Virus record (IMG/VR): IMGVR_UViG_3300036761_001580
Span: 69,198-133,197 of that record
Source: a virus
Strand: one strand, 5' to 3'
Length of the DNA stretch: 64,000 bases
Shown: piece by piece, positions 1 through 64,000 of the stretch
Layout of the letters: every line of letters starts with the position of its first letter
Numbering within the stretch: position 1 is the first letter of the stretch
Notes under the pieces: model-generated
What the model saw: the letters and a program-made list of their open reading frames with translations, nothing else
What the model was told of the DNA's origin: nothing
Databases searched by the model: none
Program-made: the position numbers and the translations under genes

Positions 1-291
1 GCAGAGGTCCAGGCCGCGTCCGACACAGCCTTGGCGAACCACGACTCTTGGGGTGCAGAGGACTACGAGTCCTATTCACGCTTCATCAAGCCGAAGCTGG
101 AAAACGCGGAGTACAATGTAGAGTGGGCAGGCAAGCTCATCGTGGATCGGGAACGCGAGATCAATCGTGTCAAGAAGATGATGAAGACGTACTTCAGTGA
201 AGAGTGGACCTTCCCCCAGGAAGACCCCTACCGGAAGTTCCTCGAAGACGATCTCGCTTCGGCACCCTCCGAAGAAAACGAAGACCTCTAA
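1..291 (+). CDS. C-terminal fragment of a hypothetical protein (ORF enters from upstream of window)
   Basis: Open frame from nt 1 to TAA 289-291; GC3-rich; acidic tail ...SEENEDL. Confidence 0.45.
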   Translation, partial: AEVQAASDTALANHDSWGAEDYESYSRFIKPKLENAEYNVEWAGKLIVDREREINRVKKMMKTYFSEEWTFPQEDPYRKFLEDDLASAPSEENEDL

Positions 292-299
292 GATCCCTC

Positions 300-820
300 C
301 AAGGTCAACCCTGTAGATCGCACGATCCCCAAGGTTCCAACCTTGAAGGGCCCGAGGTCCCCGGGTTCCTCAACCCTCTTCCAACCCTCCTTCAAGGTTC
401 CCCAACCCTACCTTCAAACCTTCAACCCTACCTTCAAAGGTACCTTCAAACCTTCCCCAAGGTAGGGTTCGACTCGACCGGGTTCGACAACCCTACCTTG
501 ATCCCCTCAACCCTCCTTGACCTCCTTCGATCCCCCCAGACCGAGATCGCGATCCCTATTTTCCCCTGGGGGCCCAACCCCGGGTACCTTTGGTTCAAGG
601 TTCAGCTGAAGGGTTGCTGAAGGTCCAACCCTGCCTTGCCCTGGGGTTGGGGTAGTCTTGGGGAAGGTTGAAGGGTACCTTGAACCTTGAGGGGCCGCTG
701 GCAGCAAGGGGTTCCGTCTGAAGGGTCTAGGGTTCCTCCAGCCACCCTTTGGAAGGTTCGGTCGACCTTGGGGCCCGGGGGATCGGCCGGGCTCGGGCAA
801 CCCTACCTGTACCATAGGAG
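300..820. repeat. Iteron-like array of 13-15 bp motif AACCCT(A/C)CCTT(C/G)AA in both orientations (>=10 copies)
   Basis: Copies at ~383, 404, 424, 489, 509, 626, 799 (direct) and ~342, 459, 667 (inverted); no coding potential. Confidence 0.6.
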
Positions 821-894
821 GGGACCCAAACCTTGGCCGGATCTAGAAGCCAGGGTCCTTTTTGGGCAGGGTTGTAGGGGAAAAAGGGGACCCG

Positions 895-1000
895 GAATTT
901 CCCGGAAAAATTATTCAATGATTATGGGTATTTGTAAGGTATAGGATGGGACCCGAAAGATATTCGGGAAATGTAGACCACCTCCGTATATGTCGGCAGC
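895..1000. promoter_or_regulatory. AT-rich stretch between iteron array and GATC cluster (DUE-like)
   Basis: Local GC drops sharply (gaaaaattattcaatgattatgggtatttgtaaggtatagg) in a ~63% GC genome. Confidence 0.4.
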
Positions 1001-1500
1001 AGCCCCCGATCTCCAGAGATCGCGCGATCTAGCACGCGATCCGATGGAGATCGCGCAATCTCCCCCGATCTCCCCCGGCCTCCCCAATCCATCGGCCGAT
1101 CTCCGCCCGTACCCGGCGCAACCCTGGCCCGGCCTTGCCAAGCCCACGTAATCATTGGCTAATCTCTACCAACATGTGCGAGCGCCGGCCGATCCATCGG
1201 GCTCGCGCTCAGGTACATCGATTGTGGTTCAAGGTGGGCGGAGATCGGCGAAGGTCCGGGCGGCCCGACAGGGGCCAAGACTGGCCCATGCTCGGCCAAG
1301 GTTGGCCGATCTCGGCCGACTCTTGATGTAGATTGGGGGAGATCATCGAGGGTTGACGGAGGGTTGCGCGATCTCTAGGCGGGGTCGATGGAGATCGCGG
1401 GATCGAGGGTTGGATGTGGCATGTGTTGTGACCTTTTTGCGAGGTACGCAAAGATTGCGCGATCTCTGTCGGGCATGGATGAGATCGTGGGGCTGACCTG
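1000..1500. repeat. GATC-dense cluster with repeated GGAGATCGCG / CGCGATCTC motifs in both orientations
   Basis: ~18 GATC in ~480 bp; motif copies near 1015, 1045, 1240, 1335, 1364, 1392, 1455, 1482. Confidence 0.55.
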
Positions 1501-1639
1501 TCGAGCCTTGCCTATAGTTGCCTACATCTCCCCCCTCCCCCTACGTCCACCCCTAACCGATCCAAATGATCCAAGATTCCCCCATAATCTGTATCTCTTA
1601 CCTATCACCCCGATCTCCCCCTCGTGCCGAGATTCACCG

Positions 1640-1700
1640 GCCCGGTATGGTCACGTATGGTCATGACCATACATGTATGGTCACAGAGACCTATAGCTAT
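1640..1700. repeat. Cluster of GTATGGTCA / TGACCATAC direct and inverted repeats
   Basis: tatggtcacgtatggtcatgaccatacatgtatggtcac seen directly; operator-like. Confidence 0.45.
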
Positions 1701-1809
1701 ACAGTGGCATGGTATAGCTAGAGCCTCGGCGAGTAGTCAAGATCTAAGCCTGTCTCCTATAGGCTTGTCGAGGCTCGCGGAGCGCCGCCGTAGGACTGTC
1801 CCTTGGCCT

Positions 1810-2050
1810 TCCCCCTGGTAGGGGGTAGGGCACCCATTCGGGACGGCTGGCGAGCCTACCAGGGGGCTTGTCTAGGGTTGTCGGGATCTCAGGGTTGCGG
1901 CCTACCTTGGGCGAGGGCTCGGCGAGGGTTGCCGGGATCTGTCGAGGGTTGCCCACGACCTGCGGAAACCATACCCCCGTGGGCGTGCCTGGTACCCTAC
2001 CAGGGAAGCAACCTACCGGGGGAGGGGTACAGCCTGGTAGATGGTACAGT
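1810..2050. repeat. CCTGGTAG / CTACCAGG inverted-repeat family, including a 13-bp perfect inverted repeat (~1811-1862)
   Basis: ccccctggtaggg ... ccctaccaggggg; further copies near 1990, 2013, 2033. Confidence 0.45.
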
Positions 2051-2168
2051 CTACCTTTCCCCCCTGCCCCTTGCGGCGAGGCTAGAGATCTCCCCCTTCA
2101 TCTTTGTTTTGGACGGGTCGAAGGTTGGGGTGGTTGAAGGTGGTTGACTGTAGGTGGGGGAAGGTTAG

Positions 2169-2453
2169 CTAGGTGTGCACTCCCCACCTCGGATCGCTGG
2201 CACCGTAGAAGATCGCGCCGCCGTTGAACCAAACCCGGCCGCCCTTCTCCATGACGAAACTGAACGACTGCGGGGCGAAATCCTTGTAGAGCTTGCAGAT
2301 CGTAACGTCCGGCTCGCCGTGATCCCTCGCATCGCTGTTTGCGTACCCGTCGAGGTAGTCCAACACCTCGCGGAGCTTATCCCCGATCCCGTTCTCCTCC
2401 GCGAAGGTTCGAACCTTCTCGAAATGTTCCTCGTTCCTGATTTCCAGTGCCAT
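2169..2453 (-). CDS. hypothetical protein (94 aa)
   Basis: GC3-rich ORF; RBS GGAAGGTG upstream of ATG; last gene of the leftward early arm. Confidence 0.6.
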   Translation of the reverse strand: MALEIRNEEHFEKVRTFAEENGIGDKLREVLDYLDGYANSDARDHGEPDVTICKLYKDFAPQSFSFVMEKGGRVWFNGGAIFYGASDPRWGVHT

Positions 2454-2490
2454 GGGTTCACCTTCCCCTTGTTTGCGGTCCCCGATCTCC

Positions 2491-2520
2491 CCGGTGTAGT
2501 CCGGTGTAGTCCGGTGTAGT
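2491..2520. repeat. Tandem repeat 3 x ccggtgtagt upstream of 2169..2453
   Basis: Perfect 10-bp x3 tandem copies seen directly. Confidence 0.7.
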
Positions 2521-2930
2521 TACGCGGCGCACACCTCCCCGTCCATGTCGACGGTGCGGTCCGTGCCGTCCTCGATGCACGCCAGGGTGTACGAGTCGCG
2601 AGCGCGGCGGGCGGCCTCGCGGCGACCCTTGTCCTCGGCGGCGATCTCGACACCCATGATCGCCAGGTCCCTCGCATCTACCAGGGCCGCGACCTCGGCC
2701 TTGCACCGGTCCACCACCGCGACGGCGCGGGCCACCTCGGAGGGGTGCGCCAGGTGCCGCACGACTTCGTTGATCTGCCCCGTCGCCCGGTCCACCTCGA
2801 CGCGCCGGACGGTCTTGTCTACCGTGGACAACTGCCGCACCGCGAGCGCGAGGTTCGACTTGGCCTTGTCGATCTTCCGGTTGTAGGTGTCCGCGATGAT
2901 CTTGATCTGGGGGTTGATCTTGGTCGCCAT
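2520..2930 (-). CDS. hypothetical protein (~136 aa)
   Basis: ORF 2520..2939; ATG at 2930 has GGAGGTG RBS 7 nt upstream; GTG 2939 is an alternative start. Confidence 0.6.
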   Translation of the reverse strand: MATKINPQIKIIADTYNRKIDKAKSNLALAVRQLSTVDKTVRRVEVDRATGQINEVVRHLAHPSEVARAVAVVDRCKAEVAALVDARDLAIMGVEIAAEDKGRREAARRARDSYTLACIEDGTDRTVDMDGEVCAA

Positions 2931-2966
2931 GTCTCGCACCTCCGTGGGTTTTTCTGCTACCCTCCC

Positions 2967-2995
2967 AATGTAACCACCCGCAAAGGGCGGTCAAG
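2967..2995 (-). promoter_or_regulatory. class A promoter cassette (minus-strand read: cTTGACc-N16-TACATTgggg)
   Basis: -10 aatgtaacc 2967-2975, -35 gtcaag 2990-2995 (revcomp). Confidence 0.55.
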
Positions 2996-2998
2996 GGT

Positions 2999-3283
2999 CT
3001 AGCCGCTCTTTTTCCAGGCGGCGCTCCGGTCCTTTGGTGTCACCGTCAAGGGGTCGAAACCGTATTCCTTGGCGGTACGATTCAACAGTTCCAACCTCTC
3101 GCGCGCCCTCTCGGTTCCGGCCTTGATCTCCGCGATCCACTCGTCTCCCGGATCGTCGTCACACAACCTTTCCGCCATGGCGATCAATTCAGGCTCACGA
3201 TTGATTCGAAAGATCGCATCGTTCCGCCTGTCGAACCAAGCCGCTCCGAGTCTCCCGTCCTTTTTGACCCAAGGCCTACCCAC
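2999..3283 (-). CDS. hypothetical protein (~94 aa, GTG start)
   Basis: Track ORF 2999..3367 overlaps upstream gene; GTG 3283 follows the upstream stop and an AGGGGCGGG RBS. Confidence 0.4.
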   Translation of the reverse strand: MGRPWVKKDGRLGAAWFDRRNDAIFRINREPELIAMAERLCDDDPGDEWIAEIKAGTERARERLELLNRTAKEYGFDPLTVTPKDRSAAWKKSG

Positions 3284-3293
3284 CGGCCCGCCC

Positions 3294-3605
3294 CTAATCC
3301 GCGCAACCGGCCGACTGTACCGCGATCTCGCGGCGGACGTTGGCGAGCGCCCGCGCCAGGATCTCATGCTCGCGCGGCGAGTAGGACGCGCCCGACAGGA
3401 GATCGACGAGCGCCCGGACGATCCACGACTCCCGGACGACGGCGGGCTTGTCCGCCGCGATGCACTCGTGCGCGAAGCGGGAGATCTTGACGATCCTGTC
3501 CTCGGCCGTCTCGACGGCGCGGGCTTTCTGCTTGGCGAGGTTGATCTGCTTGGCCGTCTTCTTGTCCTCGACCTTGACCCTCGCGATCTCCATCAGCTTT
3601 GCCAT
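3294..3605 (-). CDS. hypothetical protein (103 aa)
   Basis: ATG 3605 with GGAAAGGGG RBS directly downstream of a class A promoter. Confidence 0.6.
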   Translation of the reverse strand: MAKLMEIARVKVEDKKTAKQINLAKQKARAVETAEDRIVKISRFAHECIAADKPAVVRESWIVRALVDLLSGASYSPREHEILARALANVRREIAVQSAGCAD

Positions 3606-3651
3606 GTTGCGCCCCTTTCCGTTGCGGCCGTTCTCTTTCCCCTACCTCCCC

Positions 3652-3680
3652 AATATAACCATCGGTTTCGGCCGGTCAAG
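3652..3680 (-). promoter_or_regulatory. class A promoter cassette (-10 variant TATATT)
   Basis: aatataacc ... gtcaag; stop codon of 3676..3921 lies inside the -35. Confidence 0.5.
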
Positions 3681-3921
3681 GGGTGGACCGGTCGATTCCC
3701 CACGACTCTTTAACCATCCGATCCAGATCGAAAACACTGTCCGGGATCGCCCCTTTCCGCCCCAAGAGATTCCGCGCCATGGCCGTGGTTCCGTTTGCGT
3801 ACCAAACCGTAACGGTCCCGGAGCGCCGGATCGAAACCTGCAACACTCCGATCAAGGCCGCGACGAACGACGGCGGGACGATGACTTGAACCATACCGCG
3901 CTCGATCTCGTTGACGTTCAT
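3676..3921 (-). CDS. hypothetical protein (81 aa)
   Basis: Internal ATG 3921 with GAGGGGG RBS; upstream part of track ORF is just the promoter repeat read in frame; C-term ...GIDRSTP. Confidence 0.5.
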   Translation of the reverse strand: MNVNEIERGMVQVIVPPSFVAALIGVLQVSIRRSGTVTVWYANGTTAMARNLLGRKGAIPDSVFDLDRMVKESWGIDRSTP

Positions 3922-3959
3922 TCGGTCCCCCTCGGTTGCGGTCGTTGCCTCTCCCACCC

Positions 3960-3988
3960 AATCTAACCACCGGCTAGCGGCGGTCAAG
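3960..3988 (-). promoter_or_regulatory. class A promoter cassette (-10 variant TAGATT)
   Basis: aatctaacc ... gtcaag. Confidence 0.5.
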
Positions 3989-4004
3989 GGGTCGAGCGGT
4001 CGAT

Positions 4005-4643
4005 TTACCACCCGCGCACGACCTTCCGGTACTCATAGCGCGCGTGATCCGCCGTTTGGCCGCTCACCGCCTCATTCTCGCCCGCTGTCGTCATGGAGAT
4101 CGCGCCCGTTTTGTTCCGCTTCATGAAACCGCCCGCGACGAGGTTATCGATCTCTTCCGTCGTGACACCATACTCTTTCAACGCTTCGAGGCGATACGCG
4201 CCGCCCTTCGTACCCCGGACCGTTCCGAGAATGACCCTCTGACGCTCGGAAAGCTCGGCCTTGGCCGGGAGTAGGGGCGCGAGCGCCGCCGGGTTTACGC
4301 GGATCGTGGCGTACACCGGACGCCCGCCACCTTTGTGGCCCGTAATGACCGCGCCGTTTTCCGGGATCGGGTAATCCGCCCGGTCGTTGTCGACGGCGTT
4401 GCGTGGGTTAAACATGTTCGGACCGCCCCACGATCCCCACGTTGTGCGATTCTCGCCCGTCTCCAGGTTGACGACGGTCGCGAAAGCCTGGTATCCGTCG
4501 CCGCCCGCACTACTCAGGCTCGCCGTTTCGGCTGGCATAACGTCGATGCTTTTCCGCCCGTACCCCACGGAAGCGAGCGCCCTTTGAAGCGCCGCCGGAA
4601 GCTCTTTCACGTCCACCGCGATCCTGCCGTTGTCGAATGCCAT
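4005..4643 (-). CDS. hypothetical protein (212 aa)
   Basis: GC3-rich; ATG 4643 with GGGAGGG RBS downstream of a class A promoter. Confidence 0.7.
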   Translation of the reverse strand: MAFDNGRIAVDVKELPAALQRALASVGYGRKSIDVMPAETASLSSAGGDGYQAFATVVNLETGENRTTWGSWGGPNMFNPRNAVDNDRADYPIPENGAVITGHKGGGRPVYATIRVNPAALAPLLPAKAELSERQRVILGTVRGTKGGAYRLEALKEYGVTTEEIDNLVAGGFMKRNKTGAISMTTAGENEAVSGQTADHARYEYRKVVRGW

Positions 4644-4681
4644 GGGTTAGCCCTCCCGGTTGCGTTGCTTGCCTATCCCCC

Positions 4682-4710
4682 AATGTAACCACCGGCTAGC
4701 GGCGGTCAAG
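4682..4710 (-). promoter_or_regulatory. class A promoter cassette
   Basis: ccccaatgtaacc ... ggtcaagggg. Confidence 0.55.
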
Positions 4711-4761
4711 GGGCGGGCCGGTCGATTCTGCCCACCTCGCCGGAGGGCTCTAGTTGCCCCG

Positions 4762-4905
4762 CTAGCCGGCGAGCGCCCGGAGAACCCACCGGAGGGCCGC
4801 CGCGAGCTTTCCGGCCGCCCTGGTGCCGGTGGGGGCCTCGCCGCAACACCTTTTCAGCTTGCGGCCCGATCCGCACGGACAGGGATCGTTGCGCCCCGGT
4901 TTCAT
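4762..4905 (-). CDS. small SEC-C-motif zinc-binding protein (47 aa)
   Basis: [23 protein letters not shown] matches the SEC-C metal-binding motif; ATG overlaps upstream stop (tagATG); below 60 aa so absent from ORF track. Confidence 0.45.
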
Positions 4906-5040
4906 CTAGAGCGCCTCGTATTCGACCTTTGCGAACGTGACCCTCGCCCGTTGCAGGGACGTGTCGATTCCGAGAATCGTGTACACGTCGAGCATGGCAA
5001 GCTCGACCATGAGACGACGGGCCGCGCGATCTTTCGCCAT
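4906..5040 (-). CDS. hypothetical small protein (44 aa)
   Basis: ATG 5040 with AAGGAGAA RBS after a class A promoter; rest of 336-aa track ORF is an Arg/Ser-rich frame artefact. Confidence 0.45.
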   Translation of the reverse strand: MAKDRAARRLMVELAMLDVYTILGIDTSLQRARVTFAKVEYEAL

Positions 5041-5102
5041 GTGAAATTCTCCTTGTCGTGGGCGGATAGTCGGGCCGCCCGTTGCTTGTCTCGCCTTGCC
5101 CC

Positions 5103-5131
5103 AATGTAACCACCGGGGTGCGGCTGTCAAG
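5103..5131 (-). promoter_or_regulatory. class A promoter cassette
   Basis: ccccaatgtaacc ... gtcaagtgcc. Confidence 0.55.
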
Positions 5132-5134
5132 TGC

Positions 5135-5434
5135 CTAGCTTGCAAACCTTTCGAGGTGCGACTCGACGCCCAAGGCTTTCCCCTTGCGGCGGATCGCCTC
5201 GCGTTGCATATCATCGACGAGGGCGACCATAGCCGCGCCGTCGAACCTCCCCGCGCCGTGTCTCCGGTTGCACTCCAGGTCGACGAGGTCACCGCTACCC
5301 TTCTCGAATTGCGCCCATACGTTCCGCAAGCCGTGCAAGCCGGAACAAGGCCATGAATCCATGAACCCCTCGATCTCGTCTTCTCCGAACGAAACCGAGT
5401 AGAGACTGCCGTTATCGTAAACGCGGATCGCCAT
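5135..5434 (-). CDS. hypothetical protein (99 aa)
   Basis: ATG 5434 with GGGAGGG RBS; track N-terminus MVTLGRWG is the promoter repeat read in frame. Confidence 0.6.
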   Translation of the reverse strand: MAIRVYDNGSLYSVSFGEDEIEGFMDSWPCSGLHGLRNVWAQFEKGSGDLVDLECNRRHGAGRFDGAAMVALVDDMQREAIRRKGKALGVESHLERFAS

Positions 5435-5468
5435 GTCGCCCTCCCGGTTGTTCGCTCCCCACCTCCCC

Positions 5469-5497
5469 AATGTAACCACCGGCTAACGCCGGTCAAG
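5469..5497 (-). promoter_or_regulatory. class A promoter cassette
   Basis: ccccaatgtaacc ... ggtcaagggg followed by GGCCCGGTCGATTT upstream element. Confidence 0.55.
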
Positions 5498-5519
5498 GGG
5501 TGGCCCGGTCGATTTCCGA

Positions 5520-6005
5520 CTACTCGGCCGCAAGCTCCGGGTACCGCTCGATCTTGCGTTGCCGGTCCTCCTCGATCTCGCGGGCGCGTATCGGCGCGAC
5601 GTGGGCGAGCCAACGCTGATGGGACGCCTCGGCCTCGGCGCGTCGGCGGTTGTCCTCGCGCGTCCTCGCGGCCTTCCACGCGGCGGCGCTCCGGGGGCTG
5701 GCGTCCTCGCTGGCGCGCTTTGCGGCGGCGAGCGCCCCGGTGCGGCTGGCGTACCCCTGGAAAGTGCCGGGAGTCGTGACCGCGCCCGTCTTCCGGTTGA
5801 ACCGTCGAACGGTGAACCGGCGCGAGCATGGGATTACCTTCCCGCCGCACGGACCCCGGAACCGTTCCGACGTCACGAAAAAGCATCCGCCGGGACCGTC
5901 GAACGCATCGAGGCACACGCGGGAGTCGAAGAACCGCATAGAATCCTTGTCGAAGAAATGACCCTTCGCGACCTTGCGGATCTCGTCAGTGTTGTAGAAT
6001 CTCAT
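5520..6005 (-). CDS. hypothetical protein (161 aa)
   Basis: ATG 6005 with CCGGAGGTG RBS; GC3-rich. Confidence 0.65.
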   Translation of the reverse strand: MRFYNTDEIRKVAKGHFFDKDSMRFFDSRVCLDAFDGPGGCFFVTSERFRGPCGGKVIPCSRRFTVRRFNRKTGAVTTPGTFQGYASRTGALAAAKRASEDASPRSAAAWKAARTREDNRRRAEAEASHQRWLAHVAPIRAREIEEDRQRKIERYPELAAE

Positions 6006-6038
6006 GCCGCACCTCCGGGGTTTTTCTTGCCTACCCCC

Positions 6039-6067
6039 AATGTAACCACCGGCTAGCGGCTGTCAAG
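6039..6067 (-). promoter_or_regulatory. class A promoter cassette
   Basis: cccccaatgtaacc ... tgtcaaggg. Confidence 0.55.
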
Positions 6068-6069
6068 GG

Positions 6070-6483
6070 CTAAACGCACCACCCGTCTTCGGCACCCCCG
6101 AAAGAGTTGTATGCACCCGTGCGCGGGGTGTGGATCTTGATCGCCGCGCCGCGCGGGTCACCGTTGAAATGGATCGACAGGCCGATCCGCTTGGCAAGCT
6201 CTTCGGCCTCGGCGCGGAGCTTGGCCTCGCGCCGTTCGTCGCGGAGCTTTCCCGCCTCGTCTTCGCGCCCCGTCCGCTCGTGGACGTAGCCGTTGCACTG
6301 GCGGGTGAAGATCGCGCGGAGCGCCCGCTCGATCCTTTCGAACGTGACGGTGTCCTCGACGGCGTTGAGAACCGCGAGCCGGATCTTGTTCTTTCGGACC
6401 GTGTGAAATTCGCTGTCTTTCGTCTCTTCCAAAACCGTCAACGCGGTACGAAGCGTCTCCATTGTGATCTTGGGCTCGTTCAT
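6070..6483 (-). CDS. hypothetical protein (137 aa)
   Basis: ATG 6483 with GGGGGAGGG RBS; upstream MVTLGQGT is the promoter repeat. Confidence 0.6.
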   Translation of the reverse strand: MNEPKITMETLRTALTVLEETKDSEFHTVRKNKIRLAVLNAVEDTVTFERIERALRAIFTRQCNGYVHERTGREDEAGKLRDERREAKLRAEAEELAKRIGLSIHFNGDPRGAAIKIHTPRTGAYNSFGGAEDGWCV

Positions 6484-6526
6484 GGCGTCCCTCCCCCGGT
6501 TGCGGTCGTTCGCTGTCCCTTGCCCC

Positions 6527-6555
6527 AATGTAACCACCGGTTGCGGGCTGTCAAG
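6527..6555 (-). promoter_or_regulatory. class A promoter cassette
   Basis: ccccaatgtaacc ... tgtcaaggg. Confidence 0.55.
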
Positions 6556-6557
6556 GG

Positions 6558-6731
6558 CTAGGGTGCGATCTCCTCGATGATCTTCGCCCTCTCGGCCTGG
6601 ACGTCGGCGAGGAATTCGGCCCGCGCCTCGCTCCTCGTGTAGTACAGGTACTTGCGCCGCACCAGATACCCGTTGACCCTCGCGGACAGTACCAGATACC
6701 CGTTGACCGTCTTTTCGACCGTGATCTTCAT
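6558..6731 (-). CDS. hypothetical small protein (57 aa) with internal in-frame 30-bp tandem duplication
   Basis: ATG 6731 with GGGGAGGAAACC RBS; duplication accagatacccgttgacc at 6661-6708 gives VNGYLV x2. Confidence 0.5.
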   Translation of the reverse strand: MKITVEKTVNGYLVLSARVNGYLVRRKYLYYTRSEARAEFLADVQAERAKIIEEIAP

Positions 6732-6762
6732 GGTTTCCTCCCCGGTTGCCGTCCCTTGTCCC

Positions 6763-6791
6763 AATGTAACCACCGGCTAGCGGCGGTCAAG
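6763..6791 (-). promoter_or_regulatory. class A promoter cassette
   Basis: cccaatgtaacc ... ggtcaagtgcc. Confidence 0.55.
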
Positions 6792-6798
6792 TGCCTGT

Positions 6799-7119
6799 CT
6801 ACCGGAAAAACTCGACGGTGCGGAGCCCTTCGATCTCCCGCACGGCGTCTTTGGCCTCGGCGCGGCTGTCCGCCCGGACGAACACCTCGACGGTACGATC
6901 CGCGTTGACCGCATGGTACAGGTTGGCGGGCATTCCCCAATACGCGCCGCCCGTGTCATAGCAACCGTCCACGAAGCGGAGACGGCGGAGGTGGAGCTTG
7001 CACGCGGGGCCGACGTTGTAGTACGTGGCACCTTTGTACTCTTCCGTGGGAATTCGGTTCCCGCGACCCATCGGAGCACCGTACTTACTGGAAACATTTG
7101 TGATCCCCGGATACGCCAT
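6799..7119 (-). CDS. hypothetical protein (106 aa)
   Basis: Internal ATG with GAGGGAAGGTG RBS; upstream track residues are the promoter repeat. Confidence 0.6.
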   Translation of the reverse strand: MAYPGITNVSSKYGAPMGRGNRIPTEEYKGATYYNVGPACKLHLRRLRFVDGCYDTGGAYWGMPANLYHAVNADRTVEVFVRADSRAEAKDAVREIEGLRTVEFFR

Positions 7120-7163
7120 GGTCCACCTTCCCTCGGTTGCGGCCGTTCGCTGTCCCTTGCCCC

Positions 7164-7192
7164 AATGTAACCACCGGCTAGCGACGGTCAAG
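7164..7192 (-). promoter_or_regulatory. class A promoter cassette
   Basis: ccccaatgtaacc ... ggtcaagggg + GGGCCGGTCGATTC upstream element. Confidence 0.55.
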
Positions 7193-7212
7193 GGGTGGGC
7201 CGGTCGATTCTC

Positions 7213-7677
7213 CTAGAACCACTCCCGCCCGGACATGGACACCGCGAGCGTCCCGTCCGCCCGGACGTTCGCCTCACGACCGAAAAAGAACTTCATGAGA
7301 CGGGCCTGGTTGCCCTTCTCGTCGTCGTCCGCCACCGGGGCCGTGGAAGTACGGGCCGGGGCCGGAACGGAGCTAGAAAGGCCACGCTCGCGCCGCCTGT
7401 CGGCGAGCGGCGGGTACTCCATGACGTTCCGGGGGTTCCACTCCCCCGCGCAGATGTAAGGTTCGTCCCCTTCCGTCTTCGTGTACGATACCGTGTCCTC
7501 GACTCGCCCTCTACGTCGGAGGTGTACCCCGTGGCACACGATAGCGACGATGGTAGCCGGAAGTGCGACAGCGCACCACATACAGATCCGGTGCCCGGTC
7601 GCGTCCTCGATCCCGTGTGTGGGGTACATATCGGTATCGATGCTTGTCGCCCCGCAACACTCGCAAGTGCCTATCAT
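7213..7677 (-). CDS. hypothetical Cys-rich protein (154 aa)
   Basis: GC3-rich ORF with several CxxC pairs; downstream of a class A promoter. Confidence 0.6.
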   Translation of the reverse strand: MIGTCECCGATSIDTDMYPTHGIEDATGHRICMWCAVALPATIVAIVCHGVHLRRRGRVEDTVSYTKTEGDEPYICAGEWNPRNVMEYPPLADRRRERGLSSSVPAPARTSTAPVADDDEKGNQARLMKFFFGREANVRADGTLAVSMSGREWF

Positions 7678-7722
7678 CGGAGTCTCCTTAGTTTGGGTGG
7701 GTAGTCGGCCCGCCTGGCTCCC

Positions 7723-7751
7723 AATGTAACGCTCGCTTTCATGCTGTCAAG
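7723..7751 (-). promoter_or_regulatory. class A promoter cassette (diverged spacer)
   Basis: cccaatgtaacg ... tgtcaagagg. Confidence 0.5.
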
Positions 7752-7754
7752 AGG

Positions 7755-8336
7755 CTAGCGCGAAAGCGCCTCGTACTCTTCCCACGTATCGTAACGGATG
7801 TAATCGTCGTGTTTCATCGGGCCGCACAACTTGTCGAACGTGGGGCGATCCCACAGGTTCGGATGGTGGCACGGGGCCGAGTCGCTACGGGACGTCTCTT
7901 TGAACCCTCGCCGCTCCATCTCCATGACGAACGCGGATTCGTTGTCGAACGTGAGCATCCCCCCTTCCAGGCCGCAAACCATGTACTTGAGCGGGGTGCC
8001 TACGTCCTCCGGGAAGAGCATCGCCTGGCCGCACCCGACGTCTTTCATCCAGTAGCCCGATCCGTCCGATGCGTACCACACGATCTCCAGAAGCGTGTTG
8101 TCCGCCTTCCGAATGATCGCGTGCAGGTTGTTCATGCCGTCGAACCACCCGCCCGACTTGACGAACGTCGTCACCACCTCGACCCTGAACCGGCTCACCA
8201 GGGCCGGAAGCGCCCGCTTGGCGAGCGCGAGGTGGTACTCGACGAACGACTTGGGCACCATGCCGCCCATGAGTGCCGACTTCTTCATGTCGTTGACGAC
8301 TTCGGCCGGAAGCGTGCCCTTCTCCCCGATGCTCAT
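7755..8336 (-). CDS. hypothetical protein (193 aa)
   Basis: GC3-rich ORF; RBS GAGGAGGAC upstream. Confidence 0.65.
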   Translation of the reverse strand: MSIGEKGTLPAEVVNDMKKSALMGGMVPKSFVEYHLALAKRALPALVSRFRVEVVTTFVKSGGWFDGMNNLHAIIRKADNTLLEIVWYASDGSGYWMKDVGCGQAMLFPEDVGTPLKYMVCGLEGGMLTFDNESAFVMEMERRGFKETSRSDSAPCHHPNLWDRPTFDKLCGPMKHDDYIRYDTWEEYEALSR

Positions 8337-8373
8337 GTGGTCCTCCTCGGTTGTTCGTTTCCCCTGGCTGGGA

Positions 8374-8402
8374 ATGTAACCACCGGTTTCAGGCTGTCAA
8401 GT
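8374..8402 (-). promoter_or_regulatory. class A promoter cassette
   Basis: gggaatgtaacc ... tgtcaagtgc. Confidence 0.5.
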
Positions 8403-8403
8403 G

Positions 8404-8541
8404 CTACTCCGGGTCAATCCCCTCCGCCGCTTCCACGAGGTCCTCGACAACCTCGTCCACCTCTTTCGACGTGAGGTCCTCCGGGGTTTCCAAGGCCGCC
8501 GCCGCGCGTCGGAGCAAGGCCGCGAGATCACGAGGCTTCAT
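8404..8541 (-). CDS. small acidic protein (~45 aa)
   Basis: ATG 8541 placed 5 nt after TAG of 8544..8789; the track's longer N-terminus overlaps the upstream gene. Confidence 0.4.
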   Translation of the reverse strand: MKPRDLAALLRRAAAALETPEDLTSKEVDEVVEDLVEAAEGIDPE

Positions 8542-8543
8542 GA

Positions 8544-8789
8544 CTACACCGTCTCCGGGTCGATCTCGACGGCGACCATCTTGTCCCCGTACTCGTCCAG
8601 GAGCTTCGCCAGATCGGACGCGAAGCGGACCGACGCCGACTCGTCGGTCATGCAAAACCGGACGCGCCCGTTGCGTATCGTGCGGACGACGACGTTGTGC
8701 ACCTTGGACCTATCCGAAAGCGTCTGCTCTTCCTCGTACAGATCAACGTGATCCGTGTGAACCGTATCCATGATCTTGAATCCGTCCAT
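8544..8789 (-). CDS. hypothetical protein (81 aa); first gene of leftward early arm
   Basis: ATG 8789 with ACGAGGAGGACAAC RBS directly downstream of the divergent class A promoter. Confidence 0.6.
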   Translation of the reverse strand: MDGFKIMDTVHTDHVDLYEEEQTLSDRSKVHNVVVRTIRNGRVRFCMTDESASVRFASDLAKLLDEYGDKMVAVEIDPETV

Positions 8790-8828
8790 GTTGTCCTCCT
8801 CGTTTGGTCGTTGCCCTGCCTACCGGGG

Positions 8829-8857
8829 AATGTAACCATGGGGAAAAGAGAGTCAAG
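8829..8857 (-). promoter_or_regulatory. class A promoter (leftward member of divergent pair)
   Basis: ggggaatgtaacc ... agtcaagcccc. Confidence 0.55.
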
Positions 8858-8861
8858 CCCC

Positions 8862-8889
8862 TTGACCTCCGAAAACCCGGTGTTACATT
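8862..8889 (+). promoter_or_regulatory. class A promoter (rightward member of divergent pair)
   Basis: ccccTTGACCtccgaaaacccggtgtTACATTgggg. Confidence 0.55.
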
Positions 8890-8930
8890 GGGGCAAGGCG
8901 GCCAGACTACCGCACAACAGGGAGGACGAG

Positions 8931-9155
8931 ATGGCGGATATGAAGTTCAAGAAAGAATGTATCACGAGGAGCGTTTGCCCATACTGCGGGAGTCGCAACA
9001 CGAAGGACGAGGGTGAAAGCCTCTATGAGGCAAACGAAGAGGACATCAAGCTGTACATCTGCGGGTGCCACGATTGCGGAAAGGAATGGCGCAACGTCTT
9101 CCGCCAGATCGACGTGATCGAGGGTGACGTGTACCCGGAGGTTGACGAGCCCTAG
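8931..9155 (+). CDS. small zinc-ribbon protein (74 aa); paralog of 12117..12329
   Basis: RBS GGGAGGACGAG-ATG; CPYCG...CGCHDCGKEW motif; conserved 5' leader. Confidence 0.65.
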   Translation: MADMKFKKECITRSVCPYCGSRNTKDEGESLYEANEEDIKLYICGCHDCGKEWRNVFRQIDVIEGDVYPEVDEP

Positions 9156-9159
9156 GCAC

Positions 9160-9187
9160 TTGACAGCCACTATCCTGTGGTTACATT
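9160..9187 (+). promoter_or_regulatory. class A promoter cassette
   Basis: cTTGACAgccactatcctgtggtTACATTgggg; leader near-identical to 8890-8930. Confidence 0.55.
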
Positions 9188-9228
9188 GGGGCAAGGCGGC
9201 ACGACTACCGCACAACAGGGAGGACGAC

Positions 9229-9411
9229 ATGGGAAAGAAGAAATCCAAGACGTTCGACGTCACGATCCGGGCAACGATCACGAAGACCATCACCGTCGAG
9301 GCCAAGGACGAAGACGAGGCCTGCGAGATCGCGCACGGGGAGTTCTCGGTGCTGAACGACGATGACCCCGAGGATTACGACGAGGAAACCGTCAACGTCG
9401 AAGAAGTCTGA
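9229..9411 (+). CDS. hypothetical small acidic protein (60 aa)
   Basis: RBS GGGAGGACGAC-ATG; GC3-rich. Confidence 0.55.
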   Translation: MGKKKSKTFDVTIRATITKTITVEAKDEDEACEIAHGEFSVLNDDDPEDYDEETVNVEEV

Positions 9412-9412
9412 C

Positions 9413-9610
9413 ATGACGAAACGAGCACAAAGGATAATCATCAGTCCCGAGCAAGAGGCCAGGGACGAGTACCTCTCGGCGCTCGCGACCTACCGGGAGG
9501 TCCGGCACGCGCCGGGCTCCGAGGACGAGGCGATCCGTGCCGTGCGAGCGGTCATGGATCGGGCCTATGACCTGTACGTCAAGACGTGCCACCCGAGGAG
9601 GGCAACATGA
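9413..9610 (+). CDS. hypothetical protein (~65 aa)
   Basis: ATG 3 nt after the previous TGA; GC3-rich. Confidence 0.5.
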   Translation: MTKRAQRIIISPEQEARDEYLSALATYREVRHAPGSEDEAIRAVRAVMDRAYDLYVKTCHPRRAT

Positions 9611-9861
9611 TCAAGAAGAAGCCGGAAGAGACGGGGATCGAGTTCCTCCGTCGTCTCGTAAGCGTGGCGAATTACACGAACGAGGAGGTGTTCGACGATC
9701 TCTCCGTCGAGGAGACGATCAAGCTCATCCGCGCGTGTTGGGATTCCGAGTTCGACATCTACGCAGACGCACTGTCGCCCAGCGAGAGGGCTTTCGCGGC
9801 GCGGACCGGTAAGCTGTCGAAGAAAGCCGTTGACCGGCTCAACAGCCTGTATGGGGACTAA
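9607..9861 (+). CDS. hypothetical protein (84 aa)
   Basis: ATGA overlap with upstream stop; RBS GAGGAGGG. Confidence 0.6.
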   Translation: MIKKKPEETGIEFLRRLVSVANYTNEEVFDDLSVEETIKLIRACWDSEFDIYADALSPSERAFAARTGKLSKKAVDRLNSLYGD

Positions 9862-9877
9862 AAGACCGCGCAACCCC

Positions 9878-9905
9878 TTGACACCCCGCAATCGATGGTT
9901 AGATT
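9878..9905 (+). promoter_or_regulatory. class A promoter cassette (-10 TAGATT)
   Basis: ccccTTGACAccccgcaatcgatggtTAGATTagggg. Confidence 0.5.
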
Positions 9906-9940
9906 AGGGGTACGAGGGCAACGCAACCGAGGAGGTCGAA

Positions 9941-10258
9941 ATGAGATCCGAAATGAAGAGTGCCGGACGCGCAGCGGCGGCCGTTCCGTTCGAGAAGGTG
10001 GAGCTGTCGAAGACGCTGGAAGCCGTGGCGTTCGTCCAGGTGTGCCTGGGGTGCGCTTACGACTCTCTCAAGTCGGGTGAGGTCGAGGACAACCCCGAGC
10101 CGCCCATGGACCTGGAGGGGATCGTGGAGGACATCAATCACGCTTGCGAGAAGCTCCAAAGGGAGATCCGCAAGCTCGACAGGAACACGCGCCTGGCGCT
10201 CGACATCGAGGTGGATCACACCTACGATCTCGTGCACCGCAACAGCCCGACGAGGTAG
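9941..10258 (+). CDS. hypothetical protein (105 aa)
   Basis: RBS GAGGAGGTCGAA-ATG. Confidence 0.65.
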   Translation: MRSEMKSAGRAAAAVPFEKVELSKTLEAVAFVQVCLGCAYDSLKSGEVEDNPEPPMDLEGIVEDINHACEKLQREIRKLDRNTRLALDIEVDHTYDLVHRNSPTR

Positions 10259-10269
10259 GGGAGGACGTC

Positions 10270-10545
10270 ATGAGCGGTTTCAATTGGGCAGGGTTCGTTA
10301 GCGTAATCCCCGAGGACATCACCCTCGTGGGCAACGCCAGGGGCAACATGAAGATCCTGGCGCAAGTCTTGGACGAGGGGTTCGAGGGCATGAAGCCGAT
10401 CTCCGAGGCGCGCAAGCGGGTGCTCGTGAGGAGCATCGAGAAGTTCACCATGGCGGCGACCGAGCTGAAACTGCTCTTGGAGGCGTTCTCCGCCGATCTG
10501 GAGTGCCGCGAGGCCGGGATCGACCCCACGGGCAACGAGGGCTAG
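10270..10545 (+). CDS. hypothetical protein (91 aa)
   Basis: RBS GGGGAGGACGTC-ATG; the track's upstream 42 aa are an Arg-rich artefact. Confidence 0.6.
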   Translation: MSGFNWAGFVSVIPEDITLVGNARGNMKILAQVLDEGFEGMKPISEARKRVLVRSIEKFTMAATELKLLLEAFSADLECREAGIDPTGNEG

Positions 10546-10563
10546 AAAGAGCCGAGTAGCCTC

Positions 10564-10591
10564 TTGACACCCCGCTAGGGGTGGTTACATT
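10564..10591 (+). promoter_or_regulatory. class A promoter cassette
   Basis: cctcTTGACAccccgctaggggtggtTACATTgggg. Confidence 0.55.
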
Positions 10592-10638
10592 GGGGATAGG
10601 CGGGATGACTACCCGCCGGCAACGACAAGGAGAACCCG

Positions 10639-11082
10639 ATGGACGAGAAGACGAAAATCCCGATGGATCTGCGGATCTTCATCGACGATGAGACGGAGTT
10701 CTACAACGGCATCCCGGACGGGGTGGGCAAGATCTTTTCGGCGCACCTCTTCGACGCGAACCTGGACGTGCACATCTGCTCGTTCCAGGCGAACAAGGAG
10801 TGCTACTACATCGGCCACACGTTCACCACGACGCGGGATATGACCGATGAGGAGCTGGAAGCGGCGGACGAGTACCTCCGGGAAGCGAACCGCGAGGAGC
10901 CGCGCGTCGACTACTTCGACGGCAAGATCAAGGGGCACCCCTATACGGTCGAGCCGCGCCCCAAGGCAGACGACCCCGAAGAGGCGCAGAGGCTTTACGA
11001 AGAGGTCATGGAGGAGCACATCGAGTACCTCGTCTGCAACTCCGAGACATGGGATTGTCTGGTCGGAAAGCCGGTCGAGTAG
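10639..11082 (+). CDS. hypothetical protein (147 aa)
   Basis: RBS AAGGAGAACCCG-ATG; leader stem-loop GGCGGG-atgACTAC-CCGCC. Confidence 0.7.
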   Translation: MDEKTKIPMDLRIFIDDETEFYNGIPDGVGKIFSAHLFDANLDVHICSFQANKECYYIGHTFTTTRDMTDEELEAADEYLREANREEPRVDYFDGKIKGHPYTVEPRPKADDPEEAQRLYEEVMEEHIEYLVCNSETWDCLVGKPVE

Positions 11083-11085
11083 CCC

Positions 11086-11113
11086 TTGACAGCCGCTCCC
11101 CGATGGTTACATT
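11086..11113 (+). promoter_or_regulatory. class A promoter cassette
   Basis: cccTTGACAgccgctccccgatggtTACATTgggg. Confidence 0.55.
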
Positions 11114-11147
11114 GGGGATAGGCGAGAAGAACAACGGGAGGGACATC

Positions 11148-11645
11148 ATGGACGCAAGGATGAAGGTCGCGAACGAGCTGAAGAAGGAGATCCGGCGATC
11201 CCTGGGCAACTACCCCAAGGTGACGAAGGTCGAGGTTCTCGGCCTGGAGAACGAGGGGCTCATGATCGCTGTCCGGTACCACACGACCGACGTCGTGAAG
11301 CTGTACCTGAACAAGGCGGGTTACGCGGTCATGTCGGTCGTGGTGACTTCGGGCGGGTGGATCTCGAAAACGACCGCCGAGCGGATCAACGCGGTGCTCC
11401 GCCACTTGAAGACGGGGTTCTTCGTGCGGTTCACCTACAAGCGGGAGACGTTCGCACGGGGCACCATGGGCCGCCAGATGGGCGACAGCCTGTACGACCA
11501 GAAGTTCACGCTCGTGGGACAGGGGATCGAGATGCCCTTCGAAGACGGGATGACGTTCAAGCGGGGCCGGGACGGGTTCAAGCTCACGTACCCCGGCAAG
11601 GCCGCGCAGAAGAGGCTCGCGAAGGTCGTCGTCGCGAAGAGGTAG
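11148..11645 (+). CDS. hypothetical protein (165 aa)
   Basis: RBS GGGAGGGACATC-ATG. Confidence 0.7.
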   Translation: MDARMKVANELKKEIRRSLGNYPKVTKVEVLGLENEGLMIAVRYHTTDVVKLYLNKAGYAVMSVVVTSGGWISKTTAERINAVLRHLKTGFFVRFTYKRETFARGTMGRQMGDSLYDQKFTLVGQGIEMPFEDGMTFKRGRDGFKLTYPGKAAQKRLAKVVVAKR

Positions 11646-11654
11646 GAGGACGCC

Positions 11655-11885
11655 ATGAAGAAGGTTATCGAAGTCAGCAAGGCGACAAAGGGTCAGATCT
11701 CGGTGCGGCTCGCGTTGCTCCGAGAGCAGGTAGAGACGCTCCGCGAAGACCTCGTGGTCGAGGACAGCGACAGCCAAGAGGCAAGCGACACCCTGGGGAC
11801 CATCCTCGACCTCATGATCGAGGCCGAGGGCTACCTGGACGCGGACGATCCGAACCAGGCAGAACACCTGGAGACGGGCGTCTAG
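11655..11885 (+). CDS. hypothetical acidic protein (76 aa)
   Basis: RBS GAGGTAGGAGGACGCC-ATG. Confidence 0.6.
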   Translation: MKKVIEVSKATKGQISVRLALLREQVETLREDLVVEDSDSQEASDTLGTILDLMIEAEGYLDADDPNQAEHLETGV

Positions 11886-12073
11886 TGCCACTCTTCATAG
11901 TGACGAAAAAGGAGATCTGGCGGCAGCGTGTCCTCGTCGAAGCCGAAGACGCAAACGAAGCCCGGTACAAAGCCGAGAAGGGCGAATCCGAGATCCATGA
12001 AGATCCACAGTACGAGGATGACCTCCTCGACAGGTTGTGGGCGGTAGAAGAGATTGAAGACCACACCGCTTGA
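11886..12073 (+). CDS. possible small protein (62 aa, GTG start)
   Basis: GTG immediately after TAG; GC3-rich acidic frame; stop TGA sits inside the next -35. Confidence 0.35.
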
Positions 12074-12097
12074 CAGTCACTCAGGGATGGTTACATT
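12070..12097 (+). promoter_or_regulatory. class A promoter cassette
   Basis: cgcTTGACAgtcactcagggatggtTACATTcc. Confidence 0.5.
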
Positions 12098-12116
12098 CCA
12101 AGCAGGAGGGACGAAC

Positions 12117-12329
12117 ATGGCGAAGATGAACTTCAAGGACGAGTGCCTGGCGAGCGGCGGATCGAAGTGCCCGTACTGCGGAAAGTACAACACCTGGGAG
12201 CACTCGATCACGGACAGCGACGACGAGGACGACGTCAAGAAGGTCACCGTCGAGTGCCACGATTGCGGCAAGGAGTGGACCGCCACCTTCCGCATCGAGG
12301 ACGTGACCGAAGTCGACGAGGAGGTCTGA
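12117..12329 (+). CDS. small zinc-ribbon protein (70 aa); paralog of 8931..9155
   Basis: RBS AGGAGGGACGAAC-ATG; CPYCGKYN...CHDCGKEW. Confidence 0.65.
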   Translation: MAKMNFKDECLASGGSKCPYCGKYNTWEHSITDSDDEDDVKKVTVECHDCGKEWTATFRIEDVTEVDEEV

Positions 12330-12330
12330 G

Positions 12331-12525
12331 ATGGCAACGAAGAAAACCATGCCGAAATGGCTCCGGAAGCTCTCGGCCGTGCAGAGGAAGCACCTCGCGG
12401 AGACGTGCGACGACGGGGTGACGCTTCGAGCATTCTGGAACAACCGCCAGTACCAGAAGGATCACTACATCGTATGCCGGGAATGCGAGGACATCGAGCA
12501 CCGGCTGACCGCCGAGAAGAGTTGA
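12331..12525 (+). CDS. hypothetical protein (64 aa)
   Basis: RBS CGAGGAGGTCTGAG-ATG; CRECEDIEH. Confidence 0.6.
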   Translation: MATKKTMPKWLRKLSAVQRKHLAETCDDGVTLRAFWNNRQYQKDHYIVCRECEDIEHRLTAEKS

Positions 12526-12535
12526 ACCCAGCCCC

Positions 12536-12563
12536 TTGACAGCCGCTCCCCGATGGTTACATT
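12536..12563 (+). promoter_or_regulatory. class A promoter cassette
   Basis: ccccTTGACAgccgctccccgatggtTACATTagggg. Confidence 0.55.
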
Positions 12564-12612
12564 AGGGGTAGGAGAGGCGAGCTGACTACTCGCACTGAAC
12601 AAGGAGAACATC

Positions 12613-12885
12613 ATGGACCTGAACAAGCTGATCGAGATCGTGGACGAGGGATACCCGGACGGGTTCGTGAAGCGGTGCTTCGACAACCCGAAGAAGGACC
12701 ACGGGGATACCCTGGCACTCTTCCTGGCCCGAGAGGTCAAGGACACGTTCGACGCGGACGCGACCGACGAGGCGCAGGTAGCCGAGGCGATCCGCGTCAT
12801 GGAGATGGCCCGGCGGGAGCTGGGAGACGTGCTCGTGGTCCTGGAGCGAGTCAAATTCACCAAGACCGGCAACGCGGTGAGGTAG
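12613..12885 (+). CDS. hypothetical protein (90 aa)
   Basis: Conserved leader hairpin GCGAG-ctgACTAC-tCGC + AACAAGGAGAAcatc-ATGGAC. Confidence 0.65.
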   Translation: MDLNKLIEIVDEGYPDGFVKRCFDNPKKDHGDTLALFLAREVKDTFDADATDEAQVAEAIRVMEMARRELGDVLVVLERVKFTKTGNAVR

Positions 12886-12889
12886 TCCG

Positions 12890-13135
12890 ATGGGCGAGGC
12901 ACGACGCCGAGCGGCAACCCGAGAAGAGCGCGCAGCTCAGAGCATCGCGCGCAAGGCTCGTGCCGAGGAGGCCAAGCGGGAAGACGCGCACAAGTGGTGG
13001 GAGGGCCTGACCGAAGAGGAGAAGGAATCCCAGCGGAAGGTGTGGCACGAGAAGGACAAGAAGCGAGCCAACGCGCGGCTGGTCATGGCGGCAGCAATGG
13101 GTCTGTTCGTCGGGGCAGATAGGGGGCTGAAATGA
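12890..13135 (+). CDS. hypothetical basic/coiled protein (81 aa)
   Basis: RBS GAGGTAG; Lys/Glu/Arg-rich. Confidence 0.55.
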   Translation: MGEARRRAATREERAAQSIARKARAEEAKREDAHKWWEGLTEEEKESQRKVWHEKDKKRANARLVMAAAMGLFVGADRGLK

Positions 13136-13353
13136 AACTGTGCCGCGACCAATTCGTAAAGAATGCATCGATAGGCCCCGATGCCCTCGTGGAGTTCTAT
13201 TGCACACGGAAAGCCGGTCATGCAGGGAAGCATTCCTGTGAGGTACAGAGCCTTCGTAGGGAGTCCGATAAAGGCTGGGTAAATGACGGATTCCCAATGG
13301 ACGACGTGAGTGACGGAGAGGGCACGCGCAAGGTGGGTATTCTTTCCTGGTAG
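13132..13353 (+). CDS. hypothetical protein (73 aa); start of a lower-GC patch
   Basis: ATGA overlap; local GC ~52%. Confidence 0.5.
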   Translation: MKLCRDQFVKNASIGPDALVEFYCTRKAGHAGKHSCEVQSLRRESDKGWVNDGFPMDDVSDGEGTRKVGILSW

Positions 13354-13359
13354 TAGCCC

Positions 13360-13387
13360 TTGACAGCCTCTCCCGAGTGGTTACATT
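13360..13387 (+). promoter_or_regulatory. class A promoter cassette
   Basis: cccTTGACAgcctctcccgagtggtTACATTcc. Confidence 0.5.
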
Positions 13388-13404
13388 CCAGGTAGGAGGA
13401 CAGC

Positions 13405-13562
13405 GTGGACACCGAGAAGAAACGACGTGCGAAGAGTGACAAGCTGGCGCTCGAAGAGCTGGTCGAGGAGATCGAGCCGGTAGAGCCGGTCGAGAAGAGG
13501 GTACGATCCTGGTTGCCGAAATTGGGTGACGTCCTCAACCTCCAGCCGACGAGAGCAAAGTG
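13405..13562 (+). CDS. possible small protein (52 aa, GTG start)
   Basis: RBS AGGTAGGAGGACAGC-GTG; below ORF-track size cutoff. Confidence 0.35.
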
Positions 13563-13799
13563 ACTTTGAAAGTCAAGATGCACCGTATCGTCCAAGGAGA
13601 CGACCTCTTAGAAAGAGCAGAGAAGCTCGGGCTCCCCGACGACTGCCAGCTCGCACTCATAGACGGACAATGGGCTCCGGCATTCCGTTGGGTTAGAGAA
13701 TATTACCTCCGCCGGGGTTCGTCGGATATCAGAAGTACGGCATGGGTTCTTATCAACGCCCACATCATAGAAGAGTATGAAGTCGAAGTGCAAGAATGA
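13560..13799 (+). CDS. hypothetical protein (79 aa)
   Basis: Overlapping start with previous stop; lower GC. Confidence 0.5.
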   Translation: MTLKVKMHRIVQGDDLLERAEKLGLPDDCQLALIDGQWAPAFRWVREYYLRRGSSDIRSTAWVLINAHIIEEYEVEVQE

Positions 13800-14104
13800 A
13801 ATCGAACGAGTGTATAGGTTGCGGATTTTGTTGCCGCAAAAGTCCGTGCAGTTTCTACCAGCTCGAAGATTGGGCAGCGTGGCACGGGTGCCCGCACCTC
13901 TTGTGGGACGGCACTCGGTGGGTGTGCGGAAAGTACGTCGAAGAGCCCGATACGAAGGTGAAAGAGCGTATGAAATTCTATCTCGCATTCGGCGCGGGTT
14001 GCAACTGCAATTTGAACACGTATAGGCGCACTTGCCACGTCCCGACACCGGAGGAACTGAAGGATGAAAAAGCCCTGCTTGACCGACTCCACAAGACCAA
14101 GTGA
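13796..14104 (+). CDS. hypothetical Cys-rich protein (102 aa)
   Basis: ATGA overlap; CIGCGFCC...CNCN pattern; lower GC (moron-like). Confidence 0.55.
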   Translation: MKSNECIGCGFCCRKSPCSFYQLEDWAAWHGCPHLLWDGTRWVCGKYVEEPDTKVKERMKFYLAFGAGCNCNLNTYRRTCHVPTPEELKDEKALLDRLHKTK

Positions 14105-14333
14105 GCCGGTCGTAAAGTCTCCCGGGGTCAATGTGCCCCCGGAATTCAAGGTCTTCATGATGCTCATGGCGCGGTCGTTCTCCGGGAGTGACTCCGTCTC
14201 CACGGCACTGAACCAACTGAGAAAACTCCTCACAGACAAGCACGGTCCCGAGTACGCAAATGCTTACGTGTACGAGCTAGCGCAAGCCTACGCTTCGAGG
14301 CGCTCGAAGTTCATGCAGGATTTCTGCGGTTAG
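14064..14333 (+). CDS. hypothetical protein (up to 89 aa; start uncertain)
   Basis: ORF overlaps previous gene by 40 nt; an internal ATG at ~14157 is an alternative start. Confidence 0.35.
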   Translation: MKKPCLTDSTRPSEPVVKSPGVNVPPEFKVFMMLMARSFSGSDSVSTALNQLRKLLTDKHGPEYANAYVYELAQAYASRRSKFMQDFCG

Positions 14334-14337
14334 CTCT

Positions 14338-14365
14338 TGACAGCCTCACTATAGTAGTTATATTC
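14338..14365 (+). promoter_or_regulatory. class A promoter cassette (-10 TATATT)
   Basis: ctcTTGACAgcctcactatagtagtTATATTccc. Confidence 0.5.
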
Positions 14366-14412
14366 CCAAGTAGGAGAAGCGAGCTGACCCTCGCTGAACA
14401 AGGAGAAGATCA

Positions 14413-14508
14413 TGGACATCTACAAACGTCCCGATGACGATGAGGGCCCCGATGACGATGAATACGATGAAGACCGCTACGGCGACAATCACGAGGACGA
14501 GGAGTAGA
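14413..14508 (+). CDS. tiny acidic peptide (31 aa)
   Basis: Conserved leader hairpin + AACAAGGAGAAgatc-ATGGAC as at 12613; MDIYKRPDDDEGPDDDEYDEDRYGDNHEDEE. Confidence 0.35.
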
Positions 14509-14510
14509 CC

Positions 14511-14696
14511 ATGAAGAACTGTGACCGCTGCGGAGGGAAGCTGACGACGCTCTACATCCGGGATGCCTACACGGCCAAGGAGTGCTCCGAGAAGGGGCTC
14601 GATCCGAACGAGCCGACCGGCAAGGCCTGTTTCAACCCCGAGTGCCCGAAGCACCCGGACATGAAGGCAGCCCTCGACGAGCTGCTGGATCTGTAG
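14511..14696 (+). CDS. small zinc-ribbon-like protein (61 aa)
   Basis: RBS GAGGAGTAGACC-ATG; CDRCGG...CFNPECP. Confidence 0.55.
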   Translation: MKNCDRCGGKLTTLYIRDAYTAKECSEKGLDPNEPTGKACFNPECPKHPDMKAALDELLDL

Positions 14697-14705
14697 GAGG
14701 GCACT

Positions 14706-14993
14706 GTGGGAGAAATCAGATCGCAGCGAGAGAAGCTCCGGGACGAACTAACGCGGCAGCTCAACAGGGTGGGGATGGGGTTCGGTGACATGGGGCCGAC
14801 CTGCGTCTGCTGCACCGAGGATCTCATGAAGGATGGTGTCGTGCGCCTCTACGACGAGTGGTGCTCGTACACCACGACGTTCGAGGACGCCATCGACCGG
14901 CTGCGGCAGCTCCCGAGCGGTACGGGCGACAACACGGTCGATTACGAGAACTTCTGCGAGGCGTTCCGCACTCTGCCCAAGGAGGTGGATTGA
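14706..14993 (+). CDS. hypothetical protein (95 aa, GTG start)
   Basis: RBS TAGGAGGGCACT-GTG. Confidence 0.5.
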   Translation: MGEIRSQREKLRDELTRQLNRVGMGFGDMGPTCVCCTEDLMKDGVVRLYDEWCSYTTTFEDAIDRLRQLPSGTGDNTVDYENFCEAFRTLPKEVD

Positions 14994-15012
14994 TGGAGAA
15001 GGGAAACGGCTA

Positions 15013-15252
15013 GTGCCCCAAGCCATTCATCAGCCGGGCTGCTACTATCGACGCTACCTGCTCACCCCGTTCGTCCCGCCCGAGAGGGACAAGAAGGGTC
15101 GGTTCCGACCCGGAGGCCACGACTGCGGAGGGACGTTCGTGTGCCCAGGTTGTGGGCGCACGGTCGGGTGGTGCTACGGGTGCGACGACGAGCTTTTCGA
15201 GCTGTGTGACGACTGCTGGGGCAAGGCGATGAAGGAGAAGAAGGTGAGCTGA
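15013..15252 (+). CDS. Cys-rich small protein (~79 aa, GTG start)
   Basis: RBS GGAGAAGGG; the track's upstream 60 aa are an Arg/Ser-rich artefact; CGGTFVCPGCG...CYGCDD. Confidence 0.5.
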   Translation: MPQAIHQPGCYYRRYLLTPFVPPERDKKGRFRPGGHDCGGTFVCPGCGRTVGWCYGCDDELFELCDDCWGKAMKEKKVS

Positions 15253-15647
15253 TGACCATCTGTAAAGTATGTCACCGAGAAGCTCTCTCCGGTCTGGTCT
15301 GCGATACCTGCTTCTCTACTCTTCTTGCTTCTCGGGGGCAGGTAGAGCGGATCGCCAAATCCATGGGTTGCGATCCGGCTCGGGTAGAAGAGGCTGTCGA
15401 CACCTTCTGCGAAGATGCGATCTTGTCAGCGAAGAGGTGCAACGAACTCGAAGAAGAGAACACGCGGCTACGGGAAGAGCGGGGCGACGACGACCCCGAC
15501 GTCTACTACCGGTCATGTCCCCGATGCAAGGGAAGCGGACAGGCCTACGGAGTGCAGGGGGCGTCTCTCCCGGGGATCGAATGCTGCGTGACTCCGGGAT
15601 ACACGACCTGCCCCGAGTGCAGCGGCACCGGCAGACAAAGGAGGTGA
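15252..15647 (+). CDS. Cys-rich protein (131 aa)
   Basis: ATGA overlap; multiple CxxC pairs (CKVCH, CDTC, CPRCKGSG, CPECSGTG). Confidence 0.6.
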   Translation: MTICKVCHREALSGLVCDTCFSTLLASRGQVERIAKSMGCDPARVEEAVDTFCEDAILSAKRCNELEEENTRLREERGDDDPDVYYRSCPRCKGSGQAYGVQGASLPGIECCVTPGYTTCPECSGTGRQRR

Positions 15648-15650
15648 ACG

Positions 15651-15845
15651 ATGATCCCAAAACGAAAGTACGGCAAGGATGTCCTGGACTGGCGGAAAGA
15701 GGCCAAGACCTGCCGCTTCAGATCCAAGGAGATCTCGAAGAATCCGTGGTGCACGTTCTGTTGCGGACTCCAGAGGTGCACTTACGAGCGTTGCCAGGAG
15801 ATCATCAAGGCGGGCGTGGCGGTTCCCGGCGATGAGGAGGTCTAA
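15651..15845 (+). CDS. hypothetical small protein (64 aa)
   Basis: RBS AAAGGAGGTGAACG-ATG. Confidence 0.55.
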   Translation: MIPKRKYGKDVLDWRKEAKTCRFRSKEISKNPWCTFCCGLQRCTYERCQEIIKAGVAVPGDEEV

Positions 15846-15848
15846 ACC

Positions 15849-16070
15849 ATGAGCCGCAAGGAGAACTTCGACCGGGACTCCTACCTCGGACCCACCTGGG
15901 GGTGGATCTTCAAGCGGTACAAGAACCCGAAGCTCGCGGACTTCTTAACCGCCCGGATCGCCAAGGTCCACCGGGACGGCTACTGCTGCACCAGCCACCT
16001 TCGCCTCGCGGAGGTGGGGAACGAGAAAGAGATGGAGGCCTACAAGGAGATCGCCGCCGAGGGCTGTTGA
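15849..16070 (+). CDS. hypothetical protein (73 aa)
   Basis: RBS GAGGAGGTCTAAACC-ATG. Confidence 0.55.
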   Translation: MSRKENFDRDSYLGPTWGWIFKRYKNPKLADFLTARIAKVHRDGYCCTSHLRLAEVGNEKEMEAYKEIAAEGC

Positions 16071-16169
16071 GGCAGCTTTGGACGTGAGTTCACGTTCACA
16101 GACCACGAAGACGGCGGCAGGGTTCGAAGGTTCAGGTACGGCTTCAACTACGGGCACTGAGAGCAGCCC

Positions 16170-16379
16170 TTGCAGGAGAAGCTCGCCAAGCTCCGCTGTC
16201 TAAGTTGCGGATACCATTGGGAAGATCACCCGGGTCCGCACTCGTCTTTCTGGACCAAGCCCGAAGATCAGAACAAGTTCTGCCCCAAGTGCGGCCACCT
16301 CTACGCAGTCTGGGAGAACTACTCAGAATTCTCGACCGCTTGGGAGGAGTACAACGCTACCCGGCACAGGAACTCCTGA
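16170..16379 (+). CDS. zinc-ribbon-like small protein (69 aa, TTG start?)
   Basis: CLSCGYHW...CPKCGH; start codon and RBS weak. Confidence 0.4.
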   Translation: MQEKLAKLRCLSCGYHWEDHPGPHSSFWTKPEDQNKFCPKCGHLYAVWENYSEFSTAWEEYNATRHRNS

Positions 16380-16695
16380 CGCAGCCCCTCTAAGCCTTTC
16401 GACCAAAAACCCGCACTCGGACAGCCTGAACGCCGGCAGGGCCTTAGAACGGCTCCTGGAGGGCTCAGAATGGATCGGGTATTGACTTAGGTGGGACCTT
16501 CGGAACCACCTTCCAAGGGCATGTAGTTATTTCCTTCGTACACCGACGATCTTCATCCCGAAAGGAGCAGGCAGACGACAAGGGCTTGACGCACCGAGCC
16601 TTCACCCGGGGCGGGACTGTAATCGGACGGGTGGGCTCGTCTTCGCGGATCATGAGCCCCATCATACAACTCTACGGTTTGGAAATGTAAAAAAT

Positions 16696-16763
16696 GGCCC
16701 CCGGCGGCGACAAGGAGAACACCGCCAGGGGCCGAGGGTAGTGGCCGGGTGACTATTCCGGCC
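16696..16763. terminator. Pair of GC-rich hairpins in the convergent intergenic region (putative bidirectional terminators)
   Basis: ggcccccggcgg-N14-ccgccaggggcc and ggccgg-gtgactatt-ccggcc between the + and - gene blocks. Confidence 0.3.
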
Positions 16764-16899
16764 TCCTCAGTGACAGGGCCGAAGCCCTTAGGGCATTCTG
16801 AACAGGTGCCCTGGTCCTGTGGGAGCGTGATGTCTCTGCGCTCCGTTCAGTGTTAAATATAGCCATGCCAAGGACGATGTCAAGAAGACCCTTCAGCTA

Positions 16900-17139
16900 T
16901 TAATGACTAAAAGGGGGGTCCCATGTGTCGCCCCGAACATCTTCTATAGGGGCCGTTGGGTGCTTTTGCACCACTTCAAAGTACGGATACTTCGTATCCG
17001 TCTTCTCAAATTTCTTGCACTGTGGACAAAAGAGCCCTCGGTCAGTACCCTCGTTGGAGTAATGACAGTAGTCCACCATATCTGTTCCGCAGTCACAAAC
17101 TGCGGTAACAACGAGTACACTAGTCTTCTTTTCCTTCAT
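16900..17139 (-). CDS. hypothetical Cys-containing protein (79 aa); low-GC patch
   Basis: ORF in ~48% GC region; CDCG...CPQC. Confidence 0.5.
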   Translation of the reverse strand: MKEKKTSVLVVTAVCDCGTDMVDYCHYSNEGTDRGLFCPQCKKFEKTDTKYPYFEVVQKHPTAPIEDVRGDTWDPPFSH

Positions 17140-17190
17140 CGATCTTCTCCTCGTGGGTTGGTCTGAACTATGAAGGGCGCTTCCAAGATC

Positions 17191-17379
17191 CTACTCCTTC
17201 TCGTGCGCAGGCACACCACGAAGGATGATGTCCTTCTTCGTGATCTTGCGAACACGGAACCGACCGCCGTTCACGTTGACGATCTCCCCCACTCGAAAGA
17301 CCGCCTTGCCCTCGGTATGGAGCTGCTTGTACTTCTCTTCGGAGATAGGCTCCAGACGTCCGGTATTAGGGTTCTGCAT
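17191..17379 (-). CDS. hypothetical small protein (62 aa)
   Basis: ORF with AGGAGGATCAAG-ATG RBS. Confidence 0.5.
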   Translation of the reverse strand: MQNPNTGRLEPISEEKYKQLHTEGKAVFRVGEIVNVNGGRFRVRKITKKDIILRGVPAHEKE

Positions 17380-17413
17380 CTTGATCCTCCTGCGTTGGAA
17401 AACGCCCTACAAT

Positions 17414-18340
17414 CTAGACACCGGGTTTGCTCTCCCTGATCGCTCGGATGGCCTCGACGATCAGATCGCACCTGCCCTGCGGTGGCACATTCTCCTCGAA
17501 GACCAACCCCAGCTCCGACATCACGTCGCACAGCACCCGCCGATAGGCCAGCATGAGATCGTCCGTTGTCATGTTGTGCCAGTCCTTCTCGACCGCAGCC
17601 TTGTATGCTTCGTCCTGCACCGCTTGTTCCGTCGTCTGCTTGAAGGTCGGCGGGATCTTCTCTGAGACGTTTCCGGACGGACAGCACGTCTCACACTGCG
17701 TGACCTTGAACCCGCCCTCGAAGATCTCATCCTTACCCGTGACAGGGTTCCCACAGCCGAAGCATCTCCGCTGCGCGAGCAACACGTCGGGATGACAACA
17801 CGATACCATCAGCGGGTCGCCTTCCTTCTCCGCGCTCACAGAGAGGCAATTGCAGTGCACCCCGAACTCCAGGCTGGACATGCTCGCCGTGAATTTGCCG
17901 TCCTTGGACTCAATCACACTGATCTTCATGTCGGGCTCTACCCCAACCTGTCCACTGCCCTCGTCGGTAGTGCCCTTCCAGCGCGCTATCTCTGCGGACC
18001 GCTCCTTGTCCCAGAGGGAGGACAACTCCTCCGCATTCACCGCCCGCGTCCAGAACTTACAGGAGTAGTGAGTCAGGAGATCCAGCCGCGTCCGGAATAC
18101 CTCCCGATTGAGCATCTCGACGATCTGCGCCGGGTTCGGGGTGGGGCCGATGGCGATCTGCGTCGTGCACTCGCACGCAGACCCGCCATGCTCATCCTTC
18201 AGGTCGCGTGTTCCAGATCCGATCACGACCCCAGTCCGAATTTCCTCCAGACTGTTTTCCCCCTCGGGAAGCACCCACACAACGGTTCCGAACTGCGGAA
18301 CCCAAACCGGATCATTCTCAGTCGTCGTCTGATTTTTCAT
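17414..18340 (-). CDS. hypothetical Cys-rich protein (308 aa)
   Basis: Long GC3-rich ORF; RBS GGGAGGATGCG. Confidence 0.7.
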   Translation of the reverse strand: MKNQTTTENDPVWVPQFGTVVWVLPEGENSLEEIRTGVVIGSGTRDLKDEHGGSACECTTQIAIGPTPNPAQIVEMLNREVFRTRLDLLTHYSCKFWTRAVNAEELSSLWDKERSAEIARWKGTTDEGSGQVGVEPDMKISVIESKDGKFTASMSSLEFGVHCNCLSVSAEKEGDPLMVSCCHPDVLLAQRRCFGCGNPVTGKDEIFEGGFKVTQCETCCPSGNVSEKIPPTFKQTTEQAVQDEAYKAAVEKDWHNMTTDDLMLAYRRVLCDVMSELGLVFEENVPPQGRCDLIVEAIRAIRESKPGV

Positions 18341-18379
18341 CGCATCCTCCCTTGTTGTGCGAACTCGTGTTCGCTGCTA

Positions 18380-18904
18380 TTAGTACTTCTCCGCCGGGCG
18401 TGTCTGCTGATACCAACTGCGCTGGTCGATGGGCACACCTTCGAGAAACAACCCCCATGCCTCCTCTGCGGTGTACGCCGAAACCCCCATTTGTTCTTCG
18501 GGGAAGAAGTATCCGGGTGTGGTCTCCTCACCTGGCTTGACGCATTTGAAATGCACCAGGAATTTCGACCTCTCGCCGCAATCCTCCGTGTGGGTATCTT
18601 CGAACCCCGTATCGGTGCTTATTCCGCCGCATGTGCATTCACGTTCCATTTCCCCCTCCTTCTGTTCTCCCCAGCACATATCCCAATTGTCGCGATTGGG
18701 GTTGTTCTCTTCCTCTTGCTCACGGAGCTTGGCCGTCTCTGGATTTCCAGGAATTCCGAGTTGCGGGTAGTCATCCCAGAACTTCTCGCTCAGTGCGTAG
18801 TGCTCCGCGTCGTCCAAGTAGACATCCCCTGGCTTCTCAACCGACCGCGCGGCACAGAGTGCGACGACATGACCATCGATTCGTCTGATTCGTATAGACA
18901 TCAC
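18380..18904 (-). CDS. hypothetical protein (174 aa)
   Basis: GC3-rich ORF. Confidence 0.65.
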   Translation of the reverse strand: MMSIRIRRIDGHVVALCAARSVEKPGDVYLDDAEHYALSEKFWDDYPQLGIPGNPETAKLREQEEENNPNRDNWDMCWGEQKEGEMERECTCGGISTDTGFEDTHTEDCGERSKFLVHFKCVKPGEETTPGYFFPEEQMGVSAYTAEEAWGLFLEGVPIDQRSWYQQTRPAEKY

Positions 18905-18971
18905 GTCACTCCATCATACCTTCGCAGCCAAAATCGCATTCAGGGTCCGATCATTCTTCGGGTGCTCAGAC

Positions 18972-19148
18972 TCACCGCAAGCCCCGGCGTATAGCGACCA
19001 CGGCCTCCCTCTGCACCCTCTGCGACTCCGACTCCAGTGGGTTAATTGGACAGATCCGCCCGGTGCCGTAGGCGCAGCGCTCTCCCACGAGGCGGCTCGT
19101 ACAAGATGCACCGTTGCATTCAACGACCTTGTTCGGTTTCGTTTTCAC
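18972..19148 (-). CDS. possible small Cys-rich protein (58 aa, GTG start)
   Basis: GTGA overlap with stop of 19145..19522; GC3 ~75% in this frame. Confidence 0.35.
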   Translation of the reverse strand: MKTKPNKVVECNGASCTSRLVGERCAYGTGRICPINPLESESQRVQREAVVAIRRGLR

Positions 19149-19522
19149 TTGTCGTTCTCCTTCCCGTCGAACTGTGCCAGATAGCGGCGAGCCGCGTCTC
19201 TCACCGCGCAGATTACACGCCCACCCAATGCCGTTGCGTCCCGGTACCAGACGGTATTGATCCCGCTGTCGTGCTCCGCGTCCAGCCACTCCGCGAACGC
19301 CTTCACCGCATCGGAGCGCGCGGCGGCGAGGGCGGATTCGCATTCCGCACCCAAATCGATCAACAACCCGTTACCCCGATTCAGTGCGGCCATTTGGAGA
19401 TGGAGTCGTTCGTTCTCCTCCTCCACCGCCGCAAGCTGCAACTCCAGGTCGGCGATGCGGGCTTCGTTCTCATTTCTGCTCAGAGTTGACATCCTGTCCC
19501 CGAATTCTGTCATTCCGCTCAT
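19145..19522 (-). CDS. hypothetical protein (125 aa)
   Basis: Internal ATG forms ATGA overlap with stop of 19522..19836. Confidence 0.55.
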   Translation of the reverse strand: MSGMTEFGDRMSTLSRNENEARIADLELQLAAVEEENERLHLQMAALNRGNGLLIDLGAECESALAAARSDAVKAFAEWLDAEHDSGINTVWYRDATALGGRVICAVRDAARRYLAQFDGKENDK

Positions 19523-19836
19523 CACATCCTCCTCGCCCACCCGACACTGTTCGGCCCATACAGTTCCCCCGTGGTTCGTATCGGTTGCACAAATGTGCCA
19601 CCCACCCACTTGCCGTCCGGATAGCGCTGTTGTATCACCTGCTCTCGCGACGGCCCTGTGATCGTCTGATACAACGCTTCGTTCTGCAACCCTCGGTATT
19701 CAGAGAACAGCTTCAAGAACTTTTCCTTGAGATGTTCGCGATACCGTTTCGTATTCGCAGTTCGCGCATGTTCAGCCAGTCGTTCCATCTCCGACTCGAT
19801 AGAATCCATGCGCTGTGAAATCTCCGCTCGCGTCAT
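19522..19836 (-). CDS. hypothetical protein (104 aa)
   Basis: GC3-rich ORF. Confidence 0.6.
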   Translation of the reverse strand: MTRAEISQRMDSIESEMERLAEHARTANTKRYREHLKEKFLKLFSEYRGLQNEALYQTITGPSREQVIQQRYPDGKWVGGTFVQPIRTTGELYGPNSVGWARRM

Positions 19837-19845
19837 CTGCCTCTC

Positions 19846-19929
19846 CTATCTCCACCAATGCCAGAAGAAAAACACCACCCAAATCGCCGTACATAACAGC
19901 ACGACGGAGACCTGGATTTCGGTACTCAT
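19846..19929 (-). CDS. possible 27-aa hydrophobic peptide
   Basis: ATGA overlap with upstream stop; RBS GAGGAAG; MSTEIQVSVVLLCTAIWVVFFFWHWWR. Confidence 0.35.
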   Translation of the reverse strand: MSTEIQVSVVLLCTAIWVVFFFWHWWR

Positions 19930-20570
19930 AGCTTCCTCGGCGGCTCTTCTGTCCATTCCGACGCGGGAGGTGTAAGATCGGGTGGATCGTACTTGTTGCA
20001 TGGCAAGATCATCCCCAATTTGCAATCCTCACATTCGATGATACACGAGTTGTAGTTCTTGCAGCCCAGACCCGTCCGCACGACCAACAACTTCCTTCGA
20101 ACGTTTGCCAGTTGAGCCACCAGCCCAGCAACCTCCTGCACCGTCTGATCCTGCACTGTGACCGACCGGTCGCGGAGCACATCATGGATGGCTTCGATCT
20201 TCGCCCGGAACTCGGCCAACGATTCGCCGTTCAGATCTGCACGTGCCCGCTCGTGTTCCAACTCTCCCGCGAGACGGCACCGGAAGTCGTGTTCCCGCTG
20301 CCTATCGCTACGGCACTCCGACAACTCCTTTTCGGCCCTGTCTCGCTCCTGCTTCACGAACTCCCAATCGGATGTACGATCTGCAAGCGCGGATGTTAGC
20401 TCAGTGACCTCCTCGTGTATACCAACCAGGAGTTGGCAGGCGGCGAACACGGGTTCTTCTGCTTCGATTTCCTCCTGTGTCGCGTCCGGCTCGACACACG
20501 GGTCGGTGTCTCCCATCGAGATGTCTAATAGACTCACGACGTGCAAAATCCGATCTGCTAGTGTACTCAT
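19926..20570 (-). CDS. hypothetical protein (214 aa)
   Basis: GC3-rich ORF. Confidence 0.65.
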   Translation of the reverse strand: MSTLADRILHVVSLLDISMGDTDPCVEPDATQEEIEAEEPVFAACQLLVGIHEEVTELTSALADRTSDWEFVKQERDRAEKELSECRSDRQREHDFRCRLAGELEHERARADLNGESLAEFRAKIEAIHDVLRDRSVTVQDQTVQEVAGLVAQLANVRRKLLVVRTGLGCKNYNSCIIECEDCKLGMILPCNKYDPPDLTPPASEWTEEPPRKL

Positions 20571-20591
20571 CTCACTCCTCCTCTAATCGAC

Positions 20592-20819
20592 TCAGCCCCT
20601 GTCGGCAGCTTCCCAGTACAGCTCGTCTTCGCGTCGGTCGTACTCGTCCTGGGCAGCTTCGTCTCGGGCAGCTTGTACCTTGGCGCACGTCTCCTCGTAG
20701 GGGCAGTCCTCGGCACACGTCTCCTCGTAGGGGCAGTCCTCGCACATCTCACAAGGGTAGTAGCCCTCGGGGTGGCAGCGGGAGCAGTCGAGCGCACCGC
20801 AGCAGCAAGGTTCACGCAC
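20592..20819 (-). CDS. Cys-rich small protein (75 aa) with in-frame 30-bp tandem duplication
   Basis: CPYEETCA(E/K) repeated; DNA duplication 20686-20745. Confidence 0.55.
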   Translation of the reverse strand: MREPCCCGALDCSRCHPEGYYPCEMCEDCPYEETCAEDCPYEETCAKVQAARDEAAQDEYDRREDELYWEAADRG

Positions 20820-20822
20820 GAC

Positions 20823-21623
20823 TCACCTCTCGATGATGGCGACGTAGAAGTACCCGCAGATCCGCAGGGCTTCCGCCACCTTCTCCGCGCCCTCGCGGCT
20901 GGAGAACTCGATCTCGCTGGGCTTCCCCTCGTAGAGGGTGTCCGTGATCTCCTTGGCGTCCTTCAGCCCGATATTGAGATGCTGGCGCAGCTCCTTGATC
21001 GCGTAGATCTGGGTCGAGGAAGGCTGACGCTGCGATCCCTCCACGCTCTTGTAGAGCCCGTCCGTCTTCGTGAGCTGGACGATGAACTTGGGGACCCGGG
21101 GGGCCTCGAAGCCGAACACCGTCTCGATGTACCCGAGATCCTGCATCGCCTGCTCCAAGGTCGCACCCTTCAGAGACGAAATGAGCAGGCTCAACGACAT
21201 GTCCGCGCGAGAGATTGCCGACTCCGCCGGGAGCATGTGGTCTACAGACGCTGGGCTGAGATCGAGCTTCTTGATCCCCACCACCCAGCTCGCGTACATC
21301 TGGAAGCGCCCTCTCAGATTGGCGATCTCGCTGGTCTTCCCCAACAGGGAGTACCTGTGCAACTGAAGATCGATCTGGTGACTTCTCTGGAGGTTGATCA
21401 GCTCGACTCGGTGGTCATCACGCTCCTGACTTCGGACTTGATTGCTGGTAGCCCAAGCCTCCGTCATGCACGAGAGCCGCCTGTCGAGATCCAGGTTGGC
21501 GAGGCTCACACGCTCGACCTCCTCTTTCAAGGACTCGATCTCCCTGTCGTAGTCGTCCCTCAGGATCTCCGAGAGCAGCCCATTGTCCTTCTTGGTCGTC
21601 TTCTTCTTCGTTGCCATACCCAC
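20823..21623 (-). CDS. protein with C-terminal ribosomal L7/L12 CTD-like domain (266 aa)
   Basis: C-term IKELRQHLNIGLKDAKEITDTLYEGKPSEIEFSSREGAEKVAEALRICG resembles bL12 CTD; class B promoter upstream. Confidence 0.6.
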   Translation of the reverse strand: MGMATKKKTTKKDNGLLSEILRDDYDREIESLKEEVERVSLANLDLDRRLSCMTEAWATSNQVRSQERDDHRVELINLQRSHQIDLQLHRYSLLGKTSEIANLRGRFQMYASWVVGIKKLDLSPASVDHMLPAESAISRADMSLSLLISSLKGATLEQAMQDLGYIETVFGFEAPRVPKFIVQLTKTDGLYKSVEGSQRQPSSTQIYAIKELRQHLNIGLKDAKEITDTLYEGKPSEIEFSSREGAEKVAEALRICGYFYVAIIER

Positions 21624-21656
21624 TCCTTGATAGCTTTAGCCCTGCTGAACTATATA

Positions 21657-21686
21657 GCCACTGTTGGGAAGGAAGTCAAGAAGTCA
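21657..21686 (-). promoter_or_regulatory. class B promoter (TTGACT-N18-TATATA on minus strand)
   Basis: revcomp: cttcTTGACTtccttcccaacagtggcTATATAgttc. Confidence 0.5.
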
Positions 21687-21962
21687 GCAGAACTCCTTGC
21701 CGGCACTCTTGGTATCGGAGGTGAGGCACTCGTCGAGCACATCTTGGAACTCCGCCGTGTTGTAGAGCCCGCCACGCTCGTCGAAGACCCCACAGATCTC
21801 GATCCGAGTCTTCAAAGACTTGGTCATCTTCTGCGCCCAGACGAAGTGCATCCGGCCCTCGTGAAGGAGGCACACCTTCCCGATGTGGAACTTAGGGTCT
21901 TCCAGGAGGTCAGACCGGCCCAACGGGAGATCACCAACGTAGTAGTTCGTGCCCATGATCAA
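21684..21962 (-). CDS. hypothetical protein (92 aa)
   Basis: GC3-rich ORF. Confidence 0.55.
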   Translation of the reverse strand: MIMGTNYYVGDLPLGRSDLLEDPKFHIGKVCLLHEGRMHFVWAQKMTKSLKTRIEICGVFDERGGLYNTAEFQDVLDECLTSDTKSAGKEFC

Positions 21963-22333
21963 CCCCTTACACCGATCCTGTTTTCGAGAAATTCGAGCTT
22001 GTCCTCCAGAACTGCGATGCGCTCCAGGAGCTTCTCCACGTACTCCGTGAACACCTCCGGGTCGAGGCGGTAGCTGGTTCCCGGCTCGTAGATCCCGCGA
22101 TGCACGAACCCGAGCTTCTCGGCCAGCTTGTTGAGCCTCGCCATCCGCTCATCTGCCCACTTGGCCTCCATCTCGTAGCGGAAGTCCCGAAGCTCTTCAC
22201 GAACGTCCTCGAAGCCCTCGGTGTCCTCTATGTCGAAGCACGGGTCCGAAGCCCAGCCCGCCTTCAGCTCATCGATCTCCTGGCGGTGAAGCTCCTCCGG
22301 CGTAGAAGGCACAACATCCTCAATATCGAACAT
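21959..22333 (-). CDS. hypothetical acidic protein (~124 aa)
   Basis: Internal ATG (MFDIEDVV) just after stop of 22335..22688; upstream track residues Arg/Ser-rich. Confidence 0.55.
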   Translation of the reverse strand: MFDIEDVVPSTPEELHRQEIDELKAGWASDPCFDIEDTEGFEDVREELRDFRYEMEAKWADERMARLNKLAEKLGFVHRGIYEPGTSYRLDPEVFTEYVEKLLERIAVLEDKLEFLENRIGVRG

Positions 22334-22334
22334 C

Positions 22335-22688
22335 TCAGCCACCGCAGACCTCCCTCCAGAGAGCCACGATCCCGATAGGCTCCCAGCCCCGGGAAGTGCC
22401 CTCCTCCAAGAAGGCATCCATGTCCACCGGGATGCCGTTCAGCATGGCAGACACGGCCTGGAGGCCCTTCGACTCCCATTTCAGGCGCTCTTGGTCCTCA
22501 CCCTCCGAGGACATGATCGTAGCCGCAACCGCAGCCCTGAACTTCTCATCAGGTGTGAGGACACCGATGCCGACCACACCCTCGTGAGCTTCCTTCATCG
22601 CAAAGCGCAGCTTCTCCTTTAAGGTGCCCTTGAAGTCCTTGAGGTGCTCTTTGAGCACAGACGCTTCGAGAATCAACACGTTCGACAT
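22335..22688 (-). CDS. hypothetical protein (117 aa)
   Basis: Downstream of an isolated class A promoter copy. Confidence 0.6.
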   Translation of the reverse strand: MSNVLILEASVLKEHLKDFKGTLKEKLRFAMKEAHEGVVGIGVLTPDEKFRAAVAATIMSSEGEDQERLKWESKGLQAVSAMLNGIPVDMDAFLEEGTSRGWEPIGIVALWREVCGG

Positions 22689-22718
22689 CTAGCCCTCCTT
22701 GTACTCGGACACAACCCC

Positions 22719-22747
22719 AATGTAACCACCCCAAGCGAGGTGTCAAG
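22719..22747 (-). promoter_or_regulatory. class A promoter cassette (isolated copy in late block, abutting IS right end)
   Basis: ccccaatgtaaccaccccaagcgaggtgtcaagacc. Confidence 0.5.
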
Positions 22748-24045
22748 ACCATTCGGATCGTGGTCACCGAAGTGAACTATCGTTGCTTACGCAACGATTT
22801 CCGCCTTCACCGGGACCCGCGACACGGAAGGCTTTCGCCCCCTGCGCCGACTGACAGTCCCTCCAGCGGCAGCCGCCCCAGCTCCTGAGGCAGTTACCGG
22901 AATCGCACCGGCCAAGATCATTCTCTTTGCTTCGTCTCGGATGTTGCACGCAGCGTTCTCGTCCCGGTCGTGTACGGACCCACAGTGCCGACAGGTCCAG
23001 TACCGTACCGACAACTTCATGCCTTCGTGAAGACACCCGCAAACGTTGCACATCTTCGTAGACGGATAGAAGCGGTTCGTCTTGATGAACCCCTTCCCCG
23101 CTCGCTCGGCCTTGTACTTCGCAAAGTTGGTGAACATTCCCCACCCAGCACTCGAAATTGCCTTTGCCAAGTTGGGGTTCTTCACCATTCCCTTCACATT
23201 CAAGTCCTCGACAGCGATCACTTGGTTCTCGTTGACCAACCGTCTGGACAGCTTGTGAACGAAGTCCTTCCGAGCGTTCTTTACCCGTTCGTGTACACGG
23301 GCTACCAGCTTCCGTGCCTGATCCCGGCTCTTCGAGCCCTTCTTCTTCCGTGACAGCTTCTGCTGCTTGCGCTTCAAGTTCCTTTCTGCCTGCTCCAGGT
23401 GCTTGGGGTTTTGAAAGTGGCTGCCTGTGCTTGTTACTGCGAAGTCCTTCAACCCCACGTCCATTCCGAGCACCGATCCCTCGAACGACACCACGGGCAT
23501 CGGAGCGCCGTCGTCGGTGAGTACTAATGCGTAGTAGTGGCCGCACGGTTCGCACTTCACCGTGACCGTCTTGATCTCGCCCACGATGGGTCGATGAATG
23601 ACGGCCTTGAACCATCCGATCTTCGGTAGAAAGACGCGCTTGGCATCGACCTTTACACACTGGGGAAACTGGATCGACTTCGGACCGAACTTGCTCTTGA
23701 AGCGTGGATATTTCCCCCGACGCTCAAAGAAGTTCACGAAGGCCCGCGACAGGTTGCGTAAAGACTGCTGAAGCATCTGAGCGTTAGCTTCTTTCAGCCA
23801 TTCGTACTCTTCTTTAAGAACTGGAAGACGTGCTGACATGCCCTCGTACCCAAGACCCTTACCAGTCTCCCTATACAGACGTTGCGTCTCGGCCAACGCA
23901 TCATTCCACACCCAGCGGGAGCATCCAAATTGCCGCGCCAACACTTGTCCCTGACATGCGTTTGGGTACAGACGAATTCGAGTAGCAGACAACATTGATT
24001 ACAGTATATCTAATTATCTGCAAAGTGCAACTCTTTTCCAGTACA
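22748..24045 (-). mobile_element. IS200/IS605-family TnpB-only insertion sequence (~1.3 kb)
   Basis: tnpB ORF; GC ~54% vs ~63% flank; right-end hairpins cgttgcTTAcgcaacg (stop codon in loop) and gacca-N9-tggtc; AT-rich left end 23996-24045. Confidence 0.6.
22787..23995 (-). CDS. tnpB: TnpB (OrfB_IS605 RuvC-like RNA-guided nuclease family), 402 aa
   Basis: Family-typical RuvC-like motifs (GMDVGLKDF, VAVEDLNVKGM) and C-terminal zinc finger (CNVCGC...CRHCG, RDENAACNI). Confidence 0.9.
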   Translation of the reverse strand: MLSATRIRLYPNACQGQVLARQFGCSRWVWNDALAETQRLYRETGKGLGYEGMSARLPVLKEEYEWLKEANAQMLQQSLRNLSRAFVNFFERRGKYPRFKSKFGPKSIQFPQCVKVDAKRVFLPKIGWFKAVIHRPIVGEIKTVTVKCEPCGHYYALVLTDDGAPMPVVSFEGSVLGMDVGLKDFAVTSTGSHFQNPKHLEQAERNLKRKQQKLSRKKKGSKSRDQARKLVARVHERVKNARKDFVHKLSRRLVNENQVIAVEDLNVKGMVKNPNLAKAISSAGWGMFTNFAKYKAERAGKGFIKTNRFYPSTKMCNVCGCLHEGMKLSVRYWTCRHCGSVHDRDENAACNIRDEAKRMILAGAIPVTASGAGAAAAGGTVSRRRGRKPSVSRVPVKAEIVA

Positions 24046-24630
24046 TCACACTCCTGAAGTCAGTTCCTTGACCACCATCTCGGCAAGAGCCTTGTGACCC
24101 CGGTAGTTGAGGTGCAGACCGTCCCCGGCGTCGTACTCCTTGAGCAAGGTGTCCTCCTGATCGGCGAGGTACCTGGTGTCGACCATGCGGATGTAGCCCT
24201 CCCAGCGCGACTCCATCATCGAGTTGAGCAGGTACGAGCAGGCAGAACCATGCCACGACTTCGGCTCCCCGAACCATCCGTGGTGCTTCACTACGACGGG
24301 CGTCGAGTCTGAGAACTCGATCTTCCGCACCAGACGTTCAAGCCTGTTGAAGACGATGTAGGGATCCGAATTCGCATCCGCGCAGTCGTTGAGACCGGCG
24401 TACAGCACCACGTAGGTGGGCTTCTTCGCGAGCGCCTTGTCGACCAGCTTATGGATTCGCTTGATCCGCGCCCCTTGCACTGCGTACCGGTACAGTGGCG
24501 TGTGCAGGGCCTTGGCCGCGATCTCAGGGTAGTACCCGGCCGTGATGCTGTCCCCCACGAAGACCACCGTGTCGGTGGGCTGGAACAGCGCGAGCGCGAG
24601 GATGAGAAGGAGTGTGTTCATTTCGACCAC
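24046..24630 (-). CDS. secreted SGNH/GDSL-family hydrolase (esterase), 194 aa
   Basis: N-terminal signal peptide MNTLLLILALALF; FVGDSIT block I motif; DxxH near C-terminus. Confidence 0.75.
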   Translation of the reverse strand: MVEMNTLLLILALALFQPTDTVVFVGDSITAGYYPEIAAKALHTPLYRYAVQGARIKRIHKLVDKALAKKPTYVVLYAGLNDCADANSDPYIVFNRLERLVRKIEFSDSTPVVVKHHGWFGEPKSWHGSACSYLLNSMMESRWEGYIRMVDTRYLADQEDTLLKEYDAGDGLHLNYRGHKALAEMVVKELTSGV

Positions 24631-25013
24631 CTGTACTTTTCCTCTCCAGGGTTGCGAGCGAACAGATTCTCCCGTGTCGTACCCAGCTCCTCACAGATCT
24701 TCTGAATGGTGCGGTCTCTTAGAGGCTTGTCCTTGAAACCGCCCTGGCGGAAGATCCCTGTGTGGTAGATGGTCGAGATGAGCTTCTGACCGTCCTCGGT
24801 CTCGTAGAGCCTCAGGCTCATAATCTCACGAACACCCTCAAGGCTCTCTTCCTCGGAAAGGTAGATCCGGTACGTGCTGCCGTCACCGTGAGCGAAGTTC
24901 TCCGGAGCTTCTGCATGGTGGTCCTGTATGGCGTCCATAACGGAGCCCTCGGACTCGATCCACTCGGAGACCACCGGCTTGAGGACACGGAACTTCACTC
25001 GTTCACCCAGCAC
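24618..25013 (-). CDS. hypothetical protein (131 aa)
   Basis: GC3-rich ORF. Confidence 0.55.
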   Translation of the reverse strand: MLGERVKFRVLKPVVSEWIESEGSVMDAIQDHHAEAPENFAHGDGSTYRIYLSEEESLEGVREIMSLRLYETEDGQKLISTIYHTGIFRQGGFKDKPLRDRTIQKICEELGTTRENLFARNPGEEKYRWSK

Positions 25014-25258
25014 ATCGACTTGGCTTGCTTGATCAGCTCCACATCCTCGTGCTCGAAGACCCCCATGATGCTGTTGCCGTCTTCGTCCTCCCAGTCGTTG
25101 TGCTTCACGTTGAAAGAGATCTCGGGTGCAGCCGGGTCAGGATGAATCTCCACGACCTTGGCGTAGCCTCCGGGGTAGTCACCCATTGCGGGCGTCACGA
25201 CCGTCCGGCCGATGAGGCGCTTCCCCATGTTCTTGACGAGTGCCTTCGCGAGAGTCAT
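24995..25258 (-). CDS. hypothetical protein (87 aa)
   Basis: GC3-rich ORF. Confidence 0.55.
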   Translation of the reverse strand: MTLAKALVKNMGKRLIGRTVVTPAMGDYPGGYAKVVEIHPDPAAPEISFNVKHNDWEDEDGNSIMGVFEHEDVELIKQAKSMCWVNE

Positions 25259-26058
25259 GAGTCCTCTCCCTTCTCGGGGGCCCCGAGCCCCTTCGTGACG
25301 TGCACTTCCTTCGAGTCATCTATCCCGGCCTGGAGGTGCTTGTTCCCTGTCCACATAGGCGGCGGGGGCGGCAGCTCCGACAGGTCGGGGTCGATCATCA
25401 GTGCGATCTCGTCCGCGACCGTCGAGTACGAAATCGCCAGTGCCGTGGTGGGCGCGTCCTCGGGGGTAGCGGCTTCCTGCTTCCGCAGCTCCTCCAGGCG
25501 AGCGTTGAGCCCGACCACGATCCCGAAACAGTACTCGGACTTGGCCTTGGTCCTGTACTCCTCCCAGGTGCGGAAGCGGAGTTGCAGGAGGCGGGAGTAC
25601 GACCAGCTCTTGTCGTCCACCTTGTACTTCTTGGAGAGCACCCGGATCTGGTTTAAGACGGAGTCGAAGGCATACGCGGAGGCCTCGATGCCCACGTTGA
25701 CACCGCAGAAGATGATCTCACCCTTCAGCTTCTTCGTGGCCGGGATGTAGATCGCCTTGCACGAGAAGTAGTCCGCGATGACGACCGCCAGGGACAGCAC
25801 CCACTTCGCCGGCTTGGACATCGACAGGGTGACCGTCAGAGCACTGCCCTCAGCAGGAGTGCCACGACGGATCGTGGTGCCCTCCAGCTCCGACTCCTCG
25901 ATCCCGTGCTGGAGCATCAGCCGACGCGCCGTCTCCAGCGCGAGCTGTGCTTCGTGGTCTACGGAAGCTGGGTCGTCTGCATCGATCACGGCCCTCTCGG
26001 CTCTGTTGAACAGGAGCCGGATCTTCTCGATCAGAGCCTTGCGACGGTCGGTGCTCAC
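25255..26058 (-). CDS. DUF2786-like domain protein (~267 aa)
   Basis: N-term KIRLLFNRAERAV...HEAQLALETARRLMLQHGIEESEL resembles DUF2786; GTG start in GTGA overlap with upstream stop. Confidence 0.45.
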   Translation of the reverse strand: MSTDRRKALIEKIRLLFNRAERAVIDADDPASVDHEAQLALETARRLMLQHGIEESELEGTTIRRGTPAEGSALTVTLSMSKPAKWVLSLAVVIADYFSCKAIYIPATKKLKGEIIFCGVNVGIEASAYAFDSVLNQIRVLSKKYKVDDKSWSYSRLLQLRFRTWEEYRTKAKSEYCFGIVVGLNARLEELRKQEAATPEDAPTTALAISYSTVADEIALMIDPDLSELPPPPPMWTGNKHLQAGIDDSKEVHVTKGLGAPEKGEDS

Positions 26059-26258
26059 TTCTTCTTCCTGGAGGCCTTGTGCAGCTCGGCGTACCACTTG
26101 ATCCACATCGCCTTGTCATCCTCAATGGAGAGCTGGAAGTAGTCGTCATACCGCTTCTTCAGCTTCTTCACCTCCCAGCCACGCACGACGAAGCCCCAGA
26201 TGAAGCCGCCTCCGAAGAGAACGACGAAAACACCACAGATCGCCCACAGGATGTTCAT
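26055..26258 (-). CDS. small membrane protein (67 aa)
   Basis: Hydrophobic N-terminus ILWAICGVFVVLFGGGFIWGFVV then Lys-rich tail. Confidence 0.5.
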   Translation of the reverse strand: MNILWAICGVFVVLFGGGFIWGFVVRGWEVKKLKKRYDDYFQLSIEDDKAMWIKWYAELHKASRKKK

Positions 26259-26485
26259 GAATTCAGCTCCCGCTTATGGCCCTCATCGAGCTTGCGAACG
26301 GCGTCTCGCATGATCTCGTCGCTCTCACTTTTTGTCAGAGACTTCCAAATGGCATTGATCCTCTTCGTAATACTGCTCTTCGCTGCTTTGAAGTTCCCCG
26401 CGCCGCGTGCGCACAGCCGGGATCGCAGACGCTCCAGTTTGGTGATTTCACGCAGAGCGCGTGCAGCATTTGTGCTCAACGGCAT
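26255..26485 (-). CDS. hypothetical protein (76 aa)
   Basis: GC3-rich ORF. Confidence 0.5.
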   Translation of the reverse strand: MPLSTNAARALREITKLERLRSRLCARGAGNFKAAKSSITKRINAIWKSLTKSESDEIMRDAVRKLDEGHKRELNS

Positions 26486-26701
26486 CTACTTCTTCTCCTC
26501 GGGGATCCCCATCTTATTGAAAATCTTGTGCAGATCTTCCTGGAACTTCCGATACGCATCCCGCTGAGCGATGTAGTTGTCAGCCAAAACCTTACCCACC
26601 ACTGCATAGGGATTCAAAGCAGGATCGAGACCGAGTGCTTCGTGCACGAGCGCATTGATCTGCTCCTTGGCTTCCTCGACCTGGGTCTTCGGCTTGTCCA
26701 T
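26486..26701 (-). CDS. hypothetical protein (71 aa)
   Basis: GC3-rich ORF. Confidence 0.5.
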   Translation of the reverse strand: MDKPKTQVEEAKEQINALVHEALGLDPALNPYAVVGKVLADNYIAQRDAYRKFQEDLHKIFNKMGIPEEKK

Positions 26702-27010
26702 CTACTTCACCCTGAAGGATCCCGAGGAGAAGGTGATCACGCATTTGGAGCGACGGGCCCTCTTGGTCACATCACTCAAGAGCTGCTGCTCTTCCCGAGA
26801 CAGTGGTCTGATTGAGCTGCGCTCCCACCACCCGCAGTCACCAGCCTTCGTGAGCCCATCACAAGCGTCAGGATCATCTTGAAGGAGCCGGCAGTAGACT
26901 TGGTGTCCACGAGCCGAGATGTACTTTACCAGGACGTCTCGACCCCGACCTTTGCCCTTGGTGCGTGTGAGAGAGCCTCTGCTCAGCCAGACAATGGCAC
27001 CGAACTTCAT
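26702..27010 (-). CDS. hypothetical protein (102 aa)
   Basis: ORF with ATGA overlap to the DnaJ-like gene. Confidence 0.5.
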   Translation of the reverse strand: MKFGAIVWLSRGSLTRTKGKGRGRDVLVKYISARGHQVYCRLLQDDPDACDGLTKAGDCGWWERSSIRPLSREEQQLLSDVTKRARRSKCVITFSSGSFRVK

Positions 27011-27432
27011 GACTTCACCAGCTTGCTCATCGCTGCGTTGAGAGCCTGCATCTTGACCTTGTCGCCTCCGTGGTCGGGATGATATTTCTGCGCCAGCGCA
27101 CGGTAGGCCGCTTTCACGACCTCAATCGGTGCTCCTGGAACCAGGTACAAGGTGGCCCAAGGTCCCGCAGGGGCGTTCTCCACGAAGTTCACTGCACCCT
27201 TGCAGCGCTCCTTCTTGTGCAGCACCACCCAGCTACCACCCTCGCCATCCTTCCAGAGCAGGATCTCCTCGCCCAGCATGATCCGGCCCATGCACTCGTT
27301 GCACCGGGTCTCGTACTTCGAAGCCATGATCAGGATGCGGTGGTGGGTGCAGACCTTCCATCCAGCCCGGCGAGCTGCACCCCCGGGCTCCAGGTTCTCC
27401 CCGCAGAGTGGGCATATTTCAGAGGCCTGCAT
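27007..27432 (-). CDS. J-domain (DnaJ-like) protein with N-terminal Cys cluster, 141 aa
   Basis: C-term YRALAQKYHPDHGGDKVKMQALNAAMSKL = J-domain with HPD motif; class B promoter upstream. Confidence 0.7.
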   Translation of the reverse strand: MQASEICPLCGENLEPGGAARRAGWKVCTHHRILIMASKYETRCNECMGRIMLGEEILLWKDGEGGSWVVLHKKERCKGAVNFVENAPAGPWATLYLVPGAPIEVVKAAYRALAQKYHPDHGGDKVKMQALNAAMSKLVKS

Positions 27433-27461
27433 GGGTCAAGATCCCTCCTTGTGCTCTCTGA

Positions 27462-27490
27462 ACTATAGCCAGCCACAATAAGAAGTCAAG
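27462..27490 (-). promoter_or_regulatory. class B promoter (TTGACT-N17-TATAGT)
   Basis: revcomp: cctcTTGACTtcttattgtggctggcTATAGTtcag. Confidence 0.55.
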
Positions 27491-27719
27491 AGGTCTTTCG
27501 ACGATCCTTGAGCCGCTCCTGCGGCTTCAACTTCTGGACCAATTCTGAGGGGTCTGGAAGCTCCGCCACGCGGCGCTTGTTGCCGCAGGGCAGGCACACC
27601 GGGGTCGAGGTCTTCTCGTGCCAGTAGCGTGTTGGGGCCCCGCAGAAGAAGCACCGGCCGCAGATCCAGGAGTCCTCGCCACCCTTCTTCGGGGAGAGCT
27701 GTTCCTTGAGGTGGATCAC
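27486..27719 (-). CDS. zinc-finger small protein (77 aa)
   Basis: CGRCFFCGA...CLPCG. Confidence 0.55.
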   Translation of the reverse strand: MIHLKEQLSPKKGGEDSWICGRCFFCGAPTRYWHEKTSTPVCLPCGNKRRVAELPDPSELVQKLKPQERLKDRRKTS

Positions 27720-27722
27720 CGG

Positions 27723-28304
27723 CTACTCGTGCGCAACCTCTTGCGTCTCGGACACCGGCAGCGTGGGCATGGTGCCCTCCTCGACGGGGTACTCCTCCTC
27801 GTCGAGAACGGGCTCCTCGGACAGCGGCTCCAGCGGGATGCCCTCGGAGGTGAGGCGGGCGTGCAGCTTCGCGGACTCTCTCCGGTACTCCACCGCCATC
27901 GCCGTAGCCAGCTTGACCTTGCTCCGCTTCCTCTCCACGTCGAGCTTGAGGTTCTCAATGTCCATCTTCAGGCTCTCGATGACCTTGTTGGCGACCACGA
28001 GCTTGCTCTTCGCCTCGCAGGTCTCCTTGACCGCCAGGTTGCGGGTGATCTCGGCGTCGGCGATGCTCTTGTCCTTCGACGCGAGCACCAGATCCCGAGC
28101 GGCTACGATGGCTTTTTCCGCCACCAGCTCGGCCTGGGCCTTGCTCAAGAGCTTGAGCGTGATCGCGTGCTGGTCCTTCTCTGCTTCCAGCTGCTTCAGC
28201 GGCACCACGCTGGCAGCCTCCGCCAGCGTTGCCACGGACTTGCCCTCCGTCTTGGCGACCACCTTGTTCTCGGGCTCCGCTTTCTTCTCCGACTTCTCGT
28301 TCAT
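27723..28304 (-). CDS. coiled-coil protein (193 aa)
   Basis: Lys/Glu/Ala-rich heptad-like sequence; class B promoter upstream. Confidence 0.6.
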   Translation of the reverse strand: MNEKSEKKAEPENKVVAKTEGKSVATLAEAASVVPLKQLEAEKDQHAITLKLLSKAQAELVAEKAIVAARDLVLASKDKSIADAEITRNLAVKETCEAKSKLVVANKVIESLKMDIENLKLDVERKRSKVKLATAMAVEYRRESAKLHARLTSEGIPLEPLSEEPVLDEEEYPVEEGTMPTLPVSETQEVAHE

Positions 28305-28347
28305 ATCGTCCCTCCGGGTGTTGTAGCTATACGCAGCTAGGTTTCAC

Positions 28348-28376
28348 ACTATAGGTATGCCTGGGGGAAAGTCAAG
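28348..28376 (-). promoter_or_regulatory. class B promoter (TTGACT-N17-TATAGT)
   Basis: revcomp: gcctcTTGACTttcccccaggcataccTATAGTgtga. Confidence 0.55.
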
Positions 28377-28382
28377 AGGCAA

Positions 28383-29105
28383 TCATCGAGCGTCGTGCAG
28401 GTGGATGATGGTGGGGCTGGTCTTGTCCTGGAACAGAGCACCTGCGCAGTAGAACTGCGTGATGGCTCTCTCCTCGGGCTCCTTCATCGGGTAGTGGGAT
28501 CGCTTCTCTTTGTGTTCGTGACCCATGAGCACGTAGTCCGCCTGGCCGAGCACCGTGTCGAAGAACTTCTTGGCGTCCTGGAGACGGCAAAACCACTCCG
28601 CGTAGAAGGGGGTGTGGTGCATGATGACGATGCTGACCATCCGGCTCTTGTACGTCCGCGCGAGGAACTTCTTCAGCTCGCGCCTCTGCCAGAACCCGAC
28701 CCTGCCCTGGGAGAAGTCGACGATGCTTCCGTGACCCAGACAAGTGTCCAGAGCCAGGATCTGCCCGACCACGAACCCGTCGACCTTCAGCTCGGTGAGG
28801 TCGTGGACCTCCAGATCCTCGCAGAGCCGGTACCAACGTCCTGCGGCCTTGGGGTCGTAGAAGCTCCCGAGAAGCCCCAGATCGTGGTTCCCCGGGCACA
28901 TGACGATGCGCCCCTTGAACGGCAGGAGCATCTCCAAGGCCTGTGCGTACTGGCACTCCAAGCCGTCGTCGGTGATGTCGCCCGTGACGATGAGCTTATC
29001 GGTCGAGCCGACGAGCTTTAGAGCCCCGTGCAGCTTTTCGCGGACCGCCTTGTTCTCCCTCGGAAGGGCTTTGATGTGCAGATCGCTGACGTGTATGAGA
29101 CGCAT
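28383..29105 (-). CDS. calcineurin-like metallophosphoesterase (~240 aa)
   Basis: MRLIHVSDLHIK, GDITDDG, GNHD, MGHEH motifs; AAGGAGGTGCTCA-ATG RBS fixes the start. Confidence 0.75.
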   Translation of the reverse strand: MRLIHVSDLHIKALPRENKAVREKLHGALKLVGSTDKLIVTGDITDDGLECQYAQALEMLLPFKGRIVMCPGNHDLGLLGSFYDPKAAGRWYRLCEDLEVHDLTELKVDGFVVGQILALDTCLGHGSIVDFSQGRVGFWQRRELKKFLARTYKSRMVSIVIMHHTPFYAEWFCRLQDAKKFFDTVLGQADYVLMGHEHKEKRSHYPMKEPEERAITQFYCAGALFQDKTSPTIIHLHDAR

Positions 29106-29430
29106 TGAGCACCTCCTTGCTCGGAAGAATATCCTCCGGATCGCCGTCGCCCATCGTAACATACTCATGGGACCCATCCGTCTCTTTCTCGACGGATTTG
29201 ATCCTGTGGAAGGCCCTTCGTACCTTGGGCAACGCCGCCTTCAAAAGCTCCATCGCTGCGGTAAGGCTACCCACAGGACCCGGCTCATGGAGATCGTTCA
29301 TCCGGTCCCTGGCAGCCCCCAGAATGAGGTCGTACGTTTCCATGTTCGTGATGCAGTTCTTCAGGCCCTTGAGGACCGCGGTACGGACCTCACGGTTGGT
29401 CGCAGGGGTGTGCTGGTTCTTGCGGTACAT
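28996..29430 (-). CDS. hypothetical protein (144 aa; 3' end uncertain)
   Basis: GC3-rich for ~100 codons, then the frame degrades where it overlaps the phosphoesterase start. Confidence 0.4.
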   Translation of the reverse strand: MYRKNQHTPATNREVRTAVLKGLKNCITNMETYDLILGAARDRMNDLHEPGPVGSLTAAMELLKAALPKVRRAFHRIKSVEKETDGSHEYVTMGDGDPEDILPSKEVLNASHTRQRSAHQSPSEGEQGGPRKAARGSKARRLDR

Positions 29431-29436
29431 CGGCAG

Positions 29437-29985
29437 CTAGGGCTCGGTGACCTCTTCGAAATCTTCGGCCAGGATGTCCGTCTGCGATGCGAGCCACGGG
29501 ATGAGGTAGTCCCCGACCGTCTTCATGTAGATGTACGGCAGGGTCATCTTCGAGTTCACGTCCGGCTTCTGGAGGGCGATCCACATGCCCTTGCCGTTCC
29601 AGCCGGACCTGCGGAACTTCTTCCCCGGGAACGCCTTCAGCTCGCGGATGACCGTGGCGAAGTCGACGGGCGTGGGGGAGTCATCCCCCGTCCAGTTGAG
29701 CTGCTCGCAGTTCACGGTGCCGACCCCCTCGGAGGTCTTCGTGGCATCCGCGAGCGCGAGGTTCGGAACGCCGAACTCGACGCGGCCGGGGCCGGGGGGA
29801 TCGAACAGCCGGAAGACCGACCCCCTCTTGATGGCCTCGAACTCCGCCGGCTCCCACTTGCCCGTCTGGGTGTTCAGGATGTCGCACTGACGCTGATTCT
29901 TCTCCACAATCCCACCTCTTTCTTTTGGTACGTCTATTGGGTCTGCCCCAGGAAGCCACCCGCATGGACTTATGAGCACTTTCAT
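29437..29985 (-). CDS. DUF2829/Tad2-like domain protein (~182 aa)
   Basis: C-terminal half FRRSGWNGKGMWIALQ...LPYIYMKT...IPWLASQTDILAEDFEEV resembles DUF2829 (Thoeris anti-defence Tad2 fold), from memory; start in ATGA overlap. Confidence 0.45.
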   Translation of the reverse strand: MKVLISPCGWLPGADPIDVPKERGGIVEKNQRQCDILNTQTGKWEPAEFEAIKRGSVFRLFDPPGPGRVEFGVPNLALADATKTSEGVGTVNCEQLNWTGDDSPTPVDFATVIRELKAFPGKKFRRSGWNGKGMWIALQKPDVNSKMTLPYIYMKTVGDYLIPWLASQTDILAEDFEEVTEP

Positions 29986-30191
29986 CTTTCGATCCCTGGA
30001 CGCGGCGCACCACAGTTGGTGCACTTCTCCCCCCACCGCACAATTTTGCTACAATACTCGCACCGCACCCCACCCAGAGCTGCAATGAACTCAGAGCTGG
30101 TCATGCCCATCTTCCGAAGAACACCAGCGGGACCGGTAGCTGAGGTCTTAGGCTTCGGAGGAGCTTTTTGAGATACGCACCCCATGACCAC
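29982..30191 (-). CDS. zinc-ribbon small protein (69 aa)
   Basis: CEYCSKIVRWGEKCTNCG. Confidence 0.45.
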   Translation of the reverse strand: MVMGCVSQKAPPKPKTSATGPAGVLRKMGMTSSEFIAALGGVRCEYCSKIVRWGEKCTNCGAPRPGIER

Positions 30192-30192
30192 C

Positions 30193-30480
30193 TCAGCCTT
30201 TTTTATTTTTCAAATCTTCAGCTACACCGGACAAGTCCTCCACAGCGGATGCGATATTTGCGACTTCATCCGCGATTCCACCCAAAAGCTCTCGCTGATT
30301 ACCCTGGGAGATCGCGTCACCAATACGATCCCCTGCATCCTTCACCTCTGCGGACAATACTAATATCGCTTCAGCTATGTTGGAAGGAAGAGATTCTCTG
30401 CGAAAAGCAAAGTCCTCGCTTACCATAAAACAGTTTCCAAGAGTCTCACACAACCGGTCCATATCTTCCTTAGTGGTCAT
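30193..30480 (-). CDS. hypothetical protein (95 aa)
   Basis: GC3-rich ORF in MVP operon. Confidence 0.55.
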   Translation of the reverse strand: MTTKEDMDRLCETLGNCFMVSEDFAFRRESLPSNIAEAILVLSAEVKDAGDRIGDAISQGNQRELLGGIADEVANIASAVEDLSGVAEDLKNKKG

Positions 30481-30506
30481 ACCAGCCTCCTTCTTTCCCC
30501 AGGATC

Positions 30507-30737
30507 CTAGTGCGGCAGCTCGGCCGCGTCCACCATCATGTCGCCGTCATTGTAGTACAGGACCATCTGCTCAGCTCCTTCGTCCGTGGTGGGGTAGGCC
30601 TCGAACATCTCGTCCCACACGTCCGGCTTCTCGACCGCTTTGATGATCGCCCGAACCTTGTGCTCTTCCGAGATGAAGTGGAACTTCACTTTCGCTCCGC
30701 TCCCAAAGGCCCACACCACCACGACGAAGTTCTTCAC
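30507..30737 (-). CDS. hypothetical protein (76 aa)
   Basis: GC3-rich ORF directly downstream of the MVP-like gene. Confidence 0.55.
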   Translation of the reverse strand: MKNFVVVVWAFGSGAKVKFHFISEEHKVRAIIKAVEKPDVWDEMFEAYPTTDEGAEQMVLYYNDGDMMVDAAELPH

Positions 30738-30746
30738 GTTGTCCTC

Positions 30747-33449
30747 CTACTCGGGCTTCCGAGCCTTCTTGCCGGCGGCCTCCTCGGGCTTCTCGGACCT
30801 GCCGAGCCCCTTGCCGATCCTCTCGATGAGGCTGTCGATGCCCAGCCCGCCGAACCTGGACTTGAGCAGCTCGACGACGTCCTTGTCCTCGAACATCGCC
30901 AGCGGGCCGAGCGCCGTCGCCAGCGTCCCCGCCGTGTTGCTCTCCGCCAGCATCCTGAGGGTCGCGATGAGCTGCGGATCCACGGCCTCGCCGAGGACCT
31001 TCGCCTTCTCGGCCTCGGCCACGAGCAGCTTGATCTGGAGGTCGATCTCCTGGGTCCTCGCCCCGATGCGGAACTCGAAGTTCTCCTCCTCCTTGGTGAG
31101 GTTGCTGGTGAACTCGGCCTTGTCGATGACGATGCCCTTCTCGACCTCCTCCAGCCTGCCCTCCAGGTGAGCCAGAGCTTTGGTGTGCTCGATGGCCTCC
31201 ATCTCCTGGGCCCTCTTGAGCGCGTCGATGGCGAAGCCCTCCCGGGTCTTCGCCAGCGTATCGCGGATCTTCGCCGCGGTCGCTTCACCCTCGGCCTTGG
31301 TCTCCTCTTCGTTCAGGCTGAGCGCCGTCAGCTCCTCGGTCCTCAGGACGCGGGCCTTGGCCTCCTCGATCTCCAGGGCATCGATGAGGGCCTTGCGCGC
31401 CCTAGCGTCGAGCTTGGCGGCCAGGGACTGGTCGGCCAGCTGGACCTTGTGCACCTCGACGTCGTACACCTTCATGGAGTTCTCGGAGAAGTAGAGCCCC
31501 TTGCGCTCGCCGTTCTCGACCTTCGCCCCCAGGATGATGTCCCGGATGATGTTGATGGCGTTGCCGTAGAAGTCCCGGATCGAGATCGCCTGGACGGCGT
31601 TCTTCAGCCGGCTCCGGGCGTGGTCGCAGAGGAACTTCACGTAGTTCTCCACGTCGAACCACTTCGCCTTCTGCTCGCCGTCGAAGTCCACCCGGTAGGA
31701 CAGCTTGATGTGGACCGGGCACATGTCCTTGGTCTCGACAGCGACGACGTCGGAGACGATGTTGTTCCTGGCCCGCAGGTAGACCGTCTCGATGAGCTTG
31801 TCAGACGTCTTCGGCGTCCCCGTGGACAGACTCAGCGGCTCCAGGGTCTCGTCGTAGTCGAGCAGCAGGGTCGTCGGCCCCTCGACCACGCGGCGGGTGC
31901 CGTCCTTCTTGACGACCATGACGGCGTACCCGTTCCACACGTTGACGGTGACCACCCCGTCGTACTTGCTGTCGAGGGTGAGGGTGCGCGGCGCGTTGTA
32001 GCGGGTGGCCCGGTCGAACTCGTCACCACCGATGCCCTCCGCCACGTTGCCGAAGCCCTCCGGAGCCACAGCCATGTCGAGGAGCATGGAAGAAGAGAAG
32101 ACCGCACTGGCTGTCGCTGCCGCCATGTTGACCGAGGAGCCGCCCTTGTCGAAACCACGGGAGGTCATCTGACGGCGGACGGCCGCGTCCTCCACGTAGG
32201 TCTGGGAGTTGTCGCTGATCAGATTCATCAGCTCCGCGTTGAACTGCGCGGCGACCGTGTTGCCGGGGTAGTACAGCTGGACCTGCTTCTGGGAGAGGAT
32301 CCTCCGCACGATGACCTCGGTGCGGGGGTCGGGCAGCATCATCTTCGGCCCCTTGGTGGTCTCGATCTTGCCACCCATGCGGTCGAGGACGTACCGCCCC
32401 TCACCCTCGGGGATGATGACGGCGTGGTGCCGGTCCTTGCCGTCGTACCGGATGACGGCGTGCTCCGGCCTCGGGAAGTAGATCTTCTGCTCCTTGCCGG
32501 TGATGAACAGCTCGTCGCCCTCGCTGTACTTCTTCCCGCCCTCCTCGTAGGCCTTGATGACCTTGATGTAGAGGCCGGAGATCTCGTTCAGCTCGATGGC
32601 CCGGAACTTCTTCGCGGCCACGCCCTTGGCGGTCTTGTCCTCCACGAACCACTGCGTGGGCTTCGGGAACACCACCGCCGGCCCGCGGACGTACTCCTTG
32701 TTCCCATCCTCGTCCTGGAGGATGCAGTATTGGAGCTGCTCCAGGGTGATCGCGCTCTGGACGAAGTCAGCCGTGCCGGACGTGGTGTTGCCCATCTGAG
32801 CGACCTCCACTCCGTCTGGCGGGATGTAGAAGTGGACCTTGGTCCCTTTGACGACGAAGAGCTGCCCGATGGGGAGCGCGGCGGCGAGGCTCGTGGTGGA
32901 GTCGGGCACGTCCTTGCTCTCGTTCCCGGACTTCGCGGGCTTCTCGATCTTGTCGAGACCGTCGTAGATGGACAGGTCCGCCGGGCGGTTCTTCAGGGCC
33001 TTCACGAAGAGATCGGTGTCGTAGACCCGGACCATGAGGTACTGGTTGGACCTCAGGGTGTGGCCCTTGATCACCTTCACCATCTGGCCGGGCCAGAGCG
33101 CGAAGGAGTCGGGACCGGAGATGTTGACCTTGCGGCCGATGTCGAGCCCGGCGACGGTGAGATCGTTGATCCCCTTCTCCGGATGCTTCTGCTTGGTGGC
33201 CGGGTTCTTGATGTGGCAGTACCAGCCCTCCGGGATCACGACGAACCGCTGGATGGCGGCGCTGCTGCCGGCGGGCATGAAGCGCTTCTTCTCGTTGTCC
33301 CACACCACGAGCTGATCCGTGTTGGACAAGCTGTGCTTGTAGGGCCCCACCACGACGCTGACGATACCCTTCGTCTTGTCGAGATAGAAGGTGAACTCGT
33401 TGGGAGCCAGGACCAACTCGGCTTCTCGGACGGGGACTTGCTCGGTCAT
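30747..33449 (-). CDS. major vault protein (MVP) homolog, ~900 aa
   Basis: N-terminal MVP-repeat-like motifs (VGPYKHSL, RFVVIPEGWYCHIKNP), shoulder-like ETKDMCPVHIKLSYRVDFD, long C-terminal coiled coil; probable start M13 with AGGAGA RBS; class B promoter. Confidence 0.8.
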   Translation of the reverse strand: MTEQVPVREAELVLAPNEFTFYLDKTKGIVSVVVGPYKHSLSNTDQLVVWDNEKKRFMPAGSSAAIQRFVVIPEGWYCHIKNPATKQKHPEKGINDLTVAGLDIGRKVNISGPDSFALWPGQMVKVIKGHTLRSNQYLMVRVYDTDLFVKALKNRPADLSIYDGLDKIEKPAKSGNESKDVPDSTTSLAAALPIGQLFVVKGTKVHFYIPPDGVEVAQMGNTTSGTADFVQSAITLEQLQYCILQDEDGNKEYVRGPAVVFPKPTQWFVEDKTAKGVAAKKFRAIELNEISGLYIKVIKAYEEGGKKYSEGDELFITGKEQKIYFPRPEHAVIRYDGKDRHHAVIIPEGEGRYVLDRMGGKIETTKGPKMMLPDPRTEVIVRRILSQKQVQLYYPGNTVAAQFNAELMNLISDNSQTYVEDAAVRRQMTSRGFDKGGSSVNMAAATASAVFSSSMLLDMAVAPEGFGNVAEGIGGDEFDRATRYNAPRTLTLDSKYDGVVTVNVWNGYAVMVVKKDGTRRVVEGPTTLLLDYDETLEPLSLSTGTPKTSDKLIETVYLRARNNIVSDVVAVETKDMCPVHIKLSYRVDFDGEQKAKWFDVENYVKFLCDHARSRLKNAVQAISIRDFYGNAINIIRDIILGAKVENGERKGLYFSENSMKVYDVEVHKVQLADQSLAAKLDARARKALIDALEIEEAKARVLRTEELTALSLNEEETKAEGEATAAKIRDTLAKTREGFAIDALKRAQEMEAIEHTKALAHLEGRLEEVEKGIVIDKAEFTSNLTKEEENFEFRIGARTQEIDLQIKLLVAEAEKAKVLGEAVDPQLIATLRMLAESNTAGTLATALGPLAMFEDKDVVELLKSRFGGLGIDSLIERIGKGLGRSEKPEEAAGKKARKPE

Positions 33450-42248: not shown

Positions 42249-42499
42249 GCCGAGATCCTGTTCTTGCGGGCCTGGTCATGAACCGCCTTGACCAGCCGGC
42301 GGACGGCATCCCGAGCACTCCACGAGTGCTCCTTCACGGTGTACCCGCACTTCGGGCAGGTGTACTCCGCCCAGTCCTGGGTCTCCGGGACCTCCATCAG
42401 GCCGCGGCGGTGACACCGAGGGCAGTCGATGACCTGACGGATCATGGGGATGGAGTTCTCGGGCTCCGGGGCACTGTCTTCTGCGTAAGCCTCTTCCAT
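42245..42499 (-). CDS. zinc-ribbon protein (84 aa)
   Basis: CPRCH...CPKCG. Confidence 0.55.
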   Translation of the reverse strand: MEEAYAEDSAPEPENSIPMIRQVIDCPRCHRRGLMEVPETQDWAEYTCPKCGYTVKEHSWSARDAVRRLVKAVHDQARKNRISA

Positions 42500-42703
42500 C
42501 TACGCCTCCCCGTCCATCTCGTTGGCGAGCATCTGGAGGTCGACGTCCGCCTGGGTCATCTGCCTCCTCGGGGAGACCTTGATCTCCTTCTGGCTCCGGA
42601 TCGGGGGCGTCCTGCATACTGTACAGATGTCCCGTCCGTCCTTCTGCCTGGGGAACAGCTGGTACCAGGGAAACTCCTTGCCACACTGCGCGCACCTTGC
42701 CAT
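42500..42703 (-). CDS. zinc-ribbon protein (~67 aa)
   Basis: MARCAQCGKEF...CTVC; start at internal ATG just after the upstream stop. Confidence 0.5.
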   Translation of the reverse strand: MARCAQCGKEFPWYQLFPRQKDGRDICTVCRTPPIRSQKEIKVSPRRQMTQADVDLQMLANEMDGEA

Positions 42704-42705
42704 GG

Positions 42706-43197
42706 TTACCTCACCTCCTCTACGGAATCGAACTTCGGGTTGTCCAGACACCAAGCCAAGGCGGTGATGCCCTTCATGCCCTTCTTGGACAGCGCGGGCA
42801 TAAAGAAGATCCCCCCGTTAGCAGCTGTGGGCTGCACCTTCACGTTCTTCCCGCTCTTCGGGCTCTTCGTGATGGAGAACGCCAGGACGGCGAACACCGC
42901 GGTCAGCATCAACTCGCAGCGCACGAGCGGTTCGATCTTGAAGCGGACCACCGCCATCTCGGGCATCTCGTGACGGGCTCCCTTGCCGACCTGCCAGTAG
43001 AAGACCGGCTCGGGGGTCTTCTTCCTCAGCTTCGATTCGGTGACCCGGAGGCTCGCACAAGACGAACCACCTTCGATCCCGAACGGCTCGAATCGGATCC
43101 TCCGTCGGAAGCCTTCGATGCAGAAGGCAGCCCCGACGGGGATGTCATGAACGGCGTTTCGGTCGACTTGCCAGAATGGCTTGTACGGCTGTCCCAA
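42706..43197 (-). CDS. hypothetical protein (163 aa, TTG start) with internal hydrophobic segment
   Basis: Strong GC3 bias; AGGAG 5 nt upstream of TTG. Confidence 0.55.
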   Translation of the reverse strand: MGQPYKPFWQVDRNAVHDIPVGAAFCIEGFRRRIRFEPFGIEGGSSCASLRVTESKLRKKTPEPVFYWQVGKGARHEMPEMAVVRFKIEPLVRCELMLTAVFAVLAFSITKSPKSGKNVKVQPTAANGGIFFMPALSKKGMKGITALAWCLDNPKFDSVEEVR

Positions 43198-43327
43198 AGC
43201 GCACTCCTGTTCAGCGCCTCTTCCAGGCCCCGCAAGGCCAGGCGCATTCGATGTGTGTAGCTGAACGTAATGTACGCCCAGCGGCCCAGGATGATCAACA
43301 CCCCACCCAGAAGAATGATGTCGTAGG

Positions 43328-43663
43328 TCATGATCCCCTCCGCCCCCAACGGCTATCGGTCAGGGAGTGGTCCCCGAGTGCCTGGAGCTTGCTCCGCAGA
43401 AGCTCCAGCTCGACGTAGATCCCCAGGATCTGATCCTTCCGAGCAGCCTCGGCGGTCGGGTAGCAGTCCGCCGGCTTCAGATCGTAGGCCTTGGACTTGC
43501 CCTCCGACGACAGCTCGATCAGGCTGTAGCTCTCGTTCGTGGTGCCCGGGAAGATGATGCACTCGACCTGGGCGCGGGCGATGCGGATCACGGCCTCCCC
43601 GTCCCGAGTGCCCTCGACGGGGAAGTACACGAACCCTCCGACCCGTGCCTCACCAGGGTGCAT
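43328..43663 (-). CDS. hypothetical protein (111 aa)
   Basis: GC3-rich ORF. Confidence 0.6.
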   Translation of the reverse strand: MHPGEARVGGFVYFPVEGTRDGEAVIRIARAQVECIIFPGTTNESYSLIELSSEGKSKAYDLKPADCYPTAEAARKDQILGIYVELELLRSKLQALGDHSLTDSRWGRRGS

Positions 43664-43884
43664 CAGTTGAGATTCCCCCCGCCTGACATCTGAGAGGGCC
43701 CATCGATCTTGATGAGACGGACCCCCTCAGTGACCTCGAACATCTTCTTGTCGGGGTTGATGTTCACGTTCAAGGGTACGCTGAGAGGCTTCTTCTCCTG
43801 CTCCTCGATGTGCGCCTTGATGAGTTCGATGACCTCCTCGAAGGTCAGCAAGTAGATCGTCTGGTGTGAAGTACCCTTTTGCAT
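43663..43884 (-). CDS. hypothetical protein (73 aa)
   Basis: ORF with overlapping start/stop. Confidence 0.55.
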   Translation of the reverse strand: MQKGTSHQTIYLLTFEEVIELIKAHIEEQEKKPLSVPLNVNINPDKKMFEVTEGVRLIKIDGPSQMSGGGNLN

Positions 43885-43891
43885 CTGTACC

Positions 43892-44080
43892 TCAGGCCGG
43901 CTCCTCAGCCGGCATCCTGCGCTCCTCGTTCTTCTCGTACGTCCCCACCCACTGCCGCGCCATCACGTCGAAGCGCAGCTGCCTCGGCGGCTTCCCGTAG
44001 GTGCTCTCGAAGTAGGTCCAAGCGACCTTAGCGGCCCGCGGACCGGTGGGACGGCTTTCGTACGTGATCTGTTTCCCCAT
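43892..44080 (-). CDS. hypothetical small protein (~62 aa)
   Basis: Internal ATG with AGAGGAGAAAGG RBS. Confidence 0.5.
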   Translation of the reverse strand: MGKQITYESRPTGPRAAKVAWTYFESTYGKPPRQLRFDVMARQWVGTYEKNEERRMPAEEPA

Positions 44081-44274
44081 CGATGCCTTTCTCCTCTTGT
44101 TTGAAAATACTCTTCTCAGGTGGACTATCGCTCGCCCACCCGTAATGTGGGTGTATTGCATACACGAACTTGTGGCAGGTCTGTGGCGAGGGCCCCGCGG
44201 CGTACGGCGGGTAGAACAGCGTCGGAGCCGTCTCCAGCCGCAGGACCCCGTAGAAGTCGAGCGGGCCGAGTTGT

Positions 44275-44742
44275 CTAATTGAGTTCAGGACCCGCCTCCG
44301 GAACGGCCACCAGGTGCGATCTCCCGGACTCCCGGTAGTTCTTCTCGCGCTGCTGGAGCCACTTGCGGTGGTTCTCGATCTCCGAGGGCGTACCGAACAG
44401 GTCCTCCTCGGTCACGCGCTCTCCGAGCTTCCGCGGCACCGCGGCCGGCATCAGCTGGGGCATGGCCCGCGACCACCACCAAATGTGCTCCCCGTCCAGC
44501 TCCTTGATCGTGCACAGCGCGCCGTCGCGCACCCTGGCCGTCAGCTCCTTGGTCTCGGCATCGTAGAAGACGAACACCTCACCCGTGACCCGGCCGGCCC
44601 GGTTGGCAATGACGTACTTGCCCGGACGCTCCGGGCGCTCCTTCGTCCACTTCCCGTTCAGGAACGCCATCCAGCTGAGTGCTACCGCCGACTCCAGAAC
44701 CTTCCCGTCCTCGATGATCTCGACTTTCACCTTCCGTGCCAT
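44275..44742 (-). CDS. hypothetical protein (~155 aa)
   Basis: Internal ATG (MARKVKVEII) with GGGAAGAGAGGGACGAG RBS downstream of a class B promoter. Confidence 0.6.
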   Translation of the reverse strand: MARKVKVEIIEDGKVLESAVALSWMAFLNGKWTKERPERPGKYVIANRAGRVTGEVFVFYDAETKELTARVRDGALCTIKELDGEHIWWWSRAMPQLMPAAVPRKLGERVTEEDLFGTPSEIENHRKWLQQREKNYRESGRSHLVAVPEAGPELN

Positions 44743-44782
44743 CTCGTCCCTCTCTTCCCGGGCATGATGCCCCTGCCTTCGC

Positions 44783-44812
44783 AATATAAACATGCCTAAG
44801 CAGGATGTCAAG
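44783..44812 (-). promoter_or_regulatory. class B promoter (TTGACA-N18-TATATT)
   Basis: revcomp: cctcTTGACAtcctgcttaggcatgtTTATATTgcg. Confidence 0.5.
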
Positions 44813-44815
44813 AGG

Positions 44816-45211
44816 TCACACGTCCGATTTCCCCATGACTTCGACAACGTACTTATGAACGTCTTCATCAAGCCACACACTGAGCGGCCGGCACTGAGGG
44901 CATTCGGAACCCAGGGAGTTGCATCCGTGCTTCAGCCAATCCCTCCGGCTCTCCAGGTCTCCGCCCACCATGAAAGGCACGAGAGGATGGTAGGAAGCGC
45001 ACCGGTCGCTGGGGAGGATGGTCTTGATGCCCGGGTCCATCTCACTGGACAGATGTACAAGTACCTTTGAGGCCAAGGAGCCGTTGTCGACGACCACCAG
45101 GCCCTCACCGTCCCAGTGATCGTACCAGGCCTTGATGCGCATCATCGCGAGACGGATCTTGGACTCCACGGGGAGGGACTGCTTCTGGTCCAGCTGGTAG
45201 GTTTCGTACAC
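44816..45211 (-). CDS. hypothetical protein (131 aa)
   Basis: GC3-rich ORF; C-terminal CPQC. Confidence 0.55.
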   Translation of the reverse strand: MYETYQLDQKQSLPVESKIRLAMMRIKAWYDHWDGEGLVVVDNGSLASKVLVHLSSEMDPGIKTILPSDRCASYHPLVPFMVGGDLESRRDWLKHGCNSLGSECPQCRPLSVWLDEDVHKYVVEVMGKSDV

Positions 45212-45217
45212 GACGGG

Positions 45218-45433
45218 CTACTGCCGGCTGTCCCGCATCTTGACGACCTTGATAATGGGTCCGCACTGGAGCTTCGCTTCGAGGTAGCCCCCGCCCAGCT
45301 CGTCGTAGGAGATGAGCTGGCAGTCGGGGTACTTCGCCTGCACGAGAGGTATCATGGGGTTCGTGCAGCCGTGGAAGAACATGAGGACCAGGAACGCGGT
45401 CACGATCAGGAGGCCTATGAGGTGCTTGGTCAT
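45218..45433 (-). CDS. small membrane/lipoprotein-like protein (71 aa)
   Basis: N-terminal hydrophobic LIGLLIVTAFLVLMFFHGC. Confidence 0.55.
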   Translation of the reverse strand: MTKHLIGLLIVTAFLVLMFFHGCTNPMIPLVQAKYPDCQLISYDELGGGYLEAKLQCGPIIKVVKMRDSRQ

Positions 45434-45439
45434 GGTGTC

Positions 45440-46213
45440 CTACCCGAAGATCGGAGTGTTGTCCCGGTCTACCACGAACCGGACATCACCACCAGGAAAG
45501 TCCGGATCCATGGTGGCTTCGAACTTCAGGTCCTCGTCATCCGCAGAGGGGTTCTTGCCCAGCTTGCCCTCGATGGGGTGCACAAGCTCGTCCACTCCTA
45601 CGAAGTGCCAGACCCAACCGCCTTCGGAAGGGTTGTCCTCCTCCCACCAGTAGATCTCGACTTGAGGGTTCTGAACGCGCTCCTGCTCCGCGGCAGGGGC
45701 CAGGAGCTGCGCCAAGAGGCGGTGGTCGTCATCACTAGATTTTCTGCGATATGTCGCAACAGTAAGCGGTTCGTCAAAGGCATAGGCAATATTTACACGC
45801 CCCCAACCGTCCCCGAAATAGTGATTTCCGTTTTCCTCTATAACGATGACAGGGGACATCCCCCCAGACGCTCGTTGTGTAAGAGATCCCGAGAAGTCTC
45901 GATCCGTTCCAGATCCCGCCTCCTCAAAATATTCTTGTGGATCGCTATACAGTAGCGCGGCACCGCGCTCTACCATCATGTAACCAGAACCCAGGTCTAA
46001 TCCGGCGTACTGAGCAAGATCCTCAACAGACATCACTTCGATACGAACCTGTTCGAAATCGTCTGGTTCAAGATTACCAAAATCGTCATCATCCAAAAAC
46101 ACCCATCCAACCTGCTCAATAGCATCACGAATATCTTGCCACTTAGCCTGTGTCCCGGACAGTGCCTGCGCCAGACGAAGGAGCCCAGAGTCGGTGATGC
46201 CGAACGCCAGCAC
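45440..46213 (-). CDS. hypothetical acidic protein (~257 aa, GTG start)
   Basis: GGAGG 6 nt before GTG, which follows the upstream TAG; the track's N-terminal 38 aa are an Arg/Ser artefact. Confidence 0.55.
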   Translation of the reverse strand: MLAFGITDSGLLRLAQALSGTQAKWQDIRDAIEQVGWVFLDDDDFGNLEPDDFEQVRIEVMSVEDLAQYAGLDLGSGYMMVERGAALLYSDPQEYFEEAGSGTDRDFSGSLTQRASGGMSPVIVIEENGNHYFGDGWGRVNIAYAFDEPLTVATYRRKSSDDDHRLLAQLLAPAAEQERVQNPQVEIYWWEEDNPSEGGWVWHFVGVDELVHPIEGKLGKNPSADDEDLKFEATMDPDFPGGDVRFVVDRDNTPIFG

Positions 46214-46214
46214 G

Positions 46215-47639
46215 CTACGCCTCCAGCAGGCCTTCCATGTACCCGTAGAAGGAGGACTCCTTCTTCTTCCCGCCAGCGAGGTCGCTGAAGAGCACCCGGG
46301 CCATCTGGCCGTCCTCGAAGCGGACATAGTAGAAGTCGCCCTCGCCGTCGTAGCGGGACTCGACCACGCACGGGGTGCCCTTGGCGTAGTCCTTGGGCAC
46401 TCCGCCGCCGATCATGAGTTCCAGCTTCTTGTTGAGCGTCACCTTCTGGTTCGGCTCGAACTTGTAGTCCTCAGGATCGATGCAGCCGGTGTCGAGGTCA
46501 TGCCGGATCTCGCCGCCCTCGGTCTCGCGGTCCTCGGCAGTTTCGAACTCCTCGAAGGCGCGGCGAGACCGCTTCTTGCTTCTCGCGTCGTTGAGGCCTT
46601 CCACCCACTGATCGAAACCCCCAGAATCGCCACGGTAGGGGTTGTCCGCAGGAGAAGATCCTTTCAGACCCGCCTGGTATCCATCCTCATAGGGATCGGC
46701 ACTCTCGTCCGGACCGAACCGCTCTACGCTCTCGAACCCGTCGTCAGCCAGCAGCTGTGCCCTCTTGCGAGCCGACAGCGGCGCGTGCAGATCGATCCCC
46801 TCCATCAGCTCGGCGATGTCGTTCGCCATGTTCGGAGCGCCGGCAGCCCCCGCGGGAGCGTGAACTGCGTGCTCCTGCACCGAGGTGAGGATGAGGTCCT
46901 GGAGCTGCATCTCGATGGACTCCACCTGCTTCCAGTGCTCGTCCCAGCCCTCGCAGGTGTCGTTGGTGCTCTGGATGCGCTCGTCGATGTCGAGGATCCC
47001 CTTCATGATGTTGACGGCCTCGGCCTCCTGAGGACTACCTGCAAATATGTCCAGGTAGAGTGGGATCTCGATGTCGTTCAGGTAGGCCCTCTTGCGACCC
47101 GCCATGATGATGAGCATCTGCTGCTCGGGGCTGTTCTTGAGCAGCTCCAGCTCCAGCAGGTTCAGCTCGTAGATGAGCTTCTGCTTCTCCTTGCGGAGGT
47201 CCTTGGTCTTGTCCTCCCACTCGGGCTCGTTGAGGTTGAGGTCGAGCCACTGCTTGACCAGCTCCTCGGCCTTGCCCTCGAAGGTGGTGCCCTTGAGCTG
47301 GAGGTAGTAGTCCTGCCACTCGCTGCCGCACGCCGTGATCGTACCTTGAGTCTTCTTCATCGCAGCAACCTCCAACGCACCGGCACCCTGCCCCAGGGTA
47401 TCGCGGGAAGATTCGAACAAGTCCACAGCCGCCTCGGCCACCAGGGTCAGCAGCTCGTTGGAACCATCGACGTCATCGTCTTCCTGGCCTTCGAAGTTCT
47501 CCAGGTTGATCGGAAGCTCCACCGTCCAGGGAACACCGCCACCCTCGACGACGTGGACCTTGTAGGTATCCGAGGACTCAGCGGCCTCGACCGTCACGTC
47601 GAACCCGCGGATCATGGTCGTGAAGGAATCGGTGCTCAT
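46215..47639 (-). CDS. hypothetical protein (474 aa)
   Basis: Long GC3-rich ORF. Confidence 0.7.
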   Translation of the reverse strand: MSTDSFTTMIRGFDVTVEAAESSDTYKVHVVEGGGVPWTVELPINLENFEGQEDDDVDGSNELLTLVAEAAVDLFESSRDTLGQGAGALEVAAMKKTQGTITACGSEWQDYYLQLKGTTFEGKAEELVKQWLDLNLNEPEWEDKTKDLRKEKQKLIYELNLLELELLKNSPEQQMLIIMAGRKRAYLNDIEIPLYLDIFAGSPQEAEAVNIMKGILDIDERIQSTNDTCEGWDEHWKQVESIEMQLQDLILTSVQEHAVHAPAGAAGAPNMANDIAELMEGIDLHAPLSARKRAQLLADDGFESVERFGPDESADPYEDGYQAGLKGSSPADNPYRGDSGGFDQWVEGLNDARSKKRSRRAFEEFETAEDRETEGGEIRHDLDTGCIDPEDYKFEPNQKVTLNKKLELMIGGGVPKDYAKGTPCVVESRYDGEGDFYYVRFEDGQMARVLFSDLAGGKKKESSFYGYMEGLLEA

Positions 47640-48253
47640 CTTGAGTTCCTACTTGCGGGACGGTCTATGAAGCCCTCATCGGCCTCCTCACGAGGGAAAG
47701 CCCCGCTGACGTCCGTCTCCGCCGGCATCTGGATGTGGGAGAGCAAGAGGCTGGTCATGTCCTCGACGGCCTCCATGAGCCTGCGCAGGTCCTGCTGCTC
47801 GACCGCGGCGGTGACCTCGACGGAGAGGTCCTGAAGGTCCCTCCAGTCGAGGCCTTGCTGCTCGGCGGCCTGGGCCTTCTTACCCCGCCCTGCCTGAATC
47901 TCTATCGGAGGCGGCTCATAAAGACTATCATCAACGTTGTAGCCTTGAAATTTTAAGTGCTCTACAAGATTTGGCGTTTCCTTAATGAACGCATAGGCGA
48001 AATCGTCACCGTCAGCCTCCCACGGAACCCCCAAGATGGCCTGATCCTGTGCGGCCCACATCGCAACACCTGGACCGGAGATAGAGGCGAGTACCAAGTC
48101 GTCCTTGCTCCACTCCAGAACGACGTCCGGCTCTAGCATCGCGCCCTCAGGGTCCCAACCACCACGGTTCGGGATGATGTCGTCCGTCCTCGCGGTGCGA
48201 ATCGCCGAAGCGATCCGACCCAGAGCAGCGCTGTTGAGTCCGAGCCTCATCAC
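47636..48253 (-). CDS. hypothetical protein (205 aa) sharing a ~70-aa domain with the C-terminus of 48250..51339
   Basis: GPGVAMWAAQDQAILGVPWEADGDDFAYAFI...FQGYNVDDSLYEPPP vs GPGAAAWAKNDQSIMGSNWETDGPDFAYAII...SEGYEVNDDDYSP. Confidence 0.65.
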   Translation of the reverse strand: MMRLGLNSAALGRIASAIRTARTDDIIPNRGGWDPEGAMLEPDVVLEWSKDDLVLASISGPGVAMWAAQDQAILGVPWEADGDDFAYAFIKETPNLVEHLKFQGYNVDDSLYEPPPIEIQAGRGKKAQAAEQQGLDWRDLQDLSVEVTAAVEQQDLRRLMEAVEDMTSLLLSHIQMPAETDVSGAFPREEADEGFIDRPASRNSR

Positions 48254-51200
48254 CGAACAGGCTCCTCACCCTCTTTCGAAAGAAGGTCAACGTACTCGTC
48301 TGTGACGTACCCGAAGCCCTCCTCGAACTGTGCGTCGGAGCCGATCATGTGCATGACGTCTTCAGCGCTCATCAAGAGATCACCTTCATGACCTGCGAAG
48401 GTCACGATGTAGCTCCCGTGGTGGGGCTCCCACTCGGCCATCACGAGATGGCTGTACTGGGGGTGGCGGCCGTCAGGCCCGGGAGGGTCCATGTGAATCG
48501 CGAGATCCTCCGACTCCTCCTCGTCCATGGGGGAGTAGTCATCGTCGTTGACTTCGTAGCCCTCGGATTCCAAAGCCTCCACGAGACCAACCTCGTCCGA
48601 GATGATCGCGTAAGCGAAATCTGGACCGTCGGTCTCCCAGTTGGAACCCATGATGCTCTGATCGTTCTTGGCCCACGCGGCAGCTCCCGGTCCCTGCGCA
48701 TGAACGGTGACCATTCCATCGTCGTGGTCCAGGTTGTCCAGGTAGATGGTAAACGTCTCGGGCTCTTCCTCGCCCTCGTCGTCCATCTGAGCCGACCGAG
48801 AGAGCTTGGGCTCGATGGGAGCTTCGGGCTCCTCGCCGAAGCCGTCCTCGGGCTCCTCTTCCTCTTCACGGTTGTCCGTGAAGTCCAGGACCTGAAGCTC
48901 AGACCCGTTGATGCCGGCAGTATTCTGCACCACCTCTTGCAGCTCCAGCGTGGTCATGGTGAAGACCGCCCCGTCGAAGCTCTCAGTGAGGGGGTTGTAC
49001 CCCTCCTCTTCCTCCGTCTTCCACGACTCTTCGAGATCTTCCGGAGAAGCATCCTCTCGGATCCGCTCTTCGAGAATCTCATCCGCTATCTGGAGAGCTT
49101 CATCACCCGAACGCTCACTACACGCCAGAGCAGCCCCTGGAGTGTAACCTGATCCGTCGTGCATGATGGCAACGTAGATCTTCGTGGGCTCCCCGTTGTA
49201 CTCGTAGAGGTTGAACCAGTCACGCTCGACGCAACCCTTCAGGAGCACCACCCCTTCGAGCCACCTCGACAACTCCTCTGCGCCGCCGCCAGGACCCGCA
49301 GTACGACGGGATCCCTCCCGCACCGGCCGGCCCCTGTTCGGCCCCTTGCCGTACGGGTTCAGCGCGAAGCCGTCGTTGATGAGGTGCGGCAGCCACTTGT
49401 CCCGGGAGCAGGTCGGGTACCTGCGAAGGATGTAGTTCCGCTCGATGTGCGAGTACGGCCGCGGGAACGTGTCCAGTCCGTCCTCTTCCGCCTTGACCAT
49501 GTCTTCGAGCACGAGATCGTACCCGGCCGGCATGTACCGCTTCATCGGCCGGTTGTCGTCCTCGTCGACCTCCATCTCCTTCACGAGGTTCGTCTGCTGC
49601 GCGAGCTTCTTGCAGTTCGCAGTGAAGGTCTGCCAGTAGTCGGTCGGGACCTCCTGCTCCTGCGGGACGTCGGTGAAGGAGAAGGCGTTCTCCAGCTCCA
49701 CCAGCAGGTCCTTCGCGGTCTGCTCGTCGCCACCCTGGAGAGCGGACTGGGCCTCCTGCGCGATCTGCTGGTAGTAGGCCAGCTCGTCCGGCTTGAAGGT
49801 GTCCTGCGCGCTCTGGAGGTAGGTCGTCATCTCAGCGAGCGCGGTCGCAGTGTCAGCTGCCGCCCGCCTCCGGCCGAACCTGCGCCGGCCGGTCGCGTAC
49901 TCGGCGATCATGAGCGCGACCTTGCGGACCTCGGCCTTGCCGATCTTCGAGGCGGTCGTCCCGCCGAGCCCGGCCTTCAGGTCATCGAGCAGGAAGTCCC
50001 ACTCGACGTCTTCCGTCCGGAGACCGAGCACCGACATCATCGGGCTGATCATCTGCGAGATGTTGTCAATGAGGGTCTCCCGCGAGGGGGTCAGGATGTC
50101 CTGGACCTGCTGCATGATCGTCGGCTGCGCCAGGATCTGCCGGTACAAACTGTCCGTCGCGCTCCCCGTCTCGGCGTACTGGCCGTAGGGGGTCTTCTCC
50201 CCACCGGGAACCCCCGCCATGGTCGGATCCGTCGCAGGGTTCGAGATCTGCGTGGCGTCACTCTGGGTGGCATCTCCCGCCGGAGGATTCGCCAGGCTGC
50301 TCGGTGTGCCGGGGTTGGTCTGGTCCTGGCCCATGAGACGCTTCGCGTAGGTCGTGAAGTGCTGCATCTGCGGCTCGCTGTAGATGGAATCCATGAGGTC
50401 ACGGTTCTCCCTGCCGATGCCCTCTGGAGAGGTATCCCCGTACGGAAGGATGTCCTGAAGGATTCGTTCGAAAAACCCAGAAGGGTTCGGGTTATTCGGA
50501 GACGTCTCTGGGTTCCAGTAAGCGGAGACCATTGTACCCTGGTACAGGTAGATCTCCTTGTCCCGAGCACCACCCTGGCTCCGCATGTAGTCGAGACAGG
50601 CTTGGTAGGCCTCGTCGTAGCTCCCCCCTTGGTAAAGAGTCTCCCCGTCGATCACGAGTGTGAAGGTGTTCGGATCAGGGGTCACGCCCTGGGCCTGACG
50701 CCGGCTGTGCCGGATCCCCATCCCGTCCGTGACCACCTCGCGCGGCATCCAACCCAGTGTGTTGCGCTCGGCCGCGGCGCGATCCAGCTCCTCGCCGCGC
50801 AGCGGCGGATCGTACATCCGGCGCATCGGCGGCAGCTGGTAGGAGGTGTTCCGCTGGACGATCTCGTCGATGGTGCTCTGCGCGATCACCTTCATCTGCT
50901 GATCGTAGATGAGGGTCGACGGCGGCACGACCACACCCCGGGACACGACCACGGGGAGGAGCGCCTGCCGGATCGCACCCGACTTCGTGCAGATGCGCAC
51001 GTTGAACAGGATCTCCGCATCGACGACCTGGCTGTCGTCGTGGGCGGCCATCTTGACACCCTTCACGTTGTTGAACGTGATCTGCGGCAGCATCGGGAAG
51101 TCGCACATGTCGAGCACCGAGCGCGCCGCGAGGGCGGCCTCCTGGATGTACGCCCGCACCGAGCGGTCGTTCGTCCCGAGACCCACCGCCTTCTGAGAGG

Positions 51201-51339
51201 AGAAGACGTCCCTCAGATCAGGAGCGGCAGACTTCCGGCTCAGCCTCTCGCGAGCCGTCTTGAGCCGATCATCGAAGCCTCGGAACATCGGGTGGTTCCG
51301 TACGTGGTCTTTTGCCATCAGCTCGTTGAACTTAGACAT
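48250..51339 (-). CDS. giant hypothetical protein (1029 aa)
   Basis: Long GC3-rich ORF; acidic C-terminal third. Confidence 0.8.
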   Translation of the reverse strand: MSKFNELMAKDHVRNHPMFRGFDDRLKTARERLSRKSAAPDLRDVFSSQKAVGLGTNDRSVRAYIQEAALAARSVLDMCDFPMLPQITFNNVKGVKMAAHDDSQVVDAEILFNVRICTKSGAIRQALLPVVVSRGVVVPPSTLIYDQQMKVIAQSTIDEIVQRNTSYQLPPMRRMYDPPLRGEELDRAAAERNTLGWMPREVVTDGMGIRHSRRQAQGVTPDPNTFTLVIDGETLYQGGSYDEAYQACLDYMRSQGGARDKEIYLYQGTMVSAYWNPETSPNNPNPSGFFERILQDILPYGDTSPEGIGRENRDLMDSIYSEPQMQHFTTYAKRLMGQDQTNPGTPSSLANPPAGDATQSDATQISNPATDPTMAGVPGGEKTPYGQYAETGSATDSLYRQILAQPTIMQQVQDILTPSRETLIDNISQMISPMMSVLGLRTEDVEWDFLLDDLKAGLGGTTASKIGKAEVRKVALMIAEYATGRRRFGRRRAAADTATALAEMTTYLQSAQDTFKPDELAYYQQIAQEAQSALQGGDEQTAKDLLVELENAFSFTDVPQEQEVPTDYWQTFTANCKKLAQQTNLVKEMEVDEDDNRPMKRYMPAGYDLVLEDMVKAEEDGLDTFPRPYSHIERNYILRRYPTCSRDKWLPHLINDGFALNPYGKGPNRGRPVREGSRRTAGPGGGAEELSRWLEGVVLLKGCVERDWFNLYEYNGEPTKIYVAIMHDGSGYTPGAALACSERSGDEALQIADEILEERIREDASPEDLEESWKTEEEEGYNPLTESFDGAVFTMTTLELQEVVQNTAGINGSELQVLDFTDNREEEEEPEDGFGEEPEAPIEPKLSRSAQMDDEGEEEPETFTIYLDNLDHDDGMVTVHAQGPGAAAWAKNDQSIMGSNWETDGPDFAYAIISDEVGLVEALESEGYEVNDDDYSPMDEEESEDLAIHMDPPGPDGRHPQYSHLVMAEWEPHHGSYIVTFAGHEGDLLMSAEDVMHMIGSDAQFEEGFGYVTDEYVDLLSKEGEEPVR

Positions 51340-51344
51340 CGTCC

Positions 51345-51728
51345 CTACCTTTTTCTACCAGCCCCATGAGGGATGGCTTCCTGCCCTATGGTCACGCGAC
51401 CGCCCCGCTGAGCTGCATGCTGAGCCTCACGCCGCTGCTGATCGGCTCTGCGCTGCAACTCCAGATTGGGCTGCGCTATCGAGATCTCTTCGTCGGCGGT
51501 ACGCACCGCGATCACCTTGGTCGCGTCCACCCAGATGTCCGTGTACTTCCCACCGTTCGGTGGGTTCCAGAACTTGATGATCGATCTCGGCTTCGCCCGC
51601 GCCGAGAACACCGCCTCCCAGACGCTCTCCGCGGTGTTGCGATCAGAGAGAGCCCGCATCACCGAACCGTCGAAGTACAGGATGTAGCCGAACAGCGTAT
51701 CTGGGAGCTTGTCAGTCAATTTCACCAC
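51345..51728 (-). CDS. hypothetical protein (127 aa)
   Basis: GC3-rich ORF. Confidence 0.6.
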   Translation of the reverse strand: MVKLTDKLPDTLFGYILYFDGSVMRALSDRNTAESVWEAVFSARAKPRSIIKFWNPPNGGKYTDIWVDATKVIAVRTADEEISIAQPNLELQRRADQQRREAQHAAQRGGRVTIGQEAIPHGAGRKR

Positions 51729-52323
51729 CCACTATCGCGCTCGCCAGGCTGGCGATGCACTCGCTCGGGTTGATCACTTCCTCGTTCTGGATCGCGACCC
51801 TGTCCGCCTCGTAGGCCTGAATGTCTTGATCAGAGTAGGCGAAGAAGATGAGTTGATCACCTACTCTGATAGTCTTGTCCTTGCAGAAGCCGGCAGTCAC
51901 CTCGATCACGCTGTCGCACCCCTTGCAGGACCACCGATCAGAGCCGCCCACCTTCGTGTTGCACTCGATCTGGATCACGGAGCCTTCCCGGATGAACATG
52001 ATGTCGAGCGGGAAGGGGACTGTACCTTGGTGGAAAGTGACATCGGTGGGGCCCGCGTACGGGAAGAACAGACCTCTGTTCTGCCCCAGGGCAGTGTGCA
52101 TCTGCAAGCCGCGGATCTTCTTCTCGTGGGTGTCGGCCACCTCACAAGAGAGTCGTGCGTCCTTGTCTACCCAACGAGCCTTGACCTTCACGACGGGAAC
52201 CGGCCTCATGCTGGAGTTCACCCGCACGACACCGTTCTCGAACATGTGGATGAAAGGCTCGGGCCCCTCAACGAGGAGCCCGAAATCGTCCACAAAGGCA
52301 CGGGTGTTCAGCTTGACGAGCAA
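51712..52323 (-). CDS. hypothetical protein (203 aa)
   Basis: GC3-rich ORF. Confidence 0.6.
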   Translation of the reverse strand: MLVKLNTRAFVDDFGLLVEGPEPFIHMFENGVVRVNSSMRPVPVVKVKARWVDKDARLSCEVADTHEKKIRGLQMHTALGQNRGLFFPYAGPTDVTFHQGTVPFPLDIMFIREGSVIQIECNTKVGGSDRWSCKGCDSVIEVTAGFCKDKTIRVGDQLIFFAYSDQDIQAYEADRVAIQNEEVINPSECIASLASAIVGGEID

Positions 52324-52335
52324 GAGGACCCTCCG

Positions 52336-52890
52336 CTACGGCTTCGAGTTCCCCTTCGCCGTGTTCTTCCCACCCTTGACCTTGCCTGTACGGACCGGCT
52401 CTGGGGCTGCCGGAGCCGCTCCTGGAGGCAGACCGGCCGGCATCGCGACCGGAGGAGCTTCGGGAACCTTCTCGGGCTCCGGAGCTGGCTTTGGCTCTTC
52501 CACGGGAGGAGCCGGAGGCGGAGGAACGACCGCCTCGCGCACGGGCTCGGGAACCTTCTCGACAACCGGAGGAGGAGGAGCCGGGGGTTCTGGCTTCGTC
52601 TCGACCGGAGGAGGTGGCGAAAGCGCCCCTGCGGGATCCTCCATCCACCTCACGTTCGGGTTGCGCAGGATCGTGAGGACCTCGGGCAGCTGCCGCAGGA
52701 CCCCCACAGAGAGGCCCGTTTTCTCCACCAGGTCGACGGAGCCGGCCTGGGGGATCACGATGCTTTGCACGTTCTCGCGGAGCGCCTTGCGCCGCTTGTG
52801 CTTCGGCATCCCGTCCTCCATATGGACTGGAGGATTGAGCATGAAGGCGATCTGCCCTCGACCGGTGTTCTGAAGCGTGAATGACTCCAT
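52336..52890 (-). CDS. Pro-rich hypothetical protein (~184 aa)
   Basis: Internal ATG with AAGGAG RBS; C-terminal PxxP/PPPP low-complexity. Confidence 0.55.
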   Translation of the reverse strand: MESFTLQNTGRGQIAFMLNPPVHMEDGMPKHKRRKALRENVQSIVIPQAGSVDLVEKTGLSVGVLRQLPEVLTILRNPNVRWMEDPAGALSPPPPVETKPEPPAPPPPVVEKVPEPVREAVVPPPPAPPVEEPKPAPEPEKVPEAPPVAMPAGLPPGAAPAAPEPVRTGKVKGGKNTAKGNSKP

Positions 52891-52900
52891 GACTACTCCT

Positions 52901-55900
52901 TTACTGGAACAACTTGTCCAACCCACCATCCGACGGAATGCCGAACAGTTGCTTGGCGTCACTGGTGGTCATTCCTATCTCAGTGAGCAGCCTTCTGGCA
53001 AGCTCAGACACCTTCGCGCTCAGAACCTGCTCCGGAGAAGCGGCAGACACCGGGGCCTGCTGCACCGCCTGGAGGATGTCGAACGCCTTCTGGTCCGCAG
53101 AGCCCTCACCGCCCGGAGGAGGAGCCTTCGGAGTGGCAGCAGCACCTGGGGCGCTCTTGCCCGGACCGGCCGTAGGGCCGGCAACCGGAGCCCCTGGCTG
53201 AGCAGCCGTGGAGGTGCCCACCGGGGGCGTCATGTTCGGATCGGCCGACCCCGGCGGGGTGACCTGGGCGCGGATGGCCCGACGACGGCTCACCTTCTTC
53301 AGGATCATGGCCGCGAGGCGCTCCCGAACAGCCGCGGTCGGCTTCGGAGCCCCGGGGGCCGGAGTCGCACCCGCCGGCACGTTGCCCGGAGTCGGCGCGA
53401 GTGGCGACGGCGGGATCGTGGGGGCTACGGGACCGGCACCGGGACCAGCACCGCCAGGACCCGCCGGAGCCTTCTGATCGGCACCCGGGGTCTTCGGCTT
53501 GGCGTTCGAACCCGGCTTCGAGAGCTTGATCTGGAGGATCTTCTTCTTGTCCTCCTCGTCCATCAGGCTGATCTCCTCGGCCGTCCACCCGAGCGCCTGC
53601 AACCCGGAGTCACCCGAACCCGCAGGCATGGGACCTGGGGGTGTTTTGGTGGTCATCGGAGCCGCCCCAGGAGCACCCGGAGCCGGCTTGGGAGCCGCGG
53701 GAGCACCGGGGGTAGCCGGCGGGGCACCGCTCGCCGGAGGGTTGGTCGGGGACGGGGCCGGAGGAGCCGGCTGGGCTATCGGGGCCGCGGCTTGGGCGAG
53801 CTTCCGCGCCCGTAACGCGGCCTGCCGACGAGCCTCCTTCGGGTCTTCCTTCTTCTTGGATCCACCCGACGGTGGCTTCGTGAGCTTCTTCTCCTCGGTC
53901 AGGTCCTTGCCGTACTCGCCGAAGTAGCCACCCCAGTAGTCCTTGGCCTTCTCGTCGACCGCCTCCTTCGAGGCAACCTTCTTCACGAACTCGATGTACT
54001 CGTCATGGGCTTCTGGAGGGAGCATTTCGAGAACATCGAAGGCCAGCCTGACGTTTCCCTGGATGGCGTTGATGACGTCCTCCCAGTTGCCGTTGATGTA
54101 GTTGTCCGCAACGCTCTGGGAAGACCCCCCAGCTCCAGCCGGAACCTCGTCATCCTCGTAGAACCCGCCGGCCTGACGGCGTGAGTTCTTGTTGCGGTAG
54201 GGGCCCTGGCCTTCATCCGTCCAGTTTACCCGCTTCTCGGGACCACCACCGGTTCCAAGACCAGCCCCCGACTGCTCTTCTGGATTCACCTCACCCAGAT
54301 GCTCTTCGATGATCTCTCCATCCAAGAATAGTGTGACGTCCTCACCACTTGCTCGACCGTAACCACTCTTGGACTGGTCCACGTACTCCACGAAGTCATC
54401 ATGGGCTTCTTGCTCATCGCTCCCGTAATAGACTGAACCGATATTGCCGACGACAACCTCGTACACACCCTTCCCCATCTGAGCGCGACGGCCCTGCTTG
54501 ATCGGGCTGCCGGGGGTCATCTGCTGGCCCTCGTCAACCGGAGGGTTGCCCTCGGCGTGGAGGAACTCGTCCGTCGGGTTGCCCTGGGGCTTGGGCTCGT
54601 TCGGATCGACGAAGTCGGCGGGACCCGCACGCCTGCGGGAAGCGAGGTGCTCTTCGCCCCCCACCTCTTCCTCTTCCTCTTCCTCTTCCTCTTCGAAGTC
54701 GTCACCGTAAGTCTCTTCGAGGTAGGCCATCGCCTCCTCTTCGGTCTCGAAGAAGTCCCAATCGGTCGCGTCCATGTAGCCCGGAGCGCTCAAGCGGGCA
54801 CCGAAGCCGTGCTTGACTTCGATCTCGTACAGCTCATCATTCTGGGTGTACTGCTGTAGATCCGTCCCCGGCAGCTCTACGAAATCGAGAGGACCTCGCT
54901 CAAGGGACTTCTGCATCTTCTGGATCTCCGCCATGTCAACGAGATCCGCAGGAATCACCTCACCCCCGTAGTTGCCATTGACGATGACCCAATCACCCTC
55001 TTCGATGTTGGGCTGCATGAAGGCGTTGGGATCGAGCCTTGAGGCCGCTACACCCGGCATCTGCGCGCCTGCGTGGGAGGCCTCGAACGCCTGGTTCATG
55101 TCCTCCTGGGTGTAGTCCTCGGGACGCTTGTGGCGCAGGGTCTTGGAGCACCACTTCTGGAACTCCTGAGCAGACCACTCCGGAGCTTCCTCACCGAACA
55201 TGCCGGTGTAGTAGTCGTAGGCGTCCCGAAGGTTAAAAAAACCCAGGCCGCCCTCCGCGGCCTCTTCCTCGAACTCGTCGCGCATCTGCGCGGTCACCGG
55301 AGCTGCCGGCGCGGGAGACGGAACCCCACCACCTTGAGCCTTCGGGCCCTCGGGCTGGGTGCTCTGCTCGCCCTCCTCGCCCTCTCCACCCTCGGGCATG
55401 GTCGGGCGGAAGCGACTCCAGTCGACCTCCTGCCCGCCGAGCGCCAGCGTCAGAGCGTGCAGCTCCTCGCCACTCTCGGCTTCGAGATCACGGCCGTACT
55501 CGCCGGCCGCTCCCCAGTTCTCACGGAGACGCGGACCTGCCTGACGGCGGCCCCTCACGGGCATCGAGCCCTCGGGGACATCCTCGGCACCGTGGAACAC
55601 GCCCTGCTCGACACCGGCCGGTGGAGCAGCTTCCTTGTCCTTGCCGCCGGGCGTGTAGCCCTTGTTCTTCATGTCGTTCGCGAGCGCCCATGGATTGTCG
55701 ATCCCGGGTTCCTTCTTCATCTTCTTGATGGTGTCTTCCCAGCCCTCGGGAGCCACGGCCTTCACGTCCCCACCGGAGCAACCCTCGACCGCGGCATCCG
55801 CCTGACCGGCCTTCGGCCAGACATCGCCGAACTCGCCGTGGAGGATCGCCGGGTTGTAGTGCTCGGCCAGCTGCTGCGCGGCCTGCTGCCGCACCGACGT

Positions 55901-57262
55901 CGGGAAGAGCTTGTGCCACGGCATGGGGCGGACGGAGCCCTCCATCTCCTTGGCGTACTTCTGCGCGCCGGCCTCTGCCAGGTACCCCCAGAGCTTGACC
56001 GAGAGGGACTCATCGAAGGTGCCGTTCTTCACCTTCCGCATGAGGTTCTTGACGATGGGCATGAGGTTGCGCTCGTACAGGTCGTTGTCGTTCGTGATGT
56101 ACAGGACCAGCTCTTCCGCATCCGGCTCGAAGTAGTCCTCGCCCTCACCCTCGACTGGGCCGGGCATGTCCTCATCGGGGAGGGGCTCCAGCTCGTTGGA
56201 GTCGTCGAAGGTGGCGGCGGGATCCATCAGGTTCCCCGCGGCCCACTTCTTCGGGTCCAGGATATCCTTCAGAAGCTCCGCGCTCGGTCGCCTCGCCGTC
56301 ATCTGGCGGTAGGCCTCGGAAGCGTCGACCTTCGGGAACTGGAAGGAGTCCTCGAAGCGGCCTTCCTTGTCGTGCTGTCCCTCCGTCTCGGTCCGAAGCT
56401 CCTCGCCCTCACCCTGCTCGGTGGTGATGACCTCTTTCGGATCGGACGGATCCTCACCCTTGTTCAGCTTCTTGCCGGGCTCCTCGACCGGGGTGACGTC
56501 GAAGGGATCGGAGTCGGCGCGACGACGTGCCACGATCCCGTCCGTCGGACCAGAGCCGTCCACCATGGGAGCAGCTTCCTCGCCCATCTGGGCCTTGCCG
56601 TACCCGAGCTGACCGGGGCCGCGGCGGGGCTTCTGAGCCGGGTGGAGGGCCTCGTGACGACCCGTACGGCCGTCCTCCTGAACCTTCACGATCCGGTCCC
56701 TCCAGTGCGTCGGAGCGCTGGAGCTGTCCTCGCCGAGGCTCGTGTCCGGGAGCCCACCGCGGCCAACCGGGTCCTTCGGACGCTTGGTGATCTGCGGATT
56801 GAAGTGGGGAACGTTCTGGCTGGAGGTGTCGACGCCGAGGTTCTTGTTCGGAGCCGAGGTGCCCTTCTGATCCAGCCCGGTCGGGCGCTCGTTGACCTTC
56901 GGGTTCTTCCAGCCCTCACCCACGGACGAGTCGGGGCCGAGGACCTTCGAAGGCGAGCCCACGCTGACCTGGTCCTTGGGGTGCTTGTTCACCCCGGGGA
57001 TCGGCATCTCCGCGAGCTTGCAGAAGTCCTTGACCGCCCGATCCAGGTGGCACAGATCGGTCTCGAACGCCTGGTGCCGCGTGTCACCCTCGGGAGGGAA
57101 CACCTCGATGGTGTCCTTCTCCCCGTTGATGCGGATCAACCACCCTCGGTGCTCCACCGGCACGTCGTGGTACAGAGCTTCCGCGACTTTCTTGGGCTGG
57201 AGCCGGTCGGCCTTACGTCCCTGCGTCTTCGTGTTCGGCATGTTCCCTATCCTTTTCGTCAA
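52901..57262 (-). CDS. giant hypothetical protein (1453 aa) with Glu-run and ~350-aa Pro/Ala/Gly-rich tail
   Basis: Long GC3-rich ORF; EEEEEEEE run (GAA/GAG repeat ~54663-54696); KDYWGGYFGEYGKDL motif shared with 58327..59178. Confidence 0.8.
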   Translation of the reverse strand: MTKRIGNMPNTKTQGRKADRLQPKKVAEALYHDVPVEHRGWLIRINGEKDTIEVFPPEGDTRHQAFETDLCHLDRAVKDFCKLAEMPIPGVNKHPKDQVSVGSPSKVLGPDSSVGEGWKNPKVNERPTGLDQKGTSAPNKNLGVDTSSQNVPHFNPQITKRPKDPVGRGGLPDTSLGEDSSSAPTHWRDRIVKVQEDGRTGRHEALHPAQKPRRGPGQLGYGKAQMGEEAAPMVDGSGPTDGIVARRRADSDPFDVTPVEEPGKKLNKGEDPSDPKEVITTEQGEGEELRTETEGQHDKEGRFEDSFQFPKVDASEAYRQMTARRPSAELLKDILDPKKWAAGNLMDPAATFDDSNELEPLPDEDMPGPVEGEGEDYFEPDAEELVLYITNDNDLYERNLMPIVKNLMRKVKNGTFDESLSVKLWGYLAEAGAQKYAKEMEGSVRPMPWHKLFPTSVRQQAAQQLAEHYNPAILHGEFGDVWPKAGQADAAVEGCSGGDVKAVAPEGWEDTIKKMKKEPGIDNPWALANDMKNKGYTPGGKDKEAAPPAGVEQGVFHGAEDVPEGSMPVRGRRQAGPRLRENWGAAGEYGRDLEAESGEELHALTLALGGQEVDWSRFRPTMPEGGEGEEGEQSTQPEGPKAQGGGVPSPAPAAPVTAQMRDEFEEEAAEGGLGFFNLRDAYDYYTGMFGEEAPEWSAQEFQKWCSKTLRHKRPEDYTQEDMNQAFEASHAGAQMPGVAASRLDPNAFMQPNIEEGDWVIVNGNYGGEVIPADLVDMAEIQKMQKSLERGPLDFVELPGTDLQQYTQNDELYEIEVKHGFGARLSAPGYMDATDWDFFETEEEAMAYLEETYGDDFEEEEEEEEEEVGGEEHLASRRRAGPADFVDPNEPKPQGNPTDEFLHAEGNPPVDEGQQMTPGSPIKQGRRAQMGKGVYEVVVGNIGSVYYGSDEQEAHDDFVEYVDQSKSGYGRASGEDVTLFLDGEIIEEHLGEVNPEEQSGAGLGTGGGPEKRVNWTDEGQGPYRNKNSRRQAGGFYEDDEVPAGAGGSSQSVADNYINGNWEDVINAIQGNVRLAFDVLEMLPPEAHDEYIEFVKKVASKEAVDEKAKDYWGGYFGEYGKDLTEEKKLTKPPSGGSKKKEDPKEARRQAALRARKLAQAAAPIAQPAPPAPSPTNPPASGAPPATPGAPAAPKPAPGAPGAAPMTTKTPPGPMPAGSGDSGLQALGWTAEEISLMDEEDKKKILQIKLSKPGSNAKPKTPGADQKAPAGPGGAGPGAGPVAPTIPPSPLAPTPGNVPAGATPAPGAPKPTAAVRERLAAMILKKVSRRRAIRAQVTPPGSADPNMTPPVGTSTAAQPGAPVAGPTAGPGKSAPGAAATPKAPPPGGEGSADQKAFDILQAVQQAPVSAASPEQVLSAKVSELARRLLTEIGMTTSDAKQLFGIPSDGGLDKLFQ

Positions 57263-57280
57263 TGACGTGAGATCCCAGAA

Positions 57281-57922
57281 CTACTCTGCGTCTTCGCCGT
57301 TCAGCAGGGCAAGGACGTACCTACGTGCCTTGACCTGATGCGGAGCCGGCCCGCTCAGCCCGTAGTAGACCATCGCCTTGTCGAAGTCCGCCTGGCTCTC
57401 GATGGTCGACGCGATGCGGGTGAGATCGGACAGCGGCAGCGTGGCGTACCCCTTGTGACCGATCTCCTCGATCACCTCCACCGCGGCAGACCTGGGGTAG
57501 CGCCCCTTGTAGTGATCGTGGAGGCGGAGGTAGCTGCTCGCGGAGATGGAGGCCGAGCGGTTCTTCTTCCACATCGCCTCCAGGTGCCCGAAGAGCGCCC
57601 GCAGACCCGGATCCTTGTCCACGTCCTTCCGCGCCTTCACGATCTGGTAGGCATCGAAGACGGACGCGATGGGGAGGTTGCCGTTGACCTCGTCGGCCTC
57701 GGCAGCGAGCTGCTCCGCGATCCTCTTCTGGACCATCTCCACCATCGGAAGGTTCAGGTTGAACTCTTCCTGGTTGGCCTCATCCCGGGCGTGGCGCTCG
57801 GCAGCGGCTTGGGAGTACCGAGCCGCGAGTCGGCTCATGTTGATGCCGTGCACGTCCTGTCCAGCGAGGTCCGCGAGGTCCTGGCACACGTTGCGTCCGA
57901 ATGGGTTCATTTTCCTCTCCAT
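57281..57922 (-). CDS. hypothetical protein (213 aa)
   Basis: GC3-rich ORF. Confidence 0.6.
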   Translation of the reverse strand: MERKMNPFGRNVCQDLADLAGQDVHGINMSRLAARYSQAAAERHARDEANQEEFNLNLPMVEMVQKRIAEQLAAEADEVNGNLPIASVFDAYQIVKARKDVDKDPGLRALFGHLEAMWKKNRSASISASSYLRLHDHYKGRYPRSAAVEVIEEIGHKGYATLPLSDLTRIASTIESQADFDKAMVYYGLSGPAPHQVKARRYVLALLNGEDAE

Positions 57923-57979
57923 TGTCTACAAAGAATCTCAGCTTCGCAGGCAACTCTAGCACAAGGTCTTTGCCTATTT

Positions 57980-58324
57980 CTAAAGTGGGGCGGACGTTTT
58001 CGGTTTCCTCAGGATGTCCCTCATAAGGGCCCCCAACAGGTACTCCTTGCCGCACTGCCTGCAACTGACCTTCAAAGGTAATGTCCCGAAGACTGTAGAT
58101 ACAGGTACACTGCAACAAGGGCTGATGACGTCCGAACAGTCCTCAACGTCCTCAGGACAGTCGTTCTCGGGCTTCTTCTCTTCAGGAGCTGCGGGAGGCT
58201 TCTTCGCCTTGGCCTTCTTCATGAGGGCCAGCAGCTCGGAGAGGCCCTTGGCCTTGCCGGTACCGTGCTTCTCTACGAAGTCTTTCAGAATTTCCTGGAA
58301 ATTTTCGGGGGTTTCAAGGGGCAT
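57980..58324 (-). CDS. hypothetical protein (~114 aa)
   Basis: Internal ATG just after stop of 58327..59178; Lys/Ala/Pro-rich middle, C-terminal CxxC. Confidence 0.5.
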   Translation of the reverse strand: MPLETPENFQEILKDFVEKHGTGKAKGLSELLALMKKAKAKKPPAAPEEKKPENDCPEDVEDCSDVISPCCSVPVSTVFGTLPLKVSCRQCGKEYLLGALMRDILRKPKTSAPL

Positions 58325-58326
58325 TT

Positions 58327-59178
58327 CTACCGCTTGGCGTTCGAGGGGGACAGCTTCTTCGGGACCACGGTGACCCACTTGTCTCCGTACTCACCGAAAT
58401 ACTTCCTCCAGTATTCGGCCGCCACCTCATCGACCCCGTTCTTCCGGAGCCAGATGCCCGCGAGGTCGGCGCGGACGCGCTTCTGCACCTCACGGACCAG
58501 CTCCTTGCCGAACGGGCCGTAGTAGGACTGCCAGTAGGCCGAGGCCTTCTCGTCGACCGCGAGCCGACGCGAACTCGGATCGCTGTACTCCTCGAAGATC
58601 TTCGCCACCCGACGCGCGATGAAGTCCATCGTGGACCCTACCCGCCTATCGGGAGGAGTCGACCGGATGAACTCGACCGCCTGGGCCACCCGCTCCAGAG
58701 GAACGCTCGGGAACTGGTCCATGATGTCCGACGTCATCAGGAACGGAAGGTTCCACATCTTCGACGTCAGCCGGGTCTGCATCCCACGGCCGATGGCCTT
58801 CCGGGCGTGCGCGATCTTCTCTTCGCCAAACGCCCTGCGCAGCTCAGCCCACTCGCGGATCCGAGGAACCGCTTCATCGCGAGCTGCCGCGTTGAAGCGC
58901 CCCACGACCCCGATGGGGAGGTCACTGTTCAGGGTCGGATCGTCGACCAGATCCGCACCGAACAGCCCCAGGCAGGCCACGCACTTCTCGGCCGCAATCT
59001 TCTGCGACAACGTCGCCGCGGTCTTCGCGGTCTTCGGCTCTCCAGGGAACATCTCAGGCTCCTGTCTGTTGCGACGGACGTGAACGCCACCCTCGTCCTC
59101 ATCAGCGGCCCACAGGTGGTGAGCGACCCGAGGATCTTCGTGGTGATCAGCGATGCGTCGTTCCGTTCTCATCGTCAT
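58327..59178 (-). CDS. hypothetical protein (283 aa) with C-terminal YWxxYFGxxGK motifs
   Basis: AYWQSYYGPFGKEL and AEYWRKYFGEYGDKW resemble the motif in 52901..57262. Confidence 0.6.
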   Translation of the reverse strand: MTMRTERRIADHHEDPRVAHHLWAADEDEGGVHVRRNRQEPEMFPGEPKTAKTAATLSQKIAAEKCVACLGLFGADLVDDPTLNSDLPIGVVGRFNAAARDEAVPRIREWAELRRAFGEEKIAHARKAIGRGMQTRLTSKMWNLPFLMTSDIMDQFPSVPLERVAQAVEFIRSTPPDRRVGSTMDFIARRVAKIFEEYSDPSSRRLAVDEKASAYWQSYYGPFGKELVREVQKRVRADLAGIWLRKNGVDEVAAEYWRKYFGEYGDKWVTVVPKKLSPSNAKR

Positions 59179-59189
59179 CTCTCCGTACC

Positions 59190-59516
59190 CTAGTAGTACG
59201 TGTGGCTCCAGCTGCTGTCACTCGAAGGGACGTTCTGAATCAGGTTCACGTTGTAACCGTACTCAGTTTTTCTCTGCGTTTCCGCATACTCCCTACGTTT
59301 ATCATCGAGCCAGGACTCAAGCAACTTCGAAATCGCTCCGAGCTTCCAGTCCAAGGTCCCGATGGCAACAACAGTCAACGCCTTTGCCGCACCCTCCAGG
59401 AGGTTCATCCAGTACGGATTTTCCGCTGGGTTCGAAGCACGCTTGCCTCTGTAGAGGCTCAGCGCCTTCGCGTGCCCCATGAAGTCCAGTAGAAATTTTT
59501 CCGTAACTGGTCCCAT
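59190..59516 (-). CDS. hypothetical protein (~108 aa)
   Basis: Internal ATG after upstream stop; lower confidence start. Confidence 0.45.
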   Translation of the reverse strand: MGPVTEKFLLDFMGHAKALSLYRGKRASNPAENPYWMNLLEGAAKALTVVAIGTLDWKLGAISKLLESWLDDKRREYAETQRKTEYGYNVNLIQNVPSSDSSWSHTYY

Positions 59517-59526
59517 GACGAGTCTA

Positions 59527-60489
59527 CTATACGACAGGTCCTTTCGATTTTTTAAATTTCGTGTCCTCCTTAACAACCGCGGGACCGCCGCCCACCTCAG
59601 AGGCCTTGATCAAAGCCTCCGCCACCTGGATCCCGAAGTCCGTCAGCTCGATCACTTTGCTGTCGTCCGGAGAGAGCCTGAAGAGCGCGGCGTGCTGGTA
59701 CAGCAGGCGTCTCGTGTTGTTCGCCCGGGGGTGTTCACCCTCGCAGGTCAGGATGCTGAAGCGTATCCTATCGACGGTCGAGGAGCCCCCAAGCGCATGC
59801 AGAGCTGTGAGGACTTTTTCACGGAATTTCAGGGTTCCAGGTATCCGAGGGGGTCTCTTTTTCGGTACTTGATCGCGCTGCTTGGCCTTCTTGACCTTCT
59901 TGGCTGGAGTGCCCTGGTGCAGATCGAGGTACACCGGGTGCTCCAGGATGAACATGATCGGATCGGGCACGAGGGCGAAGACGTCGTCCGAGATCTTCTC
60001 GATCCGGGGCTTCCCCCGGAGCACCGACTGCATGACTTGCAGCGGCGCGTTCGTCATGATCAGGTTCCGCTCCAGGGCATTGAGGCACGCGCAAAACCTC
60101 TTGGCCTTGATCTTCTTCACCACGTAGTCGTTCCGGCTGTACGTCGACCGCCCGAGATCAAGGTGGTAGCACTGCCCACGGGACGACTTCTTGCAGATGT
60201 ACCTCCTGCGGAACTCCTGGAAGGACATGTCGTAGTAGCGCAGGATCCAGTGGTAGACCGTGACGAAGCTCACCCCGACGTAGTCCGCCATACTGCCGGC
60301 CGACTGGAAGGAGCTGGCCTCCAGGAGCAGCTCCTTGATCGGCATGCCATGTTGCGTCTGTGCAACGAGGACCCTGTACGAATGCTCACCACGGCACCGA
60401 TCACAGAAGTGATACCCCTCCTTCGTCGCGCGCTTCAGGCGTGCCGAAGGTATCAGCCGGGGGCAGTAGGGTGTGTCACACGTCTTCAT
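59527..60489 (-). CDS. putative DNA-binding regulator (320 aa) with N-terminal Cys cluster and HTH
   Basis: CDTPYCPR...CDRC; MADYVGVSFVTVYHWILRY helix-turn-helix-like; basic linker. Confidence 0.6.
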   Translation of the reverse strand: MKTCDTPYCPRLIPSARLKRATKEGYHFCDRCRGEHSYRVLVAQTQHGMPIKELLLEASSFQSAGSMADYVGVSFVTVYHWILRYYDMSFQEFRRRYICKKSSRGQCYHLDLGRSTYSRNDYVVKKIKAKRFCACLNALERNLIMTNAPLQVMQSVLRGKPRIEKISDDVFALVPDPIMFILEHPVYLDLHQGTPAKKVKKAKQRDQVPKKRPPRIPGTLKFREKVLTALHALGGSSTVDRIRFSILTCEGEHPRANNTRRLLYQHAALFRLSPDDSKVIELTDFGIQVAEALIKASEVGGGPAVVKEDTKFKKSKGPVV

Positions 60490-60540
60490 GATCGGCCATC
60501 CTATGACCCGAGAAGCTGCCTGCTTTAGCTGACAGAGTCA

Positions 60541-60978
60541 TCACTCCTTGACGTCGAAGAACTCGTGGAGGAACACCTCGAACTTCATCAGCTGGCGCGG
60601 CACGCTGAGACGCCCACCCTCCTTGATCTCGATCATGTCCACGTAGGTGTGGAGCGCCCGCTTGAGCCGGTCCACCGCGCTGAGAGGCTCCCCGTTCTTC
60701 ACGAAGGTCTTCTTCCCGCGAGCGACGTCGTCCTCCGTGATCGGCGAGGCATCGATCCCGCGGATCTCGCGCAGGTCAGCCGGCACCGGGATCGCCAGCC
60801 GCTCGTTCAAGAAGTGCGAGCAGTTGTCCGCCGAGTGCGAGTGGCTGACCGTCATCTTGAACTCGTCCTCGGTCATCATGTCCGTGGGGAGACCCGTAGC
60901 CGGGACGTCCCCAACGCACGCATTGGTCTCCCTCAAGAAATCGACCGCCCAGTCCTTCCAGCTCTTCTTCTGCGTCAT
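60541..60978 (-). CDS. hypothetical protein (~145 aa)
   Basis: ATGA overlap with stop of the trigger-factor-like gene. Confidence 0.55.
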   Translation of the reverse strand: MTQKKSWKDWAVDFLRETNACVGDVPATGLPTDMMTEDEFKMTVSHSHSADNCSHFLNERLAIPVPADLREIRGIDASPITEDDVARGKKTFVKNGEPLSAVDRLKRALHTYVDMIEIKEGGRLSVPRQLMKFEVFLHEFFDVKE

Positions 60979-62321
60979 GGCTTCTCCTCCTCGTTGACCC
61001 ATTTCACGTTGTCGAGCATGCTCTCGAACATTTCGTCGGAGCCGGGGGCCACGCTGAACAGCTCCCCGTACTTCCGAGCCGCCAGCTCCTGCATCAGACC
61101 ACGGTATGCCTGACCGGTGAATCGGTGTATGAAGTCCTCTTCGCTCTGGGCTCCGATAGCCCTCATCGCGGCGTTCTTATTCCCACCGAACTGACGAAGA
61201 TGCTGCTGCGCCATTTCAACGATTTTACCGTTGATGTATCCCTGAGGGATCGGAGGAACGGTCGAATTCTGCACGATGTGACCGATCACATGATCGGCCA
61301 CCAGACCGCGCTGCGCTCTCCTCAGGAACGCATCGAAGTCCTGGTGGAACCGATCCTCGAAGGACTTCAGATCATCGAACTCCGCGTCCCTCGCCAGCTC
61401 GTCGTCCACCGGAGGGATGACGATCTTCTGGAGGTTGTGGATCTTGATCGCCGCGTGCACGGTCTTCCCGACGTTCTCTTGGTCACGCGGGCTCGCCAGG
61501 TAGTCACACTCGAAGAGATCGCCGACCTTGTGGCCGATCAGCTGCTCGACCAGGTCCTTCATCGGGATTCCGGAAATGTCCACCCACTGGCGCTGGAAAG
61601 AGCCGTTGGCGTAGGGCTTCCCCTCAATGCTCGCGATCACATCCATCTGGATGTTGCTCAGCATCGTGATCGCGCCGTCAGGATCGTCTTCGAGCTTCCG
61701 GAACTGCATCTGCAACTCCCGGAGCCGGGCCTCGAACTGCACCTGCCGTGAGGGCTCCTTCGGCTTCTTGCAGGCCCAGTTGATCGGTTCTCTGAGTGTG
61801 GTGATCTTCGGATAGAAGTAGATGATGCCCACCATGTGAGGAGTTTGACCCTTCTCGAAATTGAACAGCTCGAACCCCTCCAGAAGGAGGACATCAGGGA
61901 CAACGTTAGCAATCTTGTCCCCGAGAACCTGTTGGTACAGAGCCTTCAAAGGGACGCGACTTTCTGCCATCTTCTGCGCGCCCTTCATAACGCCCCCAGC
62001 GCCCTTCTTACCCTTCAGCTTGTACTTCCAGATGAGCTGGTCCGCGTTCTCTTTCCAGAACTTGTCGAACTCCGCCCGAAGCTCATCGTACTTGAACCAG
62101 AGCACCACCCTGTAGGGTGGGGCCAAAGGCTCAATGATAGGCTCCTGGAGCTTCTCCTCGACCATCGCGTCCGCCTCCGGAGTCTCGATCCTCACCGCGT
62201 CGGCGGGGATGATGGACTCCTCGGGAGGGGCGAGCGCGGCCTCCTCAGCTGGGAGGAGCGATTCCGCAGCAGGCACCGAGGTATCTTCGGACGGTGATTT
62301 CGGTTCGAGGTTCTCCGACAT
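60975..62321 (-). CDS. trigger factor-like chaperone (FKBP-type PPIase domain + TF C-terminal domain), 448 aa
   Basis: Alignable to E. coli Tig: IGHKVGDLF~[36 protein letters not shown]~[39 protein letters not shown]~RRQAAQRFGGNEKQAL; divergent acidic/Pro-rich N-terminus. Confidence 0.7.
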   Translation of the reverse strand: [448 protein letters not shown]

Positions 62322-62760
62322 AGTTGATGTCTCCTTCCACGATCTTCAGGATCGTTCCTTTGCGAATGCTGATGTCGTTCTGCAATACCGCTGCGACCTT
62401 GACCCCTGCCGCACCCTTCACCTGTATGCCCTGCATCGCGTCACAGACGATGGCCGGCAGGTTGTCCAGATCGGGCTCGTGGCCCCTTGCCACATAGAAA
62501 ACAAAGTCGACCTCCACATGAAAGTCGAGAGGTCTCTTACCACCTTGGCGCTGGAACTGCGAGTACATCTCGTTCGCCAGGCGCTCCCGGGCGTGAGACA
62601 TCTCGGCAGAGTGGCCGATGAACGGACCCGACTTCGCACGGGGGTTCTTGTACCGGATGATAAGGTTATTCTTCTGCACCCACGGCTTGCCGGGGATCTT
62701 GAACCGGTACTCCTCGATGGGGATCCGGATGGGACGAGGCTCTGTTACCGACACATCCAT
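62245..62760 (-). CDS. RusA-like Holliday junction resolvase (171 aa; 3' end overlaps next gene)
   Basis: DLDNL catalytic-site-like motif and overall RusA-like layout. Confidence 0.45.
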   Translation of the reverse strand: MDVSVTEPRPIRIPIEEYRFKIPGKPWVQKNNLIIRYKNPRAKSGPFIGHSAEMSHARERLANEMYSQFQRQGGKRPLDFHVEVDFVFYVARGHEPDLDNLPAIVCDAMQGIQVKGAAGVKVAAVLQNDISIRKGTILKIVEGDINYVGEPRTEITVRRYLGACCGIAPPS

Positions 62761-62993
62761 TTTCGAAGAATATCCATCACCTTCTCATCGTTCGTGAACC
62801 ACAAGTTGTTGATCACGTAGTCCCGTTCTTTGACCCCCATCTGGAAGACCTGCGAAGCGTACTTACCCCCGTAGGGCCCCTCCAGAAAGACGATGTCGCC
62901 GTTGTCGACCTGGTACTTGATCGAGTTCGCCCTGACGCGCTTCGCCTTCTTCTCCGCCTTGTCCCGGCGGGCCATGCTCGCAGGCCCGCTCAT
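62745..62993 (-). CDS. hypothetical protein (82 aa)
   Basis: GC3-rich ORF. Confidence 0.55.
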   Translation of the reverse strand: MSGPASMARRDKAEKKAKRVRANSIKYQVDNGDIVFLEGPYGGKYASQVFQMGVKERDYVINNLWFTNDEKVMDILRKWMCR

Positions 62994-63472
62994 GACCTGC
63001 CGAGGTCCTTCAGGTTCGACAGCGCTCCCGGCGGGGCCATGATGAGCCCCGCGTCGTCCACCGTGTACGCCTTCATGGCGTCTTCGTAGATCTGGCGGGC
63101 CTCCTTGTCCTTGCTGGAATCGGCCTTCAAGACGGTGAAGTAGTCGAAGCTGAACCGGGACATCCGCGGCAACGAGAGTGTGTTGAAGATCCTGCCGGCC
63201 GTGAAGGCTACCCCCAGAGGTTGACCTTGCGGACTTCTCTGGATGATCTCCCCAAAGGCAAGCGGGTAGTGGACCCAGACATCATTCAGGAACTCCGGGA
63301 AGTCGTGCACACTCCCAATGACACCGCGGCCACCGCAGGTCCCGATGATCATCACCGTCTGCTCCATGCCCTTGAGGGGGCTTGGGAGCGGGTTCTCACC
63401 CATGAGCTGCTGGAACACCTCGAACAGTGTGGGCGCGGGAGGAGGGATCTGGTCGTTTTCCTGATCGAACAT
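62990..63472 (-). CDS. hypothetical protein (160 aa)
   Basis: GC3-rich ORF; ATGA overlap. Confidence 0.6.
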   Translation of the reverse strand: MFDQENDQIPPPAPTLFEVFQQLMGENPLPSPLKGMEQTVMIIGTCGGRGVIGSVHDFPEFLNDVWVHYPLAFGEIIQRSPQGQPLGVAFTAGRIFNTLSLPRMSRFSFDYFTVLKADSSKDKEARQIYEDAMKAYTVDDAGLIMAPPGALSNLKDLGRS

Positions 63473-64000
63473 TATCGCACCTCGATTGTTGTGACGCCGC
63501 CAGACTTCCTGGCGATCCAGACCTCATCGAAATCCATCAAGTCCTCGACGTGACCCGAGTTGTCCGTGATGAACGTAGTCCCGGTGCTCACGTCGTTGAA
63601 GCTGTCCGCGAGCTTCTGCGAGTTGTTCGCGTCCACGAACGAGAAGATCTCGTCGAGGAGCACGAGGTTGCACCCGTGCCCCGCCTGGACGGCGATGTCG
63701 TGCAGAGAGCGGATCACCGCGTTGGAGATCTTCGAGGTCTCCCCGTCCGAGTAGAGCCGCGGATCGATGTTCTTCTCCCCGTCGACCACCTCGACCTTGA
63801 CCTCGGACTTGAGCGCGTCCTTGATGTCGCCGGCACCCTTCTTCGCCTTCTTCTCCTCGAAGGAGGTGATGTTCACCCGGATCGTGTCGCCCATCTCGGA
63901 CAGGTAGTGGTTCACCTTCTCCGACAGCTGAGTCATCGCCACGGACATGCGGTGCAGCTTGATGTAGGGGATGTTGGAGATGATCCACTCCAGCACCTTG
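63472..64000 (-). CDS. C-terminal part of an ABC/SMC-type ATPase (RecF/SbcC/RecN-like); N-terminus beyond window
   Basis: ABC signature-like YSDGETSKISNAV, Walker B/D-loop LVLLDEIFSFVDANN, H-loop-like TTFITDNSGH. Confidence 0.6.
   Translation of the reverse strand, partial: KVLEWIISNIPYIKLHRMSVAMTQLSEKVNHYLSEMGDTIRVNITSFEEKKAKKGAGDIKDALKSEVKVEVVDGEKNIDPRLYSDGETSKISNAVIRSLHDIAVQAGHGCNLVLLDEIFSFVDANNSQKLADSFNDVSTGTTFITDNSGHVEDLMDFDEVWIARKSGGVTTIEVR

What the first reader, a model, noticed from the sequence alone, without database searches (positions are those of the whole stretch)
300..1500. Origin-like architecture: iteron array, AT-rich segment and GATC/GAGATCGCG cluster in a 1.2-kb ORF-free region
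From 300-820 there are at least 10 copies, in both orientations, of AACCCT(A/C)CCTT(C/G)AA. This is followed by an AT-rich patch (895-1000) and a 480-bp region with ~18 GATC sites, mostly inside GGAGATCGCG/CGCGATCTC repeats. Together these resemble theta-type origins (iterons + DUE + methylation-sensitive GATC) or a partition site. The phage encodes its own N6-adenine/N4-cytosine-type methyltransferase (39985..40689), but neither its recognition site nor its target base is known, so any link to GATC is speculative.
Basis: partly seen in the sequence, partly recalled or inferred. Interest (0 to 1): 0.7.

Follow-up and report, generated by a model that had tools for sequence, protein, structure and literature searches.

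The report
Conserved repeat-rich non-coding control region
A 1.9-kb gene-free stretch of an uncharacterised ~205-kb phage is a conserved DNA landing pad for several proteins: most likely a replication origin, but possibly a DNA-packaging or genome-end signal.

Summary
Window 292-2164 (1.87 kb) is truly non-coding. It carries at least five families of short repeats. CAACCCT-core iterons occur 19 times here out of 28 in the 64 kb, a 66-fold enrichment. Three invariant GGGACCC boxes bracket an AT-rich patch that is the least stable duplex in the window. A block of 16 GATC sites in about 480 bp follows, mostly GAGATCG heptamers in inverted pairs. Next come TATGGTCA operator-like repeats, and then reversed iterons.

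Four relatives keep the same order. In one at about 67% identity, 11 of 16 GATC sites are conserved against 13% of other tetramers.

A second module (iterons, then an AT-rich stretch with an identical 17-mer, then a GATC cluster) lies directly upstream of the terminase genes in related genomes. A third iteron site also exists.

It is therefore a cis-acting, protein-binding DNA region, not an RNA or a gene. An iteron-type replication origin is the best single reading (about 0.4). A packaging or terminal-repeat-boundary site, like P1 pac or the T5 iss region, is about 0.27. A transcription-control hub is about 0.18. Neither is excluded.

GC skew, neighbouring genes and the phage methyltransferase give no support for the origin reading. 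No DnaA boxes are present.

The parts
292..2164 (.). Whole non-coding region (NCR1), lying between the stop of a 464-aa gene (+, ends 291) and the stop of a 94-aa gene (-, 2169-2453)
   Evidence: GC3 gene call. No coding signature. Aligns at 80-84% identity to L241, L247 and L249, and at ~67% over the centre to L243.
300..875 (+). Iteron array with CAACCCT cores at 306, 371, 382, 403, 423, 488, 508, 626, 798 (+) and 610, 868 (-). Best copies read CCTTCAACCCTACCTTCAA (403-437). The AAGGTACCTT palindrome lies at 437-446. Copy number varies among relatives.
   Evidence: Indels in this stretch appear in alignment A2. The identical 17-19-mers ACCTTCAACCCTACCTT occur in the second module, L194.
821..954 (+). 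Three invariant GGGACCC boxes (821-827, 887-893, 948-954). Their spacing of 66 and 61 bp is kept in all five sequences.
895..965 (.). AT-rich patch and candidate DNA-unwinding element. It contains the 17-mer AAAATTATTCAATGATT (907-923), which is shared exactly with the second module.
   Evidence: Least stable duplex in 64 kb. Its sequence diverges faster than its flanks (62-68% identity vs 96-99%) while staying AT-rich. 17-mer.
1003..1490 (.). GATC / GAGATCG block with two sub-clusters (1003-1104 and 1304-1490) around a highly conserved core (1105-1303). The core contains AATCATTGGCTAATCTCT, GGCCGATCCATCGG and ATCGATTGTGGTTCAAGGT. Near-palindromes lie at 1015-1030, 1047-1062 and 1452-1467.
   Evidence: Large-scale dyad symmetry gives an ssDNA fold z = -7.0. 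Arms co-vary in L243.
1645..1684 (.). Four TATGGTCA/TGACCATA repeats, including the perfect 18-bp palindrome GTATGGTCATGACCATAC (1655-1672). Operator-like.
   Evidence: Seven copies in L243. The same motif cluster lies upstream of an HTH gene in the unrelated contig L248.
1349..1951 (-). Reverse-oriented iterons (AGGGTTG on the + strand) at 1349, 1360, 1406, 1874, 1891, 1925 and 1945. With the left array they point towards the centre.
1813..2005 (.). CCTACCAGGG/CCCTGGTAGG inverted repeats (1813-1822, 1855-1864, 1996-2005). They are absent from the distant relative.
1..291 (+). 3' end of a 464-aa gene (weak AstE/AspA-like match). It is a lineage-specific insertion at the left border and not part of the element.
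   Evidence: It is absent at this position in L241, L247 and L249.
2169..2453 (-). Conserved right-hand neighbour, a 94-aa DUF4120-like protein of unknown function

Best explanation
Window 292-2164 is a conserved, non-coding, cis-acting DNA region on which several sequence-specific proteins assemble. It most likely serves as an iteron-type replication origin, or one of at least two such sites, of a ~205-kb phage.

Proposed mechanism:
- Inferred: a phage protein binds the helically spaced CAACCCT/ACCTT iterons at 300-870. A second factor binds the three fixed-spacing GGGACCC boxes. Together they load stress onto the AT-rich patch at 895-965 between the boxes, which is the easiest DNA to melt in the 64 kb.
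- Inferred: the adjacent block of GAGATCG dyads (1003-1490) binds a dimeric protein and/or responds to adenine methylation at GATC, so controlling firing. The TATGGTCA palindromes act as an operator for a further regulator.
- Shown: the region is non-coding. The repeat families are real and enriched. Order and spacing are conserved. Selection acts on the GATC heptamers. A paralogous module exists.
- Not shown: which proteins bind, whether the DNA melts, or whether replication starts here.
For: - Iterons: 19 of 28 CAACCCT copies lie here (66-fold enrichment). Spacings cluster near multiples of ~10.5-11 bp (R = 0.42-0.51, p~0.01). In the distant second module L270, AAGGTACCTT iterons repeat at 21-22 bp, the classic two-turn spacing.
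- AT patch: it is the least stable duplex of the window. Its composition is conserved but its sequence is not, as expected of an unwinding element rather than a promoter. Invariant boxes at fixed 66/61-bp spacing bracket it.
- GATC: 16-21 sites per ~490 bp against 1.5-1.9 expected in all five relatives. 11 of 16 sites are conserved in the 67%-identity relative, against 13% of other tetramers.
- Constraint: blocks of the region are 96-99% identical between relatives whose third codon positions are 87.5% identical.
- Recurrence: the same colinear module of iterons, 17-mer/AT-rich stretch and GATC cluster occurs at a second locus. Multiple origins and separate iteron control loci have precedent in T4 and in P1/F (own knowledge).
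- DNA rather than RNA: fold signals are equal on both strands, and there is no Rfam match.
Against: - GC skew tracks gene orientation and does not switch here.
- No recognisable initiator, helicase, primase or polymerase gene flanks the region. The phage's proteins are mostly unrecognisable, so this absence is weak evidence.
- No DnaA boxes are present.
- The main iteron cluster (371-508) lies ~390 bp from the AT patch.
- Iterons occur at >=3 loci, which suits a multi-site binding protein as well as an initiator.
- The paralogous module lies immediately upstream of the terminase large-subunit gene, the canonical place for pac/cos.
- Helical phasing is only modestly significant, and the sequences used are not independent.
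Confidence: 0.4

Rival explanations
1. Packaging or genome-end element. The iteron, AT-rich and GATC module would be a terminase recognition and cleavage region (pac/cos-like), or the boundary of a long terminal repeat. It might include a T5-iss-like DNA-entry pause site. The small terminase would bind the iterons, and the GATC dyads would gate cleavage as in P1 pac.
For: - The paralogous module NCR2 lies directly upstream of a 187-aa gene, then a 262-aa helical CxxC protein in the small-terminase position, then a 96-aa gene, then the 753-aa terminase large subunit (phrog_17415, E = 6e-38).
- NCR1 has two GATC sub-clusters flanking a highly conserved ~200-bp core. P1 pac is laid out the same way (own knowledge).
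- NCR1 abuts an ~11-kb block of ~30 small genes, each with its own sigma70-type promoter. This resembles the pre-early genes next to the T5 iss region.
[quoted passage not shown] Their order is conserved while neighbouring ORFs vary, there are several repeat regions, and an HNH endonuclease gene is inserted (10.1101/866236). NCR1 shows all of these features.
- The inward-pointing iteron arrays would suit protection or processing around a central cut.
Against: - NCR1 itself is not next to packaging genes. No terminase gene was recognised in the window, where the structural genes lie at ~46-64 kb.
- Contigs run through both modules. L269 and L271 start inside the NCR2 iteron array, but L194, L270 and L272 read through it, so no physical end is evident.
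- A pac or cos site is normally unique, whereas the iterons occur at >=3 loci.
- A cleavage site would be sequence-conserved, but the AT patch is not.
- The DnaA-box pairs that define T5 iss are absent.
Confidence: 0.27
2. Transcription-control hub or insulator. The region would separate the early gene block from the next transcription unit. It would carry operator arrays for several phage regulators and possibly a promoter for the leftward operon or for a non-coding transcript.
For: - The region lies exactly at the left edge of the early promoter zone. There are 18 TTGAC-N17-19-TACATT promoters in 2994-13360 and none in or left of the region.
- In L241, L247 and L249 a gene block transcribed away from the region starts at its left border, behind a conserved hairpin/TATATAT element.
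- TATGGTCA palindromes also occur upstream of an HTH regulator gene in an unrelated contig.
- Many 14-18-bp palindromes look like operators.
- NCR2 precedes the late (terminase) operon.
Against: - 1.9 kb and at least five repeat families is far more than promoters and operators normally need.
- The module has opposite polarity relative to the downstream genes at the two loci, and in NCR1 its 'downstream' side has no gene.
- The sequence of the AT patch is not conserved, which is unlike a promoter.
- No recurring promoter motif was found in the region.
Confidence: 0.18
3. Partition (centromere-like) or genome-organising site bound by a ParB/KorB-like protein at dispersed palindromic or iterated sites.
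For: Short repeats in both orientations occur at several loci. The 10-bp palindrome AAGGTACCTT is iterated in the same manner as dispersed KorB/ParB sites (own knowledge).
Against: No ParA, ParB or other partition gene was found in the window or the fetched flanks. There is no integrase or plasmid-maintenance gene. The gene content fits a lytic tailed phage (terminase, tail-like genes).
Confidence: 0.05
4. A long structured non-coding RNA gene, or several.
For: The alignment folds better than column shuffles in 1269-1486 (z = -5 to -8). Twelve predicted pairs keep pairing through double changes. One hairpin keeps pairing through a change to G-U (read from alignment A2).
Against: - Signals are equally strong on both strands, as expected of DNA dyads.
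- The covariation term is unfavourable at +9.9 kcal/mol.
- The region is built from short motifs repeated in both orientations.
- There is no Rfam family match, and no conserved promoter or terminator bounds a transcript.
Confidence: 0.05

Closest known systems
Iteron-type theta origins (phage lambda ori; plasmid-prophage P1 oriR with incA; pSC101, RK2, F)
   Same: Arrays of short directly repeated protein-binding sites at roughly one- or two-turn spacing. An adjacent, easily melted AT-rich segment. In P1 oriR, GATC-containing heptamers in the unwinding region. In P1 and F, a second, separate iteron cluster elsewhere on the replicon.
   Different: No sequence similarity to any of them. No recognisable Rep/O-type initiator gene next to it. 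No DnaA boxes. The main iteron cluster is ~390 bp from the AT patch. The region is 5-10 times larger and has further repeat families. The host is unknown, so Dam/SeqA-type control cannot be assumed.
Bacteriophage T5 injection-stop (iss) / left-terminal-repeat untranslated repeat regions (Davison, bioRxiv 10.1101/866236)
   Same: [quoted passage not shown] Their order is conserved among relatives while adjacent ORFs are replaced. Several repeat regions share modules. An endonuclease gene is inserted beside or between them. The region lies beside a block of the earliest-expressed small genes.
   Different: T5 iss is defined by position inside a 10-kb terminal repeat, by two-step DNA transfer and by eight paired DnaA boxes. 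Neither a terminal repeat nor two-step transfer is known here, and DnaA boxes are absent. There is no sequence or gene homology to T5.
Bacteriophage P1 pac site
   Same: Two clusters of GATC-containing short repeats flank a central region (own knowledge). A paralogous module here adjoins the terminase genes.
   Different: P1 pac is 162 bp, lies inside the small-terminase gene and uses TGATC(A/G) hexamers. NCR1 is not next to terminase genes, its repeat is GAGATCG, and no cleavage or methylation data exist.
Bacteriophage T4 multiple origins (oriE with iterons and RepEB; oriF/oriG promoter plus unwinding element)
   Same: A large lytic phage with several separate origin-like non-coding elements, one of them iteron-based (own knowledge).
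   Different: There is no homology. T4 origins are small and tied to identified promoters and proteins. Nothing equivalent is identified here.

Membership tests
Iteron-type replication origin | Multiple copies of a short repeat, locally clustered and far above chance | tested here: met
   19 of 28 CAACCCT copies fall in 1.87 kb, a 66-fold enrichment. The arrays are conserved in 4 relatives.
Iteron-type replication origin | Helical phasing of iterons (about 11 or 22 bp spacing) | tested here: inconclusive
   R = 0.42 at 10.5 bp and 0.51 at 11 bp, p~0.01, but the sequences are not independent. There is a clear 21-22-bp period only in the distant second module, L270.
Iteron-type replication origin | Adjacent AT-rich DNA-unwinding element | tested here: met
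   Positions 905-965 form the least stable duplex of 64 kb. AT-richness is kept while the sequence drifts. The patch is, however, ~390 bp from the densest iterons.
Iteron-type replication origin | Cognate initiator (Rep/O-like) gene encoded next to the iterons | tested here: not met
   Flanking proteins have no Rep, helicase-loader or winged-helix initiator matches in Pfam or PHROGs. The left neighbours differ among relatives. Detection is weak in this lineage.
Iteron-type replication origin | Replication actually starts there (skew switch or marker frequency) | tested here: inconclusive
   Cumulative GC skew follows gene strand with no switch at the region. Marker frequency is not testable with these tools.
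Dam/SeqA- or methylation-controlled origin (oriC, P1 oriR, Vibrio chromosome II) | Cluster of GATC sites under selection | tested here: met
   16-21 sites observed against ~1.7 expected. 11 of 16 are positionally conserved at 67% identity, against 13% for other tetramers.
Dam/SeqA- or methylation-controlled origin (oriC, P1 oriR, Vibrio chromosome II) | GATC-specific adenine methyltransferase in phage or host, and methylated sites | not testable with these tools
   The specificity of the phage methyltransferase (39985-40689) is unknown. The host is unknown. There are no methylation data.
DnaA-dependent origin / T5 iss | DnaA boxes TT(A/T)TNCACA, paired in T5 iss | tested here: not met
   No match at <=1 mismatch occurs in 292-2164. 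There are 22 in the window against 27.5 expected.
T5-type iss / terminal-repeat untranslated repeat region | [quoted passage not shown] | tested here: met
   compared with 10.1101/866236.
T5-type iss / terminal-repeat untranslated repeat region | Location in or at the edge of a long direct terminal repeat, with two-step DNA entry | not testable with these tools
   There are no reads or virion DNA. Contigs read through the region.
pac/cos packaging site | Position in or immediately upstream of the small/large terminase genes | tested here: not met
   This is not met for NCR1, whose neighbours are a 94-aa gene of unknown function and variable genes. It is met for the paralogous module NCR2 (terminase large subunit, phrog_17415, E = 6e-38).
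parS / plasmid centromere | ParA/ParB-type (or equivalent) genes in the element | tested here: not met
   None was found in 64 kb plus flanks by Pfam, PHROGs or NCBIfam.
Known RNA families (Rfam 15) | Covariance-model match | tested here: not met
   The only hit is a chance-level plant miRNA match (28 bits against a gathering score of 70). Nothing reaches gathering score in the region.

The most novel reading that the evidence does not exclude
One iteron-binding protein and one GATC-based switch would tie together two or three dispersed non-coding modules: one at the edge of the early genes (this region) and one in front of the terminase genes. The phage would then use a shared cis-code to couple DNA entry or replication initiation with packaging. 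This would be an iss/origin/pac hybrid system in a jumbo-phage lineage unrelated to T5 or P1.
Probability: 0.12. Interest if true: 0.7.

Novelty: new variant of a known kind. Interest (0 to 1): 0.42.

Why it matters
This ~205-kb phage lineage is almost entirely unannotatable. Most proteins have no Pfam or PHROG match, and only a handful of relatives exist among billions of database proteins. A well-delimited, conserved cis-acting region with defined motifs gives experimenters concrete handles: CAACCCT iterons, GGGACCC boxes, GAGATCG dyads and TATGGTCA palindromes. These can be used for pull-downs to find the initiator, terminase or regulator. They also support origin or terminus mapping, and the building of replicons or packaging substrates for jumbo phages, where origins and pac sites are largely unknown. 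Positional conservation of GATC heptamers across 33% sequence divergence makes methylation-dependent control directly testable with long-read data.

Tried and rejected
- INPHARED phage records (near, distant and protein modes) gave no match.
- The 464-aa left neighbour has only one partial homologue, which lacks synteny. P0001 could not be located on a contig.
- The bacterial-genome scan for paired iteron 12-mers hit only Microcystis 16-bp tandem repeats and one Bacteroidales MAG. I judged these coincidental because G+C content differs (42% vs 60%) and there is no other similarity. The host therefore remains unknown.
- The coding hypothesis was rejected.
- The RNA hypothesis was disfavoured.
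- HIP1 or cyanobacterial origin was rejected. GCGATCGC is absent because CGATCG is completely avoided.
- The idea that contig ends mark a physical terminus in NCR2 was rejected, because three of five contigs read through.
- A search for a recurring promoter (GTATATAT-type) in the region found nothing.
- The AF2 model of the 262-aa terminase-adjacent protein was too poor (pLDDT 55) for a fold search.
- Pfam, PHROGs and NCBIfam scans of the flanking and candidate replication genes were largely empty.
- No second repeat-rich region exists at the other edge of the early block, 13.3-17.3 kb.

Full report
**What the window is**

The window has no match in 50,697 deposited phage genomes by DNA or protein search. 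A protein flanking the finding is 100% identical to one on a 205,564-bp JGI contig. A Logan contig, L001, is identical to window 1-4708 and extends 4,966 bp beyond the left edge. Gene content is phage-like but very poorly annotatable:
- tail- and head-like large genes on the minus strand at 46-64 kb
- a tmRNA and a tRNA-Pro
- TnpB-like genes
- a protein with Major Vault Protein domains

The terminase large subunit lies outside the window and is recognised in relatives (phrog_17415, E = 6e-38).

**Checking the observation**

A GC3-based gene call leaves 292-2164 empty. This stretch lies between the stop of a 464-aa plus-strand gene and the stop of a 94-aa minus-strand gene.

The stretch does not code for protein:
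- Its longest stop-free run is 117 aa, shorter than in shuffled sequence (mean 154).
- Only about one third of the indels among relatives are multiples of 3.
- tblastx similarity to a distant relative appears in all six frames.

Its core, CAACCCT, is strikingly local, with 19 of 28 window copies in these 1.87 kb, a 66-fold enrichment. The copies are polar. Plus-oriented copies lie at 306-798 and 1119. Minus-oriented copies lie at 1349-1945. Two minus-oriented copies (610, 868) sit inside the left array.

The AT-rich patch (905-965, 32% G+C) is the least stable 40- and 60-bp duplex of all 64 kb.

The block 1008-1486 holds 16 GATC sites. The window mean is 4.6 per 500 bp, and local composition predicts about 1.7. 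The repeated unit is GAGATCG, mostly arranged as inverted pairs and 14-18-bp near-palindromes.

- three GGGACCC boxes at 821, 887 and 948
- four TATGGTCA copies, including a perfect 18-bp palindrome, at 1645-1684
- CCTACCAGGG inverted repeats at 1813-2005

**Relatives**

A neighbouring DUF7447 protein led to IMG/VR contig IMGVR_UViG_3300031952_000001 (211,982 bp; L241). There, window 299-2976 aligns at 83.6% identity. Homologues of the 94-aa neighbour and a motif scan of metagenomes added three more:
- L247 and L249, at about 80-83% identity
- L243, a much more distant relative at about 67% identity over the centre

The five-way alignment (A2) shows the same parts in the same order in every sequence: iterons, GGGACCC boxes, AT patch, GAGATCG block, then TGACCATA repeats.

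Third-codon positions of adjacent genes are 87.5% identical between the window and L241. Against that benchmark the region is a mosaic:
- Some blocks are more conserved than silent sites: 800-899 at 99%, 1300-1399 at 96%.
- Others turn over faster: the iteron array changes by indels, and the AT patch is 62-68% identical yet stays AT-rich.

The GGGACCC boxes keep their 66- and 61-bp spacing in all five sequences. In L243, 11 of the 16 GATC sites are conserved at aligned positions, against 13% of other tetramers in the same block. The cluster there has 21 sites. Conservation extends over GAGATCG.

The left border at about 299 is a hot spot of gene replacement. The window has the 464-aa gene, a 94-aa gene and an endonuclease. 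L241 has 141- and 179-aa genes. L247 and L249 have the endonuclease directly adjacent. L243 has a 292-aa gene.

**DNA or RNA?**

Sliding-window consensus folding gives its strongest signals at 1269-1486, but they are equally strong on both strands. As single-stranded DNA the central block folds with z = -7.0, which reflects large-scale dyad symmetry. RNAalifold keeps many pairs in L243, including 12 with double changes, for example CGCGATCTC/GAGATCGCG becoming GCCGATCTC/GAGATCGGC. The covariation term is nevertheless unfavourable. Symmetric half-sites bound by dimeric proteins would behave the same way.

No Rfam family matches. Short motifs repeated in both orientations argue for protein-binding DNA.

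**A paralogous module**

Another part of the 212-kb relative (L194 7298-8268) carries four phased copies of TTCAACCCTACCTT. These are followed by about 1 kb at 41-48% G+C that contains the identical 17-mer AAAATTATTCAATGATT (window 907-923). Then come 8 GATC sites in 175 bp, embedded in a different repeat, (G/A)GATC(C/T)TTCAG. The order and polarity match those in the window.

Further copies of this second module occur in L269, L271, L272 and the distant L270. In L270 the iteron is the palindrome AAGGTACCTT, repeated every 21-22 bp. That palindrome also occurs in the window at 437-446.

The module lies directly upstream of a 187-aa gene, a 262-aa all-helical CxxC protein, a 96-aa gene and then the terminase large subunit.

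A third gene-free stretch, in L249, carries four to five tandem copies of CAGCCAACCCTACCT.

**Context**

Eighteen sigma70-type promoters (TTGAC-N17-19-TACATT) with a conserved spacer precede the small genes between 2,994 and 13,360. None lies in the region or to its left. The region therefore bounds the early block. GC skew follows gene strand and does not switch here. No DnaA boxes occur. The methyltransferase at 39985-40689 matches only a PHROG family, and its specificity is unknown.

**Interpretation**

What is firmly shown is a conserved, non-coding, multi-protein binding region that exists in at least two paralogous versions.

The best single mechanism is an iteron-type origin, for these reasons:
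- phased iterons
- a composition-conserved, easily melted segment clamped between fixed-spacing boxes
- an adjacent GATC block under selection

This is the logic of lambda ori, P1 oriR and oriC. I give it about 0.4.

The strongest rival, at about 0.27, is a packaging or terminal-repeat-boundary element:
- The sister module sits where pac/cos sites sit.
- P1 pac uses two GATC clusters around a cleavage core.
- The T5 iss/terminal-repeat regions are a very close architectural match (10.1101/866236). They form a 1.6-kb untranslated maze of repeats with conserved order, variable neighbouring ORFs, an endonuclease insertion and adjacency to the earliest genes.

Contig ends do not reveal a physical terminus.

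A transcription-control hub (about 0.18), a centromere (about 0.05) and an ncRNA (about 0.05) are less likely, for the reasons given under each rival.

**Novelty**

By architecture the region belongs with known kinds of cis-acting phage DNA elements. It has no sequence relationship to any of them. It combines features of origin, pac and iss regions, it is duplicated in the genome, and it comes from an uncharacterised jumbo-phage lineage. I rate it a new variant of a known kind, of moderate interest.

Noticed in passing
window 2990-13400 (for example 3640-3700, 4650-4727, 5075-5134, 6503-6560, 7145-7192, 8334-8406 on the - strand; 9156-9232, 11080-11151, 12535-12576 on the + strand): Nearly every small gene in this block is preceded by the same 60-80-bp element, which contains a sigma70-type promoter with a conserved spacer: CCCTTGAC(A/C)GCCGCTAGCCGGTGGTTACATTGGGG. 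There are 18 strict matches, arranged in two arms that diverge at ~8.37 kb. It looks like an early 'host-takeover' module transcribed by host RNA polymerase.
   Followed up: partly
whole window: Several 6-bp palindromes are completely absent: CGATCG (0 vs 46 expected), CTCGAG (0 vs 42), GAGCTC (0 vs 39), GGCGCC (0 vs 20), CTGCAG (0 vs 17), AAGCTT (0 vs 15) and ACGCGT (0 vs 10). This is strong restriction-site avoidance. GATC itself is not avoided.
   Followed up: partly
window 30747-33485 (-): A 912-aa protein carries Major Vault Protein shoulder and repeat domains (PF11978 at E = 2e-29, plus PF17795 and PF17794). This is unusual in a phage.
   Followed up: no
window 34385-34750 (-) and 33554-33630 (-): The phage encodes a tmRNA (tag peptide ADADVIPFPKMAVPSLQRAA; Rfam 74 bits) and a tRNA-Pro(TGG).
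   Followed up: no
window 22787-23995 (-); L001 7771-9600: There are two TnpB/IS605-OrfB-like genes (402 aa and 609 aa) in the phage genome.
   Followed up: no
window ~299 (left border of the non-coding region); L001 4418-6782; L241 16400-17320; L247 618-1145; L243 13637-14515: The left border is a hot spot of gene replacement among close relatives. A 175-aa endonuclease VII/HNH-like gene sits beside it, or 2.4 kb away after insertion of a 464-aa AstE/AspA-like gene. A conserved hairpin, GGCTGTGTTATATATTCAGCC, marks the border in three relatives.
   Followed up: partly
L248 (JACCDR010848942.1) 100-230: The TGACCATAC/ATGTATGG repeat cluster also occurs ~280 bp upstream of a small HTH (excisionase/Fis-like) gene in a contig with no other similarity. 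This suggests the operator type is used beyond this phage group.
   Followed up: no
L250-L268 (Microcystis MAGs), e.g. L251 5220-5330: Microcystis genomes carry many dispersed tandem arrays of the 16-mer TCAACCCTACCTTGAA, which is identical to the best iteron copies here. This is probably coincidence, because G+C is 42% vs 60% and no other similarity exists, but it is unexplained.
   Followed up: partly
L249 6121-7029: A third gene-free stretch (~900 bp) lies 2.5 kb left of the region in one relative. It has 4-5 tandem copies of CAGCCAACCCTACCT, three CTCCTTGATCC repeats and ACCGCACC repeats.
   Followed up: partly
It matches only phrog_799 (E = 3e-23) and shows a faint TaqI-like catalytic-motif similarity in PDB. 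Its target sequence and target base cannot be assigned.
   Followed up: yes

Follow-up and report, generated by a model that had tools for sequence, protein, structure and literature searches.

Upstream of many small genes in one region of this phage genome stands the same promoter-leader cassette (class A). The analysis covered a 64-kb window of the ~206-kb, 60% GC genome of an uncultivated phage, and related genomes were compared with it, namely a 212-kb IMG/VR contig (R), a 60-kb contig and two fragments.

Two divergent arms of cassettes

Within the window, the pattern TTGAC-N17-TANATT was matched 25 times, against 0.02 matches expected from shuffles. The 22 matches inside 2967-14364 constitute the array; 13 of them read from the minus strand (2967-8856), the other nine from the plus strand (8862-14364). 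The array is laid out as two divergent arms of small genes running outward from back-to-back -35 boxes, those of the innermost cassettes, 8829..8856 (-) and 8862..8889 (+), being separated by 5 bp. These counts confirm the initial annotation, which had described a repeated promoter-leader motif before early genes from 2.9 to 14.4 kb and assigned 13 copies to the left arm and nine to the right. The cassette family was recovered independently by a repeat search, with copy lengths of 34-97 nt, and a PWM scan of the array detected no additional, degenerate ones. Most of the ~38 small genes in the two arms, which have 22 cassettes between them, lack a known function; in a Pfam scan, 18 of 20 array proteins had no match at the curated cutoff, the exceptions being DUF7447 and DpnD/PcfM. 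Each cassette core is listed with the genes that it is predicted to drive.

Left arm
2967..2994 (-), TTGACC..TACATT; gene 2520-2930 (136 aa)
3652..3679 (-), -10 TATATT; genes 3294-3605 and 2999-3283; the TGA of its TTGA doubles as the stop of gene 3676-3921
3960..3987 (-), -10 TAGATT; gene 3676-3921 (81 aa)
4682..4709 (-); gene 4005-4643 (212 aa); a Logan contig of the same genome ends at this cassette
5103..5130 (-), 62 nt from -10 to ATG, leader hairpin 5060-5080; genes 4906-5040 and 4762-4905
5469..5496 (-); gene 5135-5434 (99 aa)
6039..6066 (-); gene 5520-6005 (DUF7447); single chimeric cassette where R has cassette-X(837 nt)-cassette
6527..6554 (-); gene 6070-6483 (137 aa)
6763..6790 (-); gene 6558-6731 (57 aa), whose orthologue in R has no cassette
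7164..7191 (-); gene 6799-7119; downstream flank of a 526-nt module missing in R
7723..7750 (-), leader hairpin 7696-7714; gene 7213-7677; upstream flank of the same 526-nt module
8373..8400 (-), C-rich discriminator CCCA; gene 7755-8336 (193 aa)
8829..8856 (-), innermost; genes 8544-8789 and 8404-8541

Right arm
8862..8889 (+), innermost, leader hairpin 8898-8913; gene 8931-9155 (Zn-ribbon protein)
9160..9187 (+), leader hairpin 9196-9211; genes 9229-9411 (DpnD/PcfM-like) and 9607-9861
9878..9905 (+), -10 TAGATT; genes 9941-10258 and 10270-10545; upstream flank of a 686-nt module missing in R
10564..10591 (+), perfect spacer dyad CACCCC-GCTA-GGGGTG, leader hairpin 10599-10617; gene 10639-11082; downstream flank of the same 686-nt module
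11086..11113 (+); genes 11148-11645, 11655-11885 and 11885-12073
12070..12097 (+), CCAA discriminator; genes 12117-12329 (Zn-ribbon paralogue) and 12331-12525; the TGA within this cassette's TTGA ends gene 11885-12073
12536..12563 (+), leader hairpin 12577-12593; gene 12613-12885 and the next genes
13360..13387 (+), CCAG discriminator; gene 13405-13563 and the next genes to 14333
14337..14364 (+), outermost, -10 TATATT, leader hairpin 14379-14394; gene 14412-14507 and on to ~16.4 kb

Anatomy of the cassette and of its transcription units

The -35 and -10 elements are separated by 16 nt in every copy, as the initial annotation had it, and the three -10 variants that it listed are all present in the array (n = 22), TACATT in 18 copies and TATATT and TAGATT in two each. 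The hexamers of the 22 copies agree with the sigma-70 consensus at 9-11 of 12 positions. Over 48 distinct copies from three genomes, TTGAC, G-14, T-13, T-12, A-11, A-9, T-8 and T-7 are invariant, and the sole free base of the -10 is the third, with C, T or G in the present copies and with A in a relative that is more distant. Beyond the -10 the consensus reads GGGG-nn-AGG, so that an A lies 7 nt after the -10 and the conserved A-G-G coincides with the predicted +1 to +3. The GGGG follows the -10 directly, at -6 to -3, in 17 of the 22 copies. A phage recognition protein had been suggested for it and is not needed: sigma region 1.2 is known to recognise GGG(A) at -6 to -3 as a basal element (PMC3526302, in which Haugen 2006 and Feklistov 2006 are cited for the GGGA discriminator element). 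The other five copies carry the opposite, C-rich discriminators (CCCA, CCCC, CCAA, CCAG), which relatives retain at the orthologous positions and which may give these promoters different kinetics. Each copy points along the coding strand of its own arm, with a Shine-Dalgarno sequence and ATG or GTG 17-62 nt past the -10; the leader, of 11-56 nt, comes with GGAGG and ATG. The recurrent N-termini MVTLGQG and MVTLGRW are, as proposed, the repeat in translation, arising from a GTG inside CCGGTGGTTACATT. On every sequence-level criterion applied, each site fits a complete sigma-70-type promoter.

The cassette also extends upstream. The distance from the preceding stop to the -35 is bimodal, amounting to 3-4 nt (TAG-CCC-TTGACA) in about half of the copies and to 16-23 nt (TAG-gAAATCGACCGG..CCCC-TTGACC) in a quarter; this corrects the earlier statement that the cassette usually starts within 0-5 nt of the stop. 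TAG terminates 21 of 31 genes in the array and 22 of 64 elsewhere, an excess in keeping with a stop codon that forms part of the cassette. Four overlaps between a stop TGA and the TTGAC had been reported, and two of them (3676 and 12073) stand, the other two depending on ORFs that start inside a cassette. Only a subfamily of cassettes has an A-rich patch upstream of the promoter.

The left arm has 13 cassettes for 16-17 genes and the right arm nine for ~22, in operons of 1-7 genes per cassette. Hence, the view that every early gene forms a separate transcription unit is roughly right for the left arm and does not extend to the right one. The terminator scan was not enriched (16 sites against 12.1 expected), and none of the 16 sites lay on the coding strand of its own arm. 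In the absence of terminators between units, the transcripts from successive promoters should overlap by read-through.

Cassettes as joints between gene modules

The relatives R, S, L018 and L017 share the cassette and differ in gene-module content; S is backed by two independent assemblies, 99.99% identical. The array of R contains 22 copies of a looser motif, and all 10 hits of the strict pattern (TTGAC-N13-TGGTTACATTGGG) fall within 108.8-137.8 kb of the 212-kb contig. Ends of homology blocks lie within 45 nt of a cassette core in 18 of 20 cases between the window and R and in 22 of 25 between the window and S, where 22.5% was expected (P ~1e-10), counts that are somewhat inflated by short cassette-only BLAST hits. 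Part of this enrichment is to be expected, since whole-gene indels necessarily end in intergenic DNA and a cassette is present at ~22 of the 38 array gene junctions; moreover, several right-arm replacements begin at junctions without a cassette. There are also three clean indels in which [cassette]-X-[cassette] in one genome corresponds to a single chimeric cassette in the other. The crossovers differ among the three resolved junctions, lying in the -35/spacer, the cassette body and the leader. Non-homologous genes are found behind near-identical promoter-plus-leader units, orthologous genes have patchwork cassettes, and paralogous genes are present within the arrays. The cassettes are recombination joints at which modules vary between related genomes, a property absent from the initial annotation.

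We therefore consider it likely that the repeats are both portable expression cassettes and sites of homologous module exchange. The unit, of ~75-100 nt, would run 5' to 3' from the TAG stop of the preceding gene, often included, and sometimes the A-rich patch into a promoter for the host RNA polymerase (TTGACA, 16-nt spacer, G-14, TAnATT, GGG discriminator, A start), followed by a short 5' UTR, with a GACUA-loop stem-loop in 7 of 22 copies, a GGAGG ribosome-binding site and ATG. Transcribed early from divergent arms, the 22 copies would give strong expression of the ~38 small genes, which should build up by read-through because no terminators stand between them. Since the copies within an arm form direct repeats that are nearly identical, recombination between homologous copies, through presumed recombination enzymes, would delete, insert, duplicate and swap promoter-gene modules. 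It would also patch the cassettes themselves, keeping the copies alike and the region hyperplastic. A bolder extension, which we offer as speculation of low probability, is that the array is a dedicated gene-capture platform. A phage recombinase would actively promote cassette exchange, possibly via promoter-ORF mini-circles, and move ready-to-express ORFans between co-infecting relatives, and a phage factor binding the GACUA-loop leader hairpin or the spacer flanks would time or limit the whole set.

Known systems and competing readings

Lytic phages have early arrays, for instance the SPO1 host-takeover module and the T4 early promoters, that place many strong host-type promoters and ribosome-binding sites before short takeover genes. 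The promoters in those arrays are not known to share more than the functional boxes, whereas the present copies have in common the spacer flanks, the leader and even the stop codon upstream, a sign that they are related through descent and conversion. Closer parallels are the promoter-early stem-loops (PeSLs) of the T4-type phages phi1/RB49, T4/PST and KVP40/nt-1 (Arbiol et al., 2010, PMC2839356; Comeau et al., 2014, PMC4122927). By analogy, the cassettes probably work like these regulatory cassettes, cassette-bounded gene exchange being a pattern already described in T4-like phages. Both systems comprise dozens of near-identical cassettes of ~100 bp, with the stop of the upstream gene, an A/T-rich patch (A-rich and confined to a subfamily here), a sigma-70-like early promoter, a Shine-Dalgarno sequence and a start codon. 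In both, the cassettes precede ORFans in hyperplastic regions, the module content here differing in every relative, and bound the indels between close relatives, a deletion leaving one chimeric cassette behind; a further likeness is that the spacer stem includes G-T pairs. However, the present phage is uncultivated, of ~206 kb and 60% GC, and among the window proteins scanned with Pfam and PHROGs (64 of ~206 kb) no T4-like hallmark was matched. The spacer is 16 nt instead of 17, the two arms of the array diverge from back-to-back -35 boxes, and the stem-loop/terminator is unsupported here (no covariation, no U-tract, missing in two thirds of the copies). In the haloarchaeal virus HGTV-1, according to PMC3950731, a conserved motif of a TATA box plus an inverted repeat precedes most left-arm ORFs, with a suggested role in both regulation and shuffling. 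HGTV-1 is similar in that a promoter-containing motif recurs along one side of its large tailed-virus genome, ahead of most genes there, but with an archaeal promoter type and no sequence relation to the present cassettes.

The spacer is conserved at 70% or more over the 48 distinct copies beside the -35 (GCC) and the -10 (CCGGTGG), with a free centre. The conservation of these flanks (GCC...CCGGTGGT) goes beyond the known needs of RNA polymerase and may stem from common descent or from a regulator. A phage or host regulator binding every copy could switch the whole early set on or off at once, which would be compatible with portable, exchangeable cassettes; it is also suggested by AATCGACCGG, found ~20 nt 5' of the -35 in a subfamily and retained in the distant relative L017, and by the leader loop, conserved on different stems. 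No regulator was identified, however, nor any one extra element in all copies; sigma contacts account for all invariant positions, and common descent plus gene conversion explains the similarity equally well, so that we hold such operators to be possible but doubtful. The spacer could instead form a composite promoter-terminator as in PeSLs, in which the dyad, folded in read-through RNA, would attenuate and insulate each gene. In the consensus spacer, GACCGCCG does pair with CGGTGGTT, partly through G-U pairs, which can form on the sense strand alone. About one third of the copies fold at -8 kcal/mol or below with z near -3 to -4, and 70.8% of cells are paired in the proposed register, compared with 23-49% in slid registers. 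Yet shuffles pair 69.7%, with 100 of 500 as high, which leaves no covariation. The hairpin is weak or absent in two thirds of the copies, no U-tract follows the stem, and the terminator scan was unenriched with no site on the coding strand of the arms, which makes this reading rather unlikely.

That a sigma factor or RNA polymerase of the phage, and not the host primary-sigma holoenzyme, reads the cassettes appears highly improbable. Large phages often carry genes for their own transcription machinery, which counts in favour of this idea, as does the inspection of 64 kb of ~206 kb. The motif nonetheless has the canonical form of a group-1 sigma promoter (TTGACA, 16 nt, TAnATT, GGG discriminator), the Pfam scan of ~50 window proteins detected neither a sigma nor a polymerase domain, and looser sigma-70-like promoters precede other window genes too. 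Least credible of all is an integron-like system, with the repeats as sites of a dedicated recombinase and the promoter resemblance secondary. The array does set single small ORFs between conserved repeats, and relatives differ in which whole modules they possess, as integron cassettes are gained or lost. But the repeats lie upstream of genes, with complete promoter and Shine-Dalgarno signals, instead of downstream as attC hairpins; no attC-like imperfect palindrome with supporting covariation was found, the crossover points vary over the three resolved junctions, and no integrase occurs among the window proteins scanned.

Three matches lie outside the array:
16856..16883 (-), look-alike promoter (TTGACA-16-TATATT), then a structured non-coding stretch with no ORF
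22719..22746 (-), isolated copy predicted to drive gene 22335-22688 (117 aa)
41403..41430 (-), weak look-alike (PWM 18.6 against 30-63 for array copies) upstream of gene 40829-41380

The isolated copy had been placed at 22719-22747; the site holds and its end is corrected to 22746. It sits ~25 nt past the inferred right end (~22772) of a TnpB insertion element. At the site equivalent to 16856..16883 (-), R has a good class-A copy.

Predicted promoter anatomy of the repeated cassettes

The core of the repeated promoter-leader unit (hereafter cassette), TTGAC-N17-TANATT, has 25 matches in the 64-kb window, where shuffled sequence would yield 0.02, and 22 of them lie within 2967-14364. The repeated units that the initial annotation had placed in the early region, their division into two divergent arms and the additional copy outside the array are hence all confirmed, as follows:

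2967-8856 (-): left arm of the array, 13 cassettes
8862-14364 (+): right arm of the array, 9 cassettes
22719-22746 (-): isolated cassette outside the array
16856-16883 (-): looser look-alike of the cassette core
41403-41430 (-): looser look-alike of the cassette core

An independent repeat search recovered the same family, with repeats 34-97 nt long in both direct and inverted orientation, and a position weight matrix built from the copies revealed no additional, degenerate members in the array and none in shuffled sequence. The spacer was indeed found to be 16 nt in all copies, which match 9-11 of the 12 consensus positions in a generic promoter scan. Alignment of all the window copies with one relative gave the consensus a.CcC-TTGACaGcC...a.ccggTGGT-TACATT-ggggn.aGG. 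Comparison of 48 distinct 28-mers drawn from three genomes showed no variation at TTGAC or at the subsequent G, T, T, A, (n), A, T, T, i.e., G-14, T-13, T-12, A-11, A-9, T-8, and T-7 in promoter numbering. The third base is the sole free position of the -10 element: the window has C, T or G there, and a more distant relative has A (TAAATT). Such a pattern would be expected from recognition by a primary sigma factor, and the reading of the cassettes as putative promoters is well supported by sequence. Scanning approximately 50 window proteins revealed no domain of a sigma factor or RNA polymerase.

The motif GGGG occupies positions -6 to -3 in 17 of the 22 array copies. Sigma region 1.2 is known to recognize GGGA, placed precisely there, as a basal promoter element (PMC3526302). 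Therefore, the phage protein initially proposed to recognize GGGG is not required. A C-rich discriminator replaces GGGG in 5 of the 22 cassettes:

8373-8400 (-): cassette with discriminator CCCA
8829-8856 (-): cassette with discriminator CCCC
12070-12097 (+): cassette with discriminator CCAA
13360-13387 (+): cassette with discriminator CCAG
14337-14364 (+): cassette with discriminator CCCA

In R and S, two relatives carrying the array, the discriminators of those orthologous cassettes that exist are also of the non-GGG type and mostly identical in sequence. This suggests that otherwise identical promoters may fall into two kinetic classes according to their discriminator. Transcription should start at a conserved A-G-G located 7 nt past the -10 element. 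Since 17-62 nt, always including a GGAGG-like Shine-Dalgarno (SD) sequence, separate the -10 element from the start codon, predicted leaders would span about 11-56 nt. As previously noted, the recurrent N-termini MVTLGQG and MVTLGRW result from translation of the cassette, beginning at the GTG in CCGGTGGTTACATT. This is illustrated by translation from window position 6537 downward (VVTLGQG...) and from 5479 downward (VVTLGRW...), both continuing in frame into the real ATG. N-termini of this kind, being translated promoter sequence, call for caution in annotation.

Predicted transcription units, leaders and spacer

Parts of the initial promoter interpretation were overstated. Using gene calls from a codon-usage model trained on the long ORFs of the window, the left arm comprises 16-17 genes behind 13 cassettes and the right arm about 22 genes behind 9. 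Hence, the claim that each early gene has its own promoter is roughly right for the left arm and wrong for the right one. Moreover, intrinsic terminators are not enriched between genes (16 sites vs. 12.1 expected) and the coding strand of either arm has no such site, so that transcription units should overlap by read-through. The two arms begin at back-to-back -35 boxes 5 bp apart (8856, 8862), an arrangement kept in all three larger genomes.

The stop codon of the preceding gene is often located inside the upstream part of the cassette. About half of the copies read TAG-CCC-TTGACA, with a gap of 3-4 nt, and a quarter read TAG-gAAATCGACCGG.CCACCCC-TTGACC, with a gap of 16-23 nt. Four cases had also been cited in which the stop TGA would lie within the TTGAC of the -35 box; two copies conform to this description and the others do not. 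TAG terminates 21 of 31 array genes (window 2500-14400) vs. 22 of the 64 located outside the array, because the cassette includes it in its conserved 5' edge (TAGCCC-TTGACA).

A stem-loop is present in 7 of the 22 leaders, mostly in the right arm, with a loop of the form nnGAC(U/C)(A/C):

5060-5080 (-): leader stem-loop, left arm
7696-7714 (-): leader stem-loop, left arm
8898-8913 (+): leader stem-loop, right arm
9196-9211 (+): leader stem-loop, right arm
10599-10617 (+): leader stem-loop, right arm
12577-12593 (+): leader stem-loop, right arm
14379-14394 (+): leader stem-loop, right arm

The loop reads GACUA in six of the seven and GACC in the 14379-14394 copy, on stems that differ in sequence (GGCGGG/CCCGCC, GCGAG/CUCGC, GGGCGG/CCGCCC). 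Also found in R and S, this element could be an mRNA stabilizer or the binding site of a regulator.

Another stem-loop, located in the spacer and acting as a terminator, would be anticipated from the definition of PeSL, the promoter-early stem-loop cassette of T4-type phages. Indeed, the consensus spacer can pair GACCGCCG with CGGTGGTT, the G-U pairs functioning on the sense strand only, and about one third of the copies fold at -8 kcal/mol or better. However, folding is weak or absent in the other two thirds, no U-tract follows the stem, and pairing among 48 distinct copies (70.8%) does not differ from that of column shuffles (69.7%), 100 of 500 shuffles being equally high. The lack of covariation argues against the spacer hairpin as a conserved structure and, together with the weak folding and the missing U-tract, leaves a terminator function unsupported.

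Genes outside the array can also be preceded by sigma-70-like promoters of a second, looser set, cTCTTGAC(A/T)-N17/18-TATAgT/TATATT, which has neither the conserved spacer nor the leader of the cassettes:

21618-21683 (-): promoter of the second set
28305-28382 (-): promoter of the second set
34751-34823 (-): promoter of the second set
41381-41433 (-): promoter of the second set
44743-44815 (-): promoter of the second set

Module exchange between related genomes

Megablast of the array against INPHARED phages returned no close relative. The strict pattern TTGAC-N13-TGGTTANATTGGG was checked on the window before scanning IMG/VR, which yielded one viral contig, R (211,982 bp), with 10 of 10 strict-pattern matches (TTGAC-N13-TGGTTACATTGGG) between 108.8 and 137.8 kb. 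R shares blocks of 78-98% identity with the window and carries 22 cassettes in an identical two-arm layout. Further relatives were obtained through homology search with the DUF7447 protein of the array (gene 5520-6005) followed by contig look-ups: S, represented by two independent assemblies (99.99% identical) and carrying at least 25 cassettes; L018, a short fourth variant; and L017, a more distant fragment (protein 62% identical) with four cassettes in 2.4 kb, whose architecture is unchanged and whose -10 element is TAAATT. The same cassette is associated with differing gene modules in five independent assemblies. The Logan contig of the window's own genome breaks within a cassette, and cassettes mark break points of short-read assemblies.

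Clustering of the arm proteins showed that gene order is conserved while whole promoter-gene modules are present or absent.

Module order in the window (W) and its relatives. P, cassette; numbers in brackets, protein families behind it.
W, left arm: P[1 2] P[3] P[4] P[5] P[6] P[7] P[8] P[9] P[10 11] P[12]...
R, left arm: P[18] P[1] P[3] P[5 6] P[7] P[19] P[21] P[8] P[9] P[23 10 11] P[12]...
S, left arm: P[18] P[1 2] P[3] P[4] P[5] P[6] P[20] P[22] P[7] P[19] P[] P[21] P[8] P[23 10] P[12]...
L018: P[8] then directly P[12]

In front of conserved genes (families 6, 16, 17), cassettes were themselves gained or lost. Measured on the window, block ends fall within 45 nt of a cassette core in 18 of 20 cases for R (22.5% expected by position; P = 3e-10) and in 22 of 25 for S (22.5% expected; P = 6e-12), keeping in mind that whole-gene indels end between genes regardless and that about 22 of the 38 array junctions carry a cassette. 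Several right-arm replacements start at cassette-free junctions.

Three cases allowed a base-level comparison of a [cassette]-X-[cassette] arrangement with a single chimeric cassette. The R 13991 cassette combines the upstream flank of W 9878 with the sequence of W 10564 from the spacer onward, and W 6066 combines the upstream half of R 10418, through TTACATTGGGG, with the leader and gene of R 9520. R 11475 joins the upstream flank of W 7750 to the leader of W 7191, with a middle patch resembling an opposite-arm cassette. The crossover position differs among the three, which argues for exchange through homologous recombination and gene conversion, probably not through a site-specific system. 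Non-homologous genes are preceded by near-identical promoter-plus-leader units and orthologous genes by patchwork cassettes. Judging from these junctions, the cassettes act as putative recombination joints, a finding that goes beyond the initial annotation. A MITE or transposon reading appears unlikely, because every copy points in the same direction as the genes of its arm and the flanks inspected showed no obvious terminal inverted repeats.

Among the 20 array proteins scanned, DUF7447 and DpnD/PcfM alone reach the Pfam curated cutoff; two paralogous zinc-ribbon proteins and a few others gave sub-threshold matches only. These CPYCG paralogues (8931-9155 (+) and 12117-12329 (+), with weak similarity to Lar and DUF3268) stand behind different cassettes of the same arm, and R also harbors an in-array duplicate (family 58), which fits unequal exchange between cassettes. 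More broadly, Pfam and PHROGs searches with the early and large proteins gave almost no matches and no integrase.

Known mobile cassettes and other elements of the genome

The closest known system is the PeSL of T4-type phages, a repeated sigma-70-like early promoter preceded by a stop codon and an A/T-rich patch, followed by an SD and a start codon, and bearing a stem-loop that mostly lies between -35 and -10. PeSLs cluster in hyperplastic regions, where they precede ORFans; recombination from one PeSL to another accounts for the phi1/RB49 indels and yields mini-circles (PMC2839356; PMC4122927). A similar motif has been suggested for the haloarchaeal virus HGTV-1 (PMC3950731). The array probably resembles PeSLs in expression and shuffling. 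However, the documented mobile cassettes belong to AT-rich T4-type phages, whereas the array occurs in another lineage at 60% GC, with a 16-nt spacer and a strictly two-armed, divergent layout devoid of a demonstrable terminator. It is therefore better described as a PeSL-like variant than as a family member. Our literature search retrieved no report of this arrangement for GC-rich or uncultivated large phages. The array is thus a well-documented, clear instance, in a new phage lineage, of a principle already known, extending mobile regulatory cassettes to unrelated, GC-rich, uncultivated phages of ~200 kb. The evidence is unusually clean, coming from five independent assemblies with chimeric junctions readable base by base, and it offers a concrete mechanism by which large phages could replace ORFan early genes yet keep them expressed. 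Besides, this compact, stereotyped promoter-leader unit is a candidate strong expression part.

A candidate structured ncRNA of ~160 nt (16688-16849 (-)) lies behind the cassette-like promoter at 16856-16883 (-). Devoid of ORF and SD, it folds at -77.1 kcal/mol (z -4.4), terminates in a 14-bp GC stem followed by U6, and is 95-98% identical in R, where the promoter is a good class-A copy, i.e., of the array type. An Rfam search detected a tmRNA and a tRNA only, the cassettes, leaders and candidate ncRNA having no match.

An IS605-family TnpB element occupies about 22772-24045 (-) (tnpB ORF 22787-23995). Homology among four TnpB loci stops at a hairpin plus TAGTTCAC, about 22772, ~25 nt before the isolated cassette (22746), which consequently is not part of the element. 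The content of this site differs in R. Other, unrelated phage contigs, all lacking the cassette, harbor the closest TnpB homologues (73-78% identity), which hence provide no clue to the host. A second gene, encoding 609 aa with a Cas12f1-like TNB domain, lies ~3 kb beyond the left edge of the window (7771-9600 of L001, the Logan contig of the same genome).

Additional features were observed elsewhere in the window:

29437-29907 (-): protein with a Tad2-like (Thoeris anti-defence 2) domain
30747-33485 (-): 912-aa protein with a major-vault-protein shoulder and repeat domains
33554-33630 (-): tRNA-Pro(TGG)
34385-34750 (-): phage-borne tmRNA, tag ADADVIPFPKMAVPSLQRAA

Across 73% of its length, the vault-like protein shares 44% identity with proteins of uncultured phages of 735 kb and 462 kb (matching accessions LR756500, LR756501, and LR756503).

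Follow-up and report, generated by a model that had tools for sequence, protein, structure and literature searches.

A GACUA-loop hairpin and an extended SD block recur in early leaders of a giant phage and are complementary to two loops of a candidate small RNA

The DNA analysed here, referred to throughout as the window, is a stretch of 64 kb (128 kb counting both strands) from the genome, about 212 kb in length, of an uncultivated giant phage. The early promoter pattern of this phage, CTTGAC-N15-GTTAnATT, is matched 27 times in the window at two or fewer mismatches, against 0.5 expected, and 22 nearly identical promoters are spread over two divergent arms. Of the promoter-proximal leaders, about a third (7/22) carry a small hairpin with the loop motif GACUA, which is followed 3-10 nt to its 3' side by an extended SD block, ACA(A/G)GGAG(A/G)A. 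A candidate gene for a small RNA (sRNA) occupies the far end of that arm which runs to the right, and the positions of all these features are collected in Table 1.

Table 1. Leader hairpins (H1 to H7), their SD blocks and the parts of the candidate sRNA gene (CM, hairpin covariance model; MFE, minimum-energy structure)
Feature	Sequence	Position	Strand	Remarks
H1 hairpin	GCGG-CCAGACUA-CCGC, loop ccagacua	8898..8913	+	promoter 8861-8889; CM 14.7 bits
H1 SD block	ACAGGGAGGA	8917..8926	+	start codon 8931; hybrid -12.5 kcal/mol
H2 hairpin	GCGG-CACGACUA-CCGC, loop cacgacua	9196..9211	+	promoter 9159-9187; MFE structure; CM 17.3 bits
H2 SD block	ACAGGGAGGA	9215..9224	+	start codon 9229
H3 hairpin	GGCGGG-AUGACUA-CCCGCC	10599..10617	+	promoter 10563-10591; MFE -13.1 kcal/mol; CM 36.1 bits
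H3 SD block	CGACAAGGAGAAC	10623..10635	+	start codon 10639; 13 nt exactly complementary to sRNA nt 131-143
H4 hairpin	GCGAG-CUGACUA-CUCGC	12577..12593	+	promoter 12535-12563; CM 34 bits
H4 SD block	ACAAGGAGAACA	12599..12610	+	start codon 12613; 12 nt exactly complementary to sRNA nt 130-141
H5 hairpin	(A)GCGAG-CUGACC-CUCGC(U)	14378..14395	+	promoter 14336-14364; MFE structure; CM 19 bits
H5 SD block	ACAAGGAGAA	14398..14407	+	start codon 14412; 10 nt exactly complementary to sRNA T-loop
H6 hairpin (left arm)	GGCGGG-CCGACUA-CCCACC	7696..7714	-	promoter 7751-7723; CM 32 bits
H6 SD	AAGGAGA	7689-7683	-	start codon 7677
H7 hairpin (left arm)	GGGCGG-CCCGACUAU-CCGCCC, loop cccgacuau	5060..5080	-	promoter 5131-5103; CM match
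H7 SD block	CGACAAGGAGAA	5047..5058	-	start codon 5040; 12 nt exactly complementary to sRNA nt 132-143
Candidate sRNA, ~160 nt		16688..16850	-	promoter-to-terminator unit; four local stem-loops, one the terminator hairpin
sRNA promoter	TTGACA-16-TATATT	16856..16883	-	11/12 consensus matches; early-promoter class
sRNA K-hairpin	GGCCGG-AAUAGUCAC-CCGGCC	16743..16763	-	loop core UAGUCA 16755-16750
sRNA terminator hairpin		16696..16733	-	10-nt T-loop UUCUCCUUGU at 16719-16710

The leader hairpins have G+C stems of 4-6 bp and loops of 5-9 nt. Five had been described on the plus strand in the original prediction, and each exists within a few bases of the position then given, starting 8-14 nt to the 3' side of the -10 element in a perfect copy of the promoter pattern. 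The loop motif had been read as GACUAC; its last C opens the 3' arm, which leaves GACUA as the conserved motif, and the variant loop of H5 retains UGAC. GACTA occurs 61 times in the window on the two strands together, and six of these copies, all of them flanked by complementary arms, fall in the 45 nt that follow each of the 22 promoters, where an arithmetic estimate gives about 0.5. A covariance model of the hairpin recovered all seven leader copies in the window, its remaining matches being weak (E>0.7). Although the hairpin is the minimum-energy structure in 6/7 leaders, the z-scores are only -1.5 to +0.5; folding energies of single sequences are therefore unremarkable, and the case rests on recurrence, conservation and covariation instead of thermodynamics.

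The hairpin had further been assigned to right-arm leaders, with another type of leader in the left arm. This division does not hold, since two left-arm leaders carry the hairpin (H6 and H7) and four of the nine right-arm leaders are without it (promoters 9877, 11085, 12069 and 13359). The start said to follow the hairpin, AACAAGGAGAA..ATGGAC, is found behind promoters 12535 and 14336 and nearly so behind 10563 (CGACAAGGAGAACCCGATGGAC), but 8861 and 9159 have ACAACAGGGAGGACGA-ATGG; genes behind leaders without the hairpin (11085; minus-strand 8857) also begin with ATGGAC, which therefore lies outside the motif. The block GGCAACGACCGCAACCG(A/G)GGGAGG, supposed to be common to left-arm leaders, proved to be that of a subset (3988, 6555, 7192 and 4710), and a version of it is present in the right arm (9877).

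Relatives of the phage hold at least 13 distinct versions of the hairpin, before at least 12 unrelated genes and accompanied by the ACAAGGAG(A) SD block. Two distant relatives, L299 and L301, have H4 unchanged. Orthologous leaders of genes that are ~74% identical in amino acids keep the 17-nt hairpin and ACAAGGAGA unchanged, and the spacer between the two is actga, gga or gagg; neither hairpin nor SD block thus changes where the spacer differs in sequence and length and the flanks drift. Copies orthologous to H7 are intercistronic in L022, L173, L174 and L155, ~10 nt after the upstream stop codon, with the upstream gene standing in place of the promoter. Stem pair 4 varies between G-C, A-U and G.U, two hairpin variants contain G.U pairs that are workable solely in the sense-strand RNA, and the stem of H6, which has one C.A mismatch, is perfect in the orthologous L155 leader (GCGGG/CCCGC). 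The relatives are mosaic, one leader being fused to different genes and one gene standing behind different leaders. The likeness between leaders is accordingly not confined to the ribosome-binding site and the stems do co-vary, and the occurrence of the hairpin and SD block before unrelated genes, their intercistronic persistence and the drift of the spacer support the earlier suggestion of a gene-independent function of the leader at the RNA level. Judged from these comparisons, the hairpin and SD block are RNA elements under selection.

The candidate sRNA is predicted to fold into its local stem-loops together with a short long-range helix, and a U-run follows the terminator hairpin. Its minimum energy is -78.4 kcal/mol (z -4.55), none of 200 shuffled sequences folding equally well, and it has no Rfam family match. 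A common structure is found in three diverged lineages, 58-64% identical, with 10 compensatory pairs; the structural evidence includes a UUCG/GAAA tetraloop swap, and position 2 of the K-hairpin stem is G-C, C-G or U-A across these lineages. U.G pairs in the terminator-hairpin stem suit the minus-strand RNA only, and a canonical CTTGAC..GGTTACATT promoter precedes the homologues. This comparative and folding evidence marks the candidate as a genuine gene for a structured RNA. Among its invariant unpaired blocks the two longest are UAGUCA, in the K-loop, and CUCCUUGUC; the longest invariant block overall is CTCCTTGTC, in the T-loop, and TAGTCA, the next-longest that is unpaired, ties with a 6-nt stem block, GCCGGG.

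These two loops are complementary to the two conserved elements of the leaders, a match noticed post hoc and in one candidate RNA. The K-loop UAGUCA, invariant in the three lineages, complements UGACUA of the leader loop, and the T-loop is the exact reverse complement of ACAAGGAGAA, which has five copies in the 128 kb, four in leaders of the hairpin class and one opposite the sRNA loop itself. Both loops are unpaired, with computed opening energies of 0.38 (T-loop) and 0.01 kcal/mol (K-loop). Exact sRNA-complementary matches of at least 12 nt number six in the window: three (13, 12 and 12 nt) are SD blocks that match the same sRNA loop, that of H3 being the longest of all, and the other three are 12-mers occurring by chance elsewhere. 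The SD block of H1 can form 10 bp with the T-loop, two of them G.U. Hybrid energies for the SD blocks are -12.5 to -13.4 kcal/mol in 6/7 leaders and -9.0 in leader 7751, where the match is limited to AAGGAGA. At its centre the T-loop match joins CUCCUU to AAGGAG, a pairing generic to anti-SD and SD sequences. The loop-loop contact is short, at 5-6 bp and about -5 kcal/mol, or 4 bp and -3.1 kcal/mol for the CUGACC loop of leader 14336. With pairing restricted to loops, the top five of 23 leaders all belong to the hairpin class. The co-occurrence of sRNA and hairpin leaders covers three lineages, the L299 sRNA locus being left out, and in the L301 lineage an additional A in the T-loop cuts the match to 8 nt. 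Neither partner motif varies in any lineage found, so the sRNA loops and leader motifs show no covariation with each other. The two sites follow in the same 5'-to-3' order in both RNAs, so that a single continuous duplex is impossible and any pairing would consist of two separate contacts.

This complementarity suggests that a set of early genes of the phage is silenced by an RNA of the phage itself, and we consider it an even call, going by the sequences and the modelled folds, whether hairpin and SD block together serve as a two-part address for an sRNA that masks the ribosome-binding site. The two elements would then tag a subset of early mRNAs for the phage-encoded sRNA, itself made from an early-type promoter; its T-loop would cover the ribosome-binding site by pairing with the SD block, and the loop of the preceding hairpin would kiss the leader loop (U)GACUA, adding specificity and speed. 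As the sRNA accumulated, the tagged early genes would be repressed in translation, probably with decay to follow. We infer the pairing of the RNAs in vivo, the direction of the regulation and its timing; if correct, they would imply a subclass of early genes expressed in a short pulse, or the exclusion of superinfecting relatives. An RNA-level function had been foreseen in the original prediction, and that part stands, but the partners it listed were a protein regulator, an RNase site or stability, whereas the evidence points to a trans-acting sRNA.

A protein partner is nevertheless conceivable, if rather unlikely: the hairpin may be an operator for a phage or host RNA-binding protein (translational repressor, endoribonuclease or antiterminator) that reads the GACUA loop on its short stem, the sRNA match being coincidental or the sRNA a separate regulator. 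A conserved asymmetric loop, variable on its 5' side, on a stem that varies and is always complementary is the typical pattern of protein-bound hairpins; a protein bound so close to the SD would lie within the footprint of the initiating 30S subunit and could block initiation, and two early products, from 5040-4906 on the minus strand (MAKDRAARR) and 12890-13135 (MGEARRRAATREER), have arginine-rich N-termini. However, a scan of ten early proteins gave no match to any known family of RNA-binding proteins, nucleases or antiterminators, neither arm has sense-strand intrinsic terminators for an antiterminator to override, and the loops are unlike the boxB-type pentaloop. Such an operator would also leave unexplained why the hairpin travels with the extended SD block and why a single sRNA has complements of both elements in its two most conserved loops. 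We regard as distinctly unlikely a structural element with no partner, which would stabilise the RNA against 5'-end-dependent RNases or insulate the SD from pairing. In five of the seven window leaders no more than a few nt separate the predicted transcription start from the hairpin, the minimum-energy hairpin leaves the SD open, and most hairpin-less leaders are unusually unstructured (z +0.7 to +1.8), so that selection on leader structure does exist; yet pure stability needs no particular loop, and GACUA is invariant although flanks and spacers have drifted. The hairpin moreover lies ~17 nt into leader 5131, is intercistronic in relatives and is missing from two-thirds of equally strong early leaders.

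Less plausible again is that hairpin and SD block have no regulatory role of their own and are passengers of promoter/leader cassettes shuffled by recombination. The near-identical repeated promoters of the two arms and the mosaic relatives would fit, and the PeSL cassettes of T4-type phages have been described as mediating such shuffling (PMC2839356). Shuffling accounts for the spread of a cassette but not for its maintenance, and the islands are conserved between variable spacers where the proteins of adjoining genes are 63-75% identical, the stems show compensatory and G.U variants, one copy persists without a promoter, and both islands are complementary to the sRNA. Finally, the inverted repeat formed by the arms could work at the level of double-stranded DNA, where a DNA-binding protein would use it, just 3' of the promoter, as its operator or roadblock site. 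Its position, about +3 to +30 at seven promoters, would suit this, and the C.A mismatch of H6 is a G.U on the opposite strand; but a dimeric DNA operator should show the opposite of arms that vary while staying complementary around a conserved asymmetric centre, and the sense-strand G.U pairs of two variants and the intercistronic element kept far from any promoter make this highly improbable.

The proposed masking of tagged leaders by an sRNA has partial counterparts in several known systems. Strong sigma-70-like early promoters in arrays, with a stem-loop before small ORFan genes, are shared with the PeSL (promoter-early stem-loop) cassettes of T4-type phages, and relatives are mosaic in both, consistent with recombination between repeats (PMC2839356). 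The PeSL stem-loop, however, is a transcription terminator paired with a promoter, whereas the present hairpin belongs to the 5' UTR, on the 3' side of the promoter, has no U-run, is conserved in its loop sequence and is found in a third of the cassettes only. The lambdoid nut site, with its boxB bound by N, likewise places small G+C hairpins in early leader RNA just 3' of early promoters; it differs in its pentaloop closed by a defined pair, against loops of 5-9 nt here, and in its two copies against seven, and here there are neither sense-strand intrinsic terminators to read through nor an N-like protein among the ten early proteins scanned. The P22 boxB loop, GACAA, resembles GACUA, which is a lead only. 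In Cluster K mycobacteriophages, SAS/ESAS are short conserved SD-containing sequences that stand directly 5' of some start codons whatever the gene, as the SD block does here, and some SAS have an adjoining inverted repeat; their sequences are unlike those of the present leaders, and we know of no partner RNA for SAS.

RNAIII of Staphylococcus aureus uses C-rich hairpin loops, that of its terminator hairpin included, as anti-SD seeds. On coa mRNA it combines an SD-masking duplex with a separate loop-loop contact, and it addresses several mRNAs with a common signature (PMC2837412), as we propose for the present sRNA; RNAIII, however, is a bacterial RNA of ~500 nt and not of phage origin, has no homology to the candidate, and makes its loop-loop contact with coa downstream, in the coding region, where here it would lie upstream of the SD. 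The c4 RNA of P1 and P7 (immI region) is, like the candidate, a phage-encoded trans-acting sRNA, whose short loop-borne complements pair with non-contiguous sites flanking the ribosome-binding site of ant mRNA and block translation (review PMC12197685), again as proposed here. It serves one target (ant/icd) in the immunity circuit of temperate phages, whereas the putative targets here are at least 6-7 separately promoted early genes with a portable tag, one of the two putative target sites is a hairpin loop, and the window of this ~212 kb genome shows no sign of lysogeny functions. As c4 has no sequence or Rfam relationship to the candidate either, the resemblance to P1 c4 RNA and to RNAIII-coa would be one of mechanism and not of homology.

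The window has a G+C content of about 60% and derives from an uncultivated phage-like genome, the closest relative of which is a 211,982-bp viral contig (IMGVR_UViG_3300031952_000001 = Ga0315294_10000012) with 80-98% identity in mosaic patches. Searches of GenBank phages by megablast and tblastn gave no match, and hence no cultured relative in that collection, and almost none of the large proteins of the window could be assigned to a known family. Near position 8859 lie two divergent arrays of near-identical sigma-70-type promoters, CTTGAC-N15-GTTAnATT, with 22 perfect copies across both arms; when up to two mismatches are allowed there are 27 matches in the window, against 0.5 expected. Each promoter precedes one to a few small genes, the products of which are ORFans. 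A terminator scan of the window found 16 intrinsic terminators against 11.5 expected, which is no enrichment, and none on the sense strand inside either arm. Mosaic relatives were found by scanning metagenome contigs with the promoter pattern, and the more distant related contigs L299, L300 and L301, in which neighbouring proteins are 63-75% identical, were added by protein-based look-ups. At its gathering threshold Rfam recognises only a tmRNA and a tRNA in the window; the tmRNA is full-length and one-piece (74 bits; ARAGORN tag peptide ADADVIPFPKMAVPSLQRAA) and adjoins a tRNA-Pro(UGG). A 912-aa protein carries a Major Vault Protein shoulder domain (E 1.8e-29) and a Vault_3 repeat, which is unusual for a phage.

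Five plus-strand leaders, named here by promoter position as 8861, 9159, 10563, 12535 and 14336, had been proposed to share a hairpin, and all five hairpins are present. The observation is real but mis-scoped, since the element had been taken to belong to the right arm: four right-arm leaders are without it and two further copies stand in left-arm leaders 7751 and 5131, so that the hairpin marks seven of the 22 leaders rather than one arm. Its stem comprises 4-6 G+C base pairs, and the conserved motif GACUA occupies the 3' side of a loop of 5-9 nt, abutting the 3' arm. It lies in the 5' UTR, 8-14 nt past the -10 element, and is followed by a CA-rich spacer and then the Shine-Dalgarno (SD) sequence, with no U-run. 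GACTA occurs 61 times in the window, with enrichment behind the promoters; six of these occurrences fall within the total of about 1 kb of promoter-proximal leader, and all six are flanked by complementary arms. A covariance model built from seven hairpin copies recovered every leader copy and gave only weak matches elsewhere in the window.

Positions of the principal features in the window
Feature	Position	Strand	Remarks
Left-arm promoters	2967-8857	-	n = 13
Right-arm promoters	8861-14364	+	n = 9
Hairpin-less leaders	2967-8857; 8861-14364	-; +	CA-rich
Left-arm hairpin copies	7696-7714; 5060-5080	-
Zinc-ribbon paralogues	8931-9155; 12117-12329	+	CPYCG...CHDCGKEW
DpnD/PcfM-like protein	9229-9411	+
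66-aa ORF	16465-16665	-
Candidate sRNA	16688-16850	-	about 160 nt
sRNA promoter	16883-16856	-	TTGACA-16-TATATT, early-type, 11/12 consensus
sRNA terminator	16733-16688	-	14-bp hairpin then U-run
Promoter downstream of TnpB gene	22747-22719	-	canonical, early-type
TnpB / IS605 OrfB-type protein	22787-23995	-	HTH_OrfB_IS605, OrfB_IS605 and Cas12f1-like TNB domains
Promoter-like site	27462-27490	-	weaker, 2 mismatches
Vault-domain protein	30747-33485	-	912 aa
tRNA-Pro(UGG)	33554-33630	-	adjoins tmRNA
tmRNA	34385-34750	-	full-length, one-piece

The remaining leaders of both arms are CA-rich (for example gcgaacaaccgggagg and ggcaacgaccgcaaccg). Most of them are less structured than their own shuffles, with z-scores of +0.7 to +1.8 in most, which is consistent with selection for unstructured translation-initiation regions. 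A second small RNA directed against the CA-rich leader block of the left arm was considered and dropped, there being no reverse-complement copies of the block outside the leaders. Other GACUA hairpins in the window (18764-18778, 35024-35040 and others) were treated as chance occurrences, with weak covariance-model scores where the model picked them up; that at 18764-18778, the only non-leader copy in the window read in context, appears to lie inside a reading frame, and those at L299 15250 and L301 3813 lie inside called genes and were treated in the same way. Some copies resemble an anticodon stem-loop, with a 5-bp stem and a 7-nt loop YU-GAC-UA; this mimicry was rejected because the base equivalent to U33 is not conserved and the loop length varies. 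The right arm encodes two paralogous zinc-ribbon proteins; the gene for one has a hairpin leader and that for the other a short hairpin-less leader, which indicates that tagging is not tied to protein family. The product of a further right-arm gene matches DpnD/PcfM-like proteins (E 2.7e-6).

Across the relatives, the hairpin together with the ACAAGGAG(A) block, an extended SD sequence lying 3-10 nt downstream of it (hereafter the SD block), occurs in at least 13 sequence versions before at least 12 unrelated genes. The leaders of the 'MDLNKLIEIVDEG' gene in the window, L299 and L301 agree exactly in the 17-nt hairpin and in ACAAGGAGA, but differ in the upstream flank and in the intervening spacer, which is actga, gga or gagg. 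Among the aligned hairpin copies, stem pair 4 is G-C, A-U or G.U and an outer pair is G-C or U-A. Pairing holds in 90% of cells, a figure that falls to 38-62% on sliding the 3' partners by 1-3 columns; the covariation of the stem is real but thin. A degenerate hairpin behind a promoter in the distant relative L300 (1657-1681, minus strand; loop AUGACAA, 3-bp stem) looks like a decaying member of the family. In L174 (4800-4824, plus strand) a stem identical to that of the copy in leader 7751 (GGCGGG/CCCACC, including the C.A mismatch) carries an unrelated loop, AAACUU, just upstream of a promoter. A scan of viral contigs for GTTACATT-N(6-30)-GACTAC gave mostly chance matches, and its sole multi-match locus, L043, proved to be an unrelated AT-rich coding repeat; a similar scan for GACTACNCG-N(4-16)-ACAAGGAG returned the known relative and chance matches, with no other credible leader hairpin. 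Rfam has no family for the hairpin at gathering or permissive thresholds (best E=0.26 in 2500-15000); a weak match to Mu-gpT-DE (14335-14414, E 0.76) was put down to chance.

The likely partner of the hairpin, judged from sequence, is a small RNA gene outside the region 8890-14412 to which the original prediction referred. This candidate sRNA is encoded at the far end of the right arm as non-coding sequence between a promoter and an intrinsic terminator, both recognised by consensus matches. The same promoter-to-terminator layout recurs in L165, L152 and L301, each homologue standing behind a canonical promoter; the sRNA is 99% identical in L165 and L004, 58% in L152 and 63% in L301. Its fold has a free energy of -78.4 kcal/mol (z -4.55), and the consensus structure consists of four local stem-loops (the terminator hairpin and three others) and a short long-range helix. 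This structure is conserved, with eight compensatory pairs over two lineages and ten over three; the lineages also show a swap of UUCG and GAAA tetraloops, and U.G pairs compatible only with the minus-strand RNA. The longest invariant block outside the -35 region of the promoter, CTCCTTGTC, lies in the loop of the terminator hairpin (the T-loop, UUCUCCUUGU). The next longest, at 6 nt, is TAGTCA, equalled in length by the stem block GCCGGG; it lies in the K-loop, the 9-nt loop of the hairpin before the terminator hairpin. In the stem of this K-loop hairpin, one position is occupied by a different Watson-Crick pair in each of the three lineages.

Rfam 15, including c4, RNAIII and phage cis-elements, gave no match to the sRNA (best E=2.8 in 16300-17000). 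Searches with its terminator-loop pattern found only the known relative among viral contigs and, among genome contigs, five matches in high-GC bacteria that were taken as chance; a related-locus search with the adjoining 308-aa ORF found no relatives. A 66-aa ORF, which starts about 20 nt past the terminator of the sRNA, is conserved in L152 (77%) and L165 (56%); a protein-database search for its homologues gave no candidates. In L165 this ORF lies about 500 nt further off, so that the sRNA is probably not simply its leader.

Each of the two conserved sRNA loops is the reverse complement of one conserved island in the hairpin-class leaders: UAGUCA in the K-loop is complementary to (U)GACUA in the leader loop, and UUCUCCUUGU in the T-loop to ACAAGGAGAA in the SD block. 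In the window ACAAGGAGAA occurs only in four hairpin leaders and on the strand opposite the sRNA loop. Exact complementarity to these four SD blocks extends over 10-13 nt; the seed lies in an accessible loop and is the longest invariant block of the sRNA. When exact complementarities between the sRNA and the two window strands are ranked by length, SD blocks account for three of the top six (13, 12 and 12 nt), all matching the same sRNA loop, though chance 12-mers complementary to the sRNA are present elsewhere in the window. Leaders 8861 and 9159 (ACAGGGAGGA) could form 10 bp with the T-loop, including two G.U pairs, and leader 7751 has a T-loop match of only 7 nt. Whole-sequence RNAduplex comparisons of the sRNA with each leader ignored intramolecular structure and returned long, implausible duplexes, and were replaced by loop-restricted duplexes combined with opening energies. 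The latter are 0.4 kcal/mol for the T-loop, 0.0 for the K-loop and 0-2.9 for the leader sites; the SD-block hybrids reach -12.5 to -13.4 kcal/mol in six of the seven hairpin leaders (-9.0 for 7751), and the loop-loop contact about -5 kcal/mol (-3.1 for the CUGACC loop of 14336). When only the loops were allowed to pair, the five top-ranking of 23 leaders all belonged to the hairpin class.

This complementarity was noticed after the fact. Generic SD/anti-SD pairing overlaps the core of the T-loop match, the match between the K-loop and the leader loop is short, and the target sites of the two loops are unable to form one continuous duplex. The sRNA seed and the leader motifs are both invariant in all lineages recovered; in L301 the T-loop has an extra A and the leaders have more variable bases after ACAAGGAG, which is only weakly suggestive of covariation between seed and target. 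The canonical promoter immediately downstream of the gene for a TnpB / IS605 OrfB-type protein is followed by a leader with ACAAGGAGG at the ribosome-binding site and no hairpin. A weaker promoter-like site is likewise followed by ACAAGGAGG at an apparent ribosome-binding site, again with no hairpin, and may be one more site at which the sRNA T-loop acts.

Most economically, the sRNA would have a bipartite target composed of the hairpin and the extended SD block, a reading that we consider evenly poised between right and wrong. On this proposal the T-loop would mask the ribosome-binding site of the tagged leaders, and kissing of the leader hairpin by the K-loop would confer specificity over the many other GGAGG-type leaders. 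A function of the conserved leaders at the RNA level, as originally suggested, is supported in that the arms vary, the asymmetric centre and the SD block are kept, and the genes behind are unrelated. Variable arms about a conserved asymmetric centre are the signature of a single-stranded hairpin rather than a dimeric operator, which makes a double-stranded DNA operator unlikely.

It is possible that a protein reads the hairpin; the arginine-rich N-termini of early proteins are only suggestive as an N-like hint, and Pfam and PHROGs searches with ten early and nine large proteins returned no RNA-binding, nuclease or antiterminator candidate and no pointer to a phage family. A simple stabiliser or insulator is also possible: minimum-energy folding of the seven leaders gives the hairpin in six, with single-sequence z-scores of -1.5 to +0.5 that are thermodynamically unimpressive. 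The element may, possibly, be hitch-hiking in a recombination cassette. At the 'MAKD...' gene it stands behind the promoter in the window and about 10 nt past the stop codon of the upstream gene in L022/L173/L174 and L155, and these intercistronic copies indicate that it travels with the ribosome-binding region and not with the promoter or the 5' end.

If the bipartite-target reading holds, the sRNA, accumulating from an early-type promoter alongside its targets, could limit the tagged genes to a brief pulse of expression or be directed against superinfecting relatives. More tentatively, and with rather less assurance than for the pairing itself, we suggest that in this phage of about 212 kb the sRNA coordinately silences a regulon of the phage's own early genes through a portable two-part tag, moved by shuffling of promoter/leader cassettes; with the tag mobile between genes in this way, genes could join or leave the regulon by recombination. 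In lytic phages, the known post-transcriptional regulators of early genes are mainly proteins, among them T4 RegA and RegB, and phage sRNAs that act on the phage's own mRNAs are known chiefly in temperate phages, from immunity circuits (c4, CI, sar and OOP). A multi-target sRNA whose address tag is modular and mobile by recombination would, if true, give giant phages a new level of temporal control, and would account for the distinctness of one subset among early leaders that are otherwise interchangeable. Together with its cognate sRNA, the short tag of hairpin and SD could moreover be used as a compact orthogonal translational switch.

The arrays resemble the PeSL cassettes of T4-type phages (PMC2839356) in their repeated strong sigma-70-like early promoters before small variable genes and in their mosaic relatives. 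In PeSL, however, the stem-loop is a terminator, whereas the present hairpin, in a 5' UTR and without a U-run, is not. It also differs from lambdoid boxB, which has a 5-bp stem and a pentaloop, in its loops of variable length with the conserved part against the 3' arm, and the system as a whole is unlike lambdoid nut/N, with no sense-strand terminators inside the arms and with none of the ten scanned early proteins matching an antiterminator family. The proposed mechanism resembles that of the P1/P7 c4 RNA, which uses complementarity presented in loops around a ribosome-binding site (PMC12197685), and that of RNAIII-coa, which combines an SD-masking duplex with a loop-loop contact (PMC2837412), with homology to neither. 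The element would be a case of antisense sRNA control of translation, which is known, a mechanism for and against which we see about equal weight here, and its novelty would lie in a portable two-part tag carried by multiple early genes of a giant phage.

What the first reader, a model, noticed from the sequence alone, without database searches (positions are those of the whole stretch)
20823..21623. Protein carrying a ribosomal L7/L12 C-terminal-domain-like module
The last ~50 aa (IKELRQHLNIGLKDAKEITDTLYEGKPSEIEFSSREGAEKVAEALRICG) follow the bL12 CTD pattern (IKxVRxxTGLGLKEAKDLVESAPxxxKEGVSKEEAEELKKKLEEAGA). That domain recruits EF-Tu, EF-G and IF2 on the ribosome. Fused to a ~215-aa unrelated N-terminal region in a phage protein, it could tether or sequester translational GTPases. 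The gene has its own class B promoter.
Basis: partly seen in the sequence, partly recalled or inferred. Interest (0 to 1): 0.6.

Follow-up and report, generated by a model that had tools for sequence, protein, structure and literature searches.

The report
Phage rod protein with bL12 head
A gene in a very large uncultured phage encodes a long helical rod ending in a real, diverged copy of the ribosomal stalk domain (bL12 C-terminal domain) that contacts translation GTPases; phage proteins with this domain are already known, so this is a new example and not a new principle.

Summary
The ORF at 20823-21617 (-) is 264 aa; the true start is ATG 21617, not GTG 21623. Its C-terminus is a bL12 (L7/L12) C-terminal domain.

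- **Sequence:** the Pfam PF00542 match is below threshold for this protein (20.3 vs 25.9 bits). A family profile against a bL12 alignment gives 96.7% probability, E 3.4e-10.
- **Extent:** the domain spans aa 178-264, not the last 50 aa, and carries an 18-aa inserted loop.
- **Factor-contact residues:** those on helices 4-5 (E. coli V66, I69, K70, R73, G79-K84) are kept, invariant in the family, and under strong purifying selection. K95, which contacts uL11, is lost.
- **Upstream parts:** a Lys-rich tail, a ~105-residue helix with heptad periodicity, and a conserved two-helix hairpin. The hairpin aligns collinearly with the bL12 N-terminal domain, but only at P~0.03, which is inconclusive.
- **Distribution:** the family is confined to one clade of huge phages (a 212-kb IMG/VR contig).

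Phage bL12 domains inside larger proteins were described by Mizuno et al. 2019. I read this as a new member of that kind, probably an adaptor that contacts host translational GTPases. Binding is untested. Sequestration is unlikely because the CTD-factor affinity is weak.

The parts
20823..21617 (-). Gene for the 264-aa protein (stop codon 20823-20825; start ATG 21615-21617)
   Evidence: ORF list and sequence. The ATG is conserved in L001/L003, the GTG at 21623 is not. GC3 0.86. Seven homologues at 93-40% identity. dN/dS 0.27-0.49.
21651..21679 (-). Sigma-70-like promoter candidate, TTGACT-17 nt-TATATA ('class B')
   Evidence: Exact pattern match; none found in 100 shuffles. Both hexamers are identical in L001/L003 and three spacer bases differ. 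The same type lies upstream of the tmRNA (34793-34819) and of the gene at 44275-44742. No transcription data.
21623..21628 (-). Ribosome-binding site AAGGAG, 5 nt before the ATG
   Evidence: Read from the sequence; conserved in L001/L003.
21585..21617 (-). aa 1-11: Lys-rich, disordered N-terminal tail (MATKKKTTKKD)
   Evidence: pLDDT <50. Basic in all eight family members.
21267..21584 (-). aa 12-117: one long helix. It starts with an invariant motif (GLLSEILxDxxDKEIExL, aa 13-30), has a variable middle, and shows heptad periodicity at both ends
   Evidence: AF2 helix 12-117, pLDDT 85-97. Invariant columns. Heptad score 0.7 at aa 22-56 and 0.4-0.6 at aa 85-115. Weak Pfam coiled-coil hits in relatives. 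dS 0.6-0.8 against L001, which points to a recombinant module.
21102..21227 (-). aa 131-172: conserved two-helix hairpin ending in FGFEA; possible diverged bL12 N-terminal domain
   Evidence: Helices 131-149 and 154-160, pLDDT 56-74. The segment TLEQAMQxLGYxETVxGFE is nearly invariant. hhalign to the bL12 NTD is ungapped over 36 of 37 columns, score 12.3, P 0.025; 12 of 300 column shuffles reach it. No Pfam PF16320 hit.
20826..21086 (-). aa 178-264: complete bL12-type C-terminal domain (beta1 178-184, helix 4 203-214, helix 5 218-229, beta2 234-238, helix 6 241-254, beta3 257-263)
20931..21011 (-). aa 203-229: helices 4-5, the surface that contacts translational GTPases in bL12
   Evidence: I204, I207, K208, R211, G217, L218, K219, D220, A221, K222 correspond to E. 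coli V66, I69, K70, R73, G79, L80, K81, E82, A83, K84. Most are invariant in the family (the E. coli sequence was verified). dN/dS 0-0.045.
21012..21065 (-). aa 185-202: family-specific 18-aa loop inserted between beta1 and helix 4, with invariant L188, Y189, G194, P199, S201, T202
   Evidence: Alignment. Low pLDDT, 56-58. Absent from cellular bL12.

Best explanation
The gene encodes a diverged, phage-specific derivative of ribosomal stalk protein bL12. A complete bL12-type C-terminal domain sits at the end of a flexible, probably dimeric helical rod. The rod consists of a basic tail, a ~105-residue helix with coiled-coil heptads, and a conserved hairpin.

The most likely mechanism is that the C-terminal domain uses its retained helix 4/helix 5 face to make the same weak, transient contact with host translational GTPases (EF-Tu, EF-G, IF2, RF3) that bL12 makes. 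The N-terminal modules would fix the protein to a partner. The effect would be to recruit or position factors, as an adaptor or extra 'arm', and not to titrate them.

- **Shown:** domain identity, fold, conservation of the contact residues, purifying selection, restriction to a clade of huge phages, and a promoter-like site of its own type.
- **Inferred:** GTPase contact, dimerisation, and the anchoring partner.
For: - **Contact surface kept:** mapped onto PMC3505967 and PMC5887453; invariant across 40%-identity relatives; dN/dS 0-0.045.
- **Rod:** (helix 12-117; heptads).
- **Context:** the window carries a tmRNA with the same promoter type. Huge phages are known to carry L7/L12, tmRNA and other translation genes (PMC7162821).
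- **Precedent:** phage bL12 domains in larger proteins keep the factor-contact residues. A peptide of one such protein was identified by mass spectrometry in purified 70S ribosome preparations, although the tagged version could not be affinity-purified with ribosomes (PMC6375957).
Against: - No interaction data exist for this protein.
- The query's own Pfam score is below threshold.
- K95, which pairs with uL11 D63 on the ribosome (PMC3505967), is replaced by I/V or a gap. K65 is Q.
- The same helix 4-5 motif occurs in hundreds of non-ribosomal bacterial proteins, many of them membrane-anchored tandem repeats of unknown role. Conservation of these residues therefore need not mean GTPase binding.
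- The N-terminal modules have no detectable homologues, so the anchor is unknown.
Confidence: 0.45

Rival explanations
1. Stalk replacement on the ribosome. The hairpin (aa 131-172) is a diverged bL12 N-terminal domain. The protein dimerises and docks on helix alpha8 of host bL10 in place of a host bL12 dimer. That would give the ribosome a nearly hinge-less stalk arm with a long extra rod, changing factor recruitment during infection.
For: - hhalign puts the hairpin on the bL12 NTD over 36 of 37 columns without gaps, collinear with the CTD, with FGFEA on FGV(S/T)A. P is 0.025, and 12 of 300 shuffles reach the score.
- The full-length alignment runs from aa 140 to 255 against bL12 1-122.
- Foldseek aligns full-length viral L7/L12 (132-133 aa) over 129-150 columns, and 1dd3_A over 166 columns.
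- The hairpin is among the most conserved segments but has low pLDDT as a monomer, as expected for a segment that folds on a partner.
- About 12 of 70 viral bL12-like genes in IMG/VR are full length, so phages do acquire whole rplL genes.
Against: - The NTD match is not significant on its own and adds almost nothing to the total score (58.1 vs 57.6).
- No PF16320 hit for six hairpin segments or for four full-length relatives.
- The linker to the CTD is about 5 residues, against about 20 in bL12. From memory, not checked here: hinge deletions inactivate E. coli L7/L12.
- K95, the uL11 contact, is lost.
Confidence: 0.15
2. Repurposed interaction module. The bL12-type domain is used as a generic protein-binding head for a partner unrelated to translation, as may be the case for the many non-ribosomal PF00542 proteins. 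The rod would serve some phage-specific structure or regulatory complex.
For: - 548 profile hits are mostly non-ribosomal proteins with 2-6 helix 4-5 repeats, often behind a transmembrane helix, or six full CTDs fused to LRV repeats.
- Viral proteins place the domain next to many different partner domains.
- The family-specific conserved 18-aa loop and the loss of K95 suggest a changed interface.
- The fold is shared with ClpS, an adaptor for a different machine.
Against: - The residues retained are precisely the charged, surface-exposed ones implicated in factor contact (K70, R73, K81, E82, K84), not only the core ones.
- No alternative partner is suggested by neighbouring genes: the flanking genes have no recognisable function, and the gene immediately downstream differs between relatives.
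Confidence: 0.3
3. ClpS-like adaptor. The C-terminal domain delivers N-degron substrates to, or binds, a Clp-type unfoldase.
Against: - ClpS and the bL12 CTD share one fold.
- Sequence identity to ClpS is 10-17%, against 30% to bL12.
- hhalign to E. coli ClpS gives 1.2% probability on a misregistered 12-residue stretch.
- No Pfam ClpS hit.
- My own eyeball alignment against the ClpS sequence recalled from memory: the N-degron pocket residues (NDDxT, His66) are not present, and the position matching His66 is an invariant Leu/Ile.
Confidence: 0.03

Closest known systems
Phage-encoded bL12-domain proteins (Mizuno et al. 2019, Nat Commun 10:752, PMC6375957): e.g. Ralstonia phage RSB3 (98 aa), Dinoroseobacter phage DFL12phi1 (106 aa), Salmonella phage FSL SP-076 (418 aa), Erwinia phage Ea9-2 (724 aa). 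Also L7/L12 in huge phages (Al-Shayeb et al. 2020, PMC7162821).
   Same: Virus-encoded. PF00542-type domain about 30% identical to cellular bL12, with the factor-contact residues kept. The domain is often embedded in a larger polypeptide with unrelated flanks, and is found in huge phages alongside tmRNA and other translation genes. The query CTD gives weak tblastn matches to Ralstonia phage RSJ2 (E 3e-3) and to Curtobacterium phage Commonplace gp92, annotated 'ribosomal protein L7/L12' (E 0.07).
   Different: No significant whole-protein similarity to any cultured-phage protein. The N-terminal tail, rod and hairpin have no homologues outside the family. There is an 18-aa insert in the domain and K95 is lost.
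Cellular ribosomal protein bL12 (L7/L12; Pfam PF16320 + PF00542)
   Same: CTD fold and sequence profile. The helix 4-5 factor-contact residues. Possibly the collinear order of two-helix hairpin, linker, CTD.
   Different: 264 aa against about 120-130. About 130 extra N-terminal residues. The NTD is not demonstrable. The hinge is about 5 residues instead of about 20 Ala/Gly/Pro-rich ones. K65 and K95 are not kept. The gene is not in an rplJL operon.
Uncultured-virus small-protein family found here in IMG/VR (loci L116, L123, L124, L130, L142; 125-146 aa)
   Same: These are the closest CTD sequences: 34% identity over aa 178-256, covering beta1 and the loop. They share the 'D-x-L-x-x-G-K' turn after helix 5 and a G-[FY] before the last strand.
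   Different: Their N-terminal part is a different ~60-aa helical domain. They have no rod, no basic tail and a truncated last strand.
Bacterial non-ribosomal PF00542 repeat proteins (e.g. P0011, P0014, P0033: TM helix plus 2-6 copies of KIEAIKxxRexTGLGLKEAKDxVE; P0019: six full CTDs plus LRV repeats)
   Same: The same helix 4-5 motif; P0033 has 'KIYAIKELRDHTG', close to the query's 'QIYAIKELRQHLN'.
   Different: Mostly only the two helices, tandemly repeated, and membrane-anchored. The query has a single complete domain and no TM segment. Their function is unknown.
ClpS (N-degron adaptor of ClpAP)
   Different: No profile similarity. Pocket residues absent by my own alignment.

Membership tests
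bL12 (ribosomal protein L7/L12) | C-terminal domain with beta-alpha-alpha-beta-alpha-beta fold | tested here: met
bL12 (ribosomal protein L7/L12) | Sequence match to Pfam PF00542 at or above the gathering score (25.9 bits) | tested here: inconclusive
   Query 20.3 bits, below threshold. Relatives score 16.8-26.0 bits and only P0007 passes. Profile-profile comparison: 96.7% probability, E 3.4e-10.
bL12 (ribosomal protein L7/L12) | Conserved factor-contact residues on helices 4 and 5 (E. coli 66-70, 73, 79-85) | tested here: met
   I204, I207, K208, R211, G217, L218, K219, D220, A221, K222. Residue roles from PMC3505967 and PMC5887453.
bL12 (ribosomal protein L7/L12) | N-terminal dimerisation and bL10-binding domain (PF16320) | tested here: inconclusive
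   No Pfam hit at E<=10. hhalign of the hairpin against the NTD: full-length ungapped alignment, P 0.025, 12 of 300 shuffles reach it.
bL12 (ribosomal protein L7/L12) | Flexible ~20-residue Ala/Gly/Pro-rich hinge between the domains | tested here: not met
   About 5 residues (PRVPK) lie between FGFEA and strand beta1.
bL12 (ribosomal protein L7/L12) | Lys95 contact with uL11 | tested here: not met
   Aligned to I/V236 or to a gap. Role of K95 from PMC3505967.
bL12 (ribosomal protein L7/L12) | Incorporation into the 50S stalk; stimulation of factor GTPase | not testable with these tools
   Needs biochemistry.
Phage bL12-domain proteins (Mizuno et al. 2019) | Encoded on a viral genome | tested here: met
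   The syntenic 212-kb contig is an IMG/VR UViG. The window carries Tad2-like, Lar and RusA genes. Caveat: no structural genes were identified in the window.
Phage bL12-domain proteins (Mizuno et al. 2019) | bL12 CTD-type domain with conserved factor-contact residues, alone or inside a larger polypeptide | tested here: met
   Definition from PMC6375957.
ClpS | Profile similarity to ClpS | tested here: not met
   hhalign 1.2% probability. No PF02617 hit.
ClpS | N-degron pocket residues (NDDxT, His66) | not tested
   No tool call tested this. In my own eyeball alignment against the E. coli ClpS sequence recalled from memory, the position matching His66 is the invariant Leu/Ile at aa 228 (column).
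ClpS | ClpS-like fold | tested here: met

The most novel reading that the evidence does not exclude
The last ~125 residues are a whole, strongly diverged bL12: an NTD hairpin, a hinge cut to about 5 residues, and the CTD. A phage-specific basic tail and a ~15-nm coiled-coil rod have been added in front.

On this reading the protein docks on host bL10 in place of host bL12 dimers. It would convert the stalk into a phage-controlled, hinge-less arm and re-tune or gate factor recruitment during infection. This would be a direct structural takeover of the ribosomal GTPase-recruiting stalk by a virus.
Probability: 0.12. Interest if true: 0.75.

Novelty: new member of a known kind. Interest (0 to 1): 0.36.

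Why it matters
Phage-encoded ribosomal-protein domains are known, but their roles are almost untested. For bL12, only weak ribosome association of one N4-like phage protein has been reported. This family offers a compact and tractable case:

- a single complete CTD with the factor-contact face intact but the uL11 contact lost;
- placement on a rod with a possible remnant of the stalk-docking domain;
- a promoter type shared with the phage's tmRNA.

Showing whether it binds translational GTPases on or off the ribosome would say what phage bL12 domains are for. It might also explain the hundreds of non-ribosomal bacterial proteins that carry the same helix 4-5 motif. As it stands, this is a well-supported annotation and not a surprise.

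Tried and rejected
- **Cultured-phage relatives.** DNA and protein searches of INPHARED with the gene, its surroundings and a 1029-aa neighbour found nothing. The CTD alone gave only weak hits.
- **Isolate or MAG genomes.** A GTDB scan with the family alignment found nothing, so there is no prophage or host link.
- **Host from the adjacent TnpB.** The best matches are only 57-59% identical (Methylobacter and Nitrosomonas MAGs) or 50-55% (cyanobacteria). No host call is possible.
- **PF16320 (bL12 NTD) in the hairpin.** No hit for six hairpin segments or for four full-length relatives. My first hhalign, with a Thermotogota-dominated template, gave P 0.17. A richer template improved it to 0.025, which is still inconclusive.
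- **ClpS reading.** Rejected on sequence.
- **Internal start at Met128**, which would give a bL12-sized product. Rejected because the Met is not conserved.
- **Shared N-terminal targeting motif in other proteins of the window.** None found.
- **Function from neighbours.** The flanking genes have no Pfam hits. The gene immediately downstream is not conserved between the window and L001.
- **PHROGs.** Only three unnamed families matched weakly, on helix 4-5.
- **The typed bL12 sequences** were checked. T. maritima is 100% identical to P0156. E. coli is identical to PDB 3j7z_6. The B. subtilis and M. tuberculosis sequences used in the alignments are from memory and unverified.

Full report
**1. 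The ORF.**
- The minus-strand ORF 20823..21623 is real.
- Its codon-position GC (0.56/0.38/0.86) is that of a coding frame in this ~60% GC window.
- The listed GTG is probably not the start. An AAGGAG lies 5 nt before the ATG at 21617. Two relatives keep the ATG while the GTG is mutated. The product is therefore 264 aa.
- A search of 5.8 billion proteins found seven homologues at 93-40% identity, all of similar length and all from metagenomes. JGI had already auto-named one of them 'ribosomal protein L7/L12'.
- An exhaustive profile search of 1.84 billion cluster representatives added only fragments of the same family: P0008, P0009, P0010. The family is small.

**2. Is the bL12 resemblance real?** Yes.
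- Pfam PF00542 matches aa 204-254 at E 7e-4, but at 20.3 bits it is below the 25.9-bit threshold.
- Four other family members hit the same model, and P0007 passes the threshold.
- A family profile searched against all PDB sequences returns essentially only bL12 chains.
- Profile-profile comparison gave 59% probability against E. coli bL12 alone. Against 15 bL12 sequences it gave 87%. Against a more diverse template of 15 cellular and 10 viral full-length bL12 it gave 96.7%, E 3.4e-10.
- AlphaFold2 on the family alignment gives strand 178-184, helices 203-214 and 218-229, strand 234-238, helix 241-254 and strand 257-263. When aa 120-264 are modelled alone, pLDDT is 86-94.
- So the module is the complete CTD, aa 178-264, with an 18-residue family-specific loop between beta1 and helix 4. 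It is not just the last 50 residues.

**3. ClpS.**
- Identity to ClpS is 10-17%. hhalign to E. coli ClpS gives 1.2% probability. There is no Pfam ClpS hit.
- In my own alignment against the ClpS sequence recalled from memory, the N-degron pocket residues are absent.
- I reject ClpS membership.

**4. The functional surface.**
- The family keeps V66(I), I69, K70, R73, G79, L80, K81, E82(D), A83 and K84. Most are invariant from 93% down to 40% identity.
- Residues 66-70 and 80-85 are those that shift on titration with EF-G and EF4. V66-V68, K70, L80 and E82 contact the EF-G G' domain (PMC3505967, PMC5887453).
- Nei-Gojobori estimates against three relatives give dN/dS 0.27-0.49 for the gene and 0-0.045 for helices 4-5. 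That is 9 synonymous against 1 non-synonymous difference.
- Two bL12 residues are not kept. K65 is Q. K95, which forms the salt bridge to uL11 D63 on the ribosome, aligns with I/V or a gap.

**5. The rest of the protein.**
- aa 1-11 are a Lys-rich disordered tail, present in all members.
- aa 12-117 are predicted as one helix at pLDDT 85-97. It begins with an invariant motif (GLLSEILxDxxDKEIExL). Heptad periodicity is strong at aa 22-56 and 85-115, and the middle is polar and variable with indels.
- A flexible linker of variable length follows (aa 118-130).
- aa 131-172 form a two-helix hairpin. Its second half (TLEQAMQxLGYxETVxGFE) is among the most conserved parts of the protein, yet it is modelled at low confidence.
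- The N-terminal modules have no homologue outside the family, and no other protein in the window shares the N-terminal motif.

**6. Is the hairpin a bL12 N-terminal domain?**
- By eye, it matches the bL12 NTD in hydrophobic pattern, in the Thr that caps helix 2, and in the FG(V/F)x(A) ending.
- Pfam PF16320 does not detect it.
- hhalign chooses exactly that register: 36 of 37 NTD columns, ungapped, collinear with the CTD. The score is only 12.3, with P 0.17 on a narrow template and 0.025 on the richer one. Twelve of 300 column shuffles reach it, and other 52-residue windows of the protein give only 6-17-column matches.
- In the full-length comparison the alignment extends from aa 140 to 255 against bL12 1-122. 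The total score barely changes (58.1 vs 57.6).
- Foldseek aligns full-length viral L7/L12 proteins over 129-150 columns of the aa 120-264 model.
- I call this suggestive and unresolved.
- If it is an NTD, the hinge has shrunk from about 20 to about 5 residues.

**7. Genomic setting.**
- The window is syntenic with a 211,982-bp JGI contig that IMG/VR lists as a viral genome. It is also syntenic with shorter contigs carrying more distant family members. The conserved order is DUF7168 protein, GDSL lipase, several unknown genes, this gene.
- The window has no match in cultured phages. No structural gene was recognised.
- It does carry Tad2-like, Lar, RusA, SbcCD-like and methyltransferase genes, plus a tmRNA and a tRNA-Pro.
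- The gene is preceded by TTGACT-17-TATATA at 21651-21679. This site lies in a 57-nt gap after the upstream gene. Its hexamers are conserved in relatives.
- The same TTGACWTCCT...TATA type occurs only three times in the window. The other two are in front of the tmRNA and of the gene at 44275-44742.
- A different and far more abundant promoter type dominates 2.9-14.4 kb.
- Within the gene, divergence is mosaic. Against L001 the CTD has dS 0.05, while the rod has dS 0.6-0.8. This indicates recombination between modules.

**8. What is already known.**
- Mizuno et al. 2019 (PMC6375957) found bL12 domains in seven cultured phages and in viral metagenomes.
- They noted about 30-40% identity to cellular bL12 and conservation of the residues that contact uL11, EF-G and EF-Tu. 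They also noted that the domain is usually embedded in larger polypeptides of up to 724 aa, with homologues that lack it.
- A peptide of the FSL SP-076 protein was found in purified 70S preparations. Tagged protein could not be used to pull down ribosomes.
- Al-Shayeb et al. 2020 (PMC7162821) list L7/L12 and tmRNA among huge-phage translation genes.
- My own scan of IMG/VR with a bL12 alignment found 98 viral loci, of which 80 were kept and 70 were tabulated. About 12 are full-length bL12-like genes. Many are 100-150-aa proteins with a CTD or only helices 4-5 behind different N-terminal domains. A few are larger proteins, including a 498-aa coiled-coil protein with one helix 4-5 motif.
- The query CTD is closest (34% over aa 178-256) to a family of 125-146-aa viral proteins that share its 'D-x-L-x-x-G-K' turn.
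- The helix 4-5 motif also occurs in hundreds of bacterial non-ribosomal proteins, often as membrane-anchored tandem repeats.

**9. Mechanism.**
- The best-supported reading is an adaptor. A probably dimeric rod presents a bL12-type head that can make the weak, transient contact with translational GTPases.
- Titration of factors is unlikely. The Kd is 0.1-0.4 mM for the isolated CTD (PMC3505967). The factors are also very abundant, which I state from general knowledge.
- Two questions remain open, and no computation available here answers them. The first is whether the protein sits on the ribosome, through the hairpin or the basic tail, or elsewhere. The second is whether the head has been redirected to another partner.
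- I give 0.45 to GTPase contact in general. Of that, about 0.12-0.15 goes to true stalk replacement. I give 0.3 to a repurposed, non-translational role, and 0.03 to a ClpS-like role.

**10. Verdict.** This is a new, architecturally distinctive member of a known kind, and interest is moderate.

Noticed in passing
window 33554-33630 (-), 34385-34750 (-), 34793-34819 (-): A tRNA-Pro(TGG) and a full-length tmRNA (Rfam RF00023, 74 bits; tag ADADVIPFPKMAVPSLQRAA). The tmRNA is preceded by the same rare promoter type (TTGACATCCT-N13-TATATA) as the bL12-like gene. A third copy at 44785-44811 precedes an unknown 155-aa gene (44275-44742).
   Followed up: partly
window 2967-14364, plus 16856, 22719-22746, 33498, 41403: At least 24 copies of a highly regular promoter-like element, TTGACA-N13-GGTTACATT, often with conserved flanks. 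They lie on the minus strand from 2.9 to 8.9 kb and on the plus strand from 8.9 to 14.4 kb, always upstream of short genes. This looks like a divergent early-gene region. Shuffles give 0.3 copies on average.
   Followed up: partly
window 30747-33485 (-): A 912-aa protein with a strong Major Vault Protein shoulder domain (PF11978, E 1.8e-29) and a vault repeat (PF17795, E 1.4e-8). This is unusual for a phage.
   Followed up: no
window 22787-23995 (-): An IS605-family TnpB (OrfB_IS605 + Cas12f1-like TNB + HTH). It lies between the GDSL-lipase gene and the genes upstream of the bL12-like gene. No such gene is called at the corresponding place in the syntenic 212-kb contig L001, so it is probably a recent insertion. 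The best genomic relatives are only 50-59% identical.
   Followed up: partly
window 46215-47639 (-) and 60975-62321 (-): Two more weak, sub-threshold resemblances to translation or proteostasis factors. One is a ribosome modulation factor (RMF)-like stretch at aa 316-353 of a 474-aa protein (24.2 vs 27.9 bits). The other is a trigger-factor C-terminal-like stretch in a 448-aa protein (21.9 vs 22.7 bits). A DnaJ-domain hit occurs somewhere among the 83 ORFs scanned.
   Followed up: no
window 19926-20819 (-) vs L001 10781-11611: The gene immediately downstream of the bL12-like gene differs between relatives. In the window there is a Cys-rich 75-aa ORF (20592-20819), then two in-frame stops, then a 214-aa ORF in the same frame. 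L001 has an unrelated 276-aa gene at this position. Together with the mosaic dS inside the bL12-like gene, this marks a recombination hot spot.
   Followed up: partly
proteins P0011-P0155; e.g. P0011, P0014, P0015, P0033, P0047, P0019: Hundreds of bacterial proteins carry 2-6 tandem copies of only helices 4-5 of the bL12 CTD (KIEAIKxxRExTGLGLKEAKDxVE), usually after an N-terminal transmembrane helix. P0019 has six complete CTDs fused to LRV/HEAT repeats. All pass the PF00542 threshold. I found no described function.
   Followed up: partly
IMG/VR loci L116, L123, L124, L130, L142: A family of 125-146-aa proteins from uncultured viruses. It has a conserved N-terminal helical domain (…GINFMRSITEAYGTDEGMKLWD…IFFAMLTG) followed by a bL12-CTD-like domain. 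These are the closest sequence relatives of the query's CTD.
   Followed up: no
window, coordinates not mapped (among the 83 ORFs of alignment A3): Anti-defence and DNA-handling genes typical of phages: Tad2-like (E 1e-19), Lar restriction alleviation, RusA, DpnD/PcfM-like, a Metallophos/SbcCD-like nuclease, and a DNA methyltransferase (phrog_799).
   Followed up: no
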